A stretch of DNA of 64,000 bases, taken from contig NZ_JAEMSG010000002.1 in assembly GCF_016462945.1 (NCBI RefSeq), positions 9,491 to 73,490 of the forward strand, in the 5' to 3' direction. Source of the DNA: Mycolicibacterium sp. GTDB taxonomy: Bacteria > Actinomycetota > Actinomycetes > Mycobacteriales > Mycobacteriaceae. The translations under genes and the position numbers were made by a program. Positions 1 to 64,000 of the stretch are shown here, one piece after another. Under the pieces are notes generated by a model. It searched no databases. It was not told the origin of the DNA and saw only the letters and a program-made list of their open reading frames with translations. How positions within the stretch are numbered: position 1 is the first letter of the stretch; every line of letters starts with the position of its first letter.

Positions 1-614
1 CGGCGCCGTGGAGCTGGGTTGCCAATGTCGCGCTGCTGGTCCAGTTCCCGCTCGTGCACTCCCTGCTGTTGACCAACCGGGGCAGGGGGCTGCTCGCGCG
101 CTTGGCGCCAATGGGTGCGGGAAGCACCCTGTCGACGACGAGTTACGTCACCATCGCCGCACTGCAGATCTTCGCCCTCTTCGCATTCTGGACGCCATCG
201 TCAACCCTGTGGTGGCAGGCCAGAGGGCCAGCACTGGTGGTCATGGTCGCGCTCTACGTGGCTTCCTGGGCGTTGCTCGGAAAGTCCATGGCCGACGCCG
301 GGCTGTCCGTGCAGACCGGCAGTCTGGGGTGGTTCGCGTTGCTTCGCGGCCGCAAGCCGGTCTATCCGCCGATGCCGGTGACGGGCCTGTTCCGGCTGAC
401 CCGCCAACCGATCTACGTTTCTTTCGCGTTGACCCTGTGGACCGTCCCCACGTGGACACCCGACCAACTTGTGGTAGCAATCACGTTTACGGCCTACTGC
501 CTGATCGCGCCACTGTTCAAAGAGGCCCGTTACCGGCGGATCTATGGCCGGACCTTTGATGATTACGCCCAAACCGTCCGATACTGGTTTCCCTGGCCAC
601 GACTACCGAGGTGA
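1..614 (+). CDS. Membrane methyltransferase, ICMT/nurim/MddA-like family (5'-truncated by window edge)
   Basis: Frame of ORF 54..614 is open back to the window start; hydrophobic helices, QFPLVHSLL and LFRLTRQPIY...KEARY...Y motifs resemble the MddA/nurim (ICMT superfamily) pattern. Confidence 0.6.
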   Translation, partial: APWSWVANVALLVQFPLVHSLLLTNRGRGLLARLAPMGAGSTLSTTSYVTIAALQIFALFAFWTPSSTLWWQARGPALVVMVALYVASWALLGKSMADAGLSVQTGSLGWFALLRGRKPVYPPMPVTGLFRLTRQPIYVSFALTLWTVPTWTPDQLVVAITFTAYCLIAPLFKEARYRRIYGRTFDDYAQTVRYWFPWPRLPR

Positions 615-686
615 GTGTCCGGCGTCGGACCCCGGCGTCAGCCATCCGTAAGGGTCGGCCCCGTGGAATACGGGCATACTGGGAGT

Positions 687-1781
687 ATGTCCAGCAAACC
701 CACGTCCAGTGCGGCTCGTCCGGTCAGCGTGATCGCGGGGGTGCAGGGCGCACTGCCCCCGAACCGCTACAGCCAGGATGAGATCACCGAGGCGTTCCTG
801 AAATTCCCGGCTTTCGCCGGCCACGACAAAATCGTGCGCAGTCTTCACCGCTCCGCCAAGGTCGGCCACCGCCACCTGGTGCTGCCGATTGAGGCTTATC
901 CCGGCCTGCAGGATTTCAGCAAAGCCAACGATCTCTACATCGAGCATGCGGTGGACCTCGCCTGCGCGGCACTGACTGCCGCACTCGACGAGGCCGGATT
1001 GCGCCCCGAGGACGTGGACATGGTCATGTCGACGACGGTGACCGGGATCATGGTGCCGTCGCTGGAGGCCCGGGTGGCCACCCGGCTCGGACTGCGGCCC
1101 GATGTGCGGCGGGTGCCGATGTTCGGACTCGGCTGCGTGGCCGGTGCGGCCGGCGTGGCCCGACTGCATGACTATCTGCGCGGAGCGCCCGATGACGTCG
1201 CGGTGCTGCTGTCGGTGGAGTTGTGCTCGCTGACCTTCCCGGCATTGACGCCGGAGATCGCCGGTCTTGTCGGCGGCGCGCTGTTCGGCGACGGGGCCGC
1301 AGCGGTCGTCGCGGTCGGCGAACGTCGTGCCCGCGAGATCGGTGCGGTCGGACCTGACATCATCGACTCCCGCAGTCACCTGTATCCGAACTCGATGCGC
1401 ACCATGGGCTGGGATATCGGGTCGACCGGCTTTCAGTTGGTGCTGTCTCCCGATGTGCCCGAGGTCGTAAGCCGGTACCTGCGTGATGACGTCACCGGAT
1501 TCCTCGGCGCGCACGATCTCACCGTTGACGACATCGGAACCTGGGTGAGCCACCCCGGTGGCCCCAAGGTGATCGAGGCGATTGAGGAGAGCCTCGACCT
1601 GCCGGACGGCGCTCTTGAACTCACCTGGCGATCCCTGGCCGACGTCGGCAACCTGTCATCGTCCTCGGTACTGCATGTGCTCCGGGACACCAAAGCCAAA
1701 CACCCGATGAGCGGCCCCTCAGTGATGATGGCGATGGGACCCGGCTTCTGTTCGGAGCTGGTTCTGCTGCAATGGCATTGA
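687..1781 (+). CDS. Type III polyketide synthase (chalcone/stilbene synthase-like, SrsA/Pks10-11 type)
   Basis: GLGCVAGAAG (catalytic Cys), SHPGGPKV (His), VGNLSSSSV (Asn), AMGPGF C-terminus; ATG at 687 preceded by CATACT -10. Confidence 0.92.
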   Translation: MSSKPTSSAARPVSVIAGVQGALPPNRYSQDEITEAFLKFPAFAGHDKIVRSLHRSAKVGHRHLVLPIEAYPGLQDFSKANDLYIEHAVDLACAALTAALDEAGLRPEDVDMVMSTTVTGIMVPSLEARVATRLGLRPDVRRVPMFGLGCVAGAAGVARLHDYLRGAPDDVAVLLSVELCSLTFPALTPEIAGLVGGALFGDGAAAVVAVGERRAREIGAVGPDIIDSRSHLYPNSMRTMGWDIGSTGFQLVLSPDVPEVVSRYLRDDVTGFLGAHDLTVDDIGTWVSHPGGPKVIEAIEESLDLPDGALELTWRSLADVGNLSSSSVLHVLRDTKAKHPMSGPSVMMAMGPGFCSELVLLQWH

Positions 1782-1794
1782 TGGTTCACATTTC

Positions 1795-2304
1795 ATGATG
1801 TGGTATGTGCTGTTGATCGTCGCAGTCGCCTGCGAGCGGGTGGCTGAACTTGTCGTCTCCAAGCGCAACCTGGCGTGGAGCCGCACCCAGGGTGGCGTCG
1901 AGTTCGGCGCCGCCCACTATCCGGCGATGGTTATCCTGCACACCGGATTACTGGTCGGCTGCCTAGCCGAGGTGATCTGGTTGGATCGGCCGTTCCTGCC
2001 ATCGCTGGGCTGGCCGATGCTGGCGATAGTGGTTGTGGCGCAAGCACTTCGCTGGTGGTGCATCACGACGCTTGGGCAACAGTGGAACACCCGGGTCGTG
2101 GTGATTCCCGGTGCCTCGCGGGTCTCCGGCGGGCCGTACCGACTGCTGTCGCACCCCAACTATGTCGCCGTGATCGCCGAGGGCGTCGCGCTACCCCTGG
2201 TCCACACCGCGTGGATCACCGCACTGGTTTTCACCGTGCTCAACGGCGTCCTACTCGCCACCCGCATCACCACAGAGAACACAGCACTGGCGAGTTTGAC
2301 GTGA
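1795..2304 (+). CDS. ICMT-family O-methyltransferase (SrsB-like)
   Basis: QALRWWCITTLGQQWNTRV, GPYRLLSHPNYVAV and RITTEN motifs; directly downstream of the type III PKS. Confidence 0.88.
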   Translation: MMWYVLLIVAVACERVAELVVSKRNLAWSRTQGGVEFGAAHYPAMVILHTGLLVGCLAEVIWLDRPFLPSLGWPMLAIVVVAQALRWWCITTLGQQWNTRVVVIPGASRVSGGPYRLLSHPNYVAVIAEGVALPLVHTAWITALVFTVLNGVLLATRITTENTALASLT

Positions 2305-3317
2305 TCGATCTCATCGTCGCCGGCGGCGGCCCCGGCGGGCTGGCAACCGCCACCTATGCCGCCCAGGCCGGTCTGGAGGCAGTCGTCATCGAACGCAGGC
2401 CCGGCCCGATCGACAAGGCCTGTGGTGAGGGGCTGATGCCGCACACCGTGAAGCATCTGCGGAACATCGGAGTGAACCCGCACGGCAAGGCATTTCACGG
2501 CATCACCTATCTGGATTCAACCCGCCGCGTCCGCGCCGACTTCCGGTCGGGCGAGGGTTTGGGAATGCGCCGTACCGCTCTTTCCGAGGCCCTCCACGAT
2601 GCGGCCTCCGCGGCTGGGGTGCGGATACTTCACGCCGACATCGGCGCGGTGAGCCAGGATGCGTCGTCTGTTCGATGCGGAGAACTGCGGGCGCGTTACC
2701 TGGCCGCGGCCGACGGTCTGCACTCGCCGATCCGGCGCTCCCTCGGACTGGACCTGCCAAGCCGCGGCCGGCGCCGCTGGGGGATCCGGCGTCACTTCCA
2801 AATCGCCCCGTGGAGTGACACCGTCGAGGTCTACTGGGCGCATGACACCGAGGCGTATGTGACACCTGTGGCAGAGGACAGTGTGGGTGTAGCAGTACTA
2901 ACCTCCCGGCAGGGCAAATTCGACGACCAGCTGAGGGCTTTCCCCGCTCTGGCGGCACGACTGGGTTCGGCTCCGCATGGCTCCGATCGGGCTGCAGGCC
3001 CGCTGCGGCAACGCGTGAAGAGTCGTTCGGCCGGGCGGGTGATGCTCGTCGGTGATGCGGCAGGCTATGTGGACGCGCTGACCGGCGAGGGTCTGGGTAT
3101 CGCCTTTGGTGGTGCGGAGTTGCTGGTCAAAGCAGTGCTGGCCGACAACCCTGGCGACTATGACCACGAGTGGCGCACAATGTCGCGCCGCTACCGGGCG
3201 CTGACCGCCGGATTACTGCAGGCCAGTGGCTGCTCGCCGGTACGGTCGTTGATCGTGCCGGTTGCTAGTGCGTTACCGAAAGCCTTCAGCGGAATAGTCA
3301 ATCTTCTGGCCTACTAG
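2301..3317 (+). CDS. FAD-dependent oxidoreductase/monooxygenase (SrsC-like)
   Basis: GTG overlaps the upstream TGA (GTGA); GGGPGG Rossmann motif, DKACGEG, AADG, VGDAAGYVDALTGEG. Confidence 0.85.
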   Translation: MIDLIVAGGGPGGLATATYAAQAGLEAVVIERRPGPIDKACGEGLMPHTVKHLRNIGVNPHGKAFHGITYLDSTRRVRADFRSGEGLGMRRTALSEALHDAASAAGVRILHADIGAVSQDASSVRCGELRARYLAAADGLHSPIRRSLGLDLPSRGRRRWGIRRHFQIAPWSDTVEVYWAHDTEAYVTPVAEDSVGVAVLTSRQGKFDDQLRAFPALAARLGSAPHGSDRAAGPLRQRVKSRSAGRVMLVGDAAGYVDALTGEGLGIAFGGAELLVKAVLADNPGDYDHEWRTMSRRYRALTAGLLQASGCSPVRSLIVPVASALPKAFSGIVNLLAY

Positions 3318-3330
3318 TCGCCATGGCTAG

Positions 3331-4386
<1,056 letters not shown>

Positions 4387-4404
4387 GCCGATCATCCGGC
4401 GGCG

Positions 4405-5115
4405 TCAGACCGTGATCTTGGTCTCCGCATTGATCACCGTGGCGGCGTCGCGGATGACCTGGCCCTGGTCCTGCGGGGCATCGGCATTGAGTTGCAGCAC
4501 AAAGACCGCGCCATCCTTACCCGGAATGACGATCGTCGCCTGAGCGATGTACCGGCGTTCCTCGCCCCTGAGGTAGGAAGCCTGGAACTTGACCCCGTCG
4601 AAACCGCTCAGCGTGGTCTTCTGCACATCACCGTCCTGCTCATAGCCCGGCAGATTCTGCAGCAGGCCCGGTGCGTACTCGAGGATCTTCGCCGGGTCGA
4701 CGTCACCGGTGAGCTTGGAGATGATTGCCAGCACGAACGGCGGATCGGCAGGATTCGCGGCCTTCTGGTAGACGATCGCGCCGTAGGCCCATTCCGGAGT
4801 TTTCGAGCCGGCCAACTCCCAATCGGGAGGCGTCGCGAAGTCGAAGACCGGAGCCCCGGGCTCATCCTTCTTGAACGGCGTCTCGACGATCTTGTTGTCG
4901 TTGACGTAGTCGGCGATGGTCTTGTGGGGCCCGGTGGGCATATCGGGTATCGCCAGGGTCGAGCTGGCCGAGGATGCGCCGGATGCAACGGCACTGGATG
5001 CGGCCGAACTCGCATCGGACTTGGTTTCGGTCTTGGTGGCGCTGCAACCGGCCAGCGTGACAGTCAAGGTCACGGCGCACAGCCCCACAGTGGTGACCAC
5101 CGACATCTTCTTCAT
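4405..5115 (-). CDS. LpqN/LpqT family lipoprotein
   Basis: Lipobox LAGC; TIADY, PPDW and SKLTGDVDPAKIL motifs; start refined to ATG MKKMS. Confidence 0.8.
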   Translation of the reverse strand: MKKMSVVTTVGLCAVTLTVTLAGCSATKTETKSDASSAASSAVASGASSASSTLAIPDMPTGPHKTIADYVNDNKIVETPFKKDEPGAPVFDFATPPDWELAGSKTPEWAYGAIVYQKAANPADPPFVLAIISKLTGDVDPAKILEYAPGLLQNLPGYEQDGDVQKTTLSGFDGVKFQASYLRGEERRYIAQATIVIPGKDGAVFVLQLNADAPQDQGQVIRDAATVINAETKITV

Positions 5116-5262
5116 CGAGGCAGTTCTCCCTACGTCCCGTGGTCGCATCACCGCTGACCGCTTCAAATATGCAGCTTAATGCCCACCCGCGGGGAAATCG
5201 AACGTAACCTCCACAGCTGGTCCTACCGGCTGGGCCCCGGCCGCGGCCGGTACGTTGAAGAT

Positions 5263-5745
5263 GTGCGAAAAACGCTCGTCGCTACTGGTCTGGCCACCGC
5301 GGCAGCAGCCGCCGCGGGGAGCGCGGTGAGCCGCGATGGCGTGGGCAACTGGTACTCCACCATCCGCAAGCCCAGCTTCGTTCCGCCGAATGCCGTATTT
5401 CCGATCGCCTGGACTGCGCTGTTCACCGATATCGCGGTTACCTCGGCGGCGGCGATCAACCGGTTCCGGGACGGCGGCGATGACGCTAAAGCACGGGCCT
5501 ACGCAGGCGCACTCGGCGTCAACCTCGTCCTCAACGCCGGCTGGAGTTGGATTTTCTTCAACAGGCACAAGCTGGGCTTGTCGATGGTCGCCGCCGCGGC
5601 ACTGACGGCCAGCAGCGCCGACCTGGTCCGACGCGCCGCCGATGCCGATCCGAAACTGGGGGCCGCGCTGACGCCGTATCCGCTGTGGTGCGGATTCGCC
5701 ACGGTGATGTCAGCCGGGATCTGGCGACTCAACCGCGAGAGCTAG
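5263..5745 (+). CDS. tspO: TspO/MBR family tryptophan-rich sensory protein
   Basis: WYSTIRKPSFVPPNAVFPIAWT, NLVLNAGWSWIFF, PYPLWCGFA motifs; start set at GTG 5263. Confidence 0.85.
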   Translation: MRKTLVATGLATAAAAAAGSAVSRDGVGNWYSTIRKPSFVPPNAVFPIAWTALFTDIAVTSAAAINRFRDGGDDAKARAYAGALGVNLVLNAGWSWIFFNRHKLGLSMVAAAALTASSADLVRRAADADPKLGAALTPYPLWCGFATVMSAGIWRLNRES

Positions 5746-5818
5746 AACGCCGTCTCCTGCGGGACGAACCGGTCGGTAGCCTCTGGGCACTCGGCTGCGG
5801 CCGTGGTATCAAAGCGGC

Positions 5819-6472
5819 GTGCGATGGCGTGCGGTGGGTGTGGCGGCATCGGTCTGCCTGGGTGCCTGCGGATCTCCGCCGAGCCCGTCGCCGCCGAGTG
5901 GTGCGGCCGAACCCCGGGCGGTGAATGTCACCAACGTCATCAGGGTTCGGTCGGCGCTGCCGCAGGGCTACGAGGTCGCCGACGTGTCCGGTCCGGTGAG
6001 TGCGGCCTCGCTGTGGGGATTCGGGGCCGGCTGGACTGCTGATCCGCCGCAGTGCGCAATCCTGGCCGACCCCGCTCCGTCTGACCGCAGTGCCCGCGGC
6101 CTCTCGGCGTCGGGGTCGGGCGGAACGATCTTTGTTGTGGTGAGCGCGACCCCGGATAGCAAGCCGGGTGCAGACCTTGTGAATCAATGCAGCGGCTGGA
6201 CAATGGCTTTCGGTCACACCAATGCCGAGGTCTCCCGAACCGACGCCCCCGTGATCGAGGGTACGGAGACCGTCGCTTGGGAGGCGATGACACGAACCAT
6301 TGTGGAATCCGGCACTGAGACCAATGCCCGGGCCACGACAGCGCTGGCCTATCTTGACCGCCACGTCGCGTACGTCACCCTGATCACCGACCCCGGGTCC
6401 CCGCACCCGCCGCTGGATCGGGGGTTCGTCGCGGAGCTGCTTGCCACCACCGTGGCGGCGTTGCGGGGTTGA
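5819..6472 (+). CDS. DUF5642-family lipoprotein
   Basis: Lipobox LGAC; DPPQCA motif; Rv0999-like position. Confidence 0.6.
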   Translation: MRWRAVGVAASVCLGACGSPPSPSPPSGAAEPRAVNVTNVIRVRSALPQGYEVADVSGPVSAASLWGFGAGWTADPPQCAILADPAPSDRSARGLSASGSGGTIFVVVSATPDSKPGADLVNQCSGWTMAFGHTNAEVSRTDAPVIEGTETVAWEAMTRTIVESGTETNARATTALAYLDRHVAYVTLITDPGSPHPPLDRGFVAELLATTVAALRG

Positions 6473-6500
6473 GCGGTCGAGTGTGGGTAAGTTGGCGACG

Positions 6501-7154
6501 ATGGGTACGCGCGGAGTCGTCATGGTGGTGCTGTCTGCCGGCCTTGTGGCCGGCTGCGGTGCTGATCGGCCGGCTGCTACTGATATCGCCAAGATCTCCG
6601 AGGTTAAGGCAAGTTTCGGGCCGCAGTTCAAAGTCACCGAGGTGGCCCCGACCGGGATTGACCCCAAAGTGTTGAGTGGTCAGAAACTTCCCGATGGATT
6701 GAAGTTCGAGCCCGCCGAGTGTGTCCAGTTCGCCACCGGGCAACTGGTGCCTGCCGGCACCGAGGGCAATATGGCGGCGGTGTCGGCCGAAGGCGAGGGC
6801 AACCGGTTTGTCGTCATCGCCGTCCAGACCAATGAGGCGGTCCCGGTGGTCGAACCCGGATCCGATTGCCGCAAGGTCGCTTTCGCCGGCGGTACGGTGA
6901 GCGGCACAGTCGAGGCCGTCGAGGTGCCGAGTATCGACGGGACCAAAACGATCGGCGTGCACCGTGTGGTGCAGACGGTGATCGACGGCAAATCCCGCAC
7001 CGGCGAGGTCTATAACTACTCCGCTCACTTCGGTGCCTACCAGGTGATCGTCTCGGCCAATCCGCTTGTGCTACCGGATAAACCGGTGGCCCCGGTCAAC
7101 ACCCAACGCGCCCGAGATCTGCTGATTGCCGGCGTCAACGCCATCCGACGCTGA
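6501..7154 (+). CDS. DUF5642-family lipoprotein (Rv0999-like)
   Basis: Lipobox VAGC; FEPAEC, SAEGEGNRFVVIA and IVSANPL motifs; synteny with pat and pmt. Confidence 0.65.
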   Translation: MGTRGVVMVVLSAGLVAGCGADRPAATDIAKISEVKASFGPQFKVTEVAPTGIDPKVLSGQKLPDGLKFEPAECVQFATGQLVPAGTEGNMAAVSAEGEGNRFVVIAVQTNEAVPVVEPGSDCRKVAFAGGTVSGTVEAVEVPSIDGTKTIGVHRVVQTVIDGKSRTGEVYNYSAHFGAYQVIVSANPLVLPDKPVAPVNTQRARDLLIAGVNAIRR

Positions 7155-7159
7155 ACACT

Positions 7160-7216
7160 CGAGATCGACAGCCGGGCTGTGGTCGGTTGCCTTGGGCAAC
7201 CCTCACGCAGATTTCG
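7160..7216. repeat. 57-bp REP-like imperfect hairpin, copy 1
   Basis: CGAGATCG-N6-GGGCTGTG-N14-GCAACCCT-N6-GATTTCG; same length and block spacing as 8096..8152. Confidence 0.8.
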
Positions 7217-8057
7217 CGAGGGCCAGCCCGCCCCTGCGGCGGAATGCCTCATGTATGCGCCGCAGGATGAAAGCCCGGCTGTGTTCGGAGACCACTCGAA
7301 TTACCAGCCAGTCGCATTGGGCAAGCATCTCAAGGCGACCAATGTCTTTCACGAACTGACTCCTGTCGTAGCGGTGCTGATCACCGTCGTACTCGACGCC
7401 GATCCTCAGCTCCTCCCAACCCATATCGACGAACGCGGTGAGGTATCCGTCGGAGACCCTGATCTGCGTTGTCGGCCGCGGAAAGCCGGCGTCGATCACA
7501 AGCATGCGAAGCCACGACTCGCGTGGAGACTGCGCACCCGCATCAAGCAGGGGTGCGATGCTCCGGGCTTTCCGGACGCCTCGCGCGCCCGGGTAGCGGC
7601 GAGCAAGGGAGAGCACATCTTTGGCCTCGACGCCGGTCGCCGCCGCGAGGCCGTCGAGGTGTGCGACCGCCTCAACCCGGTTCAGGTGGCGAGCAAGATC
7701 GAGTGCAGTTCGGGGTGGTGTACTCACGGCGAAGTCGCGAACTCGGGTGATCTCGTCTGCATCGATGCGCTCATCGCGCACGATGACACCATCCCTGGCG
7801 CGGCGACTGCGCCCGATTAGTTCGATTGATGTGCGTCCTATCCAGGGAACGCCATGCAGCGCCGCGGCGGCTCGGCCCGTGACGATGCCATCTGTCACCC
7901 AGAGGGTGGCCGCTTGAGTGTCCACCTCAAGGGTTCGCTCAGTTCCCTTCTCGATGTAAACATCGGGGTGGATTGCGGTGTATTTCCATCGCAGCTGGCC
8001 CCGGGTGATGCTGCCGCTTCTTAGCGCCTCGCTTCCGATGAAAGACATACCCCGCAT
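7203..8057 (-). CDS. DUF559/AbiEi-like domain protein with C-terminal Vsr-like PD-(D/E)xK endonuclease
   Basis: STPPRTALDLAR, AQSPRESWLR, FVDMGW, IGVEYDGDQH and WLVIRV motifs typical of actinobacterial DUF559 proteins. Confidence 0.8.
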   Translation of the reverse strand: MRGMSFIGSEALRSGSITRGQLRWKYTAIHPDVYIEKGTERTLEVDTQAATLWVTDGIVTGRAAAALHGVPWIGRTSIELIGRSRRARDGVIVRDERIDADEITRVRDFAVSTPPRTALDLARHLNRVEAVAHLDGLAAATGVEAKDVLSLARRYPGARGVRKARSIAPLLDAGAQSPRESWLRMLVIDAGFPRPTTQIRVSDGYLTAFVDMGWEELRIGVEYDGDQHRYDRSQFVKDIGRLEMLAQCDWLVIRVVSEHSRAFILRRIHEAFRRRGGLALAKSA

Positions 8058-8095
8058 AGTGCGTCGGGACCCCGATGCCCCGCCCCTCACTGTGT

Positions 8096-8152
8096 CGAGA
8101 TCGCCGTCAGGGCTGTGCATAAACGGGAATTGCAACCCTGGTGTCGATCTCG
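8096..8152. repeat. 57-bp REP-like imperfect hairpin, copy 2
   Basis: CGAGATCG-N6-GGGCTGTG-N14-GCAACCCT-N6-GATCTCG; outer stem CGAGATCG/CGATCTCG is perfect. Confidence 0.8.
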
Positions 8153-8156
8153 GACG

Positions 8157-9707
8157 TCACCGCCAGCTGGGCAACCACATCTGCATGTGCCAGGTGGACT
8201 GCGAAATCGGAATCCCGGTCAGGATCGGAAACATCCAGGCGAAGTTCGTGATCACCAGCGCCAGGTAGCAACTGACGGCGAGCATGCCCAGGGTTCTGCG
8301 TTCGGCATTGCGGGTGGGCTTGAACAGGATGTCGCCGAGAATCAGAGCGACCATCATGACCAGGAATGGTGCCATCGGCACCGCGTAGAAGAAATACATC
8401 TGGCGGTCGATGGCGGCGAACCACGGTAACCAGCCTGCGCAATATCCCACCAGCGCAACCCCGTACCGCCAGTCGCGGCGAATGAATGCACGCCATGCGG
8501 CATACAGCAACACCGGGACCGCAAGCCACCACAGTGACGGGGTGCCGACGAGCATGACGGCCTTGACACACGACGCCGGGCCGCAGCCTGGCACATCGGA
8601 ATCGTCGATGGCATACAGCACCGGCCGCAGCGACATCGGCCACGTCCACGGCTTGGACTCCCACGGATGGTGATTTCCCATCGAGTTCGTCAGCGTGGAA
8701 TGGAAGTGATAGGCCTTGTAGGTGTAATGCCACAGTGAGCGGATGGCGTCGGGCGGTTGAAACCACTGCCGCGGGCCGATCGACTGCCCCACCTCGTGAC
8801 GATTGATTGCCGTCTCGGATGCGAACCAGGGCGCATACGCCAACAGGTACACCACCGCCGGAATGATCCCGAAAACCGAGGCGGCCGGGCCGAGATCGCG
8901 TCGCAGCACTCCCGTCCACGGCCGAGGCACCCGGTAGGCGTGGCGGGCTGCGACATCAAAAGCCAGTGACATCAGGCCGAAGAACAACACGAAGTACAGG
9001 CCCGACCATTTCGTCGCGCAGGCCAGCCCGAGCAGCACTCCTGCGCCGAAACGCCACCACCTCACGCCAAGCCTTGGGCCCCAGGGGGTTTCGGTGATCC
9101 GGCCCTGAAGAAATGCGGTGTGCATCCGTCCGCGGATCTGATCCCGGTCGACCATGAGCGCTCCAAAGGCCGCCACCACGAAGACGGTCATAAAGTTATC
9201 GAGGAGTGCGGTCCGGGAGGCGACGAAGCTGACCCCGTCGCAGACAGCGAGCAGCCCCGCAATCGCGCCGATCAGTGTGGAACGGCTTATCCGCCGGATG
9301 ATACGGACCACCAGCGCCACCAGAATTACACCGAAGACAGCGCTGGTGAACCGCCAACCCAGACCGGTATAGCCGAACAGCGCCTCGCCAATCGCGATCA
9401 GGTGTTTACCCACCGGAGGATGAACCACCAGGCCGAATCCAGGGTTGTCCTCCACACCGTAGTTGTGCAGCAGTTGCCATGCCTGCGGCGCGTAGTGCTT
9501 CTCATCGAAGATCGGTGTGCCCGCGTCAGTGGGTGAGCCCAGGTTCATCAAGCGCGTCACTGCGCCGATTGCGGTCACGACAGCCGTCGCCGCCCAGCCC
9601 TCCAGACGGTCGGTCGGCCCGAAGTCGGCGACGGGTTCGATGGGTCCGGGGCTGACGAGATCGGCCACCGGATCGGCGGCACGGAGTTCATCGGCCGGGG
9701 CGGTCAC
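8157..9707 (-). CDS. pmt: Protein O-mannosyltransferase (Rv1002c ortholog)
   Basis: IFDEKHYAPQAW, VVHPPVGK, HPWESKPWTWP motifs; multiple transmembrane helices. Confidence 0.93.
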   Translation of the reverse strand: MTAPADELRAADPVADLVSPGPIEPVADFGPTDRLEGWAATAVVTAIGAVTRLMNLGSPTDAGTPIFDEKHYAPQAWQLLHNYGVEDNPGFGLVVHPPVGKHLIAIGEALFGYTGLGWRFTSAVFGVILVALVVRIIRRISRSTLIGAIAGLLAVCDGVSFVASRTALLDNFMTVFVVAAFGALMVDRDQIRGRMHTAFLQGRITETPWGPRLGVRWWRFGAGVLLGLACATKWSGLYFVLFFGLMSLAFDVAARHAYRVPRPWTGVLRRDLGPAASVFGIIPAVVYLLAYAPWFASETAINRHEVGQSIGPRQWFQPPDAIRSLWHYTYKAYHFHSTLTNSMGNHHPWESKPWTWPMSLRPVLYAIDDSDVPGCGPASCVKAVMLVGTPSLWWLAVPVLLYAAWRAFIRRDWRYGVALVGYCAGWLPWFAAIDRQMYFFYAVPMAPFLVMMVALILGDILFKPTRNAERRTLGMLAVSCYLALVITNFAWMFPILTGIPISQSTWHMQMWLPSWR

Positions 9708-9714
9708 GTCTGCG

Positions 9715-9724
9715 ATCGTAGGGT
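9715..9724. promoter_or_regulatory. Overlapping divergent -10 elements for probable leaderless pmt and rsmI transcripts
   Basis: Plus strand TAGGGT 9719-9724, 6 nt before GTG 9731; minus strand TACGAT 9720-9715, 7 nt before GTG 9707. Confidence 0.6.
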
Positions 9725-9730
9725 GTGGGG

Positions 9731-10570
9731 GTGATGCCCGGTCGCCTGCTGCTCGGTGCCACCCCGCTGGGGCAGGCAGGCGACGCGTCGAAACGCCTGA
9801 TCGACGCGCTGCACGCGGCTGACGTGGTGGCCGCCGAGGACACCCGCCGGGTGCGCACCTTGGCCAAGGCGCTGGATGTCGAGATCACCGGCCGGGTGGT
9901 CAGTCTGTTCGACCAGAACGAGGCGGCTCGAGTGCCCGGCCTGCTGGCCGATATCGCCGCGGGCGCCACGGTGCTGGTCGTCAGCGACGCCGGCATGCCG
10001 CTGATCAACGATCCGGGCTACCGGCTGGTGACGGCGTGCGTGGCGGCAGGGTTGACGGTGTCGTGTATTCCCGGACCGTCGGCGGTGACCACCGCGCTGG
10101 CCGTGTCCGGTCTGCCGTCGGACCGGTTCTGCTTCGAGGGTTTCGGTCCGCGTAAGAAGGCGGCCCGGCGGGCGTGGCTGGCCACCTTTGCCGCCGAGGC
10201 ACGCACGGTGGTGTTCTTCGAATCACCGAGACGACTCGCTGACTGCCTGCGCGACGCCGTCGACGAATTAGGCGCCGAACGCCGTGCGGTGGTGTGCCGG
10301 GAGTTGACCAAGGTTCACGAGGAGATCAGGCGCGGCACGCTCGGTGAGCTCGCGGAGTGGTCGGCTGACGGGGTGCTTGGCGAGATCACCGTGGTGCTGG
10401 GCGGCGCGACTCCGGTCACCGATCCCGAGTCCCTCGTCGCCGAAGTCGGTGTGCTTATTGCCGGCGGGATGCGGGTGAAAGATGCCTGCGCCCGGGTGGT
10501 CGATGCGCATGCGGGCGCCCCATCGCGACGGGAACTTTACGACGCGGTCCTGCGCGCTCGTGGGTCTTGA
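9731..10570 (+). CDS. rsmI: 16S rRNA C1402 2'-O-methyltransferase
   Basis: ATPLG, AAEDTR, SDAGMPLINDPG, FFESPRR, RELTKVHEE motifs. Confidence 0.93.
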   Translation: MMPGRLLLGATPLGQAGDASKRLIDALHAADVVAAEDTRRVRTLAKALDVEITGRVVSLFDQNEAARVPGLLADIAAGATVLVVSDAGMPLINDPGYRLVTACVAAGLTVSCIPGPSAVTTALAVSGLPSDRFCFEGFGPRKKAARRAWLATFAAEARTVVFFESPRRLADCLRDAVDELGAERRAVVCRELTKVHEEIRRGTLGELAEWSADGVLGEITVVLGGATPVTDPESLVAEVGVLIAGGMRVKDACARVVDAHAGAPSRRELYDAVLRARGS

Positions 10571-11790
10571 ACCACGATCGGTGCTGCTTTGTGTAGGCAC
10601 TCCTGCCATTCGGCATCCGCGGCCGAGTCGGCGGTGATGCCGCCACCGACACCGAGTACGGCTCCGCCGCGCGCGTCGAACTCCACGGTGCGGATCGCCA
10701 CATTCAGTTCGCAGCCCGCCACCGGAGACGCCAGGCCCACCGTTCCGCAGTAAACTCCGCGCCGGTGTGGTTCCCACTGCGAAAGAAGTTGTCGCGCGCG
10801 GGTTTTGGGTGTGCCGGTAACCGATGCCGGCGGGAAGGCGGCGTTGAGCAACGCTGAGTTCGGCAGATCAGTCGGCACCTGTGCCGACACTGTCGAGACC
10901 AGATGCCACACTCCGGGTGCCGGGTACACGGCCAGCAGTTCGGTGACGGTCACCGAGCCCGTCACAGCCACCCGCCCGAGGTCGTTACGCACCAGGTCGA
11001 CGATCATGATGTTCTCCGCGACATCCTTGGCTGAAGCGAGTAACTGGCCCGGTTCGGCGTGCCAGGGAAGCGTTCCCTTGATGGGGCTGGAGCGCACCTC
11101 GGTGCCGACCCGGCGCAGAAACAGTTCCGGCGACAGCGAGGCCACCGCACCCCACTCGCCAGCCAGATAGGCCCCTCGAGCCGGGCCGGTTCGTGACACC
11201 GCATCGGCGAAGAAATCCAACGGCGAGCCGACGACCGTGCCAGCGAACTGGGTGCAGACACATGCCTGGTAGACCTCGCCGGCGCGAATTGCCTCAAGGC
11301 AGGACAACACGCCGGCCCGGTGCTGCTCGACATCCGGTTGCTGCCAGGTGATCTCGCAGGGTTGACGAACCGGGGGTACCGCGAGTGCGGCTGACAACCA
11401 GTCCGCACGTGTTTCGCCGGAAAGGCTTTCGAACCACCAGCAGCCGGTCCGGTCCAGGCGAAGCACGCAATCGGTCCATCCGCCTGCCGCTTCCGGAACT
11501 CGCGGCGGAAGTCCGTCGCTACCGGGGTCGGGATAGGACAGGTAGCCGATCCACCCCCCGCCGACGGTGTCGGACTGTGCCGGTGGCGATACCCGGTGGG
11601 GCGAATCGGGGAACACCTCGGCGGGCGGGACCGGTCGCACCGCCACGCTGGGCGCGATCACCGCGGAGGAGCCGAACCATTCGCCGACCAGCGCGGCCGG
11701 CGGTGGTAATCCGCGACTGCGAGCGCCCGCCGCGACCGCGAGCAATACGTCATCGGCAGCGCCGAGCGCACCCAACCGTTCGGTCAGCAT
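10537..11790 (-). CDS. pabB: Aminodeoxychorismate synthase component I
   Basis: GEVYQAC, SPELFL, SPIKGT, KDVAENIMIVDLVRNDLG, FPPASVTGTPK; the N-terminal ORF extension to 11901 is only the repeat. Confidence 0.9.
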   Translation of the reverse strand: MLTERLGALGAADDVLLAVAAGARSRGLPPPAALVGEWFGSSAVIAPSVAVRPVPPAEVFPDSPHRVSPPAQSDTVGGGWIGYLSYPDPGSDGLPPRVPEAAGGWTDCVLRLDRTGCWWFESLSGETRADWLSAALAVPPVRQPCEITWQQPDVEQHRAGVLSCLEAIRAGEVYQACVCTQFAGTVVGSPLDFFADAVSRTGPARGAYLAGEWGAVASLSPELFLRRVGTEVRSSPIKGTLPWHAEPGQLLASAKDVAENIMIVDLVRNDLGRVAVTGSVTVTELLAVYPAPGVWHLVSTVSAQVPTDLPNSALLNAAFPPASVTGTPKTRARQLLSQWEPHRRGVYCGTVGLASPVAGCELNVAIRTVEFDARGGAVLGVGGGITADSAADAEWQECLHKAAPIVVQDPRARRTAS

Positions 11791-11794
11791 GGCT

Positions 11795-13438
11795 CTAGCT
11801 CGCGCCCTCATCGCGGCGCGAGGCCCCGCTCGCGCCCTCATCGCGGCGCGAGGCCCCGCTCGCGCCCTCATCGCGGCGCGAGGCCCCGCTCGCGGCCTCA
11901 TAGCGGGGGAATACCCCGCTCGGCGCCGGCAGCGCGGTGCCCGGCGCCAGGGGTGTGTTCAGGGCGGCGAAGTCGCGCTGACCGGAGGATTGACCCAGCA
12001 GGTCAAGCAATCTGGCGGCTGAGTCCGGCATGACCGGCTGTACCAATATCGACGCTGTCCGCACCGCCTCCAGTGTCGTGTAAAGCACGGTGCGGAAGCG
12101 GATCTGATCGGCTTGCGCCTCTGACTTACGCAGCACCCAGGGTTCCTGGGCTGAGAAGTACCGGTTCGCCGCACCGAGCATCAGCCAGATCGCCTCCAGC
12201 CCCTGATGTATCGCCTGGTCGTCGAAGGCGGCGCGGACGCGCTGCAACAGACCGCCGGCCAGGGTCAGCAGTTCGGTGTCCTCGGCACTGAACTCGCCCG
12301 GTTCGGGCACGCGGGCGTCGAGGTTCTTGTTCACCATCGACAGCGAGCGCTGTGCCAGGTTGCCCAACTCGTTGGCCAGATCGGTGTTGATCCGAGTGAT
12401 AATGCCCTCTTCGCTGTAGCTGCCGTCTTGGCCGAACGGGACCTCGCGCAGCAGGAAGTAGCGAACCTGATCGACGCCGAAGCTGTTCACCAATGACACC
12501 GGGTCGACGACGTTTCCGACCGACTTGCTCATCTTCTCGCCGCGGTTGTAAAGGAATCCGTGCGCAAACACCCTGCGCGGTAGGGGGATTCCCGCCGACA
12601 TCAAAAACGCCGGCCAGTACACGGTGTGGAAACGGATGATGTCCTTCCCGATCATGTGCAGATCGGCAGGCCAGTAACGTTGGTAGAGAGCCGAATCCGT
12701 GTCCGGATAGCCTGCTCCGGTCAGGTAGTTGGTCAATGCGTCGACCCACACGTACATCACGTGGTCAGGGTCCCCGGGCACCGGGACGCCCCAGGTAAAC
12801 GACGTGCGCGATATCGACAGGTCGCGCAGGCCGCCGGAGACGAAGCTCACCACTTCGTTGCGGCGCACCTCCGGAGCGATGAAGTGCGGATTCTCGTTGT
12901 AGTGCGCCAGCAGGCGCTCGGCGTAGGCCGACAGCCGGAAGAAGTAGGTCTGCTCCTCGGTCCAGGTGACCGGCGTGCCGGTCTCGGTGGCGACCCGGGT
13001 GTGGTCGGTCCCGACTTCGGTCTCTGCGTCGGTGAAGAACCGCTCGTCGCGCACCGAATACCAGCCGGAGTAGCTGTCGAGGTAGATATCGCCCTGTGCG
13101 ACCATCTGCTGCCAGATCGCCGTCGACGCGGCGTAGTGGTCGGGGTCGGTGGTGCGGATGAACCGGTCGAAGGAGATGTTCAGCAGCTCCTCCAATCGCT
13201 GGAACTGATCGGAGTTGCGGCGGGCGAAATCAGCGGTCGGTATGCCCTCGGCGGCGGCAGCCTGGGCCATCTTCAAGCCGTGCTCGTCGGTACCGGTCAA
13301 GAACCGCACATCGAAACCGTCCAGCCGCTTGAACCGGGCGATCGCATCGGTGGCAACGTACTCGTACGCATGCCCGACGTGCGGTGCGCCGTTGGGATAG
13401 GCGATCGCGGTGGTCAGGTAGTACGGGATCTTGCTCAT
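11795..13438 (-). CDS. metG: Methionyl-tRNA synthetase with repeat-encoded C-terminal tail
   Basis: [10 protein letters not shown] (HIGH), GTDEHG, KMSKS motifs; ends in ([10 protein letters not shown])-type repeats. Confidence 0.96.
11798..11902. repeat. 30-bp tandem repeat (3 exact copies plus a degenerate partial), MIRU/VNTR-like
   Basis: GCTCGCGCCCTCATCGCGGCGCGAGGCCCC x3 at 11798-11887, then GCTCGCGGCCTCATA. Confidence 0.95.
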
Positions 13439-13464
13439 GTCAGGATCACCTTATTGTGTGGGGC

Positions 13465-14295
13465 GTGAGTTCGAAGCGTCCGGCGCCACCGCCCCCGAAG
13501 CCGTTGACGCCGCTGGTCGATGCCCACACGCACCTGGACGCCTGCGGTGCGCGAACCGCAAGGGATGTATGCGGGATCCTCGACCGCGCTGAGGCCGTCG
13601 GAGTGGGAGCCGTGGTGACTATCGCCGACGACCTGGACTCGGCGCGCTGGGCGGCGACAGCCACCGAATGGGATGAGCGGGTCTACGCCGCGGTCGGACT
13701 GCACCCCACCCGCGCTGACACTCTCACCGACGCGGCCCGCGTCGAGATCGAGGAGTTGGCCTCCGCGCCGCGCGTGGTGGCCATCGGCGAGACCGGTATT
13801 GACCTGTACTGGCCCGGCAAGCTCGGCGGGTGTGCACAGCCGGACAGCCAGCGCGAGGCCTTCGCCTGGCATATCGACCTTGCCAAGCGCACCGGCAAGC
13901 CGTTGATGATCCACAACCGCGAGGCCGATGACGAGATTCTGGACGTGTTGGGTGCCGAAGGCGCCCCGGAGACGGTGATCTTCCACTGCTTCTCGTCCGG
14001 TCCGGGGATGGCGAAGACATGTATCGACGCCGGCTGGATCCTCAGCCTCTCGGGCACGGTGAGTTTCAAGAACTCCCATGCACTGCGCGAGGCAGCCGCG
14101 CTTATTCCGCCCGGACAACTGCTGGTGGAAACCGACGCCCCATTTCTCACCCCGCACCCGTTCCGGGGCGCGCCCAATGAGCCGTATTGCCTGCCGTACA
14201 CCGTCCGCGCGCTGGCCGACCTGCTGGACCTGCCTGCTGAACAGGTGGCCCACGACACCGCCGCGACCGCCCGGCGCGTCTACGGAATCGGCTGA
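13465..14295 (+). CDS. tatD: TatD family deoxyribonuclease
   Basis: DAHTH, GLHP, IGETGID, IHNR, FHCFS, ETDAPFL; GTG 13465 lies 7 nt after TATTGT. Confidence 0.92.
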   Translation: MSSKRPAPPPPKPLTPLVDAHTHLDACGARTARDVCGILDRAEAVGVGAVVTIADDLDSARWAATATEWDERVYAAVGLHPTRADTLTDAARVEIEELASAPRVVAIGETGIDLYWPGKLGGCAQPDSQREAFAWHIDLAKRTGKPLMIHNREADDEILDVLGAEGAPETVIFHCFSSGPGMAKTCIDAGWILSLSGTVSFKNSHALREAAALIPPGQLLVETDAPFLTPHPFRGAPNEPYCLPYTVRALADLLDLPAEQVAHDTAATARRVYGIG

Positions 14296-14306
14296 CCAGG
14301 GGCTGA

Positions 14307-16405
<2,099 letters not shown>

Positions 16406-16426
16406 CCGGCGCGATACCCTCGTGTC

Positions 16427-17377
16427 GTGCCCAACACTGGCAGCATCGCTGCGCAATGGGTGCCGACCGGGTCGGTGACGGTCCGGGTCCCGGGCAAGGT
16501 GAATCTGTTCCTCGGCGTCGGTGACCGGCGACCCGATGGCTATCACGAGCTGACCACCGTCTTCCACGCCGTCTCGCTCTCCGACGAGGTCACCGTGCGC
16601 GATGCCGATGTGCTGTCGCTGCGGCTCGTCGGTGAGGGTGCTGACGAGGTGCCTACCGACGCCCGCAACCTGGCGTGGCAGGCTGCCGAGTTGATGGCCG
16701 AGCGTGTCGGTCGCGCACCAGACGTGGAGATCACCATCGTCAAGTCGATCCCGGTGGCCGGCGGGATGGCCGGCGGTAGCGCGGACGCCGCCGCCGTGCT
16801 GGTTGGGATCAACGCGCTGTGGGAACTGGGTGTGCCGCGCCGGGATCTCCACGCGATGGCCGCACGACTTGGTAGCGATGTACCCTTCTCATTGCATGGT
16901 GGTACGGCACTGGGCACCGGCCGAGGCGAAGAACTGACAACTGTGTTGTCCCGCAATACCTTTCACTGGGTGCTTGCCTTCGCCATCGACGGGCTTTCGA
17001 CCGCTTCGGTCTATTCGGAGATCGACCGCTTGCGCGAGGCGGGCGAGCCCCCGCGGCTGTCGGATCCCGAGCCGCTGCTGACAGCGCTTTCCGCCGGCGA
17101 CCCATACGGGCTTGCGCCGCTACTGGGCAATGACCTGCAACCGGCGGCGCTGAGTTTGGAGCCGAACCTGCGGCGCACGCTGCGCGCGGGCACCGAGGCC
17201 GGCGCACTGGCCGGTATCGTCTCCGGCTCCGGACCGACGTGCGCATTTTTGTGCTCCTCGGGGGACGCGGCGGTGGAGGTCAGCGCCGAGTTGGCTGGCG
17301 CGGGGGTGTGCCGAACGGTTCGGGTGGCCAGTGGGCCGGTGCACGGGGCCCGTGTGGTGCCTTCGGCCGACGACTGA
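16427..17377 (+). CDS. ispE: 4-diphosphocytidyl-2C-methyl-D-erythritol kinase
   Basis: [37 protein letters not shown] motifs. Confidence 0.95.
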
Positions 17378-17474
17378 GAGCTGGCCCGACGACTGACAGC
17401 CGGCCGACGAGCAGGAGCCGGTCAACCGGTGACACCGAAATGTGACACGGTCGCGGGCGGGGGAGCTTGGCGTG

Positions 17475-17495
17475 ATCTTAAGAAAAGTTTAAGAT
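17475..17495. promoter_or_regulatory. AT-rich inverted repeat, candidate operator
   Basis: ATCTTAA-GAAAAGT-TTAAGAT in the 350-bp ispE-FAAL intergenic region. Confidence 0.4.
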
Positions 17496-17727
17496 GAACC
17501 GCAATGATCACCAACGGCCAGAAAACGCCAGCCTGCGGATCGCCCGACGCCAATCACGGTCGGCGGTCAGGCGGTGGTGTCAGGGACGGTGCATCACCGA
17601 TTCGAGACCCAAAAGCTCCACAGTTGCCCGGGCGCGCCGCCTGGGCGACAGCCCGCGCCGGGCGGAGCATAACTATCCGGGCTAGTGCGCCGTCGGCGAC
17701 GGTAGGCCGGATGCCGAGGAGGTCGTC

Positions 17728-19362
17728 GTGAGCCGTTTCACGGACAAGATGTTCCACAGCGCCATGACCAGTGACAAGGGTATGGTCACCGGCGAGCCCG
17801 AGGAGTCGGTCCGGCACACCTGGCGTGAAGTGTACGAACGTGCCCGGCGCATCGCCGGCGGCCTCGCCGCCGCGGGCGTGGGGAGAGGCGATGCGGTCGG
17901 CGTTCTGGCTGGCGCGCCGGTGGAGATCGCACCGACCGCCCAGGCTCTGTGGATGCGCGGCGCCAGCCTGACCATGCTGCACCAGCCCACCCCGCGCACC
18001 AACCTCGAGCACTGGGCGAAGGACACCGCCAACGTGATCGACATGATCGAGGCCAAAGTGGTCGTGATCTCGGAGCCGTTCCTGGTGGCCGCGCCGATTC
18101 TGGCCGCCCGCGGTGTGAAGGTCCTCACGGTCGAGGAATTGCTGGCCACCGATCCGGTCGACCCATTGGAGACCGGCGAGGACGACGTCGCCCTGATGCA
18201 GCTGACGTCCGGTTCCACCGGTTCGCCAAAGGCCGTGGTGATCACCCACCGCAACATTCACTCCAATGCTGAGGCCATGTTCGTCGGCGCCGGATATGAC
18301 GCTGCCACCGACGTCATGGTCAGCTGGCTACCCTGCTTCCACGATATGGGCATGGTCGGCTTCCTGACCGTCCCGATGTACTTCGGCGCCGAACTGGTCA
18401 AAGTCACCCCGCTGGACTTCCTGCGGGACACGCTGCTGTGGGCCAAGCTCATCGACAAGTACAAGGGCACCATGACCGCGGCGCCCAACTTCGCCTACGC
18501 CCTGTTCGCCAAACGACTGCGCCGCCAAGCCAAGCCGGGCGAGTTCGATCTGTCGACACTGCGATTCGCGTTGTCCGGTGCCGAGCCCGTCGACCCCTCC
18601 GACGTTGAGGATCTGCTGGAGGCCGGTAAGCCGTTCGGGCTGCGGCCGGAAGCCATCCTGCCGGCCTACGGCATGGCCGAGACGACCCTGGCGGTGTCGT
18701 TCTCCGAGTGTGGCGCCGGACTGGTGGTCGACGAGGTCGACGCCGATCTGCTGGCTGCACTGCGCCGTGCTGTCCCGGCCACCAAGGGCAACACCCGCAG
18801 GCTGGCCTCGCTGGGTCCACTGCTGCAGGATCTCGAGGCTCGCATCGTCGACGAGGGGAGTAACTTATTGCCGCCGCGTGGTGTCGGCGTCATCGAACTG
18901 CGTGGTGAATCGTTGACCACGGGCTACATCACCATGGGCGGCTTCGTCGCGGCGCAGGACGAGGACGGGTGGTATGACACCGGAGACCTCGGTTACCTGA
19001 CCGAGGAGGGACACGTCGTGGTGTGCGGCCGGGTTAAAGACGTGATCATCATGGCCGGGCGCAATATCTATCCCACCGATATCGAACGCGCCGCGGGAAC
19101 GGTCGAGGGTGTGCGGCCAGGCTGTGCCGTCGCGGTTCGATTGGAGGCGGGTCACTCACGGGAGACCTTTGCAGTGGCCGTCGAATCCAACGAGTGGGAG
19201 GAACCCGCCGAGGTGCGCCGTATCGAGCAGCAGGTCGCTCACGCGGTTGTCGGCGAGGTGGGTGTGCGGCCGCGCAATGTGGTGGTCCTCGGGCCGGGCA
19301 CCATTCCGAAGACGCCATCGGGAAAGCTGCGCCGCGCGAACTCGGTCGCGCTGGTCACCTAG
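17728..19362 (+). CDS. pks16: Fatty acyl-AMP ligase (Rv1013/pks16 ortholog; adenylation enzyme, not a PKS)
   Basis: [43 protein letters not shown]; synteny. Confidence 0.85.
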
Positions 19363-19393
19363 TCGCCCTCGCGGCCGTCGGTACGACGCGTGG

Positions 19394-19993
19394 TCACCAG
19401 CCGTGGACGAGGTTCTGCGCTGACTCCAGGCCCGTCTCGATGAGTAACTCGGTGGCATCTGCTGCCTGTGCGCAGATCGCGGGCACCTCGTCGCGCTCAG
19501 CTGCGGTGAAGGTCTCCAGTACGAACGCCGCTGGATCTTTGCGTCCGGGCGGGCGCCCTATGCCGATTCGGACTCGCTGAAAGTCCTTGGTGCCCAGCGC
19601 ATTCACCACGGATCGGAGTCCGTTGTGACCGCCCTCGCCGCCGCCAACCTTGAGGCGGATTCTGCCGAAGTCGATATCGAGCTCGTCGTGGATGACGATC
19701 ACGTCGGCGGCAGACACCGAGTAGAACTTTGCCAGTGGGCCGACGTGTCGGCCGGACTCGTTCATGTAGGCCCGCGGTTTTGCCAAGATGACGGAGCGGT
19801 TTCCGAGCCGGCCGGTGACGATATCGGCCCCGGATCGCTTGTGCACTTTGAACGGTGCACCGAGGCGTGCGGCGAGCAGGTCGGCGACCATGAACCCGAC
19901 GTTATGCCGGGTCTTGGCATACTGCGGTCCGGGGTTGCCCAGGCCGACAACCAGCAGTGGGCCCCTCCCGCCTGCGGGGGATGGCTCGGCCAT
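19394..19993 (-). CDS. pth: Peptidyl-tRNA hydrolase
   Basis: [26 protein letters not shown]. Confidence 0.95.
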
Positions 19994-20011
19994 ATTCGTG
20001 ACTGGGCCGGC

Positions 20012-20683
20012 TTACTCGGACTCGGCCGATTCGCCCCCGGCGTCGGCCCCGGCCTCGGCCGTGCTCTCGGTTTCGGCGGCCTGCTCCTCGACCGACTCGC
20101 CGCCGCCCTCGGACTCCAGGTCCTCAGCGGTCGGCGCCGCGACAATGTTGACCACCAGCATGTCCGGATCGCTGATCAGGATGACGCCGCTGGGCAGTAC
20201 GACCTGGCTCGCCAGGATCTGGGTGCCCTCCTCGACGCCTTCGACCGACACGGTCAGGCCATCGGGGATCGACAGCGCCTCCGCCTCGATCTCGATTGTG
20301 GAGGCGTCCTGGGTGACCAGCGTGCCGGACGCGGCCTCGCCCTCGATGGTGACCGCGACCTCCACGACCACCTTCTCGCCGCGCCGGATCACGATCAGGT
20401 CGGCGTGCTCGATATTGCGGCGCACCGGGTGCATTGTCAGAGCCTTGGTCAGCGCCAACTGTTCGGTGCCGTTGATGTCGAGGCTCAGCACCGCGTTGGT
20501 TCCCGAGTTGCGCAGCACCGCGGCGTAGTCGCGGGCATTGAGTACGAGGTGTTGGGGATCGGCTCCGTGGCCGTAGAGCACTGCGGGTACTTTGCCCTCG
20601 CGCCGCGCCTGGCGGGACGCGCCCTTGCCGGTGCGAGTGCGCACTTCAACGCTCAGCTTGTTGGTGGTGTCGCCTTTTGCCAT
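20012..20683 (-). CDS. rplY: 50S ribosomal protein L25/Ctc
   Basis: [33 protein letters not shown], acidic tail; ATG 20683 with AGGAG RBS. Confidence 0.95.
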
Positions 20684-20714
20684 GGTGATGCTCCTGCCCT
20701 CGGGGGTGATACCG

Positions 20715-20788
20715 CACGGCGAGGACGGGCATGAAGCGTGAATTGCTTCGGCCTCGCCGATAACGGTGGTTGGACCACCCTCGCCGTG
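20715..20788 (-). promoter_or_regulatory. Structured rplY 5' leader (candidate ribosomal-protein leader)
   Basis: Perfect 10-bp stem CACGGCGAGG (20715-24) / CCTCGCCGTG (20779-88) enclosing a GGTGG/CCACC hairpin, about 30 nt upstream of the start. Confidence 0.5.
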
Positions 20789-20886
20789 ACGCACCCCAAG
20801 ATTAGCCGACGGAGCCTCCAGAGCGGAAATTCAGTGCCGGTGAACTGCTCGGACAGCGCCCACAGCGCGCAGGCTGAGGGGTCGAG

Positions 20887-21555
20887 CTACCTGACGGTGA
20901 CGTTGAATCCGTTGATGATCTGACCGATATCGGGCGCCAGCGCAGACGCCTGGTCCGCCAGCGTCGTGACGGTCAGTTGAACCAGGTAGCGCTCGAACCT
21001 CGGCGCGGGGGTTACCGGTATGACGACGCGGTTATAGGTGTGCAATCGGTCCTGGCCGAGGTCGTAGCTGCCCTCGATCATCGACGATGGAAACCCCTTG
21101 AAATCGTCACTGGAGGAATTCAGTTTGGTGAAGTTCCGTGACAACTCGGCGTCGGCATCGGCATGCTTCAGTGCCAACTGCACATCGAAGTCCCCGTCGA
21201 GCTTGAACACCATGACAAGTGCCGTCGGATACGTATTGTTCTTGGCGATCGCCTCGGTGCCGGGGGAGAAGCTCGGGTTGGCGTACGTGGTCCAGCCGGG
21301 TGGCCTGGGCAGCCTGACAGTCAGATCGGTGAGCTTGTCGAGGGGGATTTGCTGGCCGGTCACGCCGGCACTGGCCAGGTACTGGGCGATCGGCGTCGGC
21401 GTGGTGGACGTGCTCTGCGTGCTCTCAGTACTTTTCGCGCTGGTGGTCACGATCGAGGAATAATCGGCCGTGCGTGCGCCACACCCCGCCGCGCCCACCG
21501 CCGCGGCTAGAACCACTGCGACAGCACCGAAACCTCTTATGGAACTAGCAATCAT
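20887..21555 (-). CDS. lpqT: Lipoprotein LpqT (Rv1016c-like)
   Basis: Lipobox AAGC; LPRPPGW and MIEGSY motifs; located between prs and rplY. Confidence 0.8.
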   Translation of the reverse strand: MIASSIRGFGAVAVVLAAAVGAAGCGARTADYSSIVTTSAKSTESTQSTSTTPTPIAQYLASAGVTGQQIPLDKLTDLTVRLPRPPGWTTYANPSFSPGTEAIAKNNTYPTALVMVFKLDGDFDVQLALKHADADAELSRNFTKLNSSSDDFKGFPSSMIEGSYDLGQDRLHTYNRVVIPVTPAPRFERYLVQLTVTTLADQASALAPDIGQIINGFNVTVR

Positions 21556-21566
21556 CGCAGACGACT

Positions 21567-22547
21567 CTACGCGTCTCCGTCGAAAAGACCTGTCACCGAA
21601 CCGTTTTCGAACACCGCGCGGATGGTGCTGGCCAGCAGCGGGGCAATCGAGAGCACAGTCAACTGCGGGAACCGCTTGGAATCGTCGATCGGCAGGGTGT
21701 TGGTGACGATCACCTCGCGGGCACCGCTGGCGGCAAGGCGCTCGGCAGCCGGATCAGAAAGGACGCCGTGGGTGGCGGCGATGATGACATCGCTGGCCCC
21801 GTCGTCGTGCAGCAATTTGACCGCACCGGCGATGGTGCCGCCGGTGTCGATCATATCGTCGGTCAGCACGCAGGTTTTGCCCTCCACCTCACCGACGACC
21901 CGGTTGGACACCACCTGATTGGGCACCCGGGGATCGCGGGTCTTGTGAATGAAGGCCAGCGGCGTCCCGCCGAGGGCGTCAGCCCATTTCTCAGCGACAC
22001 GCACCCGGCCGGAGTCCGGCGACACCACGACCATGTTCTCGGTCGCGTAGTTGTCCGTGATGTAGCCGGTCAGCAGATTTTGGGCGCGCATATGGTCGAC
22101 TGGGCCGTCGAAGAATCCCTGGATCTGGTCAGTGTGTAAATCCACGGTGACGATCCGGTCGGCACCGGCGGTCTTGAGGAGGTCAGCGACCAGCCGTGCC
22201 GAGATCGGCTCGCGGCCGCGATGCTTCTTATCCTGCCGGGCATAGGGGTAGAACGGCACCACCGCGGTGATCCGTTTGGCGCTGCCGCGCTTGAGGGCGT
22301 CGATCATGATCAGCTGTTCCATGAACCACGTGTTCAGCGGCGCGGGATGGGACTGCAACACGAAGGCGTCGCAGCCGCGCACCGACTCGTCGAACCGCAC
22401 GAAGATCTCCCCGTTGGCGAAATCGCGCGCGGTCTGGGCGGTCACATGGATATCGAGTTCCTTGGCGACCTGCTCGGCCAGCTCCGGGTGCGCTCGGCCG
22501 GAGAAGAGCATCAGGTTCTTGCGGTTGTCGCTCCAGTCCGTGCCCAC
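21567..22547 (-). CDS. prs: Ribose-phosphate pyrophosphokinase
   Basis: FANGE, PYARQDKK, VSPDSG, DDMIDTGGT. Confidence 0.97.
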   Translation of the reverse strand: MGTDWSDNRKNLMLFSGRAHPELAEQVAKELDIHVTAQTARDFANGEIFVRFDESVRGCDAFVLQSHPAPLNTWFMEQLIMIDALKRGSAKRITAVVPFYPYARQDKKHRGREPISARLVADLLKTAGADRIVTVDLHTDQIQGFFDGPVDHMRAQNLLTGYITDNYATENMVVVSPDSGRVRVAEKWADALGGTPLAFIHKTRDPRVPNQVVSNRVVGEVEGKTCVLTDDMIDTGGTIAGAVKLLHDDGASDVIIAATHGVLSDPAAERLAASGAREVIVTNTLPIDDSKRFPQLTVLSIAPLLASTIRAVFENGSVTGLFDGDA

Positions 22548-22656
22548 TGTGCCCTGCCCTCAGCCGTCGGGATCGAATATGGAAGTCATGGTACGTAGCA
22601 CTTATGGTACGGAGCTGGAAGCCGTGCGGGTCGTCGGGGCGCGCTGTTCGGTGGAC

Positions 22657-24120
22657 TCAGGTTCGGTCCGGGTCGGCCGGCTCGGCCTGGGCCGCGGCCG
22701 CCGCCCGCGCGGAGTCGCTGTCGGGTCGGTTGCGCAGCACCCAACCCTCGATGATCCGCTGCTGGCCGGCCGAGACCGCCAGCGCCCCGGGCGGCACATC
22801 CTCACGCAGCACGGTCCCGGCTCCGGTGTAGGCGCCATCGCCAACACTGACCGGCGCGACGAACATGGTGTCGCTGCCGGTGCGGACATAGGAGCCCACG
22901 GTGGTGCGTCGCTTGGTCTGGCCGTCGTAGTTCACGAAAACACTGGAGGCGCCGATATTGCTGTGATCACCGATGTCCGCATCGCCGACATAGGTCAGGT
23001 GCGGCACCTTGGTTCCGGTGCCGATCACGGCATTCTTCGTCTCGACGAATGCGCCGAGTTTGCCCTCGGCGCCCAGCCGGGTACCGGGTCGCAGATAGGT
23101 GAACGGCCCGACGGCGGCCCCGTCCCCGATCACCGCCCCGGTGCCATGGGTTCTGACCACTGCGGCGTCGTCGCCGACGCGGACGTCGGTCAGTGTGGTG
23201 TCCGGGCCGATGCGGGCGCGGTCGCCGACCCAGGTGGCGCCAAGTAGTTGAGTGCCGGGCGCGATGACCGTGTCGCGACCGATCTGGACATCGACGTCGA
23301 TCCAGGTGGTCGCCGGGTCGACGACGGTGACGCCGGCCCGCTGGTGCGTGGCGACGATGCGTCGGTTCAGCTCTCGGCCGAGCTCGCTGAGTTGCACACG
23401 GTCGTTGACTCCGGCCACCAGGGCTGCGTCGTCGATGTGCTTGGGGTGCACCAGCTGTCCGTCGGCGCGCAGGATCGCCACGGCATCGGTGAGATACAGC
23501 TCCTGCTGGGCGTTGTCGGCCGACAGCCGGCTCAGCGCTGAGCGCAGCGGGGCGATATCGAAGGCGTAGACGCCGGCGTTGATCTCGTGGATGGCTCGCT
23601 GCTGCGGAGTCGCGTCGGCCTCCTCGACGATCGCGATGACTCCACCGTCCTGGGTCCGCAGGATGCGGCCATAGCCGGTTGCGTCAGGCACCGTGGTCGT
23701 CAGCACCGTCATCGCGGCCGATGCACCGCGGTGCGTGGCGATCAGCGAGGTCAACGTGTCGGCGTCGAGCAGTGGGATATCGGCAGAGGTGATCACGACT
23801 ACGCCGCCGAAGTCGTCCGGCAGTGCGGTGAGCCCACTCAGAGCGGCATGCCCGGTACCCAGCTGCTGATCCTGTACGGCGACCTCCACGGATCTCCCGA
23901 GTTGTTCAGCCAACTGCCCGACGGCCCCGGTGATTCGCTCGCGGTCCTTGCCGAGCACCACCACGAGATGGTGCGGCGCGACTGCGGTGGCGGCGTGGAG
24001 AGCGTGCGCGAGCATGCTGCGCCCGCCGAGGGTATGCAGGACCTTCGGGGTGTCTGAGCGCATCCGGGTGCCGGCACCGGCCGCGAGTACCAGAACGGCC
24101 GACTCACTCGTCGCTGCCAT
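22657..24120 (-). CDS. glmU: Bifunctional UDP-GlcNAc pyrophosphorylase/glucosamine-1-P acetyltransferase
   Basis: [19 protein letters not shown], hexapeptide repeats, HLTYVGDA. Confidence 0.97.
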
Positions 24121-24176
24121 GTGAGCCTCCCGGTGTGCGCTTGTCGCTCGGCAAGCCTCGCTCCGCGTGCAGGGCT

Positions 24177-24251
24177 TGGCTCCGTCGCCAGGACTCGAAC
24201 CTGAACTATCTGAACCAAAATCAGAGGTGCTGCCGATTACACCACGACGGA
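24177..24251 (-). tRNA. tRNA-Gln(TTG)
   Basis: Reverse complement TCCGTCGTGGTGTAATCGGCAGCACCTCTGA-TTTTGGT-TCAGATAGTTCAGGTTCGAGTCCTGGCGACGGAGCCA; cloverleaf with encoded CCA. Confidence 0.95.
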
Positions 24252-24294
24252 TTGCCCGTAGGAGACTTTAACCCAGGCCGATACCCTGATAGCC

Positions 24295-24930
24295 GTGGCC
24301 GGACCGGAGAAAGAGCCGCGCGTGGCACGCGCCCGAATGACCGGCAGCGAGCGCCGACACCAGCTCATCGACATTGCCCGATCGTTGTTTGCCGAACGCG
24401 GCTACGATGGCACCTCCGTCGAGGAGATAGCCCAGCGCGCCGGAGTGTCCAAGCCGGTTGTCTACGAGCACTTCGGCGGCAAGGAGGGGCTTTACGCGGT
24501 GGTGGTCGACCGGGAGATGTCGGCGCTGTTGGACCGGATCACCTCATCGCTGACCAACAACCGCTCCCGGGTCCGCGTCGAACGGGTGGCGCTGGCGCTG
24601 CTGACCTACATCGAGGAACGTACCGACGGGTTCCGGATCATGATTCGTGACTCTCCGGCGTCGATCAGCTCCGGCACCTATTCCAGCCTTCTCAACGACG
24701 CCGTGAGCCAGGTGTCCTCCATCCTGGCCGGCGACTTCTCCCGCCGCGGCCTGGATCCCGAGCTGGCTCCGCTGTACGCACAGGCACTCGTGGGCTCGGT
24801 ATCGATGACCGCGCAGTGGTGGCTCGATGCCCGAGAGCCGCACAAGGAAGTCGTCGCCGCCCATCTGGTGAACCTGATGTGGAACGGTTTGAGTCATCTC
24901 GAAGCAGACCCCAAGCTGCAGGGCGAGTAG
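24295..24930 (+). CDS. TetR family regulator (Rv1019 ortholog)
   Basis: HTH EEIAQRAGVSKPVVYEHFGGKEGL; GTG 7 nt after TACCCT (probably leaderless). Confidence 0.9.
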   Translation: MAGPEKEPRVARARMTGSERRHQLIDIARSLFAERGYDGTSVEEIAQRAGVSKPVVYEHFGGKEGLYAVVVDREMSALLDRITSSLTNNRSRVRVERVALALLTYIEERTDGFRIMIRDSPASISSGTYSSLLNDAVSQVSSILAGDFSRRGLDPELAPLYAQALVGSVSMTAQWWLDAREPHKEVVAAHLVNLMWNGLSHLEADPKLQGE

Positions 24931-24992
24931 CAGACATCGAATCGTGGCCCGTCGCAAGGGATTTTGCTGCTGTTGCCTAGGATGAGGGCACC

Positions 24993-27900
24993 ATGACCGT
25001 ACCGGGGCACCCGCATGTCCAAACCCCGTTGGGGGGTCTGGTTGACGCGGTCCTGGAGTCGCCGAGGTTCGTCGAATTGATCGGGTTAGCCGCGGCCCGC
25101 CCGGACGACTTGGTGATGGTGGGCCCGGTCAGTGCGCAGCTATTCGTGGCTTGTGCGCTGGCGCGCAGTGGCCCATTGCTGGTGGTGACCGCCACCGGCC
25201 GTGAGGCCGACGATCTCACGGCGGAGTTGCGTGGGGTGTACGGGGATGCCGCGGCACTTTTCCCGTCCTGGGAGACGCTCCCGCACGAGCGGCTGTCGCC
25301 GGGTGTCGACACCGTCGGTGCACGGATGATGTTGCTGCGCCGGCTGGCGCACCCGGATGATCCGGAGTTGGGTCCACCGCTGGCCGTGATGGTGACGACG
25401 GCGCGCTCGCTCTTGCAGCCGATGGCCGCCGACTTGGCAGAGATCGAGCCGGTCACCCTGCGGGTGGGAGCCGAACTGACCTTCGACGACCTTGCCGCGC
25501 GTCTGGTTGAACTCGCCTACACCCGGGTCGACATGGTGGGCCGTCGCGGGGAGTTCGCGGTGCGAGGCGGCATCCTCGACATTTTTGCGCCCACCGCCGA
25601 ACACCCGGTGCGGGTGGAGTTCTGGGGGGACGAGATCACCGAGATGCGGATGTTCTCGGTCGCCGACCAACGTTCCATTCCGGAAATGGAGGTCGGCGCG
25701 GTGATCGCTGTGGCCTGTCGTGAGCTGCTGCTGACCGACGAAGTGCGTTCCCGTGCAGCGAAATTAGCGGCCGATGCCCCGACGGACGATGACCACATCA
25801 CCGGCCGGGTCGGCGACATGCTGGCCAAACTCGCCGAGGGGATTCCGGTCGACGGTATGGAGGCCCTGGCGCCGGTGCTGCACCCGGAGCGCCTCGGACT
25901 GCTCGTCGACCATCTGCCGTTCGGCACGCCACTGCTGGTGTGCGATCCGGAGAAGGTTCGCACCCGCGCCGCCGACCTCATCAAGACCGGGCAGGAGTTC
26001 CTCGAAGCCTCCTGGTCGGTGGCCGCAATCGGTGGCGACGCTCCTATCGACATCGAAGCCCTCGGTGGCTCCGGCTTCCGTGACATCGATGAGGTACGCG
26101 GCCTCGCCCGCGCCGGCGGCCACCGGTGGTGGACGATCAGCCAACTCGGCGAGTCCACCGCGGCGGATCTCGGCGTCCGGGCCGCGCCGTCGGCGCGCGG
26201 ACAGCAGAGCAATGCCGATGAGATTTTCGCGATGCTGCGCGCCCACGTCCTCACCGGCGGCCGGGCTGCCGTCGTCGCCCCGGGCGTCGGCACCGCGCAC
26301 CGGGTGGTCGAGCAACTCGGCGAACGCGATACCCCCGCCGCGATGCTCGAGGCCGGCGCCCCGCTACGCACCGGACTGGTCAATGTGCTCAAGGGGCCGT
26401 TGCACAACGGTTTGATTGTGCACAGAGTGCACAACGGTTCGATTGTGCACAGAGTGCACGGGGGAATTATCGTGCCCGGCGCAGAGCTCGTGGTGATCAC
26501 CGAGACCGACCTCACCGGAAACCGGGCCACCGGGCCCGAGGGCAAACGGCTGGCGGCTAAACGCCGCAACACCGTGGACCCACTCGCGCTGACCGCAGGC
26601 GATCTGGTGGTCCACGACCAGCACGGGATCGGCCGGTTCCTTGAAATGGTCGAGCGCACTGTCGGTGGGGCCCGGCGGGAGTACCTCGTGCTGGAGTATG
26701 CCTCGGGTAAGCGCGGACAACAGGCCGACCGGTTGTTCGTCCCGATGGATTCCCTCGATCAGCTTTCCCGCTACGTCGGCGGCGAGGCACCGAGCCTCAG
26801 CCGGCTCGGCGGCAGTGACTGGGCCAACACGAAAACCAAGGCGCGCAAGGCGGTTCGCGAGATCGCCGGGGAACTGGTCTCGCTGTACGCCAAGCGGCAG
26901 GCCGCTCCCGGCCATGCGTTCGCACCGGACACCCCGTGGCAGGCCGAGATGGAGGACGCGTTCGGATTCACCGAGACCGTCGATCAGATGACCGCGATCA
27001 CCGAAGTCAAGGCGGATATGGAGAAACCGGTACCGATGGACCGCGTGGTCTGCGGTGACGTCGGCTACGGCAAGACCGAGATCGCCGTGCGGGCCGCGTT
27101 CAAAGCCGTGCAGGACGGCAAGCAGGTCGCCGTGCTGGTTCCCACCACGCTGCTGGCCGATCAACACCTGCAGACGTTCAACGAGCGGATGGCCGGATTC
27201 CCGGTCACCGTCAAAGGCCTGTCGCGGTTCACCGATCCGCGCGAGTCCCGTGCGGTGCTCGACGGGATGGCCGACGGCAGCGTCGATATCGTCATCGGTA
27301 CCCACCGACTGCTGCAGACCGCGGTGCGCTGGAAGGACCTCGGGCTGGTCGTGGTCGACGAGGAGCAACGCTTCGGCGTCGAGCACAAGGAGCACATCAA
27401 GAGCCTGCGCGCGTGCGTCGATGTGCTGACCATGAGCGCCACCCCGATCCCGCGAACCCTGGAGATGAGCCTGGCCGGCATCCGGGAGATGTCGACCATC
27501 CTCACTCCGCCCGAGGAGCGTTACCCCGTGCTGACCTATGTCGGTCCGGATGATGACAAGCAGGTCGCCGCGGCACTGCGCCGTGAGCTGCTGCGCGACG
27601 GACAGGCCTTCTACGTTCACAACCGGGTCAGCTCCATCGACGCCGCGGCCGCCCGGGTTCGGGCACTGGTGCCTGAGGCCCGGGTGGTTGTCGCGCACGG
27701 TCAGATGCCGGAGGAACAGTTGGAGAAAACGGTCCAGGGGTTCTGGAACCGCGACTACGACATCCTGGTCTGCACCACGATCATCGAGACCGGCCTGGAC
27801 ATCTCCAATGCCAACACCCTCATCGTGGAGCGGGCCGAGGCGCTCGGACTCTCGCAGCTCCACCAGTTGCGCGGACGAGTGGGCCGCAGCCGGGAACGCG

Positions 27901-28697
27901 GCTACGCCTACTTCCTGTATCCGCGCGAGACGCCGCTGACCGAGACCGCCTACGACCGGCTGGCCACCATCGCCCAGAACAACGAACTGGGTGCGGGCAT
28001 GGCGGTTGCGTTGAAGGACTTGGAGATTCGCGGTGCCGGAAACGTCCTTGGCGCAGAACAATCCGGGCACGTCGCCGGAGTCGGATTCGATCTGTACGTA
28101 CGCCTCGTGGGGGAGGCCGTCGAAGCCTATCGGGCGGCCGCCGACGGCAAGACGGTGTTGACCCCCGAGGAAACCAGAGACGTTCGCATCGATCTCCCCG
28201 TTGATGCGCATCTTCCCCCGGACTACATCAGCAGCGACCGGTTACGGCTTGAGGCGTACCGTCGGCTAGCCGGTGCCGACGAGGCAGCCATCACCTCGGT
28301 GGTGGAGGAACTCACCGACCGCTACGGCCCGCTGCCCGAGCCGGCTCAGCGCCTGATCGCCGTGGCCCGACTGCGTCTGTTGTGCCGGCACTACGGTGTC
28401 ACCGAGGTCGCCGCGACCGGAACCGGTTCAGCCACAACGCTTCGGGTGACACCGCTGATGCTGCAGGACTCCGCCCAGGTGCGGCTCAAACGGCTCTACC
28501 CGGCCGCCGGCTACCGGGCGACGACATCGACGGTGCAGGTGCCGATTCCGCGGACCGGTACCGCGATGGGCGCGCCGCGCATCCGAGATCTCGAACTTGT
28601 GCAGATGGTCGCCGATCTGCTGCTCGCACTTGACGGTCGCGCGGCAGGAGATGTTGATATTTCGACCCTCACACCGGCGACACGAGGGAACCGCTGA
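24993..28697 (+). CDS. mfd: Transcription-repair coupling factor with an 18-aa repeat insertion
   Basis: [15 protein letters not shown]-interacting domain, [38 protein letters not shown]-terminus. Confidence 0.97.
26401..26459. repeat. Two 27-bp palindromic tandem units inside mfd
   Basis: TGCACAACGGTTTGATTGTGCACAGAG + TGCACAACGGTTCGATTGTGCACAGAG + TGCAC; each unit is a TGCACAA/TTGTGCA hairpin. Confidence 0.92.
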
Positions 28698-29614
28698 TGA
28701 CCGTCATCCTGGTCGACCCCCGCCGCCCCGCCGCGGTGCCGATCGAGGCCGTGGCGTTTCTGGGCGGTGACGTCGAATACACCGAGGAATTACCGGTCGA
28801 GGTGGCGGCGTCGCTGCCGTCGGCGCGAGCGGTCTTGTCGGGCGAGCGAGCATCGGTACTGCTGTCGTCGGACCCCGAACACCCGGAAGTCACGGCGCGA
28901 ATTGCCTGGGGGGAGAGGGTGATCGTCGCCCCGGCGCCCAGGCCCGGTGAGCGGCTCGTCGATGCGGTGGAGATCATGGACAGGCTGCGCACAGCGGGGC
29001 CGTGGGAGAGCGAGCAGACACACGACTCACTGCGACGCTACCTGCTTGAGGAAACCTACGAACTGTTCGACGCGGTGCGCGGCGGCAACGCCGACGAGCT
29101 GCGCGACGAGCTTGGCGACATTTTTCTGCAGGTGCTTTTTCACGCCCGGATCGCTCAAGAGGCGCCACAGGATCCGTTCACCATCGATGACGTTTCCGAC
29201 GCGCTGGTACGCAAACTGGTCCACCGGGTACCCGCAGTGCTGGCCGGTGAGCCGATCACGCTCGAAGACCAGTTGGCCCAATGGGAACAGCGCAAGGCTC
29301 TCGAACGGGAGGGCCACGAGGGGCGCTCGTGTGTCGATGGCATTGCGACCGCGCAGCCGGCGCTGGCTCTTGCGCAGAAGGTCATTGCCCGGGCGAGGGT
29401 GAACGGGTTGCCGCCCGATCTGATCCCGGAGGCTCTGACATCAGTGACGATTGGTGCTGATCGCGACGCCGAGAACGAATTGCGAACCGCGGTACTGGAC
29501 TTCATGGACGCAGTTCGGGCAACCGAGCATGCCGTCGCGGCCGCCCGCCTCGACACCGGCGCGATTGGTCACAGCGCCATCACCGCCCAGGAGTGGCGCT
29601 TGCACTGGCGGTAG
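28697..29614 (+). CDS. mazG: MazG family NTP pyrophosphohydrolase (Rv1021)
   Basis: PWESEQTHDSLRRYLLEETYEL, DELGDIFLQVLFHARIA. Confidence 0.9.
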   Translation: MTVILVDPRRPAAVPIEAVAFLGGDVEYTEELPVEVAASLPSARAVLSGERASVLLSSDPEHPEVTARIAWGERVIVAPAPRPGERLVDAVEIMDRLRTAGPWESEQTHDSLRRYLLEETYELFDAVRGGNADELRDELGDIFLQVLFHARIAQEAPQDPFTIDDVSDALVRKLVHRVPAVLAGEPITLEDQLAQWEQRKALEREGHEGRSCVDGIATAQPALALAQKVIARARVNGLPPDLIPEALTSVTIGADRDAENELRTAVLDFMDAVRATEHAVAAARLDTGAIGHSAITAQEWRLHWR

Positions 29615-29715
29615 TCGCCCCCGAACGACCTGCGGCGACGCCGCGTAGCGGGTGCCGCGCCCCGCGTCGTGGGACGATGTGAAGGGGTCGTAAGTGCTAC
29701 CGGGGAGTATCGCAG

Positions 29716-31802
<2,087 letters not shown>

Positions 31803-31826
31803 ACCGGGAATAGCGCGGAAAAGACT

Positions 31827-32501
31827 GTGGCAGAGGGTAAACGGCCTGATCCGAAACGGCGCGCGTCGGCTTCTCGGCCGGGTGCGTCGGGTCGCGGCCG
31901 TTCCGGCCCGAAGCGCGTTAGCACCCGGGGAATCCGTTCGAGGGGTCTGCGGGCTCAGGCCGAGTCGGTCGGTCATGGACTGACCGATCCGATCCGTCGT
32001 GTGATCGCGGCGTCGATCGAGCAGCAGGGCGAGCAACGACTCGGGTTCACGGCGCGCCGGGCCGCCATCCTCGCGGCGATGGTGTGCGTCTTGACCCTGA
32101 CCATTGCCGGTCCGGTGCGAACCTACTTCGCACAGCGGACCGAGATGAATCAGCTGGACGCTAGTGAGTCCGCGCTTCGTGAACAGATTGCCGAGTTGGA
32201 GGGGCAGAAGGCCAAGCTCGCCGACCCGGTCTACATCGCCGCCCAGGCTCGCGAGCGGTTGGGATTTGTCATGCCCGGCGACATCCCGTATCAGGTTCAG
32301 CTGCCGGGGTCGACGGCGCTTGGGTCCGACGCCGGCCCCCAGGCGGGCATGGCCACCAACGGCGATGCGTGGTACACCCTGCTGTGGCACACCATCGCCG
32401 ATGCTCCGCACGGACCGCCAGCAACCCCGGCGCCGCCGGGTGCTCCCGAGCCACTTCCGCCGCCCGGACCGCCGCCGCCCGCTCCCGCCCCCGGTGGTTG
32501 A
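31827..32501 (+). CDS. ftsB: Septum formation initiator FtsB/DivIC (Rv1024)
   Basis: Basic N-terminus, single TM, coiled coil, QARERLGFVMPGD. Confidence 0.85.
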   Translation: MAEGKRPDPKRRASASRPGASGRGRSGPKRVSTRGIRSRGLRAQAESVGHGLTDPIRRVIAASIEQQGEQRLGFTARRAAILAAMVCVLTLTIAGPVRTYFAQRTEMNQLDASESALREQIAELEGQKAKLADPVYIAAQARERLGFVMPGDIPYQVQLPGSTALGSDAGPQAGMATNGDAWYTLLWHTIADAPHGPPATPAPPGAPEPLPPPGPPPPAPAPGG

Positions 32502-32985
32502 CCGCACCGATCTCGACGCAGTGGCGCGCCAGCTCGGCCGCGAGCCGCGCGGCCTGCTGGAGATCTCCTACCGATGCCCCAACGGTGACCCGGGCGTGGT
32601 CAAGACGGCACCCCGGTTGTCCGACGGCACCCCGTTCCCGACGCTGTACTACCTGACCCATCCGGTTTTGACCGCCGCGGCGAGCCGACTGGAGTCCGAG
32701 GGCGTGATGCGGACAATGACCGCTGTGCTGCGTGAGGATCCAGCCCTGACCGAGGCCTACCGCCGGGCTCACGAGTCGTACCTTGCCGAGCGGGACGCCA
32801 TCGAGCCGCTCGGTACGACCTTCTCCGGTGGCGGCATGCCCGACCGGGTGAAGTGTCTGCACGTGGTGATCGCGCACGCACTGGCCAAGGGCCGCGGGGT
32901 CAACCCGTTCGGCGATCAGGCACTGGCCATGCTGGCCGACGAGCCGGCGATGACCGGCATCCTGGTACGAGAGGAGTGGGTGTGA
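32494..32985 (+). CDS. DUF501 family protein (Rv1025)
   Basis: RQLGREPRG, GTPFPTLYYLTHP, GGGMPDRVKCLH. Confidence 0.9.
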   Translation: MVDRTDLDAVARQLGREPRGLLEISYRCPNGDPGVVKTAPRLSDGTPFPTLYYLTHPVLTAAASRLESEGVMRTMTAVLREDPALTEAYRRAHESYLAERDAIEPLGTTFSGGGMPDRVKCLHVVIAHALAKGRGVNPFGDQALAMLADEPAMTGILVREEWV

Positions 32986-33941
32986 GTTCGGAGTCCGACA
33001 CCGTGGCTGCGATTGACTGCGGCACCAACTCGATTCGGCTGCTGATCGCGGAGCGGGTTGACGGCCGGCTGCGGGATCTGCATCGTGAGATGCGGATCGT
33101 CCGACTCGGCGAGGGAGTCGACGCCACCGGACGATTCGCCGCCGAAGCCTTGGCGCGCACCGAGGCCGCGCTGGCGGATTACGCGGTGCTGCTGCGCAAC
33201 CACGGCGTGGGTAAGCTGCGGATGGTCGCGACCTCGGCCACCCGGGATGCGGCGAACCGCGATGATTTTTTCGCGATGACTGCCACCATCCTGGGCGCGG
33301 TTGTCCCGGGTGCGATCGCAGAGGTTATCACCGGGTCGCAGGAAGCGGAGTTGTCTTTCAACGGCGCTGTCGGCGAATTAGATTCTGCCGCTGCACCGTT
33401 CGTTGTTGTCGACCTCGGCGGCGGATCCACGGAAGTGGTGCTGGGTGACGGTGGTGGCGTGCAGGCCAGCTATTCGGCTGATATCGGCTGCGTACGGATG
33501 ACCGAGCGGTGTCTGCATTCCGATCCGCCGACCGCAACCGAGGTGGCCGCGGCCCGAGCGGTGGTGCGCGAACGTCTGGCGGAAGCACTGCGGGTTGTTC
33601 CAGTGGAACAGGCCAAGACCTGGGTCGGGGTGGCCGGAACGTTTACCACGATTGCGGCACTGGCCCAAGGCATGGATACCTACGATGCCGAGGCCATTCA
33701 CCTATCCCGGATCCGGTTCAGCGACATGCTGGCGGTGTGCGACCAGTTGATCGGCATGACCCGTGCAGACCGTGCCGCGCTGGGGCCGATGCACGAGGGC
33801 CGAGTGGATGTGATCGGTGGCGGGGCCATCGTCGTCCAGGAACTAGCGGCCGCACTGGGCGAACGCGCAGGCATCGACGAACTCGTCGTCAGCGAGCACG
33901 ACATTCTCGACGGGATCGCGCTGTCGATTCCGTCGAGATAA
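32982..33941 (+). CDS. ppx2: Exopolyphosphatase Ppx/GppA family (Rv1026)
   Basis: AIDCGTNSIRL, VATSATRDA, EAELSF, DLGGGSTE, EHDILDG. Confidence 0.92.
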   Translation: MSSESDTVAAIDCGTNSIRLLIAERVDGRLRDLHREMRIVRLGEGVDATGRFAAEALARTEAALADYAVLLRNHGVGKLRMVATSATRDAANRDDFFAMTATILGAVVPGAIAEVITGSQEAELSFNGAVGELDSAAAPFVVVDLGGGSTEVVLGDGGGVQASYSADIGCVRMTERCLHSDPPTATEVAAARAVVRERLAEALRVVPVEQAKTWVGVAGTFTTIAALAQGMDTYDAEAIHLSRIRFSDMLAVCDQLIGMTRADRAALGPMHEGRVDVIGGGAIVVQELAAALGERAGIDELVVSEHDILDGIALSIPSR

Positions 33942-33953
33942 TTGAGTGAATGC

Positions 33954-34064
33954 TTAGAGCTTGACCTTGCAGCCGCTGCCGATATTGCGGCAGTGCGTGC
34001 CGCCCTTACAGACGTTGCAGCGGCAGGTGCAGCCGCCGACGCGCTTGGTCTCAGGAATACCCAT
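33954..34064 (-). CDS. 36-aa Cys-rich microprotein MGIPETKRVGGCTCRCNVCKGGTHCRNIGSGCKVKL
   Basis: Hand-translated (below the ORF-track cutoff); AAGGAG SD at 34080-34075, ATG 34064, TAA 33956-33954, upstream TATGGT -10 at 34113-34108. Confidence 0.7.
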   Translation of the reverse strand: MGIPETKRVGGCTCRCNVCKGGTHCRNIGSGCKVKL

Positions 34065-34265
34065 CACAGATCATCTCCTTCGGCGACCCGCTGGTGGGTC
34101 AGCTTTCACCATAGTTGTCGTCACCTGCCCCTGTCAGGCAACACCGCACACCGGACCCACGCGACTCGTTGCCCGGTCGGGGGGTGAATCTTCGTAACCA
34201 GTGATTGTCCGGCAGGTGGTTTCCAGATGCCGGGCAGGTACGGTTTCTTCTGCCTAGTTCGGCGC

Positions 34266-34342
34266 GCCCCCATAGCCCAATTGGCAGAGGCAGCGGACTT
34301 AAAATCCGCACAGTGTCGGTTCGAGTCCGACTGGGGGCACCA
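34266..34342 (+). tRNA. tRNA-Leu(TAA) with short variable loop
   Basis: GCCCCCA/TGGGGGC acceptor stem, GCGGA-CTTAAAA-TCCGC anticodon arm, GTCGG-TTCGAGT-CCGAC T arm, CCA end. Confidence 0.93.
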
Positions 34343-34393
34343 GAGGCCGCATGAACGGCGGTGCTGACTTCCGCGCTAGGCCCTACAAGCCCG

Positions 34394-36526
34394 TCAGCCG
34401 AGGTAGGAGATGGTCGGGAAGGTGTAGCTCAGGGCGCCACCGGCGAAGTACGTCTGCGTCAGTGGGAGCGGATCAGTCTGCGGCATGACCACACGAGTGG
34501 TGGCACCGGGGACGTACGGATTGAGTGTTCGCATCCGTAAGACATTCGACCAAAGGTAGTTGTCGATATTGACGTACTGCTGTTCGATCGGTGTCTTCTT
34601 GGAGTAATTGAGGTACTTGGCGAACACCGCCAGTACGTCGTCGGGCGTGCTGCCGGCCTGGATGAATTGGTTCACGTAGTCATTAAATGCCGCTTCGGAC
34701 ATGGTGTAGAGGTTGCCGGCTTCGTCGGCGGTTGACGAGGGAAGGTAGTAGTTGACGGCGGCGACGCCGGCCTGCGCTTGCTTCAGCCCGTCTTGTGGTG
34801 TTGGCACGTAGCCGATATCCACCGCGGCCATCTGGGCGTAGGGATTGATCAGAACGACACCTGACCATCGGTGATGTCCGTCGACGATGTAGGTGCCGTT
34901 GTCGGCGGTGAGGGCAGGTGTGGAGAACTGGATCAGCCCGCCCTGGAAGTAGGTTTTCACTTCGGCAGGGTCCTGCAGTAGATCTTTCAGCGACTTGGTG
35001 ACGTCGATCTGGTTCTGGGTTGGAATCATGGTGGCCACGTTCGCGTTGATCGCGGTGAGAACGAGGCTGCTGTTAGGAAGGCCACGATCGGCTGCGCCCT
35101 GAGTCAGCAATTGGAACAGTGCCTGATCGCACTGAGCATTACTGGGGGTGCATTGATTCGTGTCACTGATCGGCGTCCCGTCAAGGCTCAACAGCGTGCC
35201 GAACTGAGCGTAGAAGCTGGACGGATTGGCGGCTTCACCGTAGGGCGACAGCAGCAGGGTCTGCAGCTTCGCTGCAGCAGCCGTATCGGGCAGGGTCACT
35301 TGGCCGGCCTCAATATTCTCGACGTTGGGTGACGCGGCCAGCAGGCTGGTGGCGATTCCGGCGAGGCCGCCGTAGAGGAACCAGTTGTCGACATAGCCGG
35401 CGACTTGGGCGGAGTCGGGGGTCTGGCCGAGCACGCTGAAGATCTCGTTGACCTCCACGGTGCGGAACGTGTCACTGGTGACGAAATCGCGCGCTAGGAA
35501 ACCGGTGGGCAGACCGGCCTGCAGTTGCTGCACGTAGATGGCCGCGGTTGTCGGGTCGGCAGCCTGGCCGACCAGCGTGCGGTAGAGCAGGTTCACGTAG
35601 CTATTCGCCGTGGGCTTCGGGCCGAACTGGCCGCCACCGGAGGCGCTGGCTGCGTAAAACTCAGGGGTCTTGGCGATTGATGCGGCAAACAGCGGCGCCG
35701 TGGTACCCCACATGAGTTGACTTGCGCCCCAACTGATCTCGTCCTGAGTAGCGGGGCGACTGAGCAACCCAAGGTAGTAGTTGGCGACCTCCTGCTGACG
35801 GAACTGGCTTGAGCTGTAGAGCCCGGCCACAACGCCGTTCACACCGGTCAGTCCCAACACGCCCAGATAGTTCTGCAGCTGGTCAGTGGTCGGGTTCTCC
35901 CGCAACACCTCGTTGAACAGCCCGGTGACCACCGCGGTCGAGTTGGTCACCTGTGCGGGTCCGGTCCCGCTGAACACGTCCTCGAGCGTCAAACGCAGTA
36001 GCAACGGGATGGCGTTCAAGGCTGGGGCGGCCGTTGCAGGCGCGCCGGGCAGCCCGAAGAATGCGGCGACATTACCGAGTGGATCCGTCGACACCGCGAC
36101 AGCTGCCGCACTCCGCGGCCCGAAGCCTGTCGCACCGGCCGGACCGGCCGCAGCGGGACGGGCGGCAGCCGGGGCTCCGGAGCGCCGACCGGCCGCTGAC
36201 GCGCGGGGGATGGCGGCGGACTTCGGTGTGTGAGAGGTCGGGATGCTGGAAGTGGTGGCGGATCCGGCAGGTGTAGCTCCGCGCGAGGCGGACCGGGCTG
36301 AGCGCGCCGCCGCCGGTCGGCTCGCCCCATCCGTGGCGGTCGAACGATGCGAATTGGTCGTGGAATCTGAGATCGTAGAGGATCTGCCCTCATCGGCGAC
36401 CGCAACGGGGGCTGCGACTAATGCCATGCCCAACCCGGCTGCCACGGCACCCACCTGCAGCCAGCGGAACACCGGCAACGGCCGGTGCTGACCGAGACGA
36501 TGACGCGCTCGAGCCGGACCGGCCAC
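34394..36526 (-). CDS. Secreted protein: signal peptide, Ala/Ser/Pro linker, DUF4214-like repeats, C-terminal ParB/Srx-like domain
   Basis: GAGGAG RBS 7 nt before GTG 36526; WLQVGAVAAGLGMALVAAPVAVA signal; about four Y..LL.R/Q.P/A repeats ending S.EF/TF; PTQ...IVDGHHRW motif. Confidence 0.65.
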   Translation of the reverse strand: MAGPARARHRLGQHRPLPVFRWLQVGAVAAGLGMALVAAPVAVADEGRSSTISDSTTNSHRSTATDGASRPAAARSARSASRGATPAGSATTSSIPTSHTPKSAAIPRASAAGRRSGAPAAARPAAAGPAGATGFGPRSAAAVAVSTDPLGNVAAFFGLPGAPATAAPALNAIPLLLRLTLEDVFSGTGPAQVTNSTAVVTGLFNEVLRENPTTDQLQNYLGVLGLTGVNGVVAGLYSSSQFRQQEVANYYLGLLSRPATQDEISWGASQLMWGTTAPLFAASIAKTPEFYAASASGGGQFGPKPTANSYVNLLYRTLVGQAADPTTAAIYVQQLQAGLPTGFLARDFVTSDTFRTVEVNEIFSVLGQTPDSAQVAGYVDNWFLYGGLAGIATSLLAASPNVENIEAGQVTLPDTAAAAKLQTLLLSPYGEAANPSSFYAQFGTLLSLDGTPISDTNQCTPSNAQCDQALFQLLTQGAADRGLPNSSLVLTAINANVATMIPTQNQIDVTKSLKDLLQDPAEVKTYFQGGLIQFSTPALTADNGTYIVDGHHRWSGVVLINPYAQMAAVDIGYVPTPQDGLKQAQAGVAAVNYYLPSSTADEAGNLYTMSEAAFNDYVNQFIQAGSTPDDVLAVFAKYLNYSKKTPIEQQYVNIDNYLWSNVLRMRTLNPYVPGATTRVVMPQTDPLPLTQTYFAGGALSYTFPTISYLG

Positions 36527-36798
36527 TGCGAACTCCTCATTGTTTAGCCCAGCCACGACGGGAACGACCACGAACGATATAGACACAACGGAACTACGGA
36601 AAGACCTTCACCGCTAACACCTCATGAAATCCCAAGTCGGGCTCGAGCGCCGTTGCCGCGGGAACTTACCGGCCCGCGACACCGATCCTTTCGTGAGCCG
36701 TCCCAGACCCAAGTTTCGTGAGTGATGGTGGATGCGTCGGTGGTTGGGGCGTCCGCCGATCGGGGGACAGGGTGCAATGCCGCGTCTAGCCTGCACAC

Positions 36799-38262
36799 AT
36801 GTACGCACCCTCGTGGGAATCCGTCGCCACCCATCCGCTGCCGGACTGGTACGACGACGCCAAACTCGGCATCTTCCTGCACTGGGGCCTGTACTCGGTG
36901 CCCGGCTGGGCACCTCAGGTTCCTGATATCCAGCAGTTGCTCAAAGAAGCCGGCCCCGCGGAGATGTTGCGGGACAACCCCTATGCCGAGTGGTACCTCA
37001 ACAGCAGTCGGCTGGAGGGCAGCCCCACCTGGCACCATCAGCGCGACACCTACGGCCCTGATGCCACCTATGACGACTTCGTCGCGACCTTCGACGGCGG
37101 CACCGCCGACGCGGACATGGATGCGATCGCGGCGATCTGCCGTGACGCAGGGGCCGGCTATGTGGTGCTAACCACCAAACATCACGACGGGTTCTGTCTG
37201 TGGCCCACCGAGTCGGAGCATCCGCGCAAGGGCCGTTACCAGTCCCGCCGAGATATCGTCGGCGATCTGCGCCGTGCGGTGCTCGCTGCCGGGATGCGGA
37301 TGGGTCTGTACTACTCCGGCGGCTACGACTGGCCCTATAACGACGCTCTACTGCAGAACCCGGCTGACAGCTTTCTCGCGGTGCCGCACACCGACAACTA
37401 CGTCGGCTATGCCGACGTCCATGTGCGCGAGCTCATCCACCGATACCAACCGTCGGTGCTGTGGAACGACATCTGCTGGCCGGTCGGCGGCGACCTTCCG
37501 GCGTTGTTCGCCGAGTACTACAACACCGTGCCCGACGGCGTGATCAACGACCGATGGATCGAACCCACGCAACATCGCGGGATGGTCACCGACGCCCTGG
37601 CCCGGCTGGGAGGCATTGCGATACAACGCTTCTGGGTTTTCATTCCCGAAAGCTACAAATCGCTGACCTTCCCGGCCAACCATCACTACGACTTCCGTAC
37701 CCCGGAATACGCGCAGTTCCCCGAGATTCAGGACAAGAAGTGGGAGTCCACCCGCGGGGTCGGACATTCCTTCGGCGCCAACCGTAACGAGCGACCTCAG
37801 GACATCGTCACGGCGACCGAACTGGTCCGGTCCTTCGCTGACATCGTGTCCAAGAATGGAAATCTGCTCATCGGTATCGGGCCGGACGAATTCGGGCGGA
37901 TCCCCGACGAACAATTGGCGCCACTGCGCGGACTGGGATCCTGGATGGCGGTCAACGGCGAGGCGATCTACCGCACCCGGCCGTGGTCAATCGCCGAGGC
38001 GACCACCACCGCGGGCACCGCGGTCCGGTTCACTCAGCGCGACGGTGCCGTCAACGCGATCCTGCTCGACTCACCTGAGCGCGAGTTCGGCATCCTCGGG
38101 CTCGATGCGACCGACGTCGGCGCGGTGCAACTTGTGGGAATCGATGACCCGGTGGACTTCCGGGTGGTCGACGGGATGCTGACGGTCCGGCTACCGGAAC
38201 GCATACCCGTATCGCCGGCGCACGTATTGACTCTCGGCCGTGGAGTGCGGCCGGTCGGCTGA
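36799..38262 (+). CDS. Alpha-L-fucosidase, glycoside hydrolase family 29
   Basis: WYDDAKLGIFLHWGLYSVP, LTTKHHDGFCLW, VLWND, DIVSKNGNLLIGIGP; TAGCCT -10 lies 6 nt before ATG (probably leaderless). Confidence 0.9.
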   Translation: MYAPSWESVATHPLPDWYDDAKLGIFLHWGLYSVPGWAPQVPDIQQLLKEAGPAEMLRDNPYAEWYLNSSRLEGSPTWHHQRDTYGPDATYDDFVATFDGGTADADMDAIAAICRDAGAGYVVLTTKHHDGFCLWPTESEHPRKGRYQSRRDIVGDLRRAVLAAGMRMGLYYSGGYDWPYNDALLQNPADSFLAVPHTDNYVGYADVHVRELIHRYQPSVLWNDICWPVGGDLPALFAEYYNTVPDGVINDRWIEPTQHRGMVTDALARLGGIAIQRFWVFIPESYKSLTFPANHHYDFRTPEYAQFPEIQDKKWESTRGVGHSFGANRNERPQDIVTATELVRSFADIVSKNGNLLIGIGPDEFGRIPDEQLAPLRGLGSWMAVNGEAIYRTRPWSIAEATTTAGTAVRFTQRDGAVNAILLDSPEREFGILGLDATDVGAVQLVGIDDPVDFRVVDGMLTVRLPERIPVSPAHVLTLGRGVRPVG

Positions 38263-38270
38263 GTCGAAAC

Positions 38271-39449
38271 CTAGTTGCCGCCCCAGGTGACCGGAAGCGC
38301 AACAAGACCCGATCCCAAAGCATTCGTATTGATGCTCAGGTCTGTGACATCGACTGCAAGCCGCATGTCCGGAAAACGCGGGATCATCTGGGAGAAAACA
38401 GAATTGAGCTCCATCCGGGCCAAGGGGGCTCCCAGGCAGTACCGGCCGCCGTACCCGAACGATAGCGGTTTCGGTCCGGTGCGATTGAAATCAACGACAT
38501 CAGGATCTTTGAAGAACGCCGGATCGTTATTGGCCGAACCGGGATCCAGTAGCACCAGATCACCCTCTGCGATGGTGATGCCGGCGATGTCGATCGCGTC
38601 GCGGGCGTAACGCGGGATGCCCACCCCGCCGATCATCGAAGCCCTGATCAACTCCTCCGTTGCCTTCGGAATCAGCGACGCGTCGTCGAGCAGCGTCTCC
38701 CATTTGCTTGAGTCACTCAGCAGCTGCACTGTCTGTAGCCAGATCTGGATGACAGTGGTCTCGTAACCGGCAAATAGCAGACTTACGGCCAGGACGGCTA
38801 TTTCGACATCAGCGAGGTCATCTACGTCGCAGAGGTGGGAGATCACATCGTCACCGGGGCGGCGCCGCTTCTCGGCGACGAGGCTGACGCCGTAATCCAC
38901 CAGTGCCGCCATGCCCTGCCCGGAAGCGACCTGATCCGGGTCGAAGGCGGCCGCGTCAACCCAGACCCGGAACGTGTCGCGGTCACCGTAGGGCACGCCG
39001 AGTAGCTCGCAGATCACCAGAGCCGGAAGCGGCCCGGCGAGTTTCGCATGTAGATCCGCGGGCGGACCGTCATCGGCCAACTGATCCAACAGTCCCCGGG
39101 TCAGTGCCTCCACCTTGGGCTCCAATGCGCGCAATCGGCGGGGCGAGAAGTGCGGTTGCAGGAGAGCCCGCATCCGCTGGTGGCCGGCCGGCTCGGCGTC
39201 GAAGTCTCCGATCGGTCCACCGAATAAGGCCGACGCGCGGCTTCGTGGCGCGGTTTCGGGCGAACGGTGCGATCGGCCGAGGCGGTCGTCATCCATCAGT
39301 TCGCGTACCTGGGCGTAGCCGGTCACCAGCCAGGCCTCGTCGCCGACCGGGGTCCGGACCCGATGGATGGGCCCGTCGGTCCGTAGAGCCTGCAGCTCGT
39401 CTCCGGCGCGCAGCGGGTGTGGCTGGGGAAATGGCAGTTGAGGGCGCAC
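38271..39449 (-). CDS. Cytochrome P450
   Basis: I-helix LFAGYETT, EELIR (ExxR), FGYGGRYCLG heme motif; CATAGT -10 lies 7 nt before GTG. Confidence 0.95.
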   Translation of the reverse strand: MRPQLPFPQPHPLRAGDELQALRTDGPIHRVRTPVGDEAWLVTGYAQVRELMDDDRLGRSHRSPETAPRSRASALFGGPIGDFDAEPAGHQRMRALLQPHFSPRRLRALEPKVEALTRGLLDQLADDGPPADLHAKLAGPLPALVICELLGVPYGDRDTFRVWVDAAAFDPDQVASGQGMAALVDYGVSLVAEKRRRPGDDVISHLCDVDDLADVEIAVLAVSLLFAGYETTVIQIWLQTVQLLSDSSKWETLLDDASLIPKATEELIRASMIGGVGIPRYARDAIDIAGITIAEGDLVLLDPGSANNDPAFFKDPDVVDFNRTGPKPLSFGYGGRYCLGAPLARMELNSVFSQMIPRFPDMRLAVDVTDLSINTNALGSGLVALPVTWGGN

Positions 39450-39531
39450 GGCTCCGACTATGGCTGACCGGGCACTAGTCGGTAGGGGTTTTTCCGCACT
39501 TCGTACCGGTGTGGCGGCGCCTGACGGTGCT

Positions 39532-39547
39532 ACCTTGGCATCAAGGT
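39532..39547. promoter_or_regulatory. Palindrome ACCTTG-GCAT-CAAGGT in the divergent P450/oxygenase spacer
   Basis: Perfect 6-bp arms overlapping a TACCTT candidate -10. Confidence 0.4.
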
Positions 39548-39586
39548 GTGTCCGGAGTTGCTGCTCCGGGTAAGGAGGCGTTCAGT

Positions 39587-40591
39587 ATGAAACTGCTGCT
39601 GCCGCATCAGCTTGTCGAACACAAGGTCAGGTCCGACTTCGACCGGGACATCCGAGCCAAGTTCTTCCGCGGTCTCGACTTTGCCGGGCCCGAGGGTGAT
39701 CCGGGCTGGTTCGGCCCGGACAGCGCGGTGTGGCACGTGCATTCACACACCTCGGCATTGATCTTCGGGCTGCAGTGCGCGGCGTTCATCGAGCGCCTGG
39801 ATCCCAGCATCTTCTGGATGGGTTCGGACCACTCGCGGGTCGTCGAACGTGACGAAAATGGTCAGCCCACCGGTCGGATTGATGTCGAAGGCGCGCAGTT
39901 GCGCCTCGCGCATTCGGTGGCGTTCTTCATCGGCACGGCATACGGATCGACGAACACTGCCGAGAAACTCGCGCAGACGGTGCGGTCGATGCACCACACC
40001 ATCAAAGGCGTGCGGCCGGACGGATTGCCCTACGACGCCGACGACCCCGAGTGGCTGCGGTGGAACTACGCGACGGTGGTGTGGGGAATCGCGACCGCCC
40101 ACGAGATGTACCACCCGACGCCACTGCGCGACATCGACCGCTACTACTCCGAGTTCGTCCGGGTCGGTCACGGGTTGGGCGGGACCGAACTGCCGGCGAC
40201 AAAAGAGGAAACCCTGGAATGTCTGAAGTCCTATCTGCCCAAACTCGCGTTGACCTACGGCGCCGCGATGTCCACCGGGCAGGCACTGCTGAGTAACCCC
40301 GATGTTCCGCAGATGGTCAAGTTCTTCGACTGGGGCATCCGCGACGCGATGACCGACTGGGCCGCGGAGATGATCATGTACACCCCACCGCACCCGGTGG
40401 AGCGTGCCGCCCGCCGTGCGGCGACGTGGGCGGCCATCAACACCACCCAGGCCGCGATGGGCCCACTGCGCGAGTTCCGGCAGGCCAAGCGCCGGGTCGC
40501 CAGCGGCACACTGGTGGATCACACCGAGCCCGCCTACGTCCCGGGCAGTGACCCGGTCCGTAGCCGCGAGGTCGTCGAACAGTCACTCTGA
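39587..40591 (+). CDS. MpaB/MpaB'/rubber oxygenase catalytic domain protein (DUF2236)
   Basis: GWFGPDSAVWHVH, MHHTIKG, YDADDPEWLRW, YYSEFVRVGHGLG; AAGGAGG RBS. Confidence 0.85.
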   Translation: MKLLLPHQLVEHKVRSDFDRDIRAKFFRGLDFAGPEGDPGWFGPDSAVWHVHSHTSALIFGLQCAAFIERLDPSIFWMGSDHSRVVERDENGQPTGRIDVEGAQLRLAHSVAFFIGTAYGSTNTAEKLAQTVRSMHHTIKGVRPDGLPYDADDPEWLRWNYATVVWGIATAHEMYHPTPLRDIDRYYSEFVRVGHGLGGTELPATKEETLECLKSYLPKLALTYGAAMSTGQALLSNPDVPQMVKFFDWGIRDAMTDWAAEMIMYTPPHPVERAARRAATWAAINTTQAAMGPLREFRQAKRRVASGTLVDHTEPAYVPGSDPVRSREVVEQSL

Positions 40592-40996
40592 GCAGCCGAG
40601 AGCCGCGTAATTCGCCGCTTCATAAGCAAAGCTCTTAAGAAGTGCAGACACTCGCCCTCGGATGTGATGTCTGCCGCATTTCATCGCTGCCGATAAGCAC
40701 TTTTCCGCCTGGCGCCATTGCGGACATCGTCGGGCAGCCGGTGTGTGAGCCGCCCTGGAAATCATTGGCCACCAGCGTCGTCGCGGGTATTCCCGGCGGG
40801 ACGCACCGGAGCAGTAACGAAAACTCCCTGGACGACGTCTGAGGCTATTCGGCTCTTAACGAGACGCACCGGAACTTCTCTGTCGGTGCCCGCCGCTAGA
40901 ATTGAGAACGACCGACACCATAGTTGTCGGAAGAAATTTCCTGGTTTTTTCACACTAAAGCCGGACCGCGGTCTGGCCAATGGAGGTGTCTTGAGA

Positions 40997-42064
40997 ATGG
41001 CGAAGACGACGGGTGTCACCGCAGTAGCCGAACGGCCCACCGACGCGGTGCGGCTCTCGACGCTGTCGAACCCGCGTATTGCCACCACCAGTGACCTGCT
41101 GCCGGCAACGCGACCGGCCACCGAGCTGAGCCGGGTCGTGGGCGCGGCCCTGGGTGTGCTGTCCGGGCTGCCCGGCGCGGTCACCGATATGGCGTTGAGC
41201 CACGACGGCCACCAGTTGGTGGCCGTCCACTACGGCGACGACTCGGTGTCGGTCATCGATATCCCGACGCTGACGGTAAGTGCCACCGTGGCGGGGATCG
41301 CTGAGCCGTACGCGGTCGCCACCGCGGACCGCGCCTACGTCAACTCCGCCTCGAATGCCGAAGACAGCGTCGTCGCCATCGACCTGAAGGCCGGCGCAGC
41401 GCTGGCTGCCCAGGAGATCACGGTCGGTGCGCGCGGTATCGCGGTCAGCCTCTCCGGCGATGCGCTGTACGTGGCGCGCTCGGGCGATCAGATCGCCGAT
41501 ATCGCCGTGATCGACGTCGAGAGCGGCAAGTCCAAGACCATTGCGGTCACTCGATCGGCCGATGACTGGGTCGATACCCTTCGGATCAACTCCGATGGCA
41601 CCCGCTTGTACGCCGCGCTCAACACCGATACCGGCGGCTCGCTTGCCGTCATCGACGTCCGGGCGGGCCGCGTGCTGCACACCGTTGCCCTCGGCGGGTC
41701 GATCGGTGATATCGCGGTTGATCGCGACAACCGCAGGGTGCTCGTCACCGGCTGGGACGACGAACTCGGCGGTGTGGTCAGGGTTGTGGATGCAGTGGCC
41801 GGCCGCGTCGTCGACACCATTGCGGTGGACGGGCTGCCGGTTCAGTTGGTGGTCAGTGGCACAACCGCCTATCTGGTTGACGGCTACCAGGTTGTGGTCA
41901 TCGACACCGCCACCGCACGGATCGTCGACCGTATCGACACCGAAAGCCCGGTTTCCTGTATCACGGTCAGCCGCGAGGGCGATCGCCTCTACATGGCGGA
42001 CTACGCCGGTTCGATCACCGCGATTGAGGTCGCCGAGGCAAATGAGTTACGCGCGGCGTCCTGA
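40997..42064 (+). CDS. YncE-like beta-propeller protein
   Basis: Repeated VSVID...V.ATV / LYVA / DG.RLY blades; GGAGGTG RBS before ATG 40997. Confidence 0.75.
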   Translation: MAKTTGVTAVAERPTDAVRLSTLSNPRIATTSDLLPATRPATELSRVVGAALGVLSGLPGAVTDMALSHDGHQLVAVHYGDDSVSVIDIPTLTVSATVAGIAEPYAVATADRAYVNSASNAEDSVVAIDLKAGAALAAQEITVGARGIAVSLSGDALYVARSGDQIADIAVIDVESGKSKTIAVTRSADDWVDTLRINSDGTRLYAALNTDTGGSLAVIDVRAGRVLHTVALGGSIGDIAVDRDNRRVLVTGWDDELGGVVRVVDAVAGRVVDTIAVDGLPVQLVVSGTTAYLVDGYQVVVIDTATARIVDRIDTESPVSCITVSREGDRLYMADYAGSITAIEVAEANELRAAS

Positions 42065-42087
42065 GTGCTATCGCTGGGTCTTTCGCG

Positions 42088-42405
42088 CTATCGCTGTGAA
42101 CAGTTCAGCGATACGGAGATGGTCTGGCTGGTCACGACGGGCACTAGGAAGTTAGAGCCTCGGCTGCCCAAACCCGGCCCGACATAGGGCACCCACTGGG
42201 TCATCGTCTGCGGATTGCGTACGCTGGCCACCACGCAACTGGACATTGGGCCGGTGCCGATCTTGTCGATAGTGACCGTGTAGCCCTCTTTCTGGAGCCG
42301 GTTGACCGTGTCCTGGGCGGACTCGTCGGCCCAAGCCCGTCCGGCGGGCGCGGCCAATACGCCGCAGGCCACCGCCGTCACGACAAGTATCGCCAACCTG
42401 CGCAT
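42088..42405 (-). CDS. Small secreted mycobacterial hypothetical protein
   Basis: Signal peptide ending RAWA; SAQDTVNRLQKEGYTV, SC.V..VRNP and terminal LNC pattern; CAGGAGG RBS. Confidence 0.75.
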   Translation of the reverse strand: MRRLAILVVTAVACGVLAAPAGRAWADESAQDTVNRLQKEGYTVTIDKIGTGPMSSCVVASVRNPQTMTQWVPYVGPGLGSRGSNFLVPVVTSQTISVSLNCSQR

Positions 42406-42577
42406 TGCCGCCTCCTGAACGTACGTTCGGGTCAATGATCCTCTACATGTATCGCCGGCGACAGCCCCATCGTTCCAGGAACGCGGGGGTTGCGCTGAGG
42501 GAGTAGGGGTCGGTCGCGGTCTGCAGCGGCGATACTATGCGCCCACCAGCAGGTAAACGCGATCGAAGGTGACCCCC

Positions 42578-44203
42578 ATGCACAGCACCATGCAGAACCG
42601 CCCGCTCACCGTCGCGGAGATCCTGCGGTACGCGGTCAACGTCCACGGCGACCGCACGGTCACCACCGCCACCGGCGACGGCTTCCGGCATGCGACCTAT
42701 TCCGAGGTCGGACGCCAGGCTGCCCGGTTGGCCAACGCACTGCGCCGGCTGGGGATCGACTCGGATCAACGGGTTGCCACCTTCATGTGGAACAACCAGG
42801 AGCACCTGGAGGCCTACGTCGCGGTTCCGTCGATGGGCGCGGTGCTGCACACCCTCAATATCCGACTGTTTCCCGAGCAGATCGAGTTCGTGGCCCATGA
42901 AGCCGACGATCAGGTAGTCATCGCCGACATGTCATTGGCGTCGATACTTGGACCGGTTCTGCCTCAGATGGATACCGTCCACACCGTGATTGTGGTCGGA
43001 TCCGGTGATCTGGCGCTATTCGAGGCTTCGGGCAAGCGGGTACTGCGCTATCACGAGATCACCGCCGCGGAGTCCGATGAGTTCGAGTGGCCGGAGATCG
43101 ACGAGAATTCGGCTGCGGCAATGTGTTACACCAGTGGAACCACCGGCAATCCGAAGGGCGTGGTGTACGGGCACCGCTCGAGTTACCTGCATTCGATGGC
43201 CGTCTGCAGTGGAAACGGGATGGGATTGAGCTTCTCGGACAAGGCTTTCGCGATCGTGCCGATGTTCCACGCGAACGCCTGGGGACTGCCGTACGCCGCC
43301 CTGATGGCGGGCGCCGACATCGTGTTGCCGGACCGTTTCATGGACGCCAAGTCACTGGTGCATCTCATTGAGACGCAGCGCCCGACGGTCACCGGCGCGG
43401 TGCCCACGATCTGGAACGACGTGATGAACTACCTGGATCGCGAACCCGGTCACGACATCTCGTCGCTGCGACTGGTGGCGTGCGGGGGATCGGCGGTGCC
43501 GGTGTCGTTGATGCAGACCTTCGAGCAGCGTTACGGCGTGCAGATCCGGCAACTGTGGGGGATGACCGAGACCTCGCCGATGGCGACGCTGGCCTGGCCG
43601 GTACCCGGTACCCCTGCGGACAAGGTGTGGGATATCCGGGCCACCCAGGGACGGCCGATGTGCGGGGTGACGGCCCGCATCGTCGACGACCACGGCGCCG
43701 TGCTGCCGAATGACGGCGTGGCCGTGGGTGAACTGGAGGTCTGCGGACCGTGGATCACCGGCTCCTACTACCGCAATACCGACCCGTCAAAGTTTGAGTC
43801 TGGTTGGCTGCGCACCGGCGACGTCGGTCGGATCGACCCCATGGGCTACATCACGCTGACCGACCGCGCCAAGGATGTCATCAAGTCCGGCGGCGAATGG
43901 ATTTCCTCGGTGGAGTTGGAGAACACCCTGATCGCCCATCCGTCCGTGCGCGAGGCCGCGGTGGTCGGCGTCCCCGACGAGCGGTGGCAGGAACGTCCAC
44001 TGGCCGCGGTGGTGCTGCAGGAGGGCGTCGAGTTGACTCCGGGTGAGCTGAAAAACTTCCTCGCCGACAAGGTCGCTCGGTGGTGGATACCGGAGCGCTG
44101 GACGTTCATCGACGAGATCCCGCGCACCAGCGTCGGCAAGTACGACAAGAAGACCATTCGGGCGCGCTACGCCGAGGGCGCCTATGCGGTCATCACTATC
44201 TAG
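42578..44203 (+). CDS. fadD14: Medium/long-chain fatty acid-CoA ligase (FadD14/AlkK-like)
   Basis: [54 protein letters not shown]. Confidence 0.85.
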
Positions 44204-45390
44204 CGTTCCGCACGCCGATAGGCGGTGACGACCGCCGCCCCGCCCAGGCCGATATTGTGTTGCAAGGCGGCGGTGACGTTGTCCACCTGCCGGGCATCGG
44301 CGGTACCGCGCAGCTGCCAGGTCAACTCGGTGCACTGCGCGAGTCCGGTCGCGCCCAGGGGATGGCCCTTGGAGATCAGCCCGCCGGACGGGTTGACCAC
44401 CCAGCGCCCACCGTAGGTGGTGTCACCGGAGTCGATCAGCTTCGGCGCCTCACCGGCTCCGCACAGGCCCAATGCCTCATAGAGCAGCAACTCGTTGGCC
44501 GAGAAGCAGTCGTGCAATTCGATGACCTGAAAATCTTCCGGGCCTAGGCCGCTCTGGTCATAAACCTTTTGTGCCGCTTGGGCATTCATATCGTGGCCGA
44601 TGATATTGCGGGCTGATCCGTCGAACGTTGAAGCGAAATCAGTGGTCATCGACTGCCCGACGATCTCTACTGCTTGGCCGGCCAGACCGTGGGAGTCGAC
44701 GAAAGCCTCGGATGCCAGTACCACCGCGGCTGAGCCGTCCGATGTCGGCGAGCATTGCAGCTTGGTCAGCGGATCGGAGATCATCTTGGCGCCGAGAATG
44801 TCGTCGAGGCTGTATTCCTGCTGGAACTGCGCGTAGGGATTGTTCACCGAATGCTTGTGGTTCTTGTAGCCGATCTTGGCGAAGTGTTCGGCGGTGGCGC
44901 CGTATTCCCGCATGTACTCCCGGCCAGCAGCGCCGAACATCCACGGGGCGACCGGAAAAGTGAGTTCGTCCAATTCCACGAGCGCCTTGATGTGGTTGCC
45001 CAGTGGTGACTCGCGATCCTGCGCCCCACCGCCCAGCGAACCCGGTTGCATCTTCTCAAAACCTAACGCCAACGCGCAGTCCACCAGTCCGCCGCGGACT
45101 GCCTGGGCCGCCAGGAACAGCGCCGTGGAACCGGTCGAGCAGTTGTTGTTGACGTTGACGATCGGGATCCCGGTCATGCCGAGTTCGTAGAGGGCGCGCT
45201 GGCCGCAGGTTGAGTCACCGGCGACGTAGCCGACGTAGCCCTGTTCGATGTCGGTGTAGGCGACTGAAGCATCAGCCAGTGCCTTGGTACCCGATTCGCG
45301 GGCCATATCCGGATAGTCCCAACCCTCGCGGCTGCCGGGTTTTTCGAACTTGGTCATCCCGACCCCGACGACGAACACCCTGTTCGGCAT
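44200..45390 (-). CDS. ltp1: SCP-x type thiolase / lipid-transfer protein (Rv2790c-like)
   Basis: [51 protein letters not shown]. Confidence 0.88.
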
Positions 45391-45435
45391 AACGGCCCCT
45401 TCCGTGGTGGCGATTGACATTAGTGCAGGTGAGAT

Positions 45436-45449
45436 TAGAACCTGTTCTA
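45436..45449. promoter_or_regulatory. KstR operator upstream of ltp1
   Basis: TAGAACCTGTTCTA matches the KstR consensus TnnAACnnGTTnnA; minus-strand -10 TAATGT at 45422-45417. Confidence 0.8.
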
Positions 45450-45467
45450 GTTCTTCGAGAAGACGCG

Positions 45468-46643
45468 TTAGTGCGGCTCGAGTAAGGCCTGCGGCCCGCG
45501 CAGCATCAACTGCCGACCGATGATGATGCGCTGAATCTCGCTGGCGCCCTCCCAGATTCGCTCCACCCGCAGTTCCCGGTACATCCGCTCGGCGACGTTC
45601 TCGCGCATGTATCCGCGGCCACCGAAGATCTGTACTGCCCGGTCGGCGACCCGGCCGGCCATCTCCGAGCAGTACAGCTTGGCCATCGACGCCTGACCGT
45701 GCAACGTCTTGCGGTCCATGCCGGCGTCGATGCCGCGGGCCACCTCGTAGAGCAGGCTTCGAGCGGCGAACAACTCGGTCGCGCTGTCGGCCAGCATTCC
45801 GGCGACCAACTGATGCTCGCCGAGTGGCTTGCCGTCGACGATCCGGTCCTTGGCGAACGCGGTGGTCTCGTCGACCAGGCGCTGTGCCGCGCCCACGCAA
45901 CGCGACGACACCATGATCCGCTCGAAGCGGAACCAGTCCTGAGTGAACGTCATGCCCTCGCCTTCGGCGCCGACCAGATGTGTCGCGGGAACGCGCACGT
46001 CGGTGAACGACACGATCGGATGCTCGTCGGGAATGTGGTGGGTGTACTTGGGGCTGCGCACCACCTCCACGCCCGGGGATGGCAGATCCACCACCAGCAG
46101 GACGTGGTCACCGTGGTGGTCGCCGCCGTCCAGGCGGGCTTGGACGAAGACGTAATCGGCGAGGTTGTAGGAGGTGACGTGCCACTTGACCCCGTTGATG
46201 ATGTAGTCGTCCCCGTCGCGCCGGGCCGTGGTCTCCAGTGCCGAGACATCTGAGCCGGCGAACTCCTCGGTGATCGCGTAGGCCTCATGCTTCTCACCCC
46301 GCACACCGGGAAGAAGCCAGCGTTGGAGTTGATAGTCGGTAGCGACATCGGCCCACCACTGCGGTGGGGTGTGCATCACCCAGGCCAGCGCGTTGGTAGC
46401 TCGACCGGTCTGTTCCTGTACCAGAACCTGTTGCAGCGCAGTGAATCCCGGGCCTCCCACCGATGTGGGCATATTGGTGGCATAAAGCCCCAGTTCGATC
46501 GCGCGATGGTGGTGTTGGGCGGCGAGTTCCTCGGGAAGGTATCCGCCGGCCAGTTCTGCCTCGACCTCGTAGGGGATCAGACTGTCGACGAAGGCCCGCG
46601 CGGTGTCCTGGATCCTGATGTCCTCGGCCGTCAACCCATACAT
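45468..46643 (-). CDS. Acyl-CoA dehydrogenase
   Basis: [48 protein letters not shown]. Confidence 0.93.
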
Positions 46644-46666
46644 CGCCCGCGCGCTCCACTCCTCTT

Positions 46667-46682
46667 GACTGAGCGTTCAGTC
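46667..46682. promoter_or_regulatory. Palindromic operator copy 1, GACTGA-GCGT-TCAGTC
   Basis: Lies in the divergent spacer; 24-bp identity with 55360-55383; overlaps TTGACT -35, with CACGGT 17 nt downstream. Confidence 0.85.
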
Positions 46683-46701
46683 TATGCCACGGTCTGCTGA
46701 T

Positions 46702-47928
46702 ATGACCATTTCCGCGAGCGCAGATGTGGTGGTGGTCGGCGGTGGCACGGTTGGGGCGTGGACCGCGGTGCAACTCGCCGAGCGCGGTGTCCGGCGGGTA
46801 GTGCTGCTCGAGGCCAGAACCCTCGGTGCGGGCGCCAGCAGTCGGGCTGCCGGAATGGTGCGTGCCCAGGGCGGCACCGAGACCGCCATCCGACTCGGCA
46901 TGCGAACCCAGGACTTCTATCGATCCACCGGCGACCGCTTTCCACTGGACTGCGGTTTCATCGCCCAGGGGTACCTGATGCCGTGCTTCACCGAGGATGA
47001 GGTGTCTCAGGCTCATCAACGGATCGCGTTGCAGCAGCGCCTCGGCCTGGACGTCGAGTGGGTATCGAGTGCTCAGATCGACAGCCGGGAGACGGGCTTG
47101 GCGCCCGGGGTGACGATGGGCGCCTCCTACGCGCGCGGAGACGGCTACATCGAAGCGTCGCGCAACGTGCTGGCCTACACCGCCGCGCTGATCGCCCACC
47201 GGGTCGACATCCGGGAACGGTGCGCGTTCACCGGCCTGCGCACCGCCGGCGGGCGGGTGGTCGGCGTAGACACCTCGTCCGGACCCATCGATGCCGACCG
47301 GGTGGTGCTGACCGGCGGTCCGACCCTCGGCGAGGTGGGTGCGCTGGCCGGCGGCCGAATCCCGGCCGGCGGTGCTCGCCACCAGGTGGTTGTCACCGAA
47401 CCGGTGCTGTCAGTGGACGTCCACCAACTGCCGATGGTCTTCGACGTGACGTCTGGGATCTACTGGCGTCCCGGCGCGGCCGGGGGATTGCTGTGGGGCA
47501 TGAGCAATCCCGATGAGCAACCCGGTGAGGCTGTGGGTTTCGACCCGGTCTACTACGCGCAGGCCCGCGACCGCATCGAGGAGATCTTCCCCGCGGTGGC
47601 CGGTCTGGGCCTGCGGCGTACCTGGGCGGCCACCATCGACTACACCAGCGATCACACCCCGATATTGGGCCCACTGCTCACCGAGGATGGCCCGGTTTCG
47701 GGCACGGTGGTGGCAAGTGCGGCCGGACACGGCATGATGTGGGGGCCCGCGGTCGCCGAGGTGGCTGCCGATCTTGTCATCACCGAAAAGTGTCCCTGGC
47801 TTGATGTCACCGACCTTGGCCTGGACCGGTTCGACGCGCACGGCAACAGTCGCCTGGCACCCGATCCGATCTCCCTGCCGTTTCCGGAAAGCGTTGCCCA
47901 ACAGGAGAAAGCAAGGATCAACACATGA
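46702..47928 (+). CDS. FAD-dependent amine oxidoreductase (DadA/sarcosine oxidase beta/GcvT-like family)
   Basis: GGGTVG, GASSRAAG, IDYTSDHTPILG, AGHGMMWGPAVA; start 46702 preferred from promoter geometry (46684 is the alternative). Confidence 0.85.
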   Translation: MTISASADVVVVGGGTVGAWTAVQLAERGVRRVVLLEARTLGAGASSRAAGMVRAQGGTETAIRLGMRTQDFYRSTGDRFPLDCGFIAQGYLMPCFTEDEVSQAHQRIALQQRLGLDVEWVSSAQIDSRETGLAPGVTMGASYARGDGYIEASRNVLAYTAALIAHRVDIRERCAFTGLRTAGGRVVGVDTSSGPIDADRVVLTGGPTLGEVGALAGGRIPAGGARHQVVVTEPVLSVDVHQLPMVFDVTSGIYWRPGAAGGLLWGMSNPDEQPGEAVGFDPVYYAQARDRIEEIFPAVAGLGLRRTWAATIDYTSDHTPILGPLLTEDGPVSGTVVASAAGHGMMWGPAVAEVAADLVITEKCPWLDVTDLGLDRFDAHGNSRLAPDPISLPFPESVAQQEKARINT

Positions 47929-48272
47929 GTGAAGCTGTCACCACCCCCGTACTGGCCGATGCCGTCAACGCTGAGTTGGAGGACTGGGGCCCGCTGGATG
48001 AGGCCACCGGTCATCCGATGGCGACCCACGGTGTCGAGATCTGGGCCCAGGGCACCGCATCGGCTGGCATCTGGCAGTGCGCCCCCGGCCCGTCGCACTG
48101 GGTATTGGATACCAACGAGGTCATCTACCTGGTAGCCGGCCGGATGACGGTCACACCGGACGGTGGGCAGTCCAAGGAGATCGGCGTGGGTGATGTCGCG
48201 GTGTTCCCACTCGGCTGGTCGGGCACCTGGGAGATCCACGAGACCGTTCGCAAGGTCTACTCGATCTTCTGA
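47925..48272 (+). CDS. Cupin domain protein (DUF861/EutQ-like)
   Basis: GIWQCAPG, NEVIYLVAG, FPLGWSGTW.IHETVRKVY; ATGA-coupled to the upstream gene. Confidence 0.85.
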   Translation: MSEAVTTPVLADAVNAELEDWGPLDEATGHPMATHGVEIWAQGTASAGIWQCAPGPSHWVLDTNEVIYLVAGRMTVTPDGGQSKEIGVGDVAVFPLGWSGTWEIHETVRKVYSIF

Positions 48273-50329
48273 TTTCGCACGATCACCAACGCGTCCACGG
48301 CGATCACGCCGGCCGGCGAGGCGATGACGGGATTGGCCTCGACGGCGTCGATGACGTCGCCGAGTTCGAGTGCCAGTTGGGAGAATCCGGCGATGACGGC
48401 GGCCAGTGCGTCAGTATCGACCGGTGGCTCACCGCGCCAGCCGGCCAGTAACGGAGCAATGCGCAGCGAGCGCAGCATCCGCACGGCATCGGCTGACGTG
48501 ATCGGGGGGCAGGCGACGGCGCGGTCGGCGAGTAACTCGACCATGGTCCCGCCGGCCGCGACCACGATGAGCGGGCCGAAGTTTGCGTCGCGAACCACGC
48601 CGACGGAGACCTCGACGCCGGCCTGGGCCATGGCGTGTACGCTCACCGCCGGACCCAGACGATCGGCCATCGACCGGTAGGCCTCGCTCAGCGCTGCCGC
48701 ATCGGCGATACCGAGGACCACACCACCCACATCGCTTTTATGGTCGGCGCCTGAGGTTTTCAGTGCCACCGGGTAGCCGACGGCCTCCGCAACCGCCAGC
48801 ACATCATCGAGATCGTCGGCAACGCCGGGTGCGGCGATCGCGATGCCGTAGTCCGCCAGCAGTGCGAACGCCGCATGGGCATCCCAATCAGGGGCGGTGA
48901 GTCGCGATGACCAACGCTGTTGCCGATCAGCGTCGATGAGCGCGGTGCTGGTATTGGCAGGCAGCGGCCATCGGGCCAGATGCCCGAGTGCTGCGATGCC
49001 ACTCCGGGCATTCTCCAACACTGCAATACCGTTGCTGCGCAGACGTTCCGCGGTGGCCCTGTCGACGGCGGATGGCACCGACGCCAGTACGGAGATCGGC
49101 GCTTCGGTGCTTGCCGCAACCTCGATGACGGCATCTTGGTAGGCGGTGTCACCGTCGAATTCGCTGACCAGATCGACGGCCAGTGCGGTCACCGCAACCG
49201 CGGGATCGTCGACGATCGCCTTCAAACTGCTGTTGAACAGGGTCCTGGTGTCGGCACCGGTGCCCCACAGGTCCAGCGGATTGGTGGCGATCAGCCCCTC
49301 GTCGAGCAGATCGGTGATGGTGGCCAGCGTGGTGTCGCCCAGTTCGGCGAACTCGACCCCGAGATCGTGTGCGAGATCGGCACACAACGCCCGTTCGGCC
49401 CCGGAGTCGTGAACGGTGGCGATCCCGACCGAACCCGGCCGGCGCCGTCGGCCGGACTCGAAAAGCTCTATGGTGTCGCACAATTCGGCCATATCGCTCA
49501 CCCGGACCGCCCCGGTCTGCGCACAGAAGGCCTCCCATCCGATGTCCTCGCCGGCTAGTGCCCCGGAGTGCGCCGCCACCATCTCCCGGCCGCGCGGGGA
49601 GTGGCCGACCGACAGGATCACGACGGGCACGTCCTGTTCGGCGGCGCGATGCAGGGCGGCGCGCAGCCTGCTCACCGCCCGGGGTGTCTCCAGCAGCAGT
49701 GCGATCAGGGCGGTGCCGGGGTCGTCGAGCGCGTAGTCGACGTAGTCGGCGGCACCGGTGACCAGTTCCTGGCCGGAGGAGACCGCCAACCGGAAGCCGA
49801 ATCCCCGGTTTGCGCGCAGCAGGGTGGAGAACGCTGATCCCGAGTGGGTGATCAGTGAAACCCCCCCGGCGGCAAGGGGATTGGGTTCCAGGTATCCCAG
49901 CGCGCGCAGTCCGGTCACATTGTTGACGAACCCCATGCACCCCGCACCGCAGAGCGCCATTCCGGCCGCCGTCGCCACCGCGGAGATTTCCTCCCGGAGG
50001 CCGGAGGTGTGCGCGGAGCCGAACACGACCGCCCCGCGCGCTCCGGCGGCAGCCGCGGCCTCGAGTTCGTCGCGCAACGCCGCGTCAGGCACGCCCAGGA
50101 GCACCAGATCCACGGGCTCGTCGAGTGCGGCCAGCGACGGTGCGCAGACAACCCCGTTGATGTTCTGATAGCGGGGATTCACCAGGTGCATTCGTGCGGA
50201 ACTGCGCAGGCCTTCGAGGATCATCCGGGCCCCGAAGCTGTCGGGCCGTGCACTGGCCCCGACAAGTGCCACCGAACGGGCGCCGAGCATCGCGTCCACC
50301 GCGGCGCTGCGCAGCCTGCCGCCGGGCAC
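48257..50329 (-). CDS. NDP-forming acyl-CoA synthetase (acetate-CoA ligase family, CoA-binding plus ATP-grasp)
   Basis: SVALVGAS, GAGCMG, SHSGS-like THSGS, AHSGALAG, NPLDL, GYPVALK, HKSDVGGV, EANPV. Confidence 0.88.
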   Translation of the reverse strand: MPGGRLRSAAVDAMLGARSVALVGASARPDSFGARMILEGLRSSARMHLVNPRYQNINGVVCAPSLAALDEPVDLVLLGVPDAALRDELEAAAAAGARGAVVFGSAHTSGLREEISAVATAAGMALCGAGCMGFVNNVTGLRALGYLEPNPLAAGGVSLITHSGSAFSTLLRANRGFGFRLAVSSGQELVTGAADYVDYALDDPGTALIALLLETPRAVSRLRAALHRAAEQDVPVVILSVGHSPRGREMVAAHSGALAGEDIGWEAFCAQTGAVRVSDMAELCDTIELFESGRRRRPGSVGIATVHDSGAERALCADLAHDLGVEFAELGDTTLATITDLLDEGLIATNPLDLWGTGADTRTLFNSSLKAIVDDPAVAVTALAVDLVSEFDGDTAYQDAVIEVAASTEAPISVLASVPSAVDRATAERLRSNGIAVLENARSGIAALGHLARWPLPANTSTALIDADRQQRWSSRLTAPDWDAHAAFALLADYGIAIAAPGVADDLDDVLAVAEAVGYPVALKTSGADHKSDVGGVVLGIADAAALSEAYRSMADRLGPAVSVHAMAQAGVEVSVGVVRDANFGPLIVVAAGGTMVELLADRAVACPPITSADAVRMLRSLRIAPLLAGWRGEPPVDTDALAAVIAGFSQLALELGDVIDAVEANPVIASPAGVIAVDALVIVRNQKIE

Positions 50330-50349
50330 ATGCCCGGGTGAGGCCGGAG

Positions 50350-51990
50350 TCAGGAGCGCCTGCCCAGCGCGGCCAGGCCCCTGCGGCTACCACGCTTCTT
50401 GTCCGCAAGCGCCGCCCGTGCGGCCTGCCAACCGGGAATACCGCAGACGCCGCCGCCGGCGTGGGTTGCCGAACTTCCGTTGTAGAGGCCGGCGATCGGG
50501 GTGCGGTAATCGGCGAAGCCTGGTGCGGGCCGCATATGGAACAGCTGCTCCAGCGACAGTTCGCCGTGGAAGATATTGCCGCCGATGAGCCCGTACTCCA
50601 CTTCCATCTCGTGCGGGCCGACGATATCGCGATGCAGGATCGAGCCCTTGAAGCCGGGTGCGACCTCGTCGTAGAGGTCGATGAGCCGGTCGGTGTAGGC
50701 CTCGAGTTCCTCGGTGTGCGGTTCGCTCGCCCACTCGGACGGGACCCACTGGGTGAACAGCGACATGATGTGCGTTCCATCGGGATTCAGCGTCTTGTCC
50801 AGTGTGGTGGGGATGACGCTGTCGCTGAACGGTGCCAGGGCCGGCCGGCCGGCGCGGGCGTCCTGGAACGCCGCCTCGATGAACTCCATGGACGGGGCCA
50901 TCTCGACCGAGCCGGTGTGGTGCTCGGCCTGACCGCGACTCGGATTGGCGGTGAAGCTCGGCAACTCGCCCAGGGCCAGGTTGATCTTCACCACCCCGCT
51001 GCGGGTCTTCCAATGCTCGATGTCGTTGACGAAGTCCTCAGGCAATTCGTGGCGAGGGATCTGGTCCAGGAATGCGGTGCGGGGGTGCAGTGTGGTCACC
51101 ACCAAAGGCGCGTGGATCTCGTCGCCGTTATCGAGCGTCACGCCTTGGACCCGGCCGTTGCGGACCAAGACTTTCGACACCCGCGCGTTGGTGCGGATCT
51201 CGGCGCCAAAGCCCCGTGCCGAGCGGGCGATGGCATCCGACACCGCACCCATACCGCCCTCGGGGTAACCCCAGCTACCCATCTGGCCGTCGCCGACGTC
51301 ACCGATCGAGTGGTGCGCCATGACGTAGGCGGTTCCGGGTTCATACGGGCCGGCCCAGGTACCGATCACGCCGTTGACCGCGAGCGAGCCCTTGATTTCA
51401 GGAGACTCGAACCAGTCGTCGAGGAGGTCAGCGACGCTCATCGTGAGCAGCCGGGTGACGTCAGCGGTACTGCGGACCGTGATACCCCGCTTGCTCCACG
51501 CGAGCTTGGCGAGATCGGCCAGATCCGAGGGACGCCGCGAGCCGATCTTGGGTGGCACCTGCGTCAAAAGCGGCCCGAGAAAGTCGCCGAGCCCTTCCAG
51601 CCACGCGTTCCACTTGGGATAGGCGTCGGCGTCCTTCTTCGACCACTTGGCCATTTCCTCATGCGTGCGGGCCGGGTCCTCGTAGATCGTCAGCGATCCG
51701 CCCTCGGGGAAGGCCTGGTAGTACGGACCCATCGGATGCACCTTGTAGCCGTTTTGCTCCAGGCTTAGATCTTTGACGATCGTCGGCGGCATCAGGCTCA
51801 TCACGTAGGACAACCGGGTGACGCGCAGGTGCGGTGCGTCCTCCCACGGCGATTCGGTGACCGCCGCACCGCCCAGCGATGACCGCGATTCCAGCACCAG
51901 GGTCCTGGCTCCCGAGCGGGCGAGATAGGCGGCCGAGACCAGCCCGTTGTGGCCGCCGCCGATGACGATTGCGTCGTAGGTGTTGGACAT
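50350..51990 (-). CDS. Phytoene desaturase-like FAD oxidoreductase (PYROXD2-like)
   Basis: IGGGHNGLVSAAYLA, GSWGYPEGGMGAVS, GLIGGNIFHG, RTPIAGLYNGSSATHAGGGV. Confidence 0.82.
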   Translation of the reverse strand: MSNTYDAIVIGGGHNGLVSAAYLARSGARTLVLESRSSLGGAAVTESPWEDAPHLRVTRLSYVMSLMPPTIVKDLSLEQNGYKVHPMGPYYQAFPEGGSLTIYEDPARTHEEMAKWSKKDADAYPKWNAWLEGLGDFLGPLLTQVPPKIGSRRPSDLADLAKLAWSKRGITVRSTADVTRLLTMSVADLLDDWFESPEIKGSLAVNGVIGTWAGPYEPGTAYVMAHHSIGDVGDGQMGSWGYPEGGMGAVSDAIARSARGFGAEIRTNARVSKVLVRNGRVQGVTLDNGDEIHAPLVVTTLHPRTAFLDQIPRHELPEDFVNDIEHWKTRSGVVKINLALGELPSFTANPSRGQAEHHTGSVEMAPSMEFIEAAFQDARAGRPALAPFSDSVIPTTLDKTLNPDGTHIMSLFTQWVPSEWASEPHTEELEAYTDRLIDLYDEVAPGFKGSILHRDIVGPHEMEVEYGLIGGNIFHGELSLEQLFHMRPAPGFADYRTPIAGLYNGSSATHAGGGVCGIPGWQAARAALADKKRGSRRGLAALGRRS

Positions 51991-52025
51991 GAACGCCCCA
52001 CTTCCATTGGCCCCGCAGATATCTT

Positions 52026-52041
52026 GACTGACTGTTCAATC
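52026..52041. promoter_or_regulatory. Palindromic operator copy 2, GACTGA-CTGT-TCAATC (one arm mismatch)
   Basis: Between the divergent oxidoreductase and TetR genes; also preceded by TT and followed by TA. Confidence 0.75.
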
Positions 52042-52096
52042 TAACCAAGTGTTAGGCTTTCAACAAGTGCAAGCGCCGACCTGGGAGCACGAATCG

Positions 52097-52771
52097 ATGG
52101 CAGAACCCGCACCCGCAACCGAGAACAATGAGGCTCGTCGCATCCAGATGTTACGCGCGGCGGCCGAGTTGATCTGTGAGCGCGGCTTCTCCGATACCCG
52201 GATCTCCGATGTCGCCAAGCGTGCCGGAGTGAGTTCGGCCCTGGTGATCTACTACTTCGGCACCCGGGATCGGTTGCTGGTCGATGCCTTGCGTTTCTCT
52301 GAGGAATCGTTCTACGAGGCGGCCGAGCAGATGCTGGCTGAGGTTCCTTTTGTGCGCGAGCGGATTTCGTTGCTGATCGAATGGACCTGCATTCCGTCCC
52401 GCGACGGTGAGATTCCCGGTGCCTGGGGACTCTGGTTCGACTTGTGGGTACAGGCCTTCCGGCACGAGGAGGTCAAGGCTGGCCGGGTTGAACGTGACGC
52501 TCGCTGGCGGCGGATGATCGTCGACGCGATTAAGTCGGCCGAAGTCGAAGCCACGGTTCATCCTTCGATGTTCGCACTCGAGTTCGCCGCACTGCTCGAC
52601 GGATTGTCGATTCAGGTCGCACTGGATGACCCAGAGGTGAACGCGAAGGTCGCCTACGATATCGCTATGCGATTCGCCGAACGCGAGCTCAACCTGCCCG
52701 CCGAAGGACGCCGCATTCGGCCGAAGTCGGTCGCCGGACCCAAGTCAGTCGGGCGTAGTCGAGTTCGTTGA
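52097..52771 (+). CDS. TetR family regulator (BetI-like C-terminus)
   Basis: RISDVAKRAGVSSALVIYYFGTRDRL HTH; ALLDGLSIQ. Confidence 0.9.
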   Translation: MAEPAPATENNEARRIQMLRAAAELICERGFSDTRISDVAKRAGVSSALVIYYFGTRDRLLVDALRFSEESFYEAAEQMLAEVPFVRERISLLIEWTCIPSRDGEIPGAWGLWFDLWVQAFRHEEVKAGRVERDARWRRMIVDAIKSAEVEATVHPSMFALEFAALLDGLSIQVALDDPEVNAKVAYDIAMRFAERELNLPAEGRRIRPKSVAGPKSVGRSRVR

Positions 52772-52775
52772 GGCG

Positions 52776-53906
52776 TCAGCCGACTTTCCCGGCGGGCACC
52801 GCGGCCACCGTGGCGGGGCTGCGATGGAGCACCCGCACCGCGTCCGGAGCACACACGCAACTTACTGCCAATCCGGGCCGGTAACCGACGGACTGTGGTC
52901 CGGAGTGGTTGGGCACATCAACGACCAGAGCGGCGGACTCGCCGACGTCGACGTGTACCTGCGTCGAAGCTCCGAGGTAGACGACTTCGGCCACGGTTCC
53001 GGCAATGGCGTTGTACCCGGCCGGCACCGGGTCGTGAGGAAGTTGCACGGTCATGCGTTCGGGCCGGATCACGACGGCGGCCGGTCCGGGTGCGCAGCCG
53101 TTGTCGACGACGGCGTCGAGCCGCGCCGACATCGCTGAACACACGGCAGTGGCGCCGGTGCACTCCAGCACGTGGGCATCAAAGATGTTCGCGGCACCAA
53201 GAAACCCCGCGACATAGGTCGTCGCCGGCGCGGTGTAGATCTCCTGCGGGGGACCAACCTGCTCCACTCGTCCCTCGGCCAGCACCGCGATCTGGTCGCT
53301 CATCGTCAGCGCTTCCTCTTGGTCGTGGGTCACGTAGACAAAGGTGATACCGACCTCACGCTGAACTGCGCGCAGCTCAAGCTGGAGTTGCTTGCGTAGT
53401 TTGGCATCTAGCGCGCCGAGCGGCTCGTCGAGCAGCAGAACCCGTGGCCGTAGCACCAATGCGCGTGCCAGTGCGACCCGCTGCTGCTGGCCACCGGACA
53501 GCTGGGTGGGCCTGCGTTTGGCGAATTCATTCATCTGTACCAGGTCGAGGGCGACGCCGACGCGTTCCTTCGTCTCGGCCTTGGTGGCTTTGTGGTAGCG
53601 CAGCCCGAATGCGACGTTATCCCAGACGTTCATGAAGGGAAACAGTGCGTAGGACTGGAACACCGTGTTGACCGGTCGCTTGTGCGGCGGGTCGGCGACG
53701 ACATCGCGGCCGTCGAGTTCGATACGTCCGGAGTCCGGCTTCTCGAAGCCGGCGATCATCCTCAGGGTGGTGGTTTTGCCGCAGCCCGATGCGCCCAGTA
53801 GTGAGTAGAACTGTCCGGCGGGAATGTCGAGATCGATACCGGTGACGGCGGGAACTCCGCCGTAGGCCTTGGCCAGCTTCTCGAGCCGGATCGCGCCGCC
53901 ACTCAC
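52776..53906 (-). CDS. Polyamine-type ABC transporter ATP-binding subunit (PotA-like)
   Basis: [38 protein letters not shown]-like tail. Confidence 0.92.
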
Positions 53907-53925
53907 CGGACGCCCGGGACTGTGG

Positions 53926-55302
53926 TCAGTCCGCCACCGCTTCGGCTAGCCGCGCAAAGTTCGCGGCGAAGCGGTCGACATCGGCATCGTCGTGCTGGAC
54001 GGACAATAACCATTGTTCGATCTTGCCCCACGGCGGCATGAAAACACCGCCGTTGTGCTGCATGAGCCAGTGCAGATGCCCGATATTGGTGTCGATCTGC
54101 AGGAAATCGCGGAACTCGCGGACCGGTTCTGACCGGAAGGTCACGCAGCCCTTGGCCCCGAGGCTGACCACGCGCCAGCCGTAACCGTGCTCGGCGATGG
54201 TTGCTTCCAGACTGGACCGCAGCCGGGCGGCAAGATGATCAAGATGCGCGTAGCCCTCGGGGGTGAGGACCTCGGAGAGGTTGGCTCGAGTGGCGGCCAT
54301 CGCGAGTGGATTGCCGTTAAAGGTGCCCACCTGTTCGTAGCGGCCGTCAGCGATCGCCGACATGACTGCGGTAGTACCGCCGATCGCGGCGACCGAGATG
54401 CCGCCGCCCAAGGCCTTGGCCAGGCAGACCATATCGGGTGTGACGCCGGATAGTCCGGTGATTCCTGCGGGCCCGGTAGTGAACCCGGTCTTCACCTCAT
54501 CGAAGATCAGCAGCGCTCCCGCCGCGTGCAGTATCTCGCGGATCGCGGCCAGGTAGCCGTGATCGGGGGGGATGATGCCGGCGTTCATCATCGCCGGTTC
54601 GACGATCATGCCGGCAATTTGGTCCGGGTGCTCAGCCAGTGCCCGGGCAACCGCCTCTGGGGCATTGAATGGCACGATGACGACTAAATCCCTTATTGCA
54701 GAGGGGATTCCGGAGTTTCCGGGCACGCCGTTCGGGTGGTCGCGCGGGCCGACTTCGTCGGCCTCTGGCAGCACGGACACCTGTACTGAGTCGTGGTGGC
54801 CGTGGTAGCAGCCTTCAACTTTGATGATCAGATCGCGCCCGGTCACCGACCGGGCCAGATGCACGGCGTCCATGGTGGCTTCAGTACCTGAGTTGGCGAA
54901 TCGCCACTGTGGCAGGCCGAAGCGGCGGGCCAATTCGCCGGCATTCCAGATGGCGTCCTCGGTGGGTTGTGCGAAATGCGTTCCACGGCGCACCCGGTCA
55001 CTGACGGCGGCGACGATCGCCGGGTGCGCGTGGCCTGCGATGGATGCGCCGTAACCACCGTGCATGTCGACATACTCGGTGCCGTCGACGTCGTAGACCT
55101 TCGACCCGGCGCCGTGGCTCATCCACACCGCCTGCGGTTGGGCGATCTGCCAGTTCGAGGTGGCGCTGCCGGCGAGATGTCCACCGGCGAGTGCGATGAG
55201 TTCGGTGCTGCGCGGCTGCCGGCGCAGAAACACCTGCTCCTCATGTTCGATCAGGGCAGCGACGTCGCCCCGGACCGGTCTATCGATGGTCGGGGATGCC
55301 AC
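53926..55302 (-). CDS. Class III PLP aminotransferase (GSA aminomutase-like)
   Basis: GSKVYDVDG, NSGTEATM, EGCYHG, IFDEVKTGF, AKALGGG, GTFNGNP; GGAGG RBS before GTG 55302. Confidence 0.88.
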   Translation of the reverse strand: MASPTIDRPVRGDVAALIEHEEQVFLRRQPRSTELIALAGGHLAGSATSNWQIAQPQAVWMSHGAGSKVYDVDGTEYVDMHGGYGASIAGHAHPAIVAAVSDRVRRGTHFAQPTEDAIWNAGELARRFGLPQWRFANSGTEATMDAVHLARSVTGRDLIIKVEGCYHGHHDSVQVSVLPEADEVGPRDHPNGVPGNSGIPSAIRDLVVIVPFNAPEAVARALAEHPDQIAGMIVEPAMMNAGIIPPDHGYLAAIREILHAAGALLIFDEVKTGFTTGPAGITGLSGVTPDMVCLAKALGGGISVAAIGGTTAVMSAIADGRYEQVGTFNGNPLAMAATRANLSEVLTPEGYAHLDHLAARLRSSLEATIAEHGYGWRVVSLGAKGCVTFRSEPVREFRDFLQIDTNIGHLHWLMQHNGGVFMPPWGKIEQWLLSVQHDDADVDRFAANFARLAEAVAD

Positions 55303-55360
55303 GGGGAACCTCCACTCGATTGCCCTGTCCACCTGGGAAGAGGCGGCCAGGACAATTCCT

Positions 55361-55376
55361 GACTGAGCGTTCAGTC
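55361..55376. promoter_or_regulatory. Palindromic operator copy 3, GACTGA-GCGT-TCAGTC
   Basis: Between the divergent aminotransferase and the ABC binding protein; identical to copy 1. Confidence 0.85.
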
Positions 55377-55494
55377 TATGCCAGAGTCCGCGGGCCGACA
55401 AGCAGTGAAACGCGAGATGATCTAACGCCGGGCATCGGCACCCCAAGTGTGCGAGAGTCCAGGGACCGACAAACTTGCGACTTCGGAGGACCGA

Positions 55495-56742
55495 ATGGCA
55501 GTTCCCAACCGACCCAGTTCGAGCCGACGGCAGTTTCTACTGCGCGCCGCACTCCTGGCGGGCGGAACACCCGCCCTGATGGCGTTTCTTGACGCCTGCG
55601 CCAAGGGCGACCAGACGTCGTCGTCGACTACGAGTATGAAAATCGCGTCTCCAGACAAACCGGCCACCTGGGATATCGCGAAGGACAATGAGCCGATCGC
55701 CGACGGGCTTGGTCCGGAGAAGGCCGCGACATTGCAGTTGTACACCTATGCCGACTACGTCTCGCCGGATGCGGTCAAGTCGTTCGAGGAGAAGTACGGC
55801 ACCACCGTTGCGGTTTCGACCTTCAACGATACCGACGAGGCGATCACTAAGATTCGTGCCGGTAGCGTTGACTACGACGTCTTCTTCCCGAGCTACGACC
55901 AGATTGGGAAGCTGGTGAACGGTTCGCTGTTGCGACCGCTGAATCACAGCTACGTTCCCAACATCAAGAACGTGTGGCCGGTGTTCACCAACCCCTTCTA
56001 TGACCAGCAGTGGCGCTACACCACGCCCTACACCGTGTACACGACCGGTATCGGCTGGAACAACACCGTGGTGCCGGCCGATATCGGTGCGCTGGCCAAT
56101 CCCTATGAGTCACTGTGGGATCCTGCCTACACGAACAAGACGGCAGTGATCGATGACTGGCACACCGCGATGTCGATGGTTCTGTTGAAGCTCGGCATCA
56201 CCGACGTGAACACCTCATCGGCGGCCGATCTTAAGTCAGTCGGCGAGCAGTTGACCGCGCTGGTCGCGGCAACGTCGCCGAAGGTCACGATCACGATGTA
56301 CACCGACGTTCCCACCGGCCAGATCGGACTGACGCAGATGTGGTCCGGTGACATCATCAGTGCGCAGAACTACCTGCCGGAGGGTGCGACGGCCGAGGTC
56401 CTTCGCTACTGGTTCCCCACGGACGGAAAAGGTTTGGTCGACAACGATCTGATGGTCATTCTGCGGGGCGGGAAGAACCCGGTGCTATCGCACCTTTTCA
56501 TCAACCACATGCTGGAGACCGAATCCGCGAAGCAGAACTTCAAGCAGATCGGCTACCAGCCGCCCCAGGTCTCGATGAATCCGGACTCCCTGGTGGCGGA
56601 CGGCTTCGTTGCGGAGAACATCAAGTCCGCCATCGTTCGGCCCGAGTACTACGACGTCGGTTACCGGATCCTTGAACTCGATCCCGATAACGACGCGGCG
56701 TGGCACAACGTCTGGCGTGCCTTCAAGGCTGGGGGATCCTGA
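55495..56742 (+). CDS. PotD/PotF-like ABC substrate-binding protein with Tat signal
   Basis: SSRRQFL twin-arginine motif; LYTYADYV, YTTGIGWN, WSGD. Confidence 0.88.
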   Translation: MAVPNRPSSSRRQFLLRAALLAGGTPALMAFLDACAKGDQTSSSTTSMKIASPDKPATWDIAKDNEPIADGLGPEKAATLQLYTYADYVSPDAVKSFEEKYGTTVAVSTFNDTDEAITKIRAGSVDYDVFFPSYDQIGKLVNGSLLRPLNHSYVPNIKNVWPVFTNPFYDQQWRYTTPYTVYTTGIGWNNTVVPADIGALANPYESLWDPAYTNKTAVIDDWHTAMSMVLLKLGITDVNTSSAADLKSVGEQLTALVAATSPKVTITMYTDVPTGQIGLTQMWSGDIISAQNYLPEGATAEVLRYWFPTDGKGLVDNDLMVILRGGKNPVLSHLFINHMLETESAKQNFKQIGYQPPQVSMNPDSLVADGFVAENIKSAIVRPEYYDVGYRILELDPDNDAAWHNVWRAFKAGGS

Positions 56743-56747
56743 CCCCG

Positions 56748-57683
56748 GTGACGCTGACGGAGGTTGCGGCGCAGGTTAAGCCGCAGTCGAAGCGGGCGCG
56801 AGGAAGTGCGCTCGGGCCGGCCTTGGCCGTGCCGGGCATCATCTGGCTGCTGCTGTTCTTCCTCGCGCCGCTGTACGTGGTTTTGGCCATCGTCTTCGGC
56901 CGAACGGATCCGATCTTCCGCACGGCCGTCCCGGTGTGGAATCCGTTGCGGTGGAACCCATCCCAGTTCAACTATGTACTGAGTCGCATCGTCGGGGATA
57001 ACGGCATATTCGGCCCGGCACTGCTTCGCACCGCGATCTACGTCCTGCTGGCCAGTCTGTTATGCCTCCTGCTGGCCTTCCCGGTCGCGTACTACACCGC
57101 CAGGTTGTCCGGTAGGTGGAAGGGTTTGTTGCTGGCCGCGTTGATCGCGCCATTCTGGATCAGCTACATGATGCGGATGCTGGCCTGGGTGAACCTGCTT
57201 CAGGACGACGGACTGGTCAACCGGTTGTTCAGCCTCGGCGGATTCTTCGACGTCCGGACACATTGGTTGACCGGCCAGCCGGTGGTCGTCGTGCTGGGAC
57301 TGGTCTACGGCTACGTCGCGTACATGATCCTGCCGCTGTATGCCGGATTGGACCGCCTTCCGCAGTCCACACTGGAAGCGGCCCGCGATCTCGGCGCCGG
57401 TCGGTTCGCGTCGTTCTGGCGCGTCACGCTTCCGATGTGCCGGCCGACCATCGTGGCGGCGGTTCTGCTGACCTGTCTGCCGATGCTCGGCGACTACTTC
57501 ACCTCCGACATGCTCTCGGCCTCACCGAAGACCGCCATGGTGGGCAACCTGATCAACGACAGCGTGCAGTCGCCTGGGCAGACCGGCCAGGCCGGCGCGT
57601 TGGTGATGCTGGTTCTCCTGGTCGCGGTGGTGCCGATGTTTTACTACGTCCGGGTCACCGCCCGCGGGGATGTGGCGTCGTGA
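56748..57683 (+). CDS. ABC permease (PotB-like)
   Basis: PFWISYMMRMLAW, EAARDLGA, RVTLP. Confidence 0.9.
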   Translation: MTLTEVAAQVKPQSKRARGSALGPALAVPGIIWLLLFFLAPLYVVLAIVFGRTDPIFRTAVPVWNPLRWNPSQFNYVLSRIVGDNGIFGPALLRTAIYVLLASLLCLLLAFPVAYYTARLSGRWKGLLLAALIAPFWISYMMRMLAWVNLLQDDGLVNRLFSLGGFFDVRTHWLTGQPVVVVLGLVYGYVAYMILPLYAGLDRLPQSTLEAARDLGAGRFASFWRVTLPMCRPTIVAAVLLTCLPMLGDYFTSDMLSASPKTAMVGNLINDSVQSPGQTGQAGALVMLVLLVAVVPMFYYVRVTARGDVAS

Positions 57684-58558
57684 GGGGCCCGGTCGCGTGG
57701 TGGAACGACCCCTGGCGCCCCCCGCGTTTCCTGGTCGCGGTCACCTTCGGGTATCTGGCGTGGTCGCTGATCCCGGTGCTGATCGCGGTCATCTTTTCGT
57801 TCAATGATGGACGGTCCCGGACCGTCTGGCAGGGCTTCTCCACCCGTTGGTACTTCGGCGATCCGACCAAGTCGGTCTGGCACGATGCGGCATTGCACAC
57901 CGCCCTACTCCAGACGTTCAAGTTGGGCGTGATCACCACCCTTATCACGGTGCCACTCGGCGTGATGTTCGCGATCGGGATCGATCGCTGGCGGGGTCGG
58001 TTACCTGCTGGAGCTAATTTGCTCATGCTGGTCTCGTTCGTCCTGCCCGAAGTATTGCTGGCGGTTGCACTGCTGTTCGTGGTGACCTCGCTGCCATTGC
58101 CGATCAGTTTGGGCACCGGGGCCCAGGTACTTGGTCTGGTCACCTTCCAGATCGCCTATCCGGCCGTGTTGGTTCGTGCACGCCTGGCCACCATCGGTAC
58201 CCAATACGAAGAAGCCGCACAGGATCTCGGGGCGTCGCCGATCGCGGCATTGCGCAGGGTGACGCTGCCGATGTTAATGCCGGCGATTTTCGCCAGCACC
58301 GTTCTGGTGTTTGCCGACGTGATCGATGACTTCGTTCTGGTGCGCTACCTGTCCGGAAATTCCTCGACCGAACCGGTCTCGGTAAAGATCTACAACACCG
58401 CGCGCGCCGCCCCGACGCCGGCGCTCAACGCCCTGGCCACCCTGCTGTTGTTCGCCGCACTGCTCGCGATCACGGTGGGCTACCTGATTTACCGCCGGAT
58501 GACTCGCGGGGATAGCACTGCAGGCGGCGGTATCGCGGCATTCGCGGGTGAGGCTTGA
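57680..58558 (+). CDS. ABC permease (PotC-like)
   Basis: FSFND, WQGFSTRW, EEAAQDLGAS, RVTLP; GTGA-coupled. Confidence 0.9.
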   Translation: MRGPVAWWNDPWRPPRFLVAVTFGYLAWSLIPVLIAVIFSFNDGRSRTVWQGFSTRWYFGDPTKSVWHDAALHTALLQTFKLGVITTLITVPLGVMFAIGIDRWRGRLPAGANLLMLVSFVLPEVLLAVALLFVVTSLPLPISLGTGAQVLGLVTFQIAYPAVLVRARLATIGTQYEEAAQDLGASPIAALRRVTLPMLMPAIFASTVLVFADVIDDFVLVRYLSGNSSTEPVSVKIYNTARAAPTPALNALATLLLFAALLAITVGYLIYRRMTRGDSTAGGGIAAFAGEA

Positions 58559-58606
58559 GCCCCCTTAGGGTAGACCTCGGCCATCGATCAGACTATTCTT
58601 GACTGC

Positions 58607-59758
58607 ATGTTCAAACAATCGGATCCTGCCCCGGTACCTGCCGCCGGACTCGCCGCTGCGCTGGCACCGTTCGGTACCTCCCGCATGCTGCCGCGCGAGG
58701 CCTATGTCGACCAAGCGGTATTCGAGTGGGAGAAGCGCAACATCTTCTCCGGTTGGCACTGTGTCGGCCACGCAGCCGATCTTGACGGTGTCGGCGCGCA
58801 ACGGGCGGTGGGTTCCGGTGCCAGTGGCATCCTGCTGGTCCGCGGAGACGACGGTGCTGTTCGTGCGTTCGCCAACGTCTGCCGCCATCGTGGCCATGAA
58901 CTCATGCCCTGTGGAGCGAGCACCAAGCGGCGTGGGGTGGTGTGCCCCTATCACGCGTGGTCGTACAAGCTAAATGGCGAGTTGCGGAATGCTCCGGGAT
59001 TCGACCAGCTCGACTCCTTCGATGCGGCGGAGTTCGGACTGACCGAACTGCGCCTTGTCGATTGGCACGGTTGGCTTTTTGTGGATCCCAGCGGCCTGGA
59101 CGGCGACTTCGCCGATCATGTCGCCGGAACGGAGGAGATCGTCGGTCCGTATCGGCCGGAGGATCTCACCGTCGTCGCACGGCACTCCTACGAACTCGCC
59201 ACCAACTGGAAGGTGATCGTCGAGAACTACCAGGAGTGCTACCACTGTTCGTCGATCCACCCCGAGCTGTCCAGGATCAGCCCGCCGACCAGTGGGGAGA
59301 ACATCGAGATGCCCGGCAACTGGATGGGTGGCTGGATGTCGATGATCGATGAGGCCGAGACGATGTCGCTCTCCGGACGCAGCGGTGGGGTTGCCATCAA
59401 GGGCCTGTCCGAGCAGGAACAGCGAACCGTGATGTATCTGGTCGGATTCCCCAACCTGCTGGTGAGCCTGCACCCCGACTACGTGATGACGCACACGATG
59501 ACGCCGCTTGCGGTGGACCGCACCCATGTCGAGTGCGCCTGGGCGTTCCCGAGGGAGGCCGCTGAACGCCCCGGCTTCGATCCGTCCTATGCGGTGGACT
59601 TCTGGGATCTGACCAACCGGCAGGACTGGGCGGCCTGCGAGTCGGTACAGCGTGGGCTGAGTTCGCCGCACGCTCGGCCCGGGCCGTTGGCACTGCAGGA
59701 GGATGGCGTCTACCAGTTCGTCACCCGGGTTGCCCGCGCCTACGCCGGCGAGCGCTGA
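58607..59758 (+). CDS. Rieske non-heme iron oxygenase alpha subunit (choline monooxygenase/GbcA/Stc2-like)
   Basis: NVCRHRG...CPYHAW Rieske motif; ENYQECYHC..IHP and QDWAACE catalytic motifs; TATTCT -10 lies 7 nt before ATG. Confidence 0.9.
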   Translation: MFKQSDPAPVPAAGLAAALAPFGTSRMLPREAYVDQAVFEWEKRNIFSGWHCVGHAADLDGVGAQRAVGSGASGILLVRGDDGAVRAFANVCRHRGHELMPCGASTKRRGVVCPYHAWSYKLNGELRNAPGFDQLDSFDAAEFGLTELRLVDWHGWLFVDPSGLDGDFADHVAGTEEIVGPYRPEDLTVVARHSYELATNWKVIVENYQECYHCSSIHPELSRISPPTSGENIEMPGNWMGGWMSMIDEAETMSLSGRSGGVAIKGLSEQEQRTVMYLVGFPNLLVSLHPDYVMTHTMTPLAVDRTHVECAWAFPREAAERPGFDPSYAVDFWDLTNRQDWAACESVQRGLSSPHARPGPLALQEDGVYQFVTRVARAYAGER

Positions 59759-59817
59759 CCAACAGTCCGCTATTCGGCATCCTGACCGGCCGGCTCATCG
59801 GCGTGATTCGAAGCGGG

Positions 59818-60252
59818 CTAACAGCCCCCATCCGCGGCGGCCTGCACCGCGACGATGACGGCCGCCCGCTGCGCGTCGCTCAACTCCGCCCAGGTCTTCT
59901 TGAAGGTCGCCGGGCCGCTCGTCGCGGACGCCTGAAGCTCCTGCAGATACGGCTCCACGATGGTGTGCGGGTCTCCGCCCTTGGCAGTCATCCACTCCTT
60001 CGCGGCAAGGCAGGCCTGCGCGTATTGCTCCTCGGTGGATTGCGCGGGGACGTCGATTCTGGTGGTCACCCCATCCGGTGACACCCCGACGGGTTGCTGC
60101 CCGGACGCCCCATTGGGCTGCCCGGCAGCGGGTGCCGGATCAGGCGGGTTGGCGCCGGATCCACCTTCGGCTGAACAGCCCGTCAACGCGGTGGCCGCGG
60201 CAGACACGAGGAGGGCGGCGCTGAACTGGCGACGATATCCACGGCTGAGCAT
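59818..60252 (-). CDS. lpqV: Lipoprotein LpqV
   Basis: Lipobox LTGC; VSPDGVTTRIDVPAQSTEEQYAQAC and terminal AADGGC; Rv1064c-like position. Confidence 0.75.
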   Translation of the reverse strand: MLSRGYRRQFSAALLVSAAATALTGCSAEGGSGANPPDPAPAAGQPNGASGQQPVGVSPDGVTTRIDVPAQSTEEQYAQACLAAKEWMTAKGGDPHTIVEPYLQELQASATSGPATFKKTWAELSDAQRAAVIVAVQAAADGGC

Positions 60253-60259
60253 GATGGTC

Positions 60260-61948
60260 CTACTGGTCTTCGTCTGATCTGACCATCGGCCGTAGCCGCT
60301 CGGTTTTCTCGGGCGTCCATCCTGGCGGTTGCATGATCGCCGCCCAGGCGTTCACCACGTCTCTGACGTAGCGGTGGCCGTGGCCGTCCGGTACATCGAC
60401 GGCGACAGCCATATCGGCGGACACCTGAAGGAACGTCACCACCGGTATCCACTTCATGTCATTGGACACGTCGTAGCCGCGTGGCTCGCGCAGCCAATCC
60501 GGTTCGGTGAAAAGAAGATCCGGTCTCCACCATGCGATCGGGTCGGAGCCGTGCTGCAGATACACCACCCGGGGATTGCCCCATGGCTGATCGGGGCGGC
60601 CGAGGTCGTCGGGTCGCGCGGCAAACCGGACGTTGGCGCCGTCGTCGAAGATCGGCAGCCATTCCGGTGAGCCGGGGTCGCGATTGAGGGTGACGTCATC
60701 GCGCATGGTGTTGTTGAACGTCGGTCCGGAGAACAGCGCTCCGTTGGTGCGGGCGATGATGTTATTGGGGCTCAGGAACGGCGCCTCGCCGCCGAAGGAA
60801 CCGAGGCTCTCACCGAACACCACGATCTTGGGCCGCTGCGCTTCGGGTAGTGCGCGGACCTTAGCGTCTACCGCCTCGAAGAGGGTTTGACCGGCCTGGC
60901 GAGCGTTCTCCTTGTCGACCAGGAACGACAGCCAACTCGGCAGGAACGAGTACTGCATGCTCACGATCGCGGTGTCGCCGTTGTACATGTACTCCAGCGA
61001 GCCGGCTTCAGCCGCGTTGATCCACCCGGTGCCCGTCGTGGTGCCTACCGCAATGACCTTTCGCCTGAGCCCGCCGGCCCGTTCCAGTTCGTTGGCGGCC
61101 AGTTCGGCCTCGGCGCGAATGCCGGTGGTGGAGTTCAATCCGGCGTAGGCGCGGATGGGTTCGGTTGCGGGGGCGTTATTGAACTCGGTGAGTTGGGCGA
61201 CGGTGGGCCCACCGCCGACGAAGATGCGTCCCTGATGGCCCAGTGACTCCCAGGACACCAGTGAGCCGGGGCCTCCGGAGCGCAGCGGTGTGCTCGGTGC
61301 CGGACGGGTCGGGTCCAGCTCGTCGTTGACCCTGGAGAAGGTTTTGTTCATGACGCTCATCGCACCCCGCACCACGATGCCGTTGATGATGGCGATATTC
61401 GCCGCGATCAGGAGCGCGATGACCACGACGACCGAAACCCGCGGTGGCGCAACGCGGTTGAGCTGGTGGACCAGGAACCGGACCAGCCGTCCCACGAGCT
61501 GGCCGATCTCGACGAAGACGAATAAGAAGACTACCGATAAGACCGCTGCCTGCAGGTAGTTGAACCACTGCAGCTGAGGAACGCCCATCAGGTCACGGAC
61601 GTGGTTCTGCCAGTAGTGGAAGTACAGAACACCCGATACAAGTTCGACAGCGCCAACGATCATCAGGATCGGCCAGGCCCATCGCGGCGCGCGCGGACTC
61701 GTCGGCCGGGACCGCATGAACCGGATCAGCCACACCGCGAACACCCCGATGCCATAGCCGATCGCGCCGGCGAGGCCGCTGAGCAGACCCTGGAAAAGCG
61801 GGCCGCGCGGCAGCAGCGACGGTGTCATCGTCAGCAGGACGAACAACAGGCCGACGGCGGTTCCGGTGAACGTGTACCTGCGTTTCCACCAGTCCGGTTT
61901 GGGTTCGGCAGCTTTCGCGGCGATGGTTTCCGACTCGGCGACTGTCAC
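60260..61948 (-). CDS. Membrane alpha/beta hydrolase (Abhydrolase_9, Rv1069c-like)
   Basis: TPSLLPR, SLGHQGR, TTTGTGW, QYSFLPSW, GESLGS nucleophile elbow. Confidence 0.85.
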   Translation of the reverse strand: MTVAESETIAAKAAEPKPDWWKRRYTFTGTAVGLLFVLLTMTPSLLPRGPLFQGLLSGLAGAIGYGIGVFAVWLIRFMRSRPTSPRAPRWAWPILMIVGAVELVSGVLYFHYWQNHVRDLMGVPQLQWFNYLQAAVLSVVFLFVFVEIGQLVGRLVRFLVHQLNRVAPPRVSVVVVIALLIAANIAIINGIVVRGAMSVMNKTFSRVNDELDPTRPAPSTPLRSGGPGSLVSWESLGHQGRIFVGGGPTVAQLTEFNNAPATEPIRAYAGLNSTTGIRAEAELAANELERAGGLRRKVIAVGTTTGTGWINAAEAGSLEYMYNGDTAIVSMQYSFLPSWLSFLVDKENARQAGQTLFEAVDAKVRALPEAQRPKIVVFGESLGSFGGEAPFLSPNNIIARTNGALFSGPTFNNTMRDDVTLNRDPGSPEWLPIFDDGANVRFAARPDDLGRPDQPWGNPRVVYLQHGSDPIAWWRPDLLFTEPDWLREPRGYDVSNDMKWIPVVTFLQVSADMAVAVDVPDGHGHRYVRDVVNAWAAIMQPPGWTPEKTERLRPMVRSDEDQ

Positions 61949-61959
61949 GGGAGAAAATC

Positions 61960-62733
61960 TTAGCGGTGGGTGAAGTTCGGCGGTCGCTTGTCGGTGAAGG
62001 CCGCCATACCCTCGGTCTGATCGGCAGTGGCGAACGCCGAGTGGAAGAGCCGCCGCTCGTAGAGCAGGCCCTCGCTGAGCGAGGACTCGAAGGCCCGGTT
62101 GACGGATTCCTTAGCCATCCGGGACGCTGATCGCGACATCTGCGAGATCGTCGTGGCAACGGCGTTGGCCTCCTGGAGAAGGTCATCGGCCGGCACCGTC
62201 CGGGACACCAGGCCGATGCGTTCGGCCTCAGCGGCGTCGATGGTGCGCCCGGTCAGGATCATGTCCATTGCCTTGGCCTTGCCGACCGCCCGGGTCAGGC
62301 GCTGGGAGCCGCCCATACCGGGAAGCACACCCAGCTTGATCTCCGGCTGACCGAACTTGGCGGTGTCGGCGGCGATCAGCACATCGCACATCATGGCGAG
62401 TTCACAACCACCGCCGAGTGCGTAGCCGCCGACCGCGGCGATAAGCGGCGTACGTACCGCGGCGAGCTTGCCCCAGTCCGCGAAGAAGTCCGATCCGAAC
62501 ACCTCGGAGAACGACAGGGTGGCCATCTCCTTGATATCGGCGCCCGCAGCGAAAGCCTTGGCTGAGCCGGTGATGATGATGGCCCCGATGTCCGGGTCGG
62601 CATCGAATTCAGCTGCCGCATCGGTGACTTCGGCCATCACCTGACTGTTGAGGGCGTTGAGTGCCTCCGGACGGTTCAGGGTGATGGTGCCGACCCGCTC
62701 CGACCGGCTCACCAGAATGGTCTCGTAACTCAC
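61960..62733 (-). CDS. echA8: Enoyl-CoA hydratase
   Basis: [27 protein letters not shown]; synteny with Rv1070c. Confidence 0.9.
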
Positions 62734-62749
62734 GTGTTCTCCGCTCTCG

Positions 62750-63787
62750 TTAAAAGGTCAGGTCCGGCTCGGCCGGCACGAAATAGCTCTGCACATCCTC
62801 GTCGGTCACCGCGGCAAGCGACACCGGGGACCACGTCGGGTTGCGGTCCTTGTCCACTACCTGGGCCCGGATACCCTCCACGAGGTCATGGGAGCGCACT
62901 GCCGCACAGGACACCCGATACTCCTGCACCAGGGTTTCTTCGAGGGTTGTGTAGTCGGCGGCTCGGCGAATCGACGCCACTGTGACCGCCAGCGCGATGG
63001 GGGAGCGGGTGGCGATGAGGTTGGCTGCGTCCGTGGCCGGGCCCGCATCGTGGCCGCGCAAAGCGGCGACGATGTCCGCGACGGTTTCGCCCGCGTAGCA
63101 GCGGTCGATCCAATCCCGTTGTGCAGCAAGCTGACTTGCCGGGGGCTGCCGGGTGAAGGTACGTAGCGCAACCTGTTCCCCATCGGCGACGACGGCGGTG
63201 GTGAATGCCTCCAGATCGGCGCGGGGAACATAGTGGTCGGCGAAACCCAGCACGATCGCGTCAGCAGCGGAGAACGGGGCACCGGTGAGGGCGACGTGCA
63301 GGCCGAGTAGTCCCGGTGCCCGGGCCAGCAGCATGGTGCCGCCGACGTCGGGGATCAAGCCGATGCCAACCTCGGGCATCGCGATCTTGGAGGTATCGGT
63401 CACCACGCGGGCGCTGCCGTGCATACCGATCCCGAGGCCGCCGCCCATGACGATGCCGTCCATCAGCGCGATATACGGTTTGGGAAAGCGGGCGATCCGG
63501 GCATTAAGGCGGTACTCGTCGAACCAGAACCGCCGGGCTTCGGCGCCTCCGACCTGCGCGCTGTGGTAAATCGCCACCACGTCACCACCGGCGCACAGTC
63601 CTCTGTCGCCCGCTCCGGAGACGACCACGGCCTTCACGGCGTCGTCGGTGGCCCAGGCTGTCAGCGCGGCATCCATGGCGGTGACCATGGTCTGGGTCAG
63701 GGAGTTGATGGCCTTCGGGCGATTAAGCGTCAGGAACCCGACTCCGCCGTCGACGCGGGTCAGGATCTCATCGACATCAGGGCCCAC
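62750..63787 (-). CDS. echA9: 3-hydroxyisobutyryl-CoA hydrolase-like enoyl-CoA hydratase
   Basis: [43 protein letters not shown]. Confidence 0.88.
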
Positions 63788-63909
63788 CAGGTAATCTCCC
63801 TCCGCGAAAGGTTGGATGTCCTAGTTTTACCAGGAAGATCTCAGGCCGCATCCACCGGGATGACGGGTAAGCTTGGGGTGCGAGCGACAATTCCGCTGTG
63901 AAGTTCATG

Positions 63910-63936
63910 GGAACTGATCGGGGACCGTCATTCGTT
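63910..63936 (+). promoter_or_regulatory. ECF sigma (SigE/SigH) type promoter for the next gene beyond the window
   Basis: GGAAC (63910-14)-N18-CGTT (63933-36); GAGAGGA RBS-like sequence at the window end. Confidence 0.6.
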
Positions 63937-63993
63937 AGCTCATTGTTCGTTGGTTCATTGTTTCGTTAGCTCATTGTTTCGTCGGCTCACTTG
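63928..63993. repeat. Degenerate 15-16 bp AT-rich tandem repeat, about 4 copies
   Basis: TTCGTTAGCTCATTG / TTCGTTGGTTCATTG / TTTCGTTAGCTCATTG / TTTCGTCGGCTCACTTG. Confidence 0.8.
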
Positions 63994-64000
63994 AGAGGAA

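Follow-up and report, generated by a model that had tools for sequence, protein, structure and literature searches.

The window analysed here, a 64,000-nt stretch of mycobacterial DNA, contains a compact cassette composed of a single gene and two palindromes. The gene (7203..8048, minus strand) encodes a protein of 281 aa and is bracketed by two palindromic elements of ~58 nt lying in direct orientation, at 7159-7217 and 8095-8153. Direct-repeat segments link the two elements (7159-7181 with 8095-8117, 83% identity; 7196-7216 with 8132-8152, 71%), each pair being spaced by 936 nt, and four common blocks are exact and occupy equal offsets in both, the spacers and the loop having diverged. This confirms the two direct, equal-length elements with four shared blocks that had been reported in a preliminary description of this DNA. 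With up to 3 mismatches allowed, the two block patterns had 8 and 10 matches across the window, versus 1.8 and 3.5 expected, and the two element sites were the only ones matching without mismatch.

The cassette is wedged between the convergent stops of two genes, both pointing their 3' ends toward it. On the left, a DUF5642 lipoprotein gene (6441..7154, plus strand; Pfam DUF5642, E 8e-67), also found as neighbour in three related loci (G065, G062 and L250), has its stop ending at 7154, 4-5 nt from the 3' palindrome; on the right stands pmt, encoding a protein O-mannosyltransferase (8157..9707, minus strand; Pfam PMT, PMT_2 and PMT_4TMC), with its stop at 8157-8159. These stop positions bear out the earlier statement that the cassette fills the gap between two convergent genes, and the stop codon of the nuclease gene (TCA, 7203-7205) does lie within the first element, as had been noted. 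No short target-site duplication was visible at the junctions read, in agreement with the preliminary description, no transposase domain was detected by Pfam in the cassette protein, and none of the loci read showed a transposase linked to the repeats. The cassette is in this respect unlike insertion sequences and MITEs. An integron attC-like cassette, raised by shape alone, was discarded, with neither integrase nor arrays.

The start of the gene had been placed at a TTG (8135); we took instead the ATG at 8048 as the true start because homologues are 280-286 aa long. Such homologues are numerous (2573 at E<=1e-20). The protein had been presented as a DUF559 protein, and only part of this holds: the Pfam match to DUF559 (PF04480) is weak and falls below the cut-off (17.1 bits, threshold 20.6), as does that to MTES_1575 (PF18741; 24.4 bits, threshold 38.2), placing the protein, as judged from profile scores, as related to, yet formally outside, the DUF559 and REase_MTES_1575 models. 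NCBIfam and PDB sequence searches with the protein returned no match, and AbiEi_1 of Pfam was weakly matched in 29/42 homologues. An AlphaFold (AF2) model computed from 42 sequences reached a pLDDT of 89. Compared by Foldseek, its first ~185 residues matched the AbiEi antitoxin 6y8q_A (E 2.5e-4, probability 1.0, 188 columns), and its last ~90 residues, with a Vsr/EDxHD-like domain at ~190-270, resembled PD-(D/E)xK nucleases, including the Vsr-like homing endonuclease I-Bth0305I (3r3p_B; 107 columns aligned at TMt 0.63, E a weak 1.1). Furthermore, residues D208, E/D219, D/E221, H225 and D235 are kept in 41-42 of the 42 sequences, and E255 and H256 are likewise conserved among homologues. The fold matches and these catalytic-type residues, which back the earlier reading of a Vsr-like PD-(D/E)xK nuclease with an AbiEi-like N-terminus, therefore indicate that the protein joins a DNA-binding module to a nuclease that appears to be active.

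Both palindromes belong to one type, named R1 here, for which a covariance model was built from an alignment of 21 family sequences. This alignment supports a covarying 24-bp stem with 83% of cells paired, and none of 500 shuffles attained the covariation observed. The 5' palindrome (8095..8153, minus strand) is well formed: it scores 58.1 bits (E 1.5e-12), folds at -27 to -29.5 kcal/mol (z -3.1 and -3.6), and lies 4 nt past the pmt stop, with the ATG 47-105 nt downstream. The 3' palindrome (7159..7217, minus strand) is degenerate, scoring 45.9 bits on the gene-sense strand (E 4.8e-9; nhmmer E 2.1e-8), and its left arm contains the last five codons and the TGA stop, directly before the AGGG core. 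The earlier claim that both elements fold as hairpins is thus upheld for the upstream element (-29.5 kcal/mol) and not for the degenerate, partly coding downstream one, whose fold is weak (z -0.5 and -1.4). An orthologous copy of the 3' palindrome is kept in three relatives (L250, L252 and L251). A strand bias deduced from G-T wobbles was considered and dropped, the conserved TC/AG imperfection amounting to one wobble plus one mismatch on either strand and being therefore uninformative. An Rfam search of the window gave chance-level matches only, with no TRIT family among them.

The two copies differ in features suggestive of distinct functions. The loop of the 5' palindrome carries a DnaA-box-like motif, TTATGCACA (8114..8122, minus strand), one mismatch from TTATCCACA, which is present exactly in the close relatives L252 and L251. 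With at most one mismatch, TTATCCACA was found upstream on the sense strand in 32/78 family loci, peaking at -78 from the start, versus 1/78 downstream flanks and 1/310 background windows. Across family loci, 5' copies stand at a fixed distance from the gene start, 3' copies hold the TGA stop at a fixed place directly before the AGGG core, and 3' palindromes extend from about -20 to +45 relative to the stop. Solo R1 palindromes, standing away from any family gene, lack the TTATCCACA loop motif.

By binding to inverted repeats in the promoters of their own genes, AbiEi proteins autoregulate. The cassette resembles the AbiE system in that its N-terminal ~185 residues share the fold of AbiEi antitoxins (S. 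agalactiae 6y8q, M. tuberculosis Rv2827c) and in that a palindrome lies upstream of the gene; it differs from it in that no gene for AbiEii, the DUF1814 nucleotidyltransferase, is present, a nuclease domain being fused instead, and in that a second palindrome stands at the 3' end with solo copies elsewhere. A single-chain toxin-antitoxin or abortive-infection module, in which the AbiEi-like domain restrains the fused nuclease toxin and the palindromes serve as operators, would agree with the fold match, with the intact nuclease residues and with the annotation of homologues in their sources as type IV TA AbiEi family antitoxin. We hold such a module to be very improbable, as the cassette has a single open reading frame, flanked by pmt and by the lipoprotein gene or arcA, with no AbiEii partner, and as each genome has 3-16 of these genes, placed at the ends of core genes and outside defence islands; neither the 3' palindrome nor the solo copies would be accounted for.

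The association between gene and palindromes extends well beyond this locus. Family genes were recovered in all 61 genus genomes searched (3-16 per genome), where they are annotated just as "AbiEi antitoxin" or "DUF559"; the source names of homologues place this genus as Mycobacterium/Mycolicibacterium. To characterize their flanks, we compiled a census of 53 full-length genes from five well-assembled relatives (1-20 contigs) and the window's own genome. Similarity between the upstream and downstream flanks lay above the 95th percentile of the cross pairs for 36 of these genes and surpassed every one of the 104 cross comparisons for 29; with wider windows revealing four further pairs, at least 40/53 genes possess their own palindrome pair. 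In the clade of the window, the covariance model placed an R1 palindrome on both sides of every cassette (26/26), and the other paralogues of the own genome each have their own pair, of different sequence. The hairpin family had been proposed to be associated with DUF559-like genes, and the covariance model and flank census together show this association to be strong and general. A rough heuristic based on open-reading-frame orientation detected convergent neighbours around 28/53 cassettes.

The two copies of one cassette evolve in concert. Over the variable stem columns of 24 R1 cassettes, identity between the 5' and 3' copies was 0.72 within a cassette, versus 0.49 (5'-5'), 0.50 (3'-3') and 0.48 (5'-3') between cassettes, and in 12 of the 24 no 5' copy of another cassette beat the cassette's own 3' copy as closest match. 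The two copies are thus either homogenised or both held to one co-evolving recognition specificity.

Several cassettes depart from the simple pair. Three palindromes form a tandem array upstream of the gene in L045 (G024; 1182-1447), two stand in tandem downstream in L043 (2323-2487), and a 130-nt double-hairpin repeat is present on both sides of the cassette in L088 (G018). On the contig of the window itself, a second family gene (C82:74426-75301, equivalent to window positions ~64936-65811 and hence just past its right end), 40% identical to the first, has its own palindrome pair, CTGCGCCCAGATCGCGAT...ATCGCGATCTGGGCGCAGACTCG, and its locus is common to G018, G024, G011 and G065. With 3.17 Mb in 224 contigs and a completeness of 98%, the own genome is that of a mycobacterial MAG of reduced size, the other genus genomes searched that are at least 95% complete spanning 3.8-8.6 Mb, yet it retains 4-5 such cassettes.

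Palindromes also occur without a gene. The own genome contains six R1 copies, namely the pair of the window and four solos (on contigs C189, C176, C30 and C220), which makes R1 a low-copy family, unlike a high-copy REP. All these solos carry the stem variant of the resident cassette, CCGAGATCGAC, solos with the cassette's stem variant were likewise observed in strain B14F4, and the palindrome types of the other own-genome paralogues have one or two solos each. A scan of public genomes for the exact core, with one genome per species, listed 80 loci, in which 66 full R1 sites were found, nearly all in records of Mycobacterium or Actinomycetota MAGs; 53 of these 66 sites are solo and 13 stand beside a family gene. 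Since 8 of the 80 core matches fall within 66 nt of a family gene, while such flanks represent an estimated ~0.04% of the genome, the association is strong, though most copies are solo. A chance or local duplication, considered when a strict block pattern found only two copies in the own genome, was overturned by the covariance model.

Whether solos are scars left by cassette deletion was examined at individual sites. At the C189 solo site, no cassette was found in the loci of 11 relatives checked, among which the hairpin itself was present only in the own genome and G053; solos are therefore not simply deletion scars, although this origin fits the pmt site of one relative (G013, see below).

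Other hairpin families are present in the own genome. A long palindrome family (CGCGAGCAGACGCAAA...; CGCGAGCAGACGCAAAATCGCAC...GTGCGATTTTGCGTCTGCTCGCG) has three copies (C175:9241-9304, C204:14107-14174 and C29:7383-7458), and was beside none of the 78 family genes that were inspected; a cognate gene therefore need not accompany every gene-end palindrome. The CGCGAGCAGACGCAAAATCGCAC...GTGCGATTTTGCGTCTGCTCGCG palindromes resemble the gene-end palindrome of M. tuberculosis and appear TRIT-like. The seed-based hairpin scan misses imperfect stems and undercounts. We know of no protein gene associated with TRIT. By description only, the elements studied here can be likened to it: TRIT is a conserved palindrome of ~50-60 nt, confined to mycobacteria, that occurs at gene ends, overlapping the stop and often placed between convergent genes. 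It was described at about -8 relative to the stop (Gardner et al. 2011, PMC3152330), and its palindromes are now proposed as RNase III sites (PMC13714241).

The history of the pmt locus was reconstructed by comparing orthologous sites. At least 18 species have a family gene adjoining the pmt stop, as a rule with arcA on the other side; the lipoprotein gene takes the place of arcA in the own genome, in G065, in G062 and in a metagenome relative 93% identical. Empty sites in relatives, which the preliminary description had advised looking for, do exist: the gene is absent in G021, where 23 nt separate the convergent stops. In G013 the same site holds a solo R1 palindrome with the stem variant of a neighbouring clade, and in G016 the gene lies in the opposite orientation. 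In a tree of 75 proteins obtained by a quick search, all 18 pmt-locus copies fell into one clade of 29 (SH-aLRT 95), inside which 11 copies from other loci are nested. This nesting indicates that the pmt-locus cassette is old and has seeded copies at new loci. At the pmt locus, the gene is largely vertically inherited, hairpins included; vertical conservation without hairpins, which would have spoken against the earlier proposal, is not what we observed. The proposal of a mobile cassette thus holds insofar as the cassette is present, absent, reduced to a solo palindrome or inverted at orthologous sites, with new-locus copies in the pmt clade; of recent or frequent movement no sign was seen. 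Among the 53 census proteins, the closest pair is only 75% identical (73% for the best pair within one genome); any movement is therefore rare and turnover slow.

A second intergenic site displays every one of these states. In G062 and G083 it is empty, with stops 11-13 nt apart and no palindrome; G052 has a weak solo R1-like palindrome; G018 and G057 have an R1 cassette; G051 has that same cassette in inverted orientation; and the cassette in G065 belongs to a distant clade and is framed by another palindrome. The inversion was read by comparing L129 (G051:C1:4793000-4794800) with L033 (G018), with two R1 palindromes on each side, and fits recombination between palindrome arms. Palindrome type follows the gene clade, not the locus. 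The presence at one locus of two clades with different palindromes, together with a 5' loop motif shared across loci, therefore rules out a simple duplication of a pre-existing target hairpin.

One alternative would make the palindromes an independent REP- or MITE-like repeat, spread by another agent; the nuclease gene would be a homing-type selfish gene that targets palindromes already present and inserts into or beside them, the pair corresponding to the duplicated target. Solos far outnumbering gene-flanking copies, solos at sites without a cassette in relatives, the preference of cassettes for intergenic gene ends and the existence of gene-less palindrome families all go in this direction. 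We nonetheless consider it quite unlikely, as palindrome type tracks the cassette clade at a shared locus, 5' copies have a gene-specific loop motif missing in solos, the stop codon occupies a fixed place in the 3' copy, and no transposase accompanies the repeats at any of the loci read.

A second alternative sees here an ordinary resident gene equipped with regulatory hairpins. The protein would be a regulator or a repair or defence nuclease with no role in making or moving palindromes, the 5' palindrome acting as operator/promoter and pmt terminator, the 3' palindrome as a terminator or a TRIT-kind RNase III site, and the pair staying alike through local duplication and gene conversion. This would suit the age and mostly vertical inheritance of the gene at the pmt locus, a 5' palindrome and TTATCCACA motif at a fixed distance from the start, the absence of recent copies among those found, and the fold shared with AbiEi proteins, known to autoregulate through inverted repeats. 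In addition, overlap with stop codons and a role in shaping 3' ends are known from TRIT palindromes (PMC3152330, PMC13714241). By contrast, it does not account for a clade-specific palindrome type at both ends, for cassettes of different clades with different palindromes at the same site, for solos elsewhere sharing the resident stem variant, or for new-locus copies carrying both palindromes, and we regard it as unlikely.

We favour, as somewhat the more probable account, a reading in which the region, as one instance of a palindrome-gene-palindrome cassette widespread in mycobacteria, is engaged in a slow, selfish, repair-driven partnership between repeat and enzyme; each of its rivals explains less. 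The AbiEi-like module would bind the inverted-repeat arms of the palindromes, the 5' copy possibly acting as an autoregulatory operator as with AbiEi, and the nuclease would nick or cut at or near the bound palindromes. Recombinational repair between copies could then keep the palindromes alike and occasionally copy the whole cassette into another palindrome, the two flanking copies providing homology arms, while recombination between copies could invert the cassette, or delete it and leave a solo palindrome. Such a homing-like, repair-driven chemistry would operate in place of HUH transposition. This mechanism does not account for palindromes arriving at palindrome-free sites. In a wider and more tentative formulation, which we put forward as a possibility rather than an expectation, mycobacterial gene-end palindrome families (R1, and possibly TRIT-like ones) may owe their creation, their uniformity and their occasional multiplication to dedicated AbiEi-nuclease fusions acting through break-induced gene conversion, each fusion being encoded between two copies of its own palindrome. 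No published description of a palindrome-gene-palindrome unit was found in the literature mentioning DUF559 or dealing with AbiEi and mycobacterial palindromes, and the unit seems to be undescribed.

Among known systems, the parallel drawn earlier with RAYT/REP loci, involving here an unrelated enzyme, appears apt, the gene being framed by its own dispersed palindromes and the enzyme combining AbiEi and PD-(D/E)xK parts. As in the REP/REPIN-RAYT systems (REPtrons) of Proteobacteria, an enzyme gene is framed by a palindromic repeat that is also dispersed among gene ends, a particular repeat type goes with each gene lineage, and inheritance is mostly vertical with slow turnover. Unlike them, the enzyme is an AbiEi-like and PD-(D/E)xK fusion, whereas RAYTs are HUH Y1 transposases of the IS200/IS605 TnpA type; the flanking copies lie in direct orientation, whereas the REP pairs of RAYT loci are inverted; and copy number is low (6), with several paralogous gene/repeat pairs in one genome. 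The EDxHD/Vsr-like homing endonucleases offer a second comparison: the C-terminal fold and the conserved acidic and His residues are shared with I-Bth0305I (3r3p), and the gene is likewise present or absent at conserved sites. Unlike these enzymes, the cassette gene is located outside any intron or intein and fused to an AbiEi-like module, and the flanking palindromes stay intact after insertion.

These results bear on several aspects of mycobacterial genome biology. The role of gene-end palindromes (TRIT and the like), as terminators or RNase III sites, is still debated; if the nuclease partners with its framing palindrome, both the origin of the palindromes and the role of the gene family become testable. 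If our reading is true, the cassette would represent a second, mechanistically different system of repeat and dedicated enzyme beside REP/RAYT. DUF559 proteins have been reported as enriched among predicted inversion targets, with an odds ratio of 14 (PMC9881135), an enrichment that fits the inversions seen here and whose prominence would be explained by the same partnership, if true. Site-specific nucleases recognising structured DNA of ~58 nt could, under the same proviso, serve as tools.

Two further repeats were observed in the course of the analysis. In the GC-rich own genome, two identical AT-rich hairpins of 42 nt (ATAAAGAAACACCCCCCGGTTTTTCGGGGGGTGTTCCTTAAT; C195:18820-18861 and C206:4959-5000) have the appearance of a classical intrinsic terminator and could be the sign of a segment that was duplicated or is of foreign origin. 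Within the window, a pabB-like open reading frame (10537..11901, minus strand) contains, in its N-terminal part, a 30-nt tandem repeat at ~11800-11901, located at or before its likely true start.

Follow-up and report, generated by a model that had tools for sequence, protein, structure and literature searches.

Comparative sequence analysis indicates that a 36-codon frame on the minus strand of the window (the whole 64,000-nucleotide stretch of Mycolicibacterium sp. DNA that was analysed) is a real gene and not a chance ORF, with purifying selection acting on its amino acids. The microprotein family that it represents appears restricted to mycobacteria among the genomes sampled and, by every search described below, belongs to no described family. 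The best explanation for the product, and one that we hold to be probable, is a 36-residue basic cytosolic microprotein whose metal binding we infer from its invariant residues. A Zn or Cu metal thiolate would be the most likely cofactor, with an Fe-S cluster as a serious rival.

The original prediction had proposed a 36-aa minus-strand ORF with the pattern CxCxCxxC-x4-HC-x6-C, and both the reading of the strand and the ORF list place it where it was described. Its ATG occupies 34064-34062 (-) and its TAA stop 33956-33954, leaving a coding part without stop at 33957-34064 (-) and a 36-aa product. The ORF listing and a strand reading of 33700-34400 also give a longer open frame at 33954-34067 (-), corresponding to 37 aa from an in-frame GTG one codon ahead of the ATG. 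Since homologues keep the ATG and do not keep the GTG, the 36-aa form is the likely product. The window peptide follows the pattern C-x-C-x-C-x2-C-x4-H-C-x6-C, within a core that can be written GC-x-C-x-C-N-x-C-x4-H-C-x-N-x4-C. It is basic (pI 9.4, with seven K+R against one D+E), as is the family as a whole (median pI 9.0), and basic residues are conserved at both ends of the peptide. Composition analysis of the window peptide found no signal peptide or TM segment, and because no hydrophobic run exceeds six residues, the product is predicted to be cytosolic.

A six-frame search of 60 relatives returned clear matches within the genus, with E values down to 1e-14, and none outside it. Each extracted homologue frame begins with ATG and carries AGGAG or GGAG 7-10 nt ahead, an arrangement shared by almost all of the 95 homologous loci. 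When 16 diverse members are aligned, eight columns are invariant (six Cys, one His and one Asn, listed in Table 1), and the same eight are invariant across 71 distinct peptides, among which G11 and G31 are also conserved; the variable part of the peptide is its N-terminal 9 residues, and the Cys core is conserved. The Nei-Gojobori method, applied to 57 distinct 36-codon genes, gives the proposed frame a dN/dS of 0.30; the codon-complementary reverse frame has 0.44, and the remaining four frames have 0.9-1.3. In the clade that lacks the neighbouring DUF4383 gene described below, dN/dS is 0.25, and 0.21 over core residues 10-36. At the invariant positions, synonymous codons replace one another (TGC/TGT, CAC/CAT and AAC/AAT), which argues that selection acts on the amino acids. 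The original prediction had proposed to check for homologues with a preserved frame, the Cys/His pattern intact and a dN/dS of less than 1, and this is what the relatives display.

The distribution of the family was estimated in several ways. Scanned with a pattern built on the 7 closest sequences, a set with one genome for each GTDB species yielded 143 species-level loci; of the 80 that are listed by name, a group skewed to close relatives, two are MAGs recorded as Bifidobacterium breve and the rest are labelled as mycobacteria or environmental actinobacteria. Among the loci listed, the family occurs in environmental and freshwater species. Within the genus, the family profile has a match in 152 of the 401 genomes sampled, or about 38% of the sampled species; elsewhere in the order it has none in 228 genomes drawn from 70 genera. 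A search of 1.84 billion representative proteins matched 23 clusters at 50% identity, 22 of which carry the full Cys/His/Asn motif. One protein from that search (P0015, 106 aa) has two tandem copies of the Cys motif in the form C-x-C-x-C-x2-C-x4-H-C-x-D, with Asp replacing the invariant Asn.

The family is mostly single-copy, chromosomal and located at a housekeeping locus; some genomes carry two copies. Four divergent members, L012 (G036), L014 (G025), L015 (G001) and L146 (G407), are 33-47% identical, have longer N-termini and lie at other loci, where their neighbours include a polyketide-cyclase/SRPBCC protein or a SAM methyltransferase. In the 1.5-kb flanks of these four loci, blastp and tblastn found no homologue of ppx2 or DUF4383, and the neighbours scanned in L012, L014 and L015 gave no Pfam match.

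The sequences around the gene suggest that it is independently expressed: promoter, leader hairpin and strong ribosome-binding site are all predicted to be retained (Table 1). These elements agree with the original prediction, which had proposed an AAGGAG 10 nt upstream, a TATGGT -10 box as part of the gene's own promoter, a GACCC/GGGTC 5' hairpin and a divergent tRNA-Leu. A consensus scan of 33600-34400 found exactly one promoter-like site, CTGACA-18-TATGGT at 34137-34108 (-), where shuffled sequences would be expected to give 0.2. Both hexamers have counterparts in relatives: most family members share the -10 block AACTAT(C/G/T)GT upstream, and CTGACA(C/T)A lies about 18 nt ahead of it in many homologous loci. 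In the clade of the window's type the leader measures about 40-48 nt, and the predicted -10 in the window ends 43 nt upstream of the ATG.

Table 1. Predicted features of the microprotein locus and its two flanking genes, in window coordinates
Feature	Position	Strand	Remarks
ppx2-type exopolyphosphatase (Ppx-GppA)	32853..33941	+	convergent; Pfam PF02541, E 6.6e-76
3' stem-loop CTCGACGG-N16-CCGTCGAG	33906..33937	-	within the convergent ppx2 3' end; candidate terminator, no U tail
Microprotein CDS	33954..34064	-	36 codons plus TAA; invariant C12 C14 C16 C19 H24 C25 N27 C32
Shine-Dalgarno AAGGAG	34075..34080	-	10 nt ahead of the ATG
5' leader stem-loop	34083..34103	-	GACCC-N6-GGGTC plus 2 outer pairs; ends 2 nt before the Shine-Dalgarno
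-10 hexamer TATGGT	34108..34113	-	18-nt spacer; within the conserved AACTATGGTG / AACTATCGTG block
-35 hexamer CTGACA	34132..34137	-	part of the sole sigma-70-like site in 33600-34400
tRNA-Leu(UAA)	34266..34342	+	divergent from the microprotein promoter

The inverted repeat GACCC/GGGTC lies at 34100-34085, and the extended stem folds with -10.3 kcal/mol; considered by itself, the hairpin of the window is no better than shuffles (z -0.35). It is supported by its conserved position in relatives and not by its own folding energy. Leaders were folded one by one and compared with shuffles, the MAFFT alignment having placed the hairpins out of register, and on that alignment RNAalifold gave no consensus structure. 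All 37 leaders of the window-type clade form a GC-rich hairpin of 4-9 bp that ends within 5 nt of the Shine-Dalgarno block; the mean z relative to shuffles is -1.28, with z below -1 in 23 of the 37. The stem sequences themselves vary (GACCC/GGGTC, GCCCGCG/CGTGGGC, GGTCCGC/GTGGACC and GTCCGAC/GTCGGAC). Because sequence and spacing are variable and the palindrome does not match the RicR operator, we read the hairpin as an RNA element, probably a 5' stabiliser of the mRNA rather than a regulator. An Rfam scan matched only the tRNA.

Other subfamilies (L008, L009, L011, L013, L016, L075, L103, L107-L109, L154 and L155) have a longer leader of about 75-93 nt, which opens directly 3' of the -10 with the box (G/T)CATATGTTGAT(A) and then has a covarying stem-loop with CTCTGCTCC...GGTCAGAG on its flanks. 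The CATATGTTGAT box is absent from the window. It was considered as the operator of a regulon and rejected as such, since in each genome it occurs essentially at this locus only, which makes it a locus-specific leader element.

At the other end of the gene, the stem-loop listed in Table 1 folds with -21.4 kcal/mol (z -3.18), a value equalled in one of 200 shuffles. No canonical terminator was found in the region scanned (33600-34400), and this structure may terminate both convergent transcripts. In the window, the ppx2 and microprotein stop codons are 12 nt apart.

The genomic address of the gene is nearly constant. When the ORFs lying up to 4 kb from each of 95 family members were all clustered, the only recurrent neighbours were ppx2, DUF501, genes of the eno operon and DUF4383, and the genes upstream were unrelated. 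Downstream, 82 of the 95 loci have ppx2, a Ppx-GppA gene in convergent orientation, and after it DUF501 and the eno operon. On the microprotein's strand, 47 of the 95 loci have a gene for a DUF4383 protein (PF14325; the M. psychrotolerans copy matches with E 6e-37) between the microprotein gene and ppx2, usually after a gap of 35-160 nt; the copy at L083:5149-5664 (+) is an example, and 46 other related loci are arranged likewise. The DUF4383 gene is sometimes a tandem duplicate, and in six loci it is set off by an insertion of about 2-2.5 kb. The DUF4383 protein has conserved His residues in its TM helices and no Cys.

The linkage extends to members about 50% identical to the window peptide. 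In four relatives the sole full-length DUF4383 copies sit on the same strand downstream of the microprotein gene, directly downstream in two and at about 2.6 kb in the other two. The linkage is one-sided, since DUF4383 genes often lack the microprotein: DUF4383 itself was found in 80 of 201 sampled Actinomycetes genomes. Of 30 DUF4383 loci fetched, only one had a Cys-rich upstream ORF, which was already known from the microprotein search; the remaining 29, roughly two dozen of them from other genera and four of them further copies within the genus, had none.

A divergent upstream tRNA-Leu(UAA) was found in 30 of the 89 loci with enough upstream DNA. It characterises the window-type clade, made up of small genomes that are mostly MAGs from freshwater lakes and from which DUF4383 has usually gone, and three loci (L036, L048 and L056) carry both tRNA-Leu and DUF4383, linking the two arrangements. 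Since the DUF4383 arrangement is seen with divergent members and in these three tRNA-Leu-keeping loci, it is probably the older one. No DUF4383 gene was found in the window's genome (97.9% complete) by the same search that detects it in relatives. By this comparison the reduced genome of the window appears to have lost DUF4383 while it keeps the microprotein under selection, as estimated for its clade. With 3.17 Mb in 224 contigs, that genome (G000) is strongly reduced for a mycobacterium. The nearest relatives with names are MAGs from freshwater lakes, and at about 3.1-3.3 Mb they reach some half of the size usual among sampled members of the genus. Just past the tRNA-Leu, a 730-aa ORF at 34394-36586 (-) has a weak DUF4214 match (E 1e-5).

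Neither the window peptide nor any of the 71 members gave a significant match in Pfam or NCBIfam, the best metallothionein score in these scans being that of one member against yeast metallothionein (E 0.031). A profile search of all PDB sequences returned a single, non-significant match (E 4.6) to 19 residues of the Cys-rich N-terminus of an FNR-type regulator. The AF2 model, built with the 71-sequence alignment, has a mean pLDDT of 68 (73-78 in the Cys core), a pTM of 0.33 and no regular secondary structure; such a model, of modest confidence, is compatible with a fold that requires metal and is not evidence for one. Foldseek found no PDB match for the 36-residue model. Literature searches returned no paper on the family, only work on polycysteine leaderless uORFs and small-ORF surveys of M. 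tuberculosis. The gene had been described as unannotated, which holds for family databases; several public assemblies, on the other hand, do call homologues, mostly as 'hypothetical protein', with stray records named 'EGF-like domain-containing protein', 'calcium-binding protein' or 'diguanylate cyclase'.

The proposed mechanism starts from an independently transcribed gene whose product would be a basic microprotein of 36 residues in the cytosol. In that reducing compartment, the six invariant Cys and the invariant His within 21 residues, surrounded by the invariant Asn and conserved Gly, argue for metal ligation over disulfides. The core of the peptide would fold around metal, the six invariant Cys and the one invariant His serving as seven ligands. 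Seven is the number needed by two tetrahedral sites that share one bridging thiolate, which favours a Zn(II)- or Cu(I)-thiolate module, that is, a miniature metallothionein-like or zinc-cluster-like unit. In other species DUF4383 may be a functional link (a partner, chaperone or sensor), and in the window's genome the microprotein would act autonomously. Searches of Pfam, NCBIfam, PDB and Foldseek found no significant similarity to metallothionein, zinc-finger or other metalloprotein models. Between 33954 and 34260 there is no RicR box within 2 mismatches and no recognisable metal-regulator operator.

The Cys spacing would fit Fe-S ligation equally well, and the strongest alternative is the same peptide with a different cofactor. 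A [4Fe-4S] or [2Fe-2S] cluster, held by three or four Cys with or without the His, would make it a module that responds to redox state, O2 or NO and that may signal to DUF4383 or mature it. The spacing C12-x3-C16-x2-C19-x5-C25 is that of the FNR N-terminal cluster region, the sole PDB sequence match mentioned above. The C-x2-C-x5-C motif occurs in 70 of 71 members, and Fe-S-type motifs in general in 70-71 of 71. C-x2-C-x5-C is the cluster motif of actinobacterial Wbl proteins, and C-x3-C-x2-C is found at radical-SAM sites; the weak NCBIfam matches of the family are mostly to radical-SAM enzymes. In 34 of the 71 members a C-D-G-G-H sequence resembles the CDGSH 2Fe-2S motif. A further point in favour comes from M. 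avium, where a DUF4383 gene (MAV_3060), which may or may not be the microprotein-linked copy, shows a DosR-independent induction of about 32-fold under hypoxia (PMC11876180).

Against an Fe-S cluster, every one of these sequence matches is non-significant, the CDGGH sequence is not conserved in the window's own clade (which has K-G-G-T-H), and six Cys in 21 residues of a 36-residue peptide are more typical of thiolate metal clusters. We regard Fe-S ligation as possible and serious, yet clearly less likely than a thiolate-bound metal. A broader proposal would make the microprotein the soluble metal- or Fe-S-bearing subunit of a hitherto unrecognised two-part system with the widespread DUF4383 membrane protein, delivering, sensing or buffering a metal or redox signal at the membrane. 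Such a system would be a genus-specific mycobacterial invention that has become autonomous in streamlined freshwater lineages; taken as a whole, we consider this extension improbable.

Another reading is a basic peptide, stabilised by zinc, whose partner would be the ribosome, RNA polymerase or nucleic acid, in the manner of the small Cys-containing ribosomal proteins L36/L33 or of CCHC zinc knuckles. The high pI and conserved basic ends would suit such a role, as would the strong predicted promoter and Shine-Dalgarno and the adjoining housekeeping genes, and C-x2-C-x4-H, the first half of a CCHC knuckle, is present in 70 of 71 members. The second half, H-x4-C, is nevertheless absent, the next Cys following the His directly (x0) or after 6-7 residues, and there is no match to ribosomal-protein, zinc-finger or Pfam zf-CCHC models. 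Presence in only about 38% of the species sampled would also be odd for a component of the core machinery. As nothing beyond charge speaks positively for it, we judge a role in ribosome or nucleic-acid binding very doubtful.

It is also conceivable that the peptide is functionless and that the ORF is a cysteine- or metal-responsive uORF tuning a downstream DUF4383 gene. The position of DUF4383 in about half of the loci, on the same strand and at short distance, would agree with this, and Cys-rich regulatory uORFs are documented in mycobacteria, where polycysteine attenuators are leaderless, depend on consecutive Cys codons and are coupled to the operon that follows (PMC4633059; 10.1101/834739). 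In the window, however, no same-strand gene follows: ppx2 is convergent and 12 nt away, and the genome lacks DUF4383, yet the clade has a dN/dS of 0.25. Conservation also goes beyond Cys content, extending to His24, Asn27, several Gly and the exact Cys spacing, and the gene has a leader and a strong Shine-Dalgarno. Because the peptide is under selection where there is no downstream gene to regulate, a cis-acting uORF is highly unlikely there.

Equally slim are the prospects of a precursor of a RiPP, a bacteriocin or an EGF-like disulfide-rich exported peptide. The product is small and Cys-rich, 45 of the 71 members, the window peptide included, meet C-x-C-x5-G-x2-C, the PROSITE PS00022 EGF_1 pattern, which probably explains the public name 'EGF-like domain-containing protein', and very weak NCBIfam matches link one member each to Cys-rich RiPP models (E 0.26-0.77); but with no conserved maturase, protease or exporter gene near the microprotein in the 95 loci, no signal peptide, and conservation in the Cys core instead of a leader, so that there is no leader/core split, such a precursor is hardly to be expected. 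The mostly single-copy, chromosomal state of the gene at a housekeeping locus also speaks against it. The original prediction had already remarked that no radical SAM enzyme or other maturase lies nearby, and neither the recurrent neighbour clusters nor the Pfam-scanned ORFs contain one.

These observations bear on a class of proteins, those of fewer than 50 residues, that is systematically missed and of which very few bacterial representatives have a known function. The family described here has a clear signature: eight residues never vary, dN/dS is close to 0.25, the genomic address is fixed, and over a third of the mycobacterial species sampled carry the gene. Its retention in 3-Mb streamlined genomes that shed its usual neighbour argues for a real cellular role. 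The linkage provides a first functional handle on DUF4383, an uncharacterised membrane-protein family. New in this study are the near-constant convergence to ppx2, the operon link to DUF4383, the loss of this partner in the window's lineage, the genus-wide frequency of the family and the Fe-S alternative. If the microprotein does bind metal, it would be the second metallothionein-like type in mycobacteria after MymT and the first in environmental species.

MymT is the Cu(I)-binding metallothionein of Mycobacterium tuberculosis and part of the RicR regulon; to our knowledge it is the only characterised precedent of its kind in the genus, and functionally the nearest one. It resembles the microprotein in being a tiny cytosolic protein of mycobacteria, rich in Cys and His, with a short gene that stands alone. 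The two have no detectable sequence relationship and their Cys patterns differ, in line with the earlier impression that the peptide does not resemble MymT, and no RicR box lies near the gene. The RicR operator is TACCC-N4-GGGTA, whereas the microprotein gene has a GACCC-N6-GGGTC palindrome that is variable among homologues; moreover, RicR-regulated genes including mymT, apart from ricR itself, are reported only in pathogenic mycobacteria (PMC3944814), whereas the present family is found in environmental and freshwater species. Fungal Gal4-type binuclear Zn2Cys6 clusters and the bacterial metallothioneins SmtA and BmtA provide another parallel, with six closely spaced Cys (joined by His in SmtA), a C-x-C-x-C style of motif and bridging thiolates that hold two or more metals. 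The microprotein differs from them in its spacing, has no Pfam match, and lacks a DNA-binding or larger domain context.

With FNR, the C-x3-C-x2-C-x5-C spacing of the window peptide is identical, and with Wbl proteins almost every member shares C-x2-C-x5-C; beyond these motifs there is no homology, as no Pfam Whib or FNR domain is matched. FNR and Wbl proteins are DNA- or sigma-binding regulators of 80-250 residues, whereas the microprotein has 36 residues, with two additional invariant Cys and one invariant His. Polycysteine attenuators, the closest formal parallel, are likewise short, conserved Cys-rich mycobacterial ORFs and often the first cistron, as the microprotein gene is where it precedes DUF4383. 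They are, however, leaderless, and the microprotein gene has a predicted leader of about 43 nt with a conserved AAGGAG; only Cys codons matter in them, whereas the microprotein also conserves H24, N27 and G11/G31 with a dN/dS of 0.2-0.3; and they need a same-strand regulated gene, whereas the microprotein of the window persists without one. Among EGF domain models, hEGF is matched by a single member (E 0.25), and an export signal is lacking. As far as these comparisons indicate, the microprotein shares only short motifs with MymT, the polycysteine attenuators and the EGF, CCHC-knuckle, Wbl/FNR and RiPP families, and is a member of none of them.

Follow-up and report, generated by a model that had tools for sequence, protein, structure and literature searches.

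A co-inherited gene island of Actinomycetota joining a PYROXD2-like flavoprotein, a Rieske oxygenase and a polyamine-type importer: a possible route for the catabolism of N-alkylated amines

Which substrate is served by a gene island that combines a relative of the mammalian protein PYROXD2 with a Rieske oxygenase, a polyamine-type importer and a CoA ligase, and by which reactions? PYROXD2 is an orphan enzyme for which the literature defines no reaction, and variants of the human gene associate with the levels of N6,N6-dimethyl-lysine, N6-methyl-lysine, dimethylamine and trimethylamine, in agreement with what an initial annotation of this DNA had stated. The island belongs to a freshwater mycobacterium (Mycolicibacterium sp.) with a small (3.17 Mb), gene-dense genome, and lies in a window, the whole stretch of DNA that was analysed, of 64,000 nucleotides. 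It had been proposed to degrade an N-methylated polyamine or amino-acid-like compound through demethylation, deamination, CoA activation and beta-oxidation. Pfam and NCBIfam scans recovered every gene of that annotation at 45468-59758, between unrelated housekeeping genes (Pfam); the genes, with one flanking thiolase, are the following.

44203-45390, minus strand: SCP-x-type thiolase, flanking (Pfam; boundaries by tblastn)
45468-46643, minus strand: acyl-CoA dehydrogenase (ACAD) family protein, 391 aa (Pfam Acyl-CoA_dh_N/M/1)
46684-47928, plus strand: DAO-family FAD oxidoreductase, 414 aa (Pfam DAO, 198 bits)
47925-48272, plus strand: Cupin_3 (EutQ-like/DUF861) protein, 115 aa (Pfam PF05899, 82.6 bits), overlapping the DAO stop by 4 nt
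48257-50329, minus strand: ADP-forming acyl-CoA synthetase, fused alpha/beta, DddX-like, 690 aa (Pfam CoA_binding_2, Succ_CoA_lig, ATP-grasp_5)
50350-51990, minus strand: PYROXD2-family FAD flavoprotein, 546 aa (AF2 model, Foldseek; CrtI/PYROXD2-like in Pfam/NCBIfam), first gene of an operon with the synthetase
52049-52771, plus strand: TetR-family repressor with BetI-type C-terminal domain (Pfam TetR_N, TetR_C_6), true start probably the ATG at 52097
52776-53906, minus strand: PotA-type ABC ATPase with TOBE domain (TIGR01187), downstream of the aminotransferase
53926-55302, minus strand: HemL-like class III aminotransferase, 458 aa (Pfam Aminotran_3), GTG start with GGAGG ribosome-binding site
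55495-56742, plus strand: PotD/PotF-family solute-binding lipoprotein with Tat signal (Pfam SBP_bac_8)
56700-57683, plus strand: ABC permease 1, PotB-like (Pfam BPD_transp_1), start codon uncertain
57680-58558, plus strand: ABC permease 2, PotC-like (Pfam BPD_transp_1), GTG start, overlapping the permease 1 stop
58607-59758, plus strand: putative group Va Rieske oxygenase alpha subunit, 383 aa (Pfam Rieske, Ring_hydroxyl_A)

The BetI-type TetR regulator at 52049-52771 (plus strand) did not figure in the earlier list. The island holds no aldehyde dehydrogenase, as had been noted at the outset, and none was found among the recurring families of 80 related loci or the extra neighbours scanned there. 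No Rieske reductase gene lies within the island; three YeaX-like reductases are encoded elsewhere in the host genome. The conserved gene set of the related loci includes no hydratase, hydroxyacyl-CoA dehydrogenase or thiolase. The SCP-x-type thiolase gene follows the ACAD gene on the same strand after 77 bp and may be co-transcribed with it in this genome; it stands beside the cluster in the closest clade only and is outside the conserved set.

Both the gene set and its operators recur across dozens of Actinomycetota. In a sample of 33 related loci (flanks of 8 kb or more, PYROXD2-like protein 80% or more identical), the synthetase, the TetR repressor, the PotA-type ATPase, the aminotransferase, the binding protein and both permeases were each present in all 33, the Rieske gene in 29, the ACAD gene in 28 and the DAO and cupin genes in 26. 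This grouping is far beyond chance expectation, and the neighbourhood check suggested for the PYROXD2-like gene found its companions kept in other genomes. The pair of PYROXD2-like flavoprotein and Rieske oxygenase is retained even where all other genes differ (L070 and L077-type loci) and is the invariant core. The DAO flavoprotein, the gene of which is missing in L005, L006, L008 and L032, is accessory; in the closest relatives, a canonical flavin amine oxidase and a folate-linked DAO+GCV_T demethylase are added beside the ACAD gene, the demethylase adjoining the cluster in four of them.

A palindrome, TGACTGA-N4-TCAGTCA, is the predicted TetR operator and is present at all four promoter regions of the island.

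46666-46683: operator O1, TGACTGAGCGTTCAGTCT, where 40 bp separate the divergently transcribed ACAD and DAO genes
52025-52042: operator O2, TGACTGACTGTTCAATCT, in the 58-bp divergent region between the flavoprotein and TetR genes
55360-55377: operator O3, TGACTGAGCGTTCAGTCT, in the 192-bp divergent region between the aminotransferase and binding-protein genes
58600-58617: operator O4, TGACTGCATGTTCAAACA, weaker, overlapping the Rieske start codon (ATG)

Eight matches were counted against 1.27 expected from shuffling, and a scan of the whole 3.17-Mb genome placed sites with no or one mismatch in the island only. The positions equivalent to O1, O2 and O3 are occupied in orthologous loci, in which some 10 nt separate the counterpart of O4 from the Rieske start, and operators at equivalent promoters occur in clusters of Mycobacteriaceae, Streptosporangiaceae, Cryptosporangium and others. 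The island genes are therefore co-regulated and co-inherited as one functional unit. The repressor scores 84 and 79 bits against the NCBIfam BetI models, under their cutoffs of 201 and 118; its repression would be relieved by the substrate or an early intermediate. Weak evidence of expression comes from short contigs in four lake metatranscriptome runs, 95-100% identical to the flavoprotein, TetR, PotA, aminotransferase and binding-protein genes, which may also derive from DNA carry-over.

The identity of the flavoprotein is clear. Its AF2 model (pLDDT 84), compared with Swiss-Prot by Foldseek, matched PYROXD2 of five mammals, human, mouse, rat and cattle among them, with 40% identity and a TM score of 0.91, and the next best match, CtmB, reached 24% identity; it is a genuine PYROXD2 relative, as first labelled. 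Its neighbours in the PDB are CrtI-type desaturases and the flavin amine oxidases NicA2, putrescine oxidase and MAO. Taken together, the PYROXD2 identity, the human genetics and these structural neighbours suggest that it may act on amines.

The Rieske enzyme, whose PDB matches are Stc2 and CntA (134 bits), has the ligands C92/H94/C113/H116 and the motif Y208-x-E210-C211-x-H213-C214-x3-H218. When it is aligned with E. coli YeaW and with 43 orthologues, Tyr occupies the position of CntA Y203; this cation-pi residue is Tyr in 43 of 44 sequences and Phe in one, and none of the 44 departs from the bridging Glu, the two Cys residues or the His ligands. Judged by these residues, the enzyme carries the signature of group Va and not that of GbcA/Stc2. 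Group Va (CntA, choline monooxygenase, OxyBAC) hydroxylates a chain carbon, leading to C-N cleavage or aldehyde formation, whereas the group Vb demethylases GbcA and Stc2 have Asn in place of the Tyr; the full group V signature has so far been linked solely to quaternary ammonium substrates, and CntA proved inactive on the tertiary, secondary and primary analogues (PMC7948474).

The importer looks to be of the polyamine type, in line with the initial annotation. The ATPase exceeds the cutoff of the potA subfamily TIGR01187 (387 against 356 bits), and the binding protein, with its SRRQFLL Tat motif and LDAC lipobox, finds polyamine binders in the PDB. Aligned with E. coli PotF and PotD, it retains the equivalents of PotF D39, Y40, S85, W244, D247, D278 and Y314 and of PotD D168, and carries the substitutions W37Y, S38A, E185T (PotF E185 being PotD E171) and F276D, the last a gained Asp; none of the aligned contact positions is Arg. 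The predicted pocket, acidic and free of Arg, thus looks suited to a cationic amine and would fit an amino-acid-like, zwitterionic substrate poorly.

The closest solved relative of the synthetase is DddX (PDB 7cm9; 255 bits over the full length, the others not exceeding 188 bits). Its H254, W355 and E390 align with the phospho-His H292, the cation-pi residue W391 and the general base E432 of DddX; all of 46 orthologues keep these three residues, whereas adjacent positions vary. 4-Hydroxybutyrate-CoA ligase has Val and Thr at the Trp and Glu positions; in Pat the Trp is replaced by Arg and the Glu is not conserved. In DddX, the roles of Trp and Glu derive from docking and mutagenesis rather than from a substrate complex (PMC8163506), and another DddX-like enzyme, 23% identical, cleaves DMSP without those residues. 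The synthetase thus resembles a ligase/lyase that would carry out beta-elimination to acryloyl-CoA rather than open a beta-oxidation. The ACAD protein, with its catalytic Glu in a WEGASE motif, has the acryloyl-CoA reductase AcrC as its best NCBIfam match (199 bits, cutoff 640), also matches the crotonobetainyl-CoA dehydrogenase CaiA (152 bits), and has FadE3, MCAD and CarC as nearest PDB matches; this is a weak pointer to an acryloyl-CoA reductase, and aerobes rarely use an ACAD reductively.

Less specific are the remaining enzymes. The aminotransferase (catalytic Lys in LAKALGGG) matches HemL and PRK07046 under their cutoffs, and, in the PDB, GSA aminomutases (255 bits) and amine/aldehyde and beta-transaminases (150-218 bits). 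The DAO flavoprotein, related to SoxB, ThiO and proline dehydrogenase, scores about 105-109 bits against ThiO and SoxB, under the NCBIfam cutoffs, and matches 1y56_B and SoxB in the PDB.

Our best reading, tentative and with a probability of roughly 0.45 as a whole, is that the island is a single TetR-repressed regulon for the catabolism of a positively charged N-alkylated amine, likeliest a polyamine-like compound that carries a quaternary or N-methylated nitrogen together with an aminopropyl-type arm. The polycation would enter through the PotABCD-type importer and its Tat-exported lipoprotein receptor; the Rieske oxygenase, served by a reductase encoded elsewhere, would hydroxylate a chain carbon beside the quaternary or charged nitrogen, the C-N bond being cleaved to an aldehyde and a smaller amine. 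The PYROXD2-type flavoprotein, helped where present by the SoxB-like DAO protein and its cupin partner, would oxidise the leftover tertiary and secondary C-N bonds. To our knowledge a quaternary nitrogen is out of reach for flavoenzymes, and this would account for the invariant pairing of Rieske oxygenase and flavoprotein. The transaminase would interconvert terminal primary amines and aldehydes, the ligase would form the CoA thioester of the resulting 3-(amino/ammonio)propionate-type acid and eliminate the amine to give acryloyl-CoA, and the ACAD would reduce this to propionyl-CoA. Such a route would match no published pathway.

Some features sit uneasily with this scheme. In the absence of an aldehyde dehydrogenase, the aldehyde-to-acid step feeding the CoA ligase has no assigned enzyme; by analogy with CrtNc, a CrtI-family aldehyde oxidase, it could fall to the PYROXD2-like flavoprotein itself, or else to an external enzyme. 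The most distant clusters (L068, L072 and L077) retain ACAD and have no CoA synthetase within 10 kb, which does not fit a strict order of ligase and then ACAD. Furthermore, lakes and soils are not known to us to contain any abundant natural polyamine of the quaternary aminopropyl kind, with the speculative exception of the methylated long-chain polyamines of diatoms.

An alternative, which we hold to be unlikely, is the catabolism by a new enzyme set of an ordinary polyamine (spermidine, putrescine, norspermidine or 1,3-diaminopropane), devoid of N-methyl or quaternary groups. Rieske enzyme and flavoprotein would oxidise polyamine C-N bonds with O2 or another acceptor, diamines would fall to the transaminase, and aminopropyl-derived beta-alanine or putreanine would be CoA-activated and eliminated to acryloyl-CoA. 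Known polyamine routes (Puu/Pau/Spu) use DAO-family and class III transaminase enzymes such as those found here; the conserved PotD/PotF contacts and the potA-level ATPase agree with this, and an aminopropyl-derived acid would suit the DddX-like chemistry. Against it speak the loss of PotF E185 and W37 in the receptor, the methylated amines indicated by PYROXD2 genetics, and the Rieske enzyme, with its quaternary-only signature and the inactivity of CntA on lesser amines (PMC7948474).

Less probable again is a zwitterionic substrate of the onium-propionate or betaine type (for example beta-alanine betaine, a homocholine-derived betaine, DMSP or gamma-butyrobetaine/carnitine), on which the Rieske enzyme would work like CntA or choline monooxygenase and from which the DddX-like enzyme would release trimethylamine or dimethyl sulfide with acryloyl-CoA. 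The conserved His, Trp and Glu of the synthetase, the group Va Tyr, the BetI-type ligand domain and the CaiA match are all consistent with it. However, betaine and DMSP importers are normally of BCCT or ProX/OpuAC type, and the PotD/F-type receptor has an acidic pocket with no carboxylate-binding Arg at the aligned positions; moreover, the core transaminase would have no role on such substrates, the polar residues by which CntA contacts carnitine found no counterparts in the aligned Rieske enzyme, and the habitat is fresh water or soil, not the sea.

The initial scheme itself, stepwise demethylation of an N-methylated lysine or amino-acid-like compound by the Rieske enzyme, the PYROXD2-like and the DAO flavoproteins followed by deamination, CoA activation and beta-oxidation, now appears improbable. 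The association of human PYROXD2 with methylated lysines, the SoxB-like DAO protein and the demethylase adjacent in four close relatives favour it, but the Va Tyr replaces the Vb Asn of a GbcA/Stc2-type N-demethylase, receptors for basic amino acids usually belong to family 3 and not to the PotD/F type, several relatives dispense with the DAO protein, and a DddX-like synthetase in a conserved set devoid of hydratase, hydroxyacyl-CoA dehydrogenase and thiolase does not bear out an entry into beta-oxidation. What stands of the initial proposal is a single functional unit with a PYROXD2 relative and a receptor that looks polyamine-type; plain demethylation followed by beta-oxidation fits poorly. 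A chance neighbourhood without a single pathway, which the compact genome and the unrelated flanks might suggest, is effectively refuted by the co-occurrence counts (26-33 of 33 loci) and by an operator with good matches in the island only, common to its four promoters and conserved across families.

Several known systems resemble parts of the island. The betaine N-demethylation pathways, GbcAB-DgcAB-SoxBDAG for glycine betaine, Stc2 for stachydrine and HpbB1C1/HpbA for hydroxyproline betaine, likewise employ a Rieske oxygenase for the quaternary nitrogen and then flavoproteins for lower amines, under a BetI/TetR-type regulator; unlike the island, they use group Vb enzymes (Asn; the carboxylate of the substrate sits at the iron) and work without a CoA ligase, an ACAD, a class III transaminase or a polyamine-type importer. 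With CntA/CntB (YeaW/YeaX), choline monooxygenase and OxyBAC the Rieske enzyme shares the CxH...CxxH ligands and the Y-x-E-C-x-H-C-x3-H motif of cation-pi Tyr, bridging Glu, Cys pair and iron His (PMC7948474, PMC10952381), but at about 134 bits it aligns with CntA chiefly over the N-terminal half, and in place of an adjacent reductase gene it is partnered by the PYROXD2-like flavoprotein.

E. coli PotABCD and PotFGHI have the same four-component layout and most of the aromatic and acidic ligand contacts; the island receptor differs as a Tat-exported lipoprotein about 70 residues longer, scoring some 80 bits against the PotD/PotF equivalog models (cutoffs 582-636), and the order of the importer genes is broken up, potA lying downstream of the transaminase gene. 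DddX of Psychrobacter sp. D2 (PDB 7CM9; PMC8163506), a DMSP lyase that depends on ATP and CoA and belongs to the ADP-forming acyl-CoA synthetase superfamily, has the same fused alpha/beta architecture, and its gene likewise shares a catabolic cluster with an importer of onium compounds. In the island synthetase, F435 is replaced by Gly, and neither Y181 nor D208 is kept; DddX has BCCT, DddB and DddC as neighbours instead of PotABCD, Rieske enzyme, PYROXD2-like flavoprotein and transaminase, the island host is an actinobacterium of fresh water or soil, and the substrate of the island enzyme is probably nitrogen-based, unlike DMSP. Finally, human PYROXD2 (Q8N2H3, mitochondrial) shares its 40% identity over about 533 residues, together with the CrtI-like FAD fold and the GGGHNG dinucleotide motif; the human protein has a mitochondrial N-terminal extension (581 against 546 aa), and the bacterial gene sits in an operon with a CoA ligase.

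The genes of the amine-catabolism island (45468-59758) are best read as a single regulon for the catabolism of a cationic amine, a reading to which we give a probability of about 0.8. Pfam and NCBIfam scans recovered within this interval all of the genes that the initial annotation had listed, and the family assignments of the island proteins hold; its remark that no aldehyde dehydrogenase is encoded there was likewise borne out, and a TetR regulator whose ligand domain is of BetI type, missing from its list, was added. A conserved aldehyde dehydrogenase was not found in 80 related loci either, by all-against-all clustering and Pfam scans. Three gene starts in the window were placed as follows.

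Gene starts in the island
55302, GTG: aminotransferase, with a GGAGG ribosome-binding site ahead
55495, ATG: binding protein of the importer, with an SRRQFLL twin-arginine motif and an LDAC lipobox
57680, GTG: permease 2 of the importer

The G+C content of the window is about 65%, the host genome measures 3.17 Mb (98% complete), and the window flanks are mycobacterial in type, with an LpqV lipoprotein, an Rv1069c-like Abhydrolase_9 protein, echA8/echA9-like hydratases and a fadD-type ligase. Nearly all loci related through the PYROXD2-like flavoprotein (here PYROX) come from Mycobacterium or from Mycolicibacterium, and lake metagenome-assembled genomes (MAGs) are numerous among them. Culturable carriers include Mycolicibacterium litorale F4 and M. 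hodleri, with the loci L013 and L067. The island is sporadic (2/36 sampled species of the same genus, 0/364 genomes from other genera of the family) and its flanks vary between species, as expected of an accessory island. In the closest relatives (L003, L008) the acyl-CoA dehydrogenase (ACAD) gene is separated from a thiolase gene by a DapB_N/DAP_DH_C-like gene, and the Rieske gene from lpqV by a patatin gene; the window lacks both, at 45391-45467 and 59759-59817, respectively, which fits genome streamlining, given 3.17 Mb here against 5-6.5 Mb in other same-genus species. Four lake metatranscriptome runs contain short contigs that match, with 95-100% identity, five members of the island (PYROX, TetR, PotA, aminotransferase and binding protein), which weakly suggests that the island is expressed in situ, DNA carry-over being a possible source of these contigs.

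The putative TetR operator, TGACTGAGCGTTCAGTCT, is a palindrome of the form TGACTGA-N4-TCAGTCA found in three divergent gaps, namely the 40-bp gap between ACAD and the cupin-partnered, SoxB-like FAD oxidoreductase (DAO), the 58-bp gap between PYROX and TetR, and the 192-bp gap between the aminotransferase and the binding protein; a fourth, weaker site overlaps the start codon of the Rieske gene. Eight strand-matches occur in the window against 1.27 expected from shuffles, and a whole-genome search for sites with at most one mismatch returned only the island's own. The same four promoters carry the palindrome in orthologous clusters of Mycobacteriaceae, Streptosporangiaceae, Cryptosporangium and unclassified Actinomycetota; in the clusters furthest removed it takes the form of a variant, TGACTGGTCGTTCAGTTA. 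The island genes are inherited together and make up one regulon of a single repressor, with a putative operator at their promoters. Inside the flanking thiolase gene, at 45261-45278, there is also a weaker palindrome with 1-2 mismatches, TGGCTGATGCTTCAGTC; this gene follows ACAD by 77 bp on the same strand and might therefore be co-transcribed with it in this genome.

For the comparison across genomes, relatives of the flavoprotein were collected by a pattern scan with one genome per species, which gave 122, and 80 loci were analysed; their ORFs were called with a GC3-aware caller, and co-occurrence was counted only where a locus had 8 kb or more of flank on each side. The initial annotation had treated these genes as one unit, and the neighbourhood analysis of the 80 loci upholds this, the gene set being co-conserved in other genomes.

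Genes accompanying PYROX, by PYROX identity
At least 80%, n = 33: synthetase 33, TetR 33, PotA 33, aminotransferase 33, binding protein and permeases 33 each, Rieske 29, ACAD 28, DAO and cupin 26 each
70-80% (other families), n = 6: synthetase 6, TetR 6, PotA 6, aminotransferase 4, Rieske 5, ACAD 6

At 58-64% identity, 4 of 9 loci (L068, L072 and L077, with L071 similar) hold a minimal cluster in which importer, ACAD and TetR are followed by PYROX, Rieske and aminotransferase genes with overlapping stops and starts. A single locus, L070, has nothing more of the set than PYROX and the Rieske gene, along with an MFS transporter; PYROX and the Rieske enzyme are therefore the invariant pair. DAO, absent from L005, L006, L008 and L032, is accessory. 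Relatives at 43-47% identity stand alone in unrelated contexts, and three of them (P0125, P0126, P0130) offered no functional clue, their neighbours being unrelated or their contigs too short. A hydantoinase/oxoprolinase suspected downstream of the L077-type minimal clusters turned out to be XPB-type helicases and unrelated genes.

Several loci carry additional genes. In four close lake relatives a gene with DAO, FAO_M and GCV_T domains, resembling dimethylglycine oxidase (a folate-linked demethylase), adjoins ACAD, and in two of them (L006, L018) it is accompanied near ACAD by a full-length canonical flavin amine oxidase. In three clusters from MAGs of unclassified Actinomycetota (PYROX identity 72-75%), a protein of 414-429 aa with weak similarity to the C-terminal cupin of homogentisate dioxygenase is encoded directly beside the Rieske gene, and has no counterpart in the window.

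Additional genes in related loci
L006:15345-19202, DAO+FAO_M+GCV_T gene
L018:14453-18310, DAO+FAO_M+GCV_T gene
L005:12246-15200, DAO+FAO_M+GCV_T gene
L032:16809-19271, DAO+FAO_M+GCV_T gene
L050:840-2084, 414-429-aa protein beside the Rieske gene
L057:1070-2359, 414-429-aa protein beside the Rieske gene
L065:849-2093, 414-429-aa protein beside the Rieske gene
L058:14859-16463 (-), second PYROX paralogue of Cryptosporangium (34% identity), with its own operator at 16466

As the last of these shows, some regulons hold two PYROXD2-like enzymes; in L066 two occur in tandem. In one species of the same genus, the PYROX orthologue (G291:C18:116869-118503) contains an in-frame TGA, which could reflect a pseudogene or a sequencing error. 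The mycobacterial cluster is also present, with 93-95% identity, on two contigs labelled as a Bifidobacterium breve MAG (L051) and an Acidobacteria MAG (L080), which are probably mis-binned.

PYROX itself matches the Pfam families NAD_binding_8 and Amino_oxidase and has an N-terminal FAD dinucleotide-binding motif, GGGHNGL, that is invariant in 21 aligned relatives. Its AlphaFold model (mean pLDDT 84, from the alignment of 21 relatives) superposes on the Swiss-Prot models of five mammalian PYROXD2 proteins with a TM score of 0.91, at 40% identity over about 533 residues, the next families being limonene dehydrogenase CtmB (24%) and Rv0897c (23%); among solved structures, CrtI-type desaturases come first, followed by the flavin amine oxidases NicA2, putrescine oxidase and MAO. 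Human PYROXD2 counts as a mitochondrial disease gene and is among the strongest human metabolite loci. It has been genetically linked to dimethylamine, trimethylamine, N6-methyl-lysine, N6,N6-dimethyl-lysine and N2-acetyl-N6,N6-dimethyl-lysine, and a literature search found a defined reaction for no member of the family.

As to the substrate, we infer a cationic, polyamine-like amine, probably quaternary or N-methylated. The importer is complete, with an ATPase, two permeases and a receptor of PotD/F fold, and its receptor keeps 7 of the 11 contacts of E. coli PotF (D39, Y40, S85, W244, D247, D278, Y314), the other four being changed (W37Y, S38A, E185T, F276D); D168 of PotD is also kept in the alignment. 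The aligned contact positions therefore form an acidic and aromatic pocket devoid of Arg, a predicted site better suited to a polycation than to a zwitterion. The binding protein scores far below the PotD and PotF equivalog cutoffs, and within Mycobacteriaceae no other protein of the set diverges as much (50-68% identity vs 80-95% for the enzymes). That the island serves ordinary polyamine catabolism is improbable in our estimate. Catabolism of the betaine or DMSP type would have the DddX-like synthetase and the BetI-type regulator domain on its side, and the predicted preference of the pocket for a polycation against it; the likeness of the regulator to BetI is limited to the domain type, TetR_C_6, with scores below the BetI cutoffs (83.8 vs 201.3 bits for TIGR03384, 78.8 vs 118 for NF001978), and we rate this alternative slightly lower still.

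The Rieske oxygenase has as nearest solved relatives the stachydrine demethylase Stc2 and the carnitine monooxygenase CntA (about 134 bits each). In an alignment of the island protein with E. coli YeaW and 43 orthologues, the [2Fe-2S] ligands C92, H94, C113 and H116 (CxH...CxxH) are invariant in 44 sequences, as are the bridging Glu, the Cys-x-x-Cys pair and the iron His ligands (E210, C211, H213, C214, H218); the motif NYQECYHCSSIHP corresponds to CntA Y203, E205, C206, H208, C209 and H213. The CntA-203 position is Y208 here (Tyr in 43/44, Phe in 1/44). Group Va, to which CntA, choline monooxygenase and OxyBAC belong, is defined by an aromatic residue here; its enzymes bind the quaternary nitrogen through a cation-pi contact and oxidise a chain carbon, whereas the group Vb demethylases GbcA, BmoA and Stc2 have Asn (PMC7948474). 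Y208, as a Va signature, points to C-N cleavage or aldehyde formation. The scheme first proposed for the island, demethylation followed by beta-oxidation, has in its favour the genetic links of human PYROXD2 to methyl-lysines, the SoxB-like DAO and the DAO+GCV_T genes of four close relatives, and is the least probable of these three alternatives, its N-demethylation by the Rieske enzyme being contradicted by the aromatic residue in place of the Vb Asn. The carnitine contacts of CntA (Y225, N270, Y295) found no match, the C-terminal half aligning unreliably with YeaW, and an ESM Atlas search with the Rieske protein returned generic names only.

By clustering and Pfam scans of the 80 loci, neither the island nor most of its relatives encode a cognate reductase of CntB/GbcB type, and no conserved one was found. 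The host genome has three YeaX-like reductases elsewhere (L087-L089), and in L070 a ferredoxin reductase lies about 5 kb upstream. One YeaX-like match (G000:C110:1198-2082, L088) falls within an open frame of 694 aa that may encode a fused oxygenase-reductase, a candidate electron donor for the Rieske enzyme of the island.

The aminotransferase is HemL-like yet scores below the HemL cutoffs (326.6 vs 527.3 bits for TIGR00713, 339 vs 398 for NF000818); it has the catalytic Lys, and its solved relatives include amine/aldehyde and beta-transaminases. In ACAD all three family domains (Pfam N, M and C) are present, and the catalytic Glu lies C-terminally in WEGASE; its best match, a weak one reaching no equivalog cutoff, is acryloyl-CoA reductase, an assignment that is itself weak.

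Within the regulon reading, the order of reactions is a tentative and rather doubtful proposal. The Rieske enzyme would first attack the quaternary or charged nitrogen; to our knowledge, a quaternary nitrogen is not oxidisable by a flavoenzyme. PYROX, helped by DAO where present, would then oxidise the lower amines, the transaminase would handle terminal amines and aldehydes, the DddX-like enzyme would activate an acid of the 3-(amino/ammonio)propionate type and expel the amine to give acryloyl-CoA, and ACAD would reduce the latter. The weak points of this scheme are an aldehyde-to-acid step without an assigned enzyme, the lack of a reductase gene in the island, the occurrence of ACAD without the synthetase in some minimal clusters, and the weak assignment of ACAD. 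As a compromise between the general regulon claim and this stepwise mechanism, we give the reading as a whole a little less than an even chance. A broader proposal, which we consider unlikely, is that PYROXD2-family flavoproteins are tertiary (N,N-dialkyl) amine C-N oxidoreductases acting directly after a quaternary-N Rieske oxygenase, and that the island is an undescribed, acrolein-avoiding polyamine route in which aminopropyl arms leave as acryloyl-CoA via a DddX-type ligase/lyase; if true, human PYROXD2 would oxidise tertiary amines of the N6,N6-dimethyl-lysine type.

What makes the island valuable is that a 40%-identical relative of PYROXD2 sits in a compact, single-repressor regulon with fixed partners (a Rieske oxygenase of the quaternary-amine type, a transaminase, a CoA ligase resembling DddX and an importer of the polyamine type), and its substrate could therefore be found by ordinary ligand-binding, induction and knockout work. 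The island is kept even in a streamlined 3.2-Mb lake genome; it would constitute a novel pathway, dependent on CoA, by which Actinomycetota of fresh water and soil process cationic amines, and a literature search found no paper describing a cluster of this kind.

Among known systems, DddX, the ATP- and CoA-dependent DMSP lyase, is by a wide margin the closest solved relative of the ADP-forming synthetase (255 bits over the full length, others at most 188).

DddX residues and their counterparts in the synthetase (46 orthologues)
H292, swinging-loop phospho-His: H254, in AAHSGALAG, invariant
W391, cation-pi Trp: W355, invariant
E432, proposed general base: E390, invariant
F435, second cation-pi residue: Gly393, not kept, Gly in 41/46

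Residues adjacent to W355 and E390 vary among these orthologues. The roles of the DddX residues come from docking plus mutagenesis, and a DddX-like enzyme of 23% identity without those residues still cleaves DMSP. By its His, Trp and Glu, and without Phe435, the synthetase would be a DddX-type ligase/lyase, for which release of DMS and acryloyl-CoA from DMSP is putative. 4-Hydroxybutyrate-CoA ligase differs in having Val for the Trp and Thr for the Glu, and in the acetyltransferase Pat the Trp is replaced by Arg and the Glu is not conserved. If the model holds, chemistry of the DddX type is not restricted to DMSP or to the sea.
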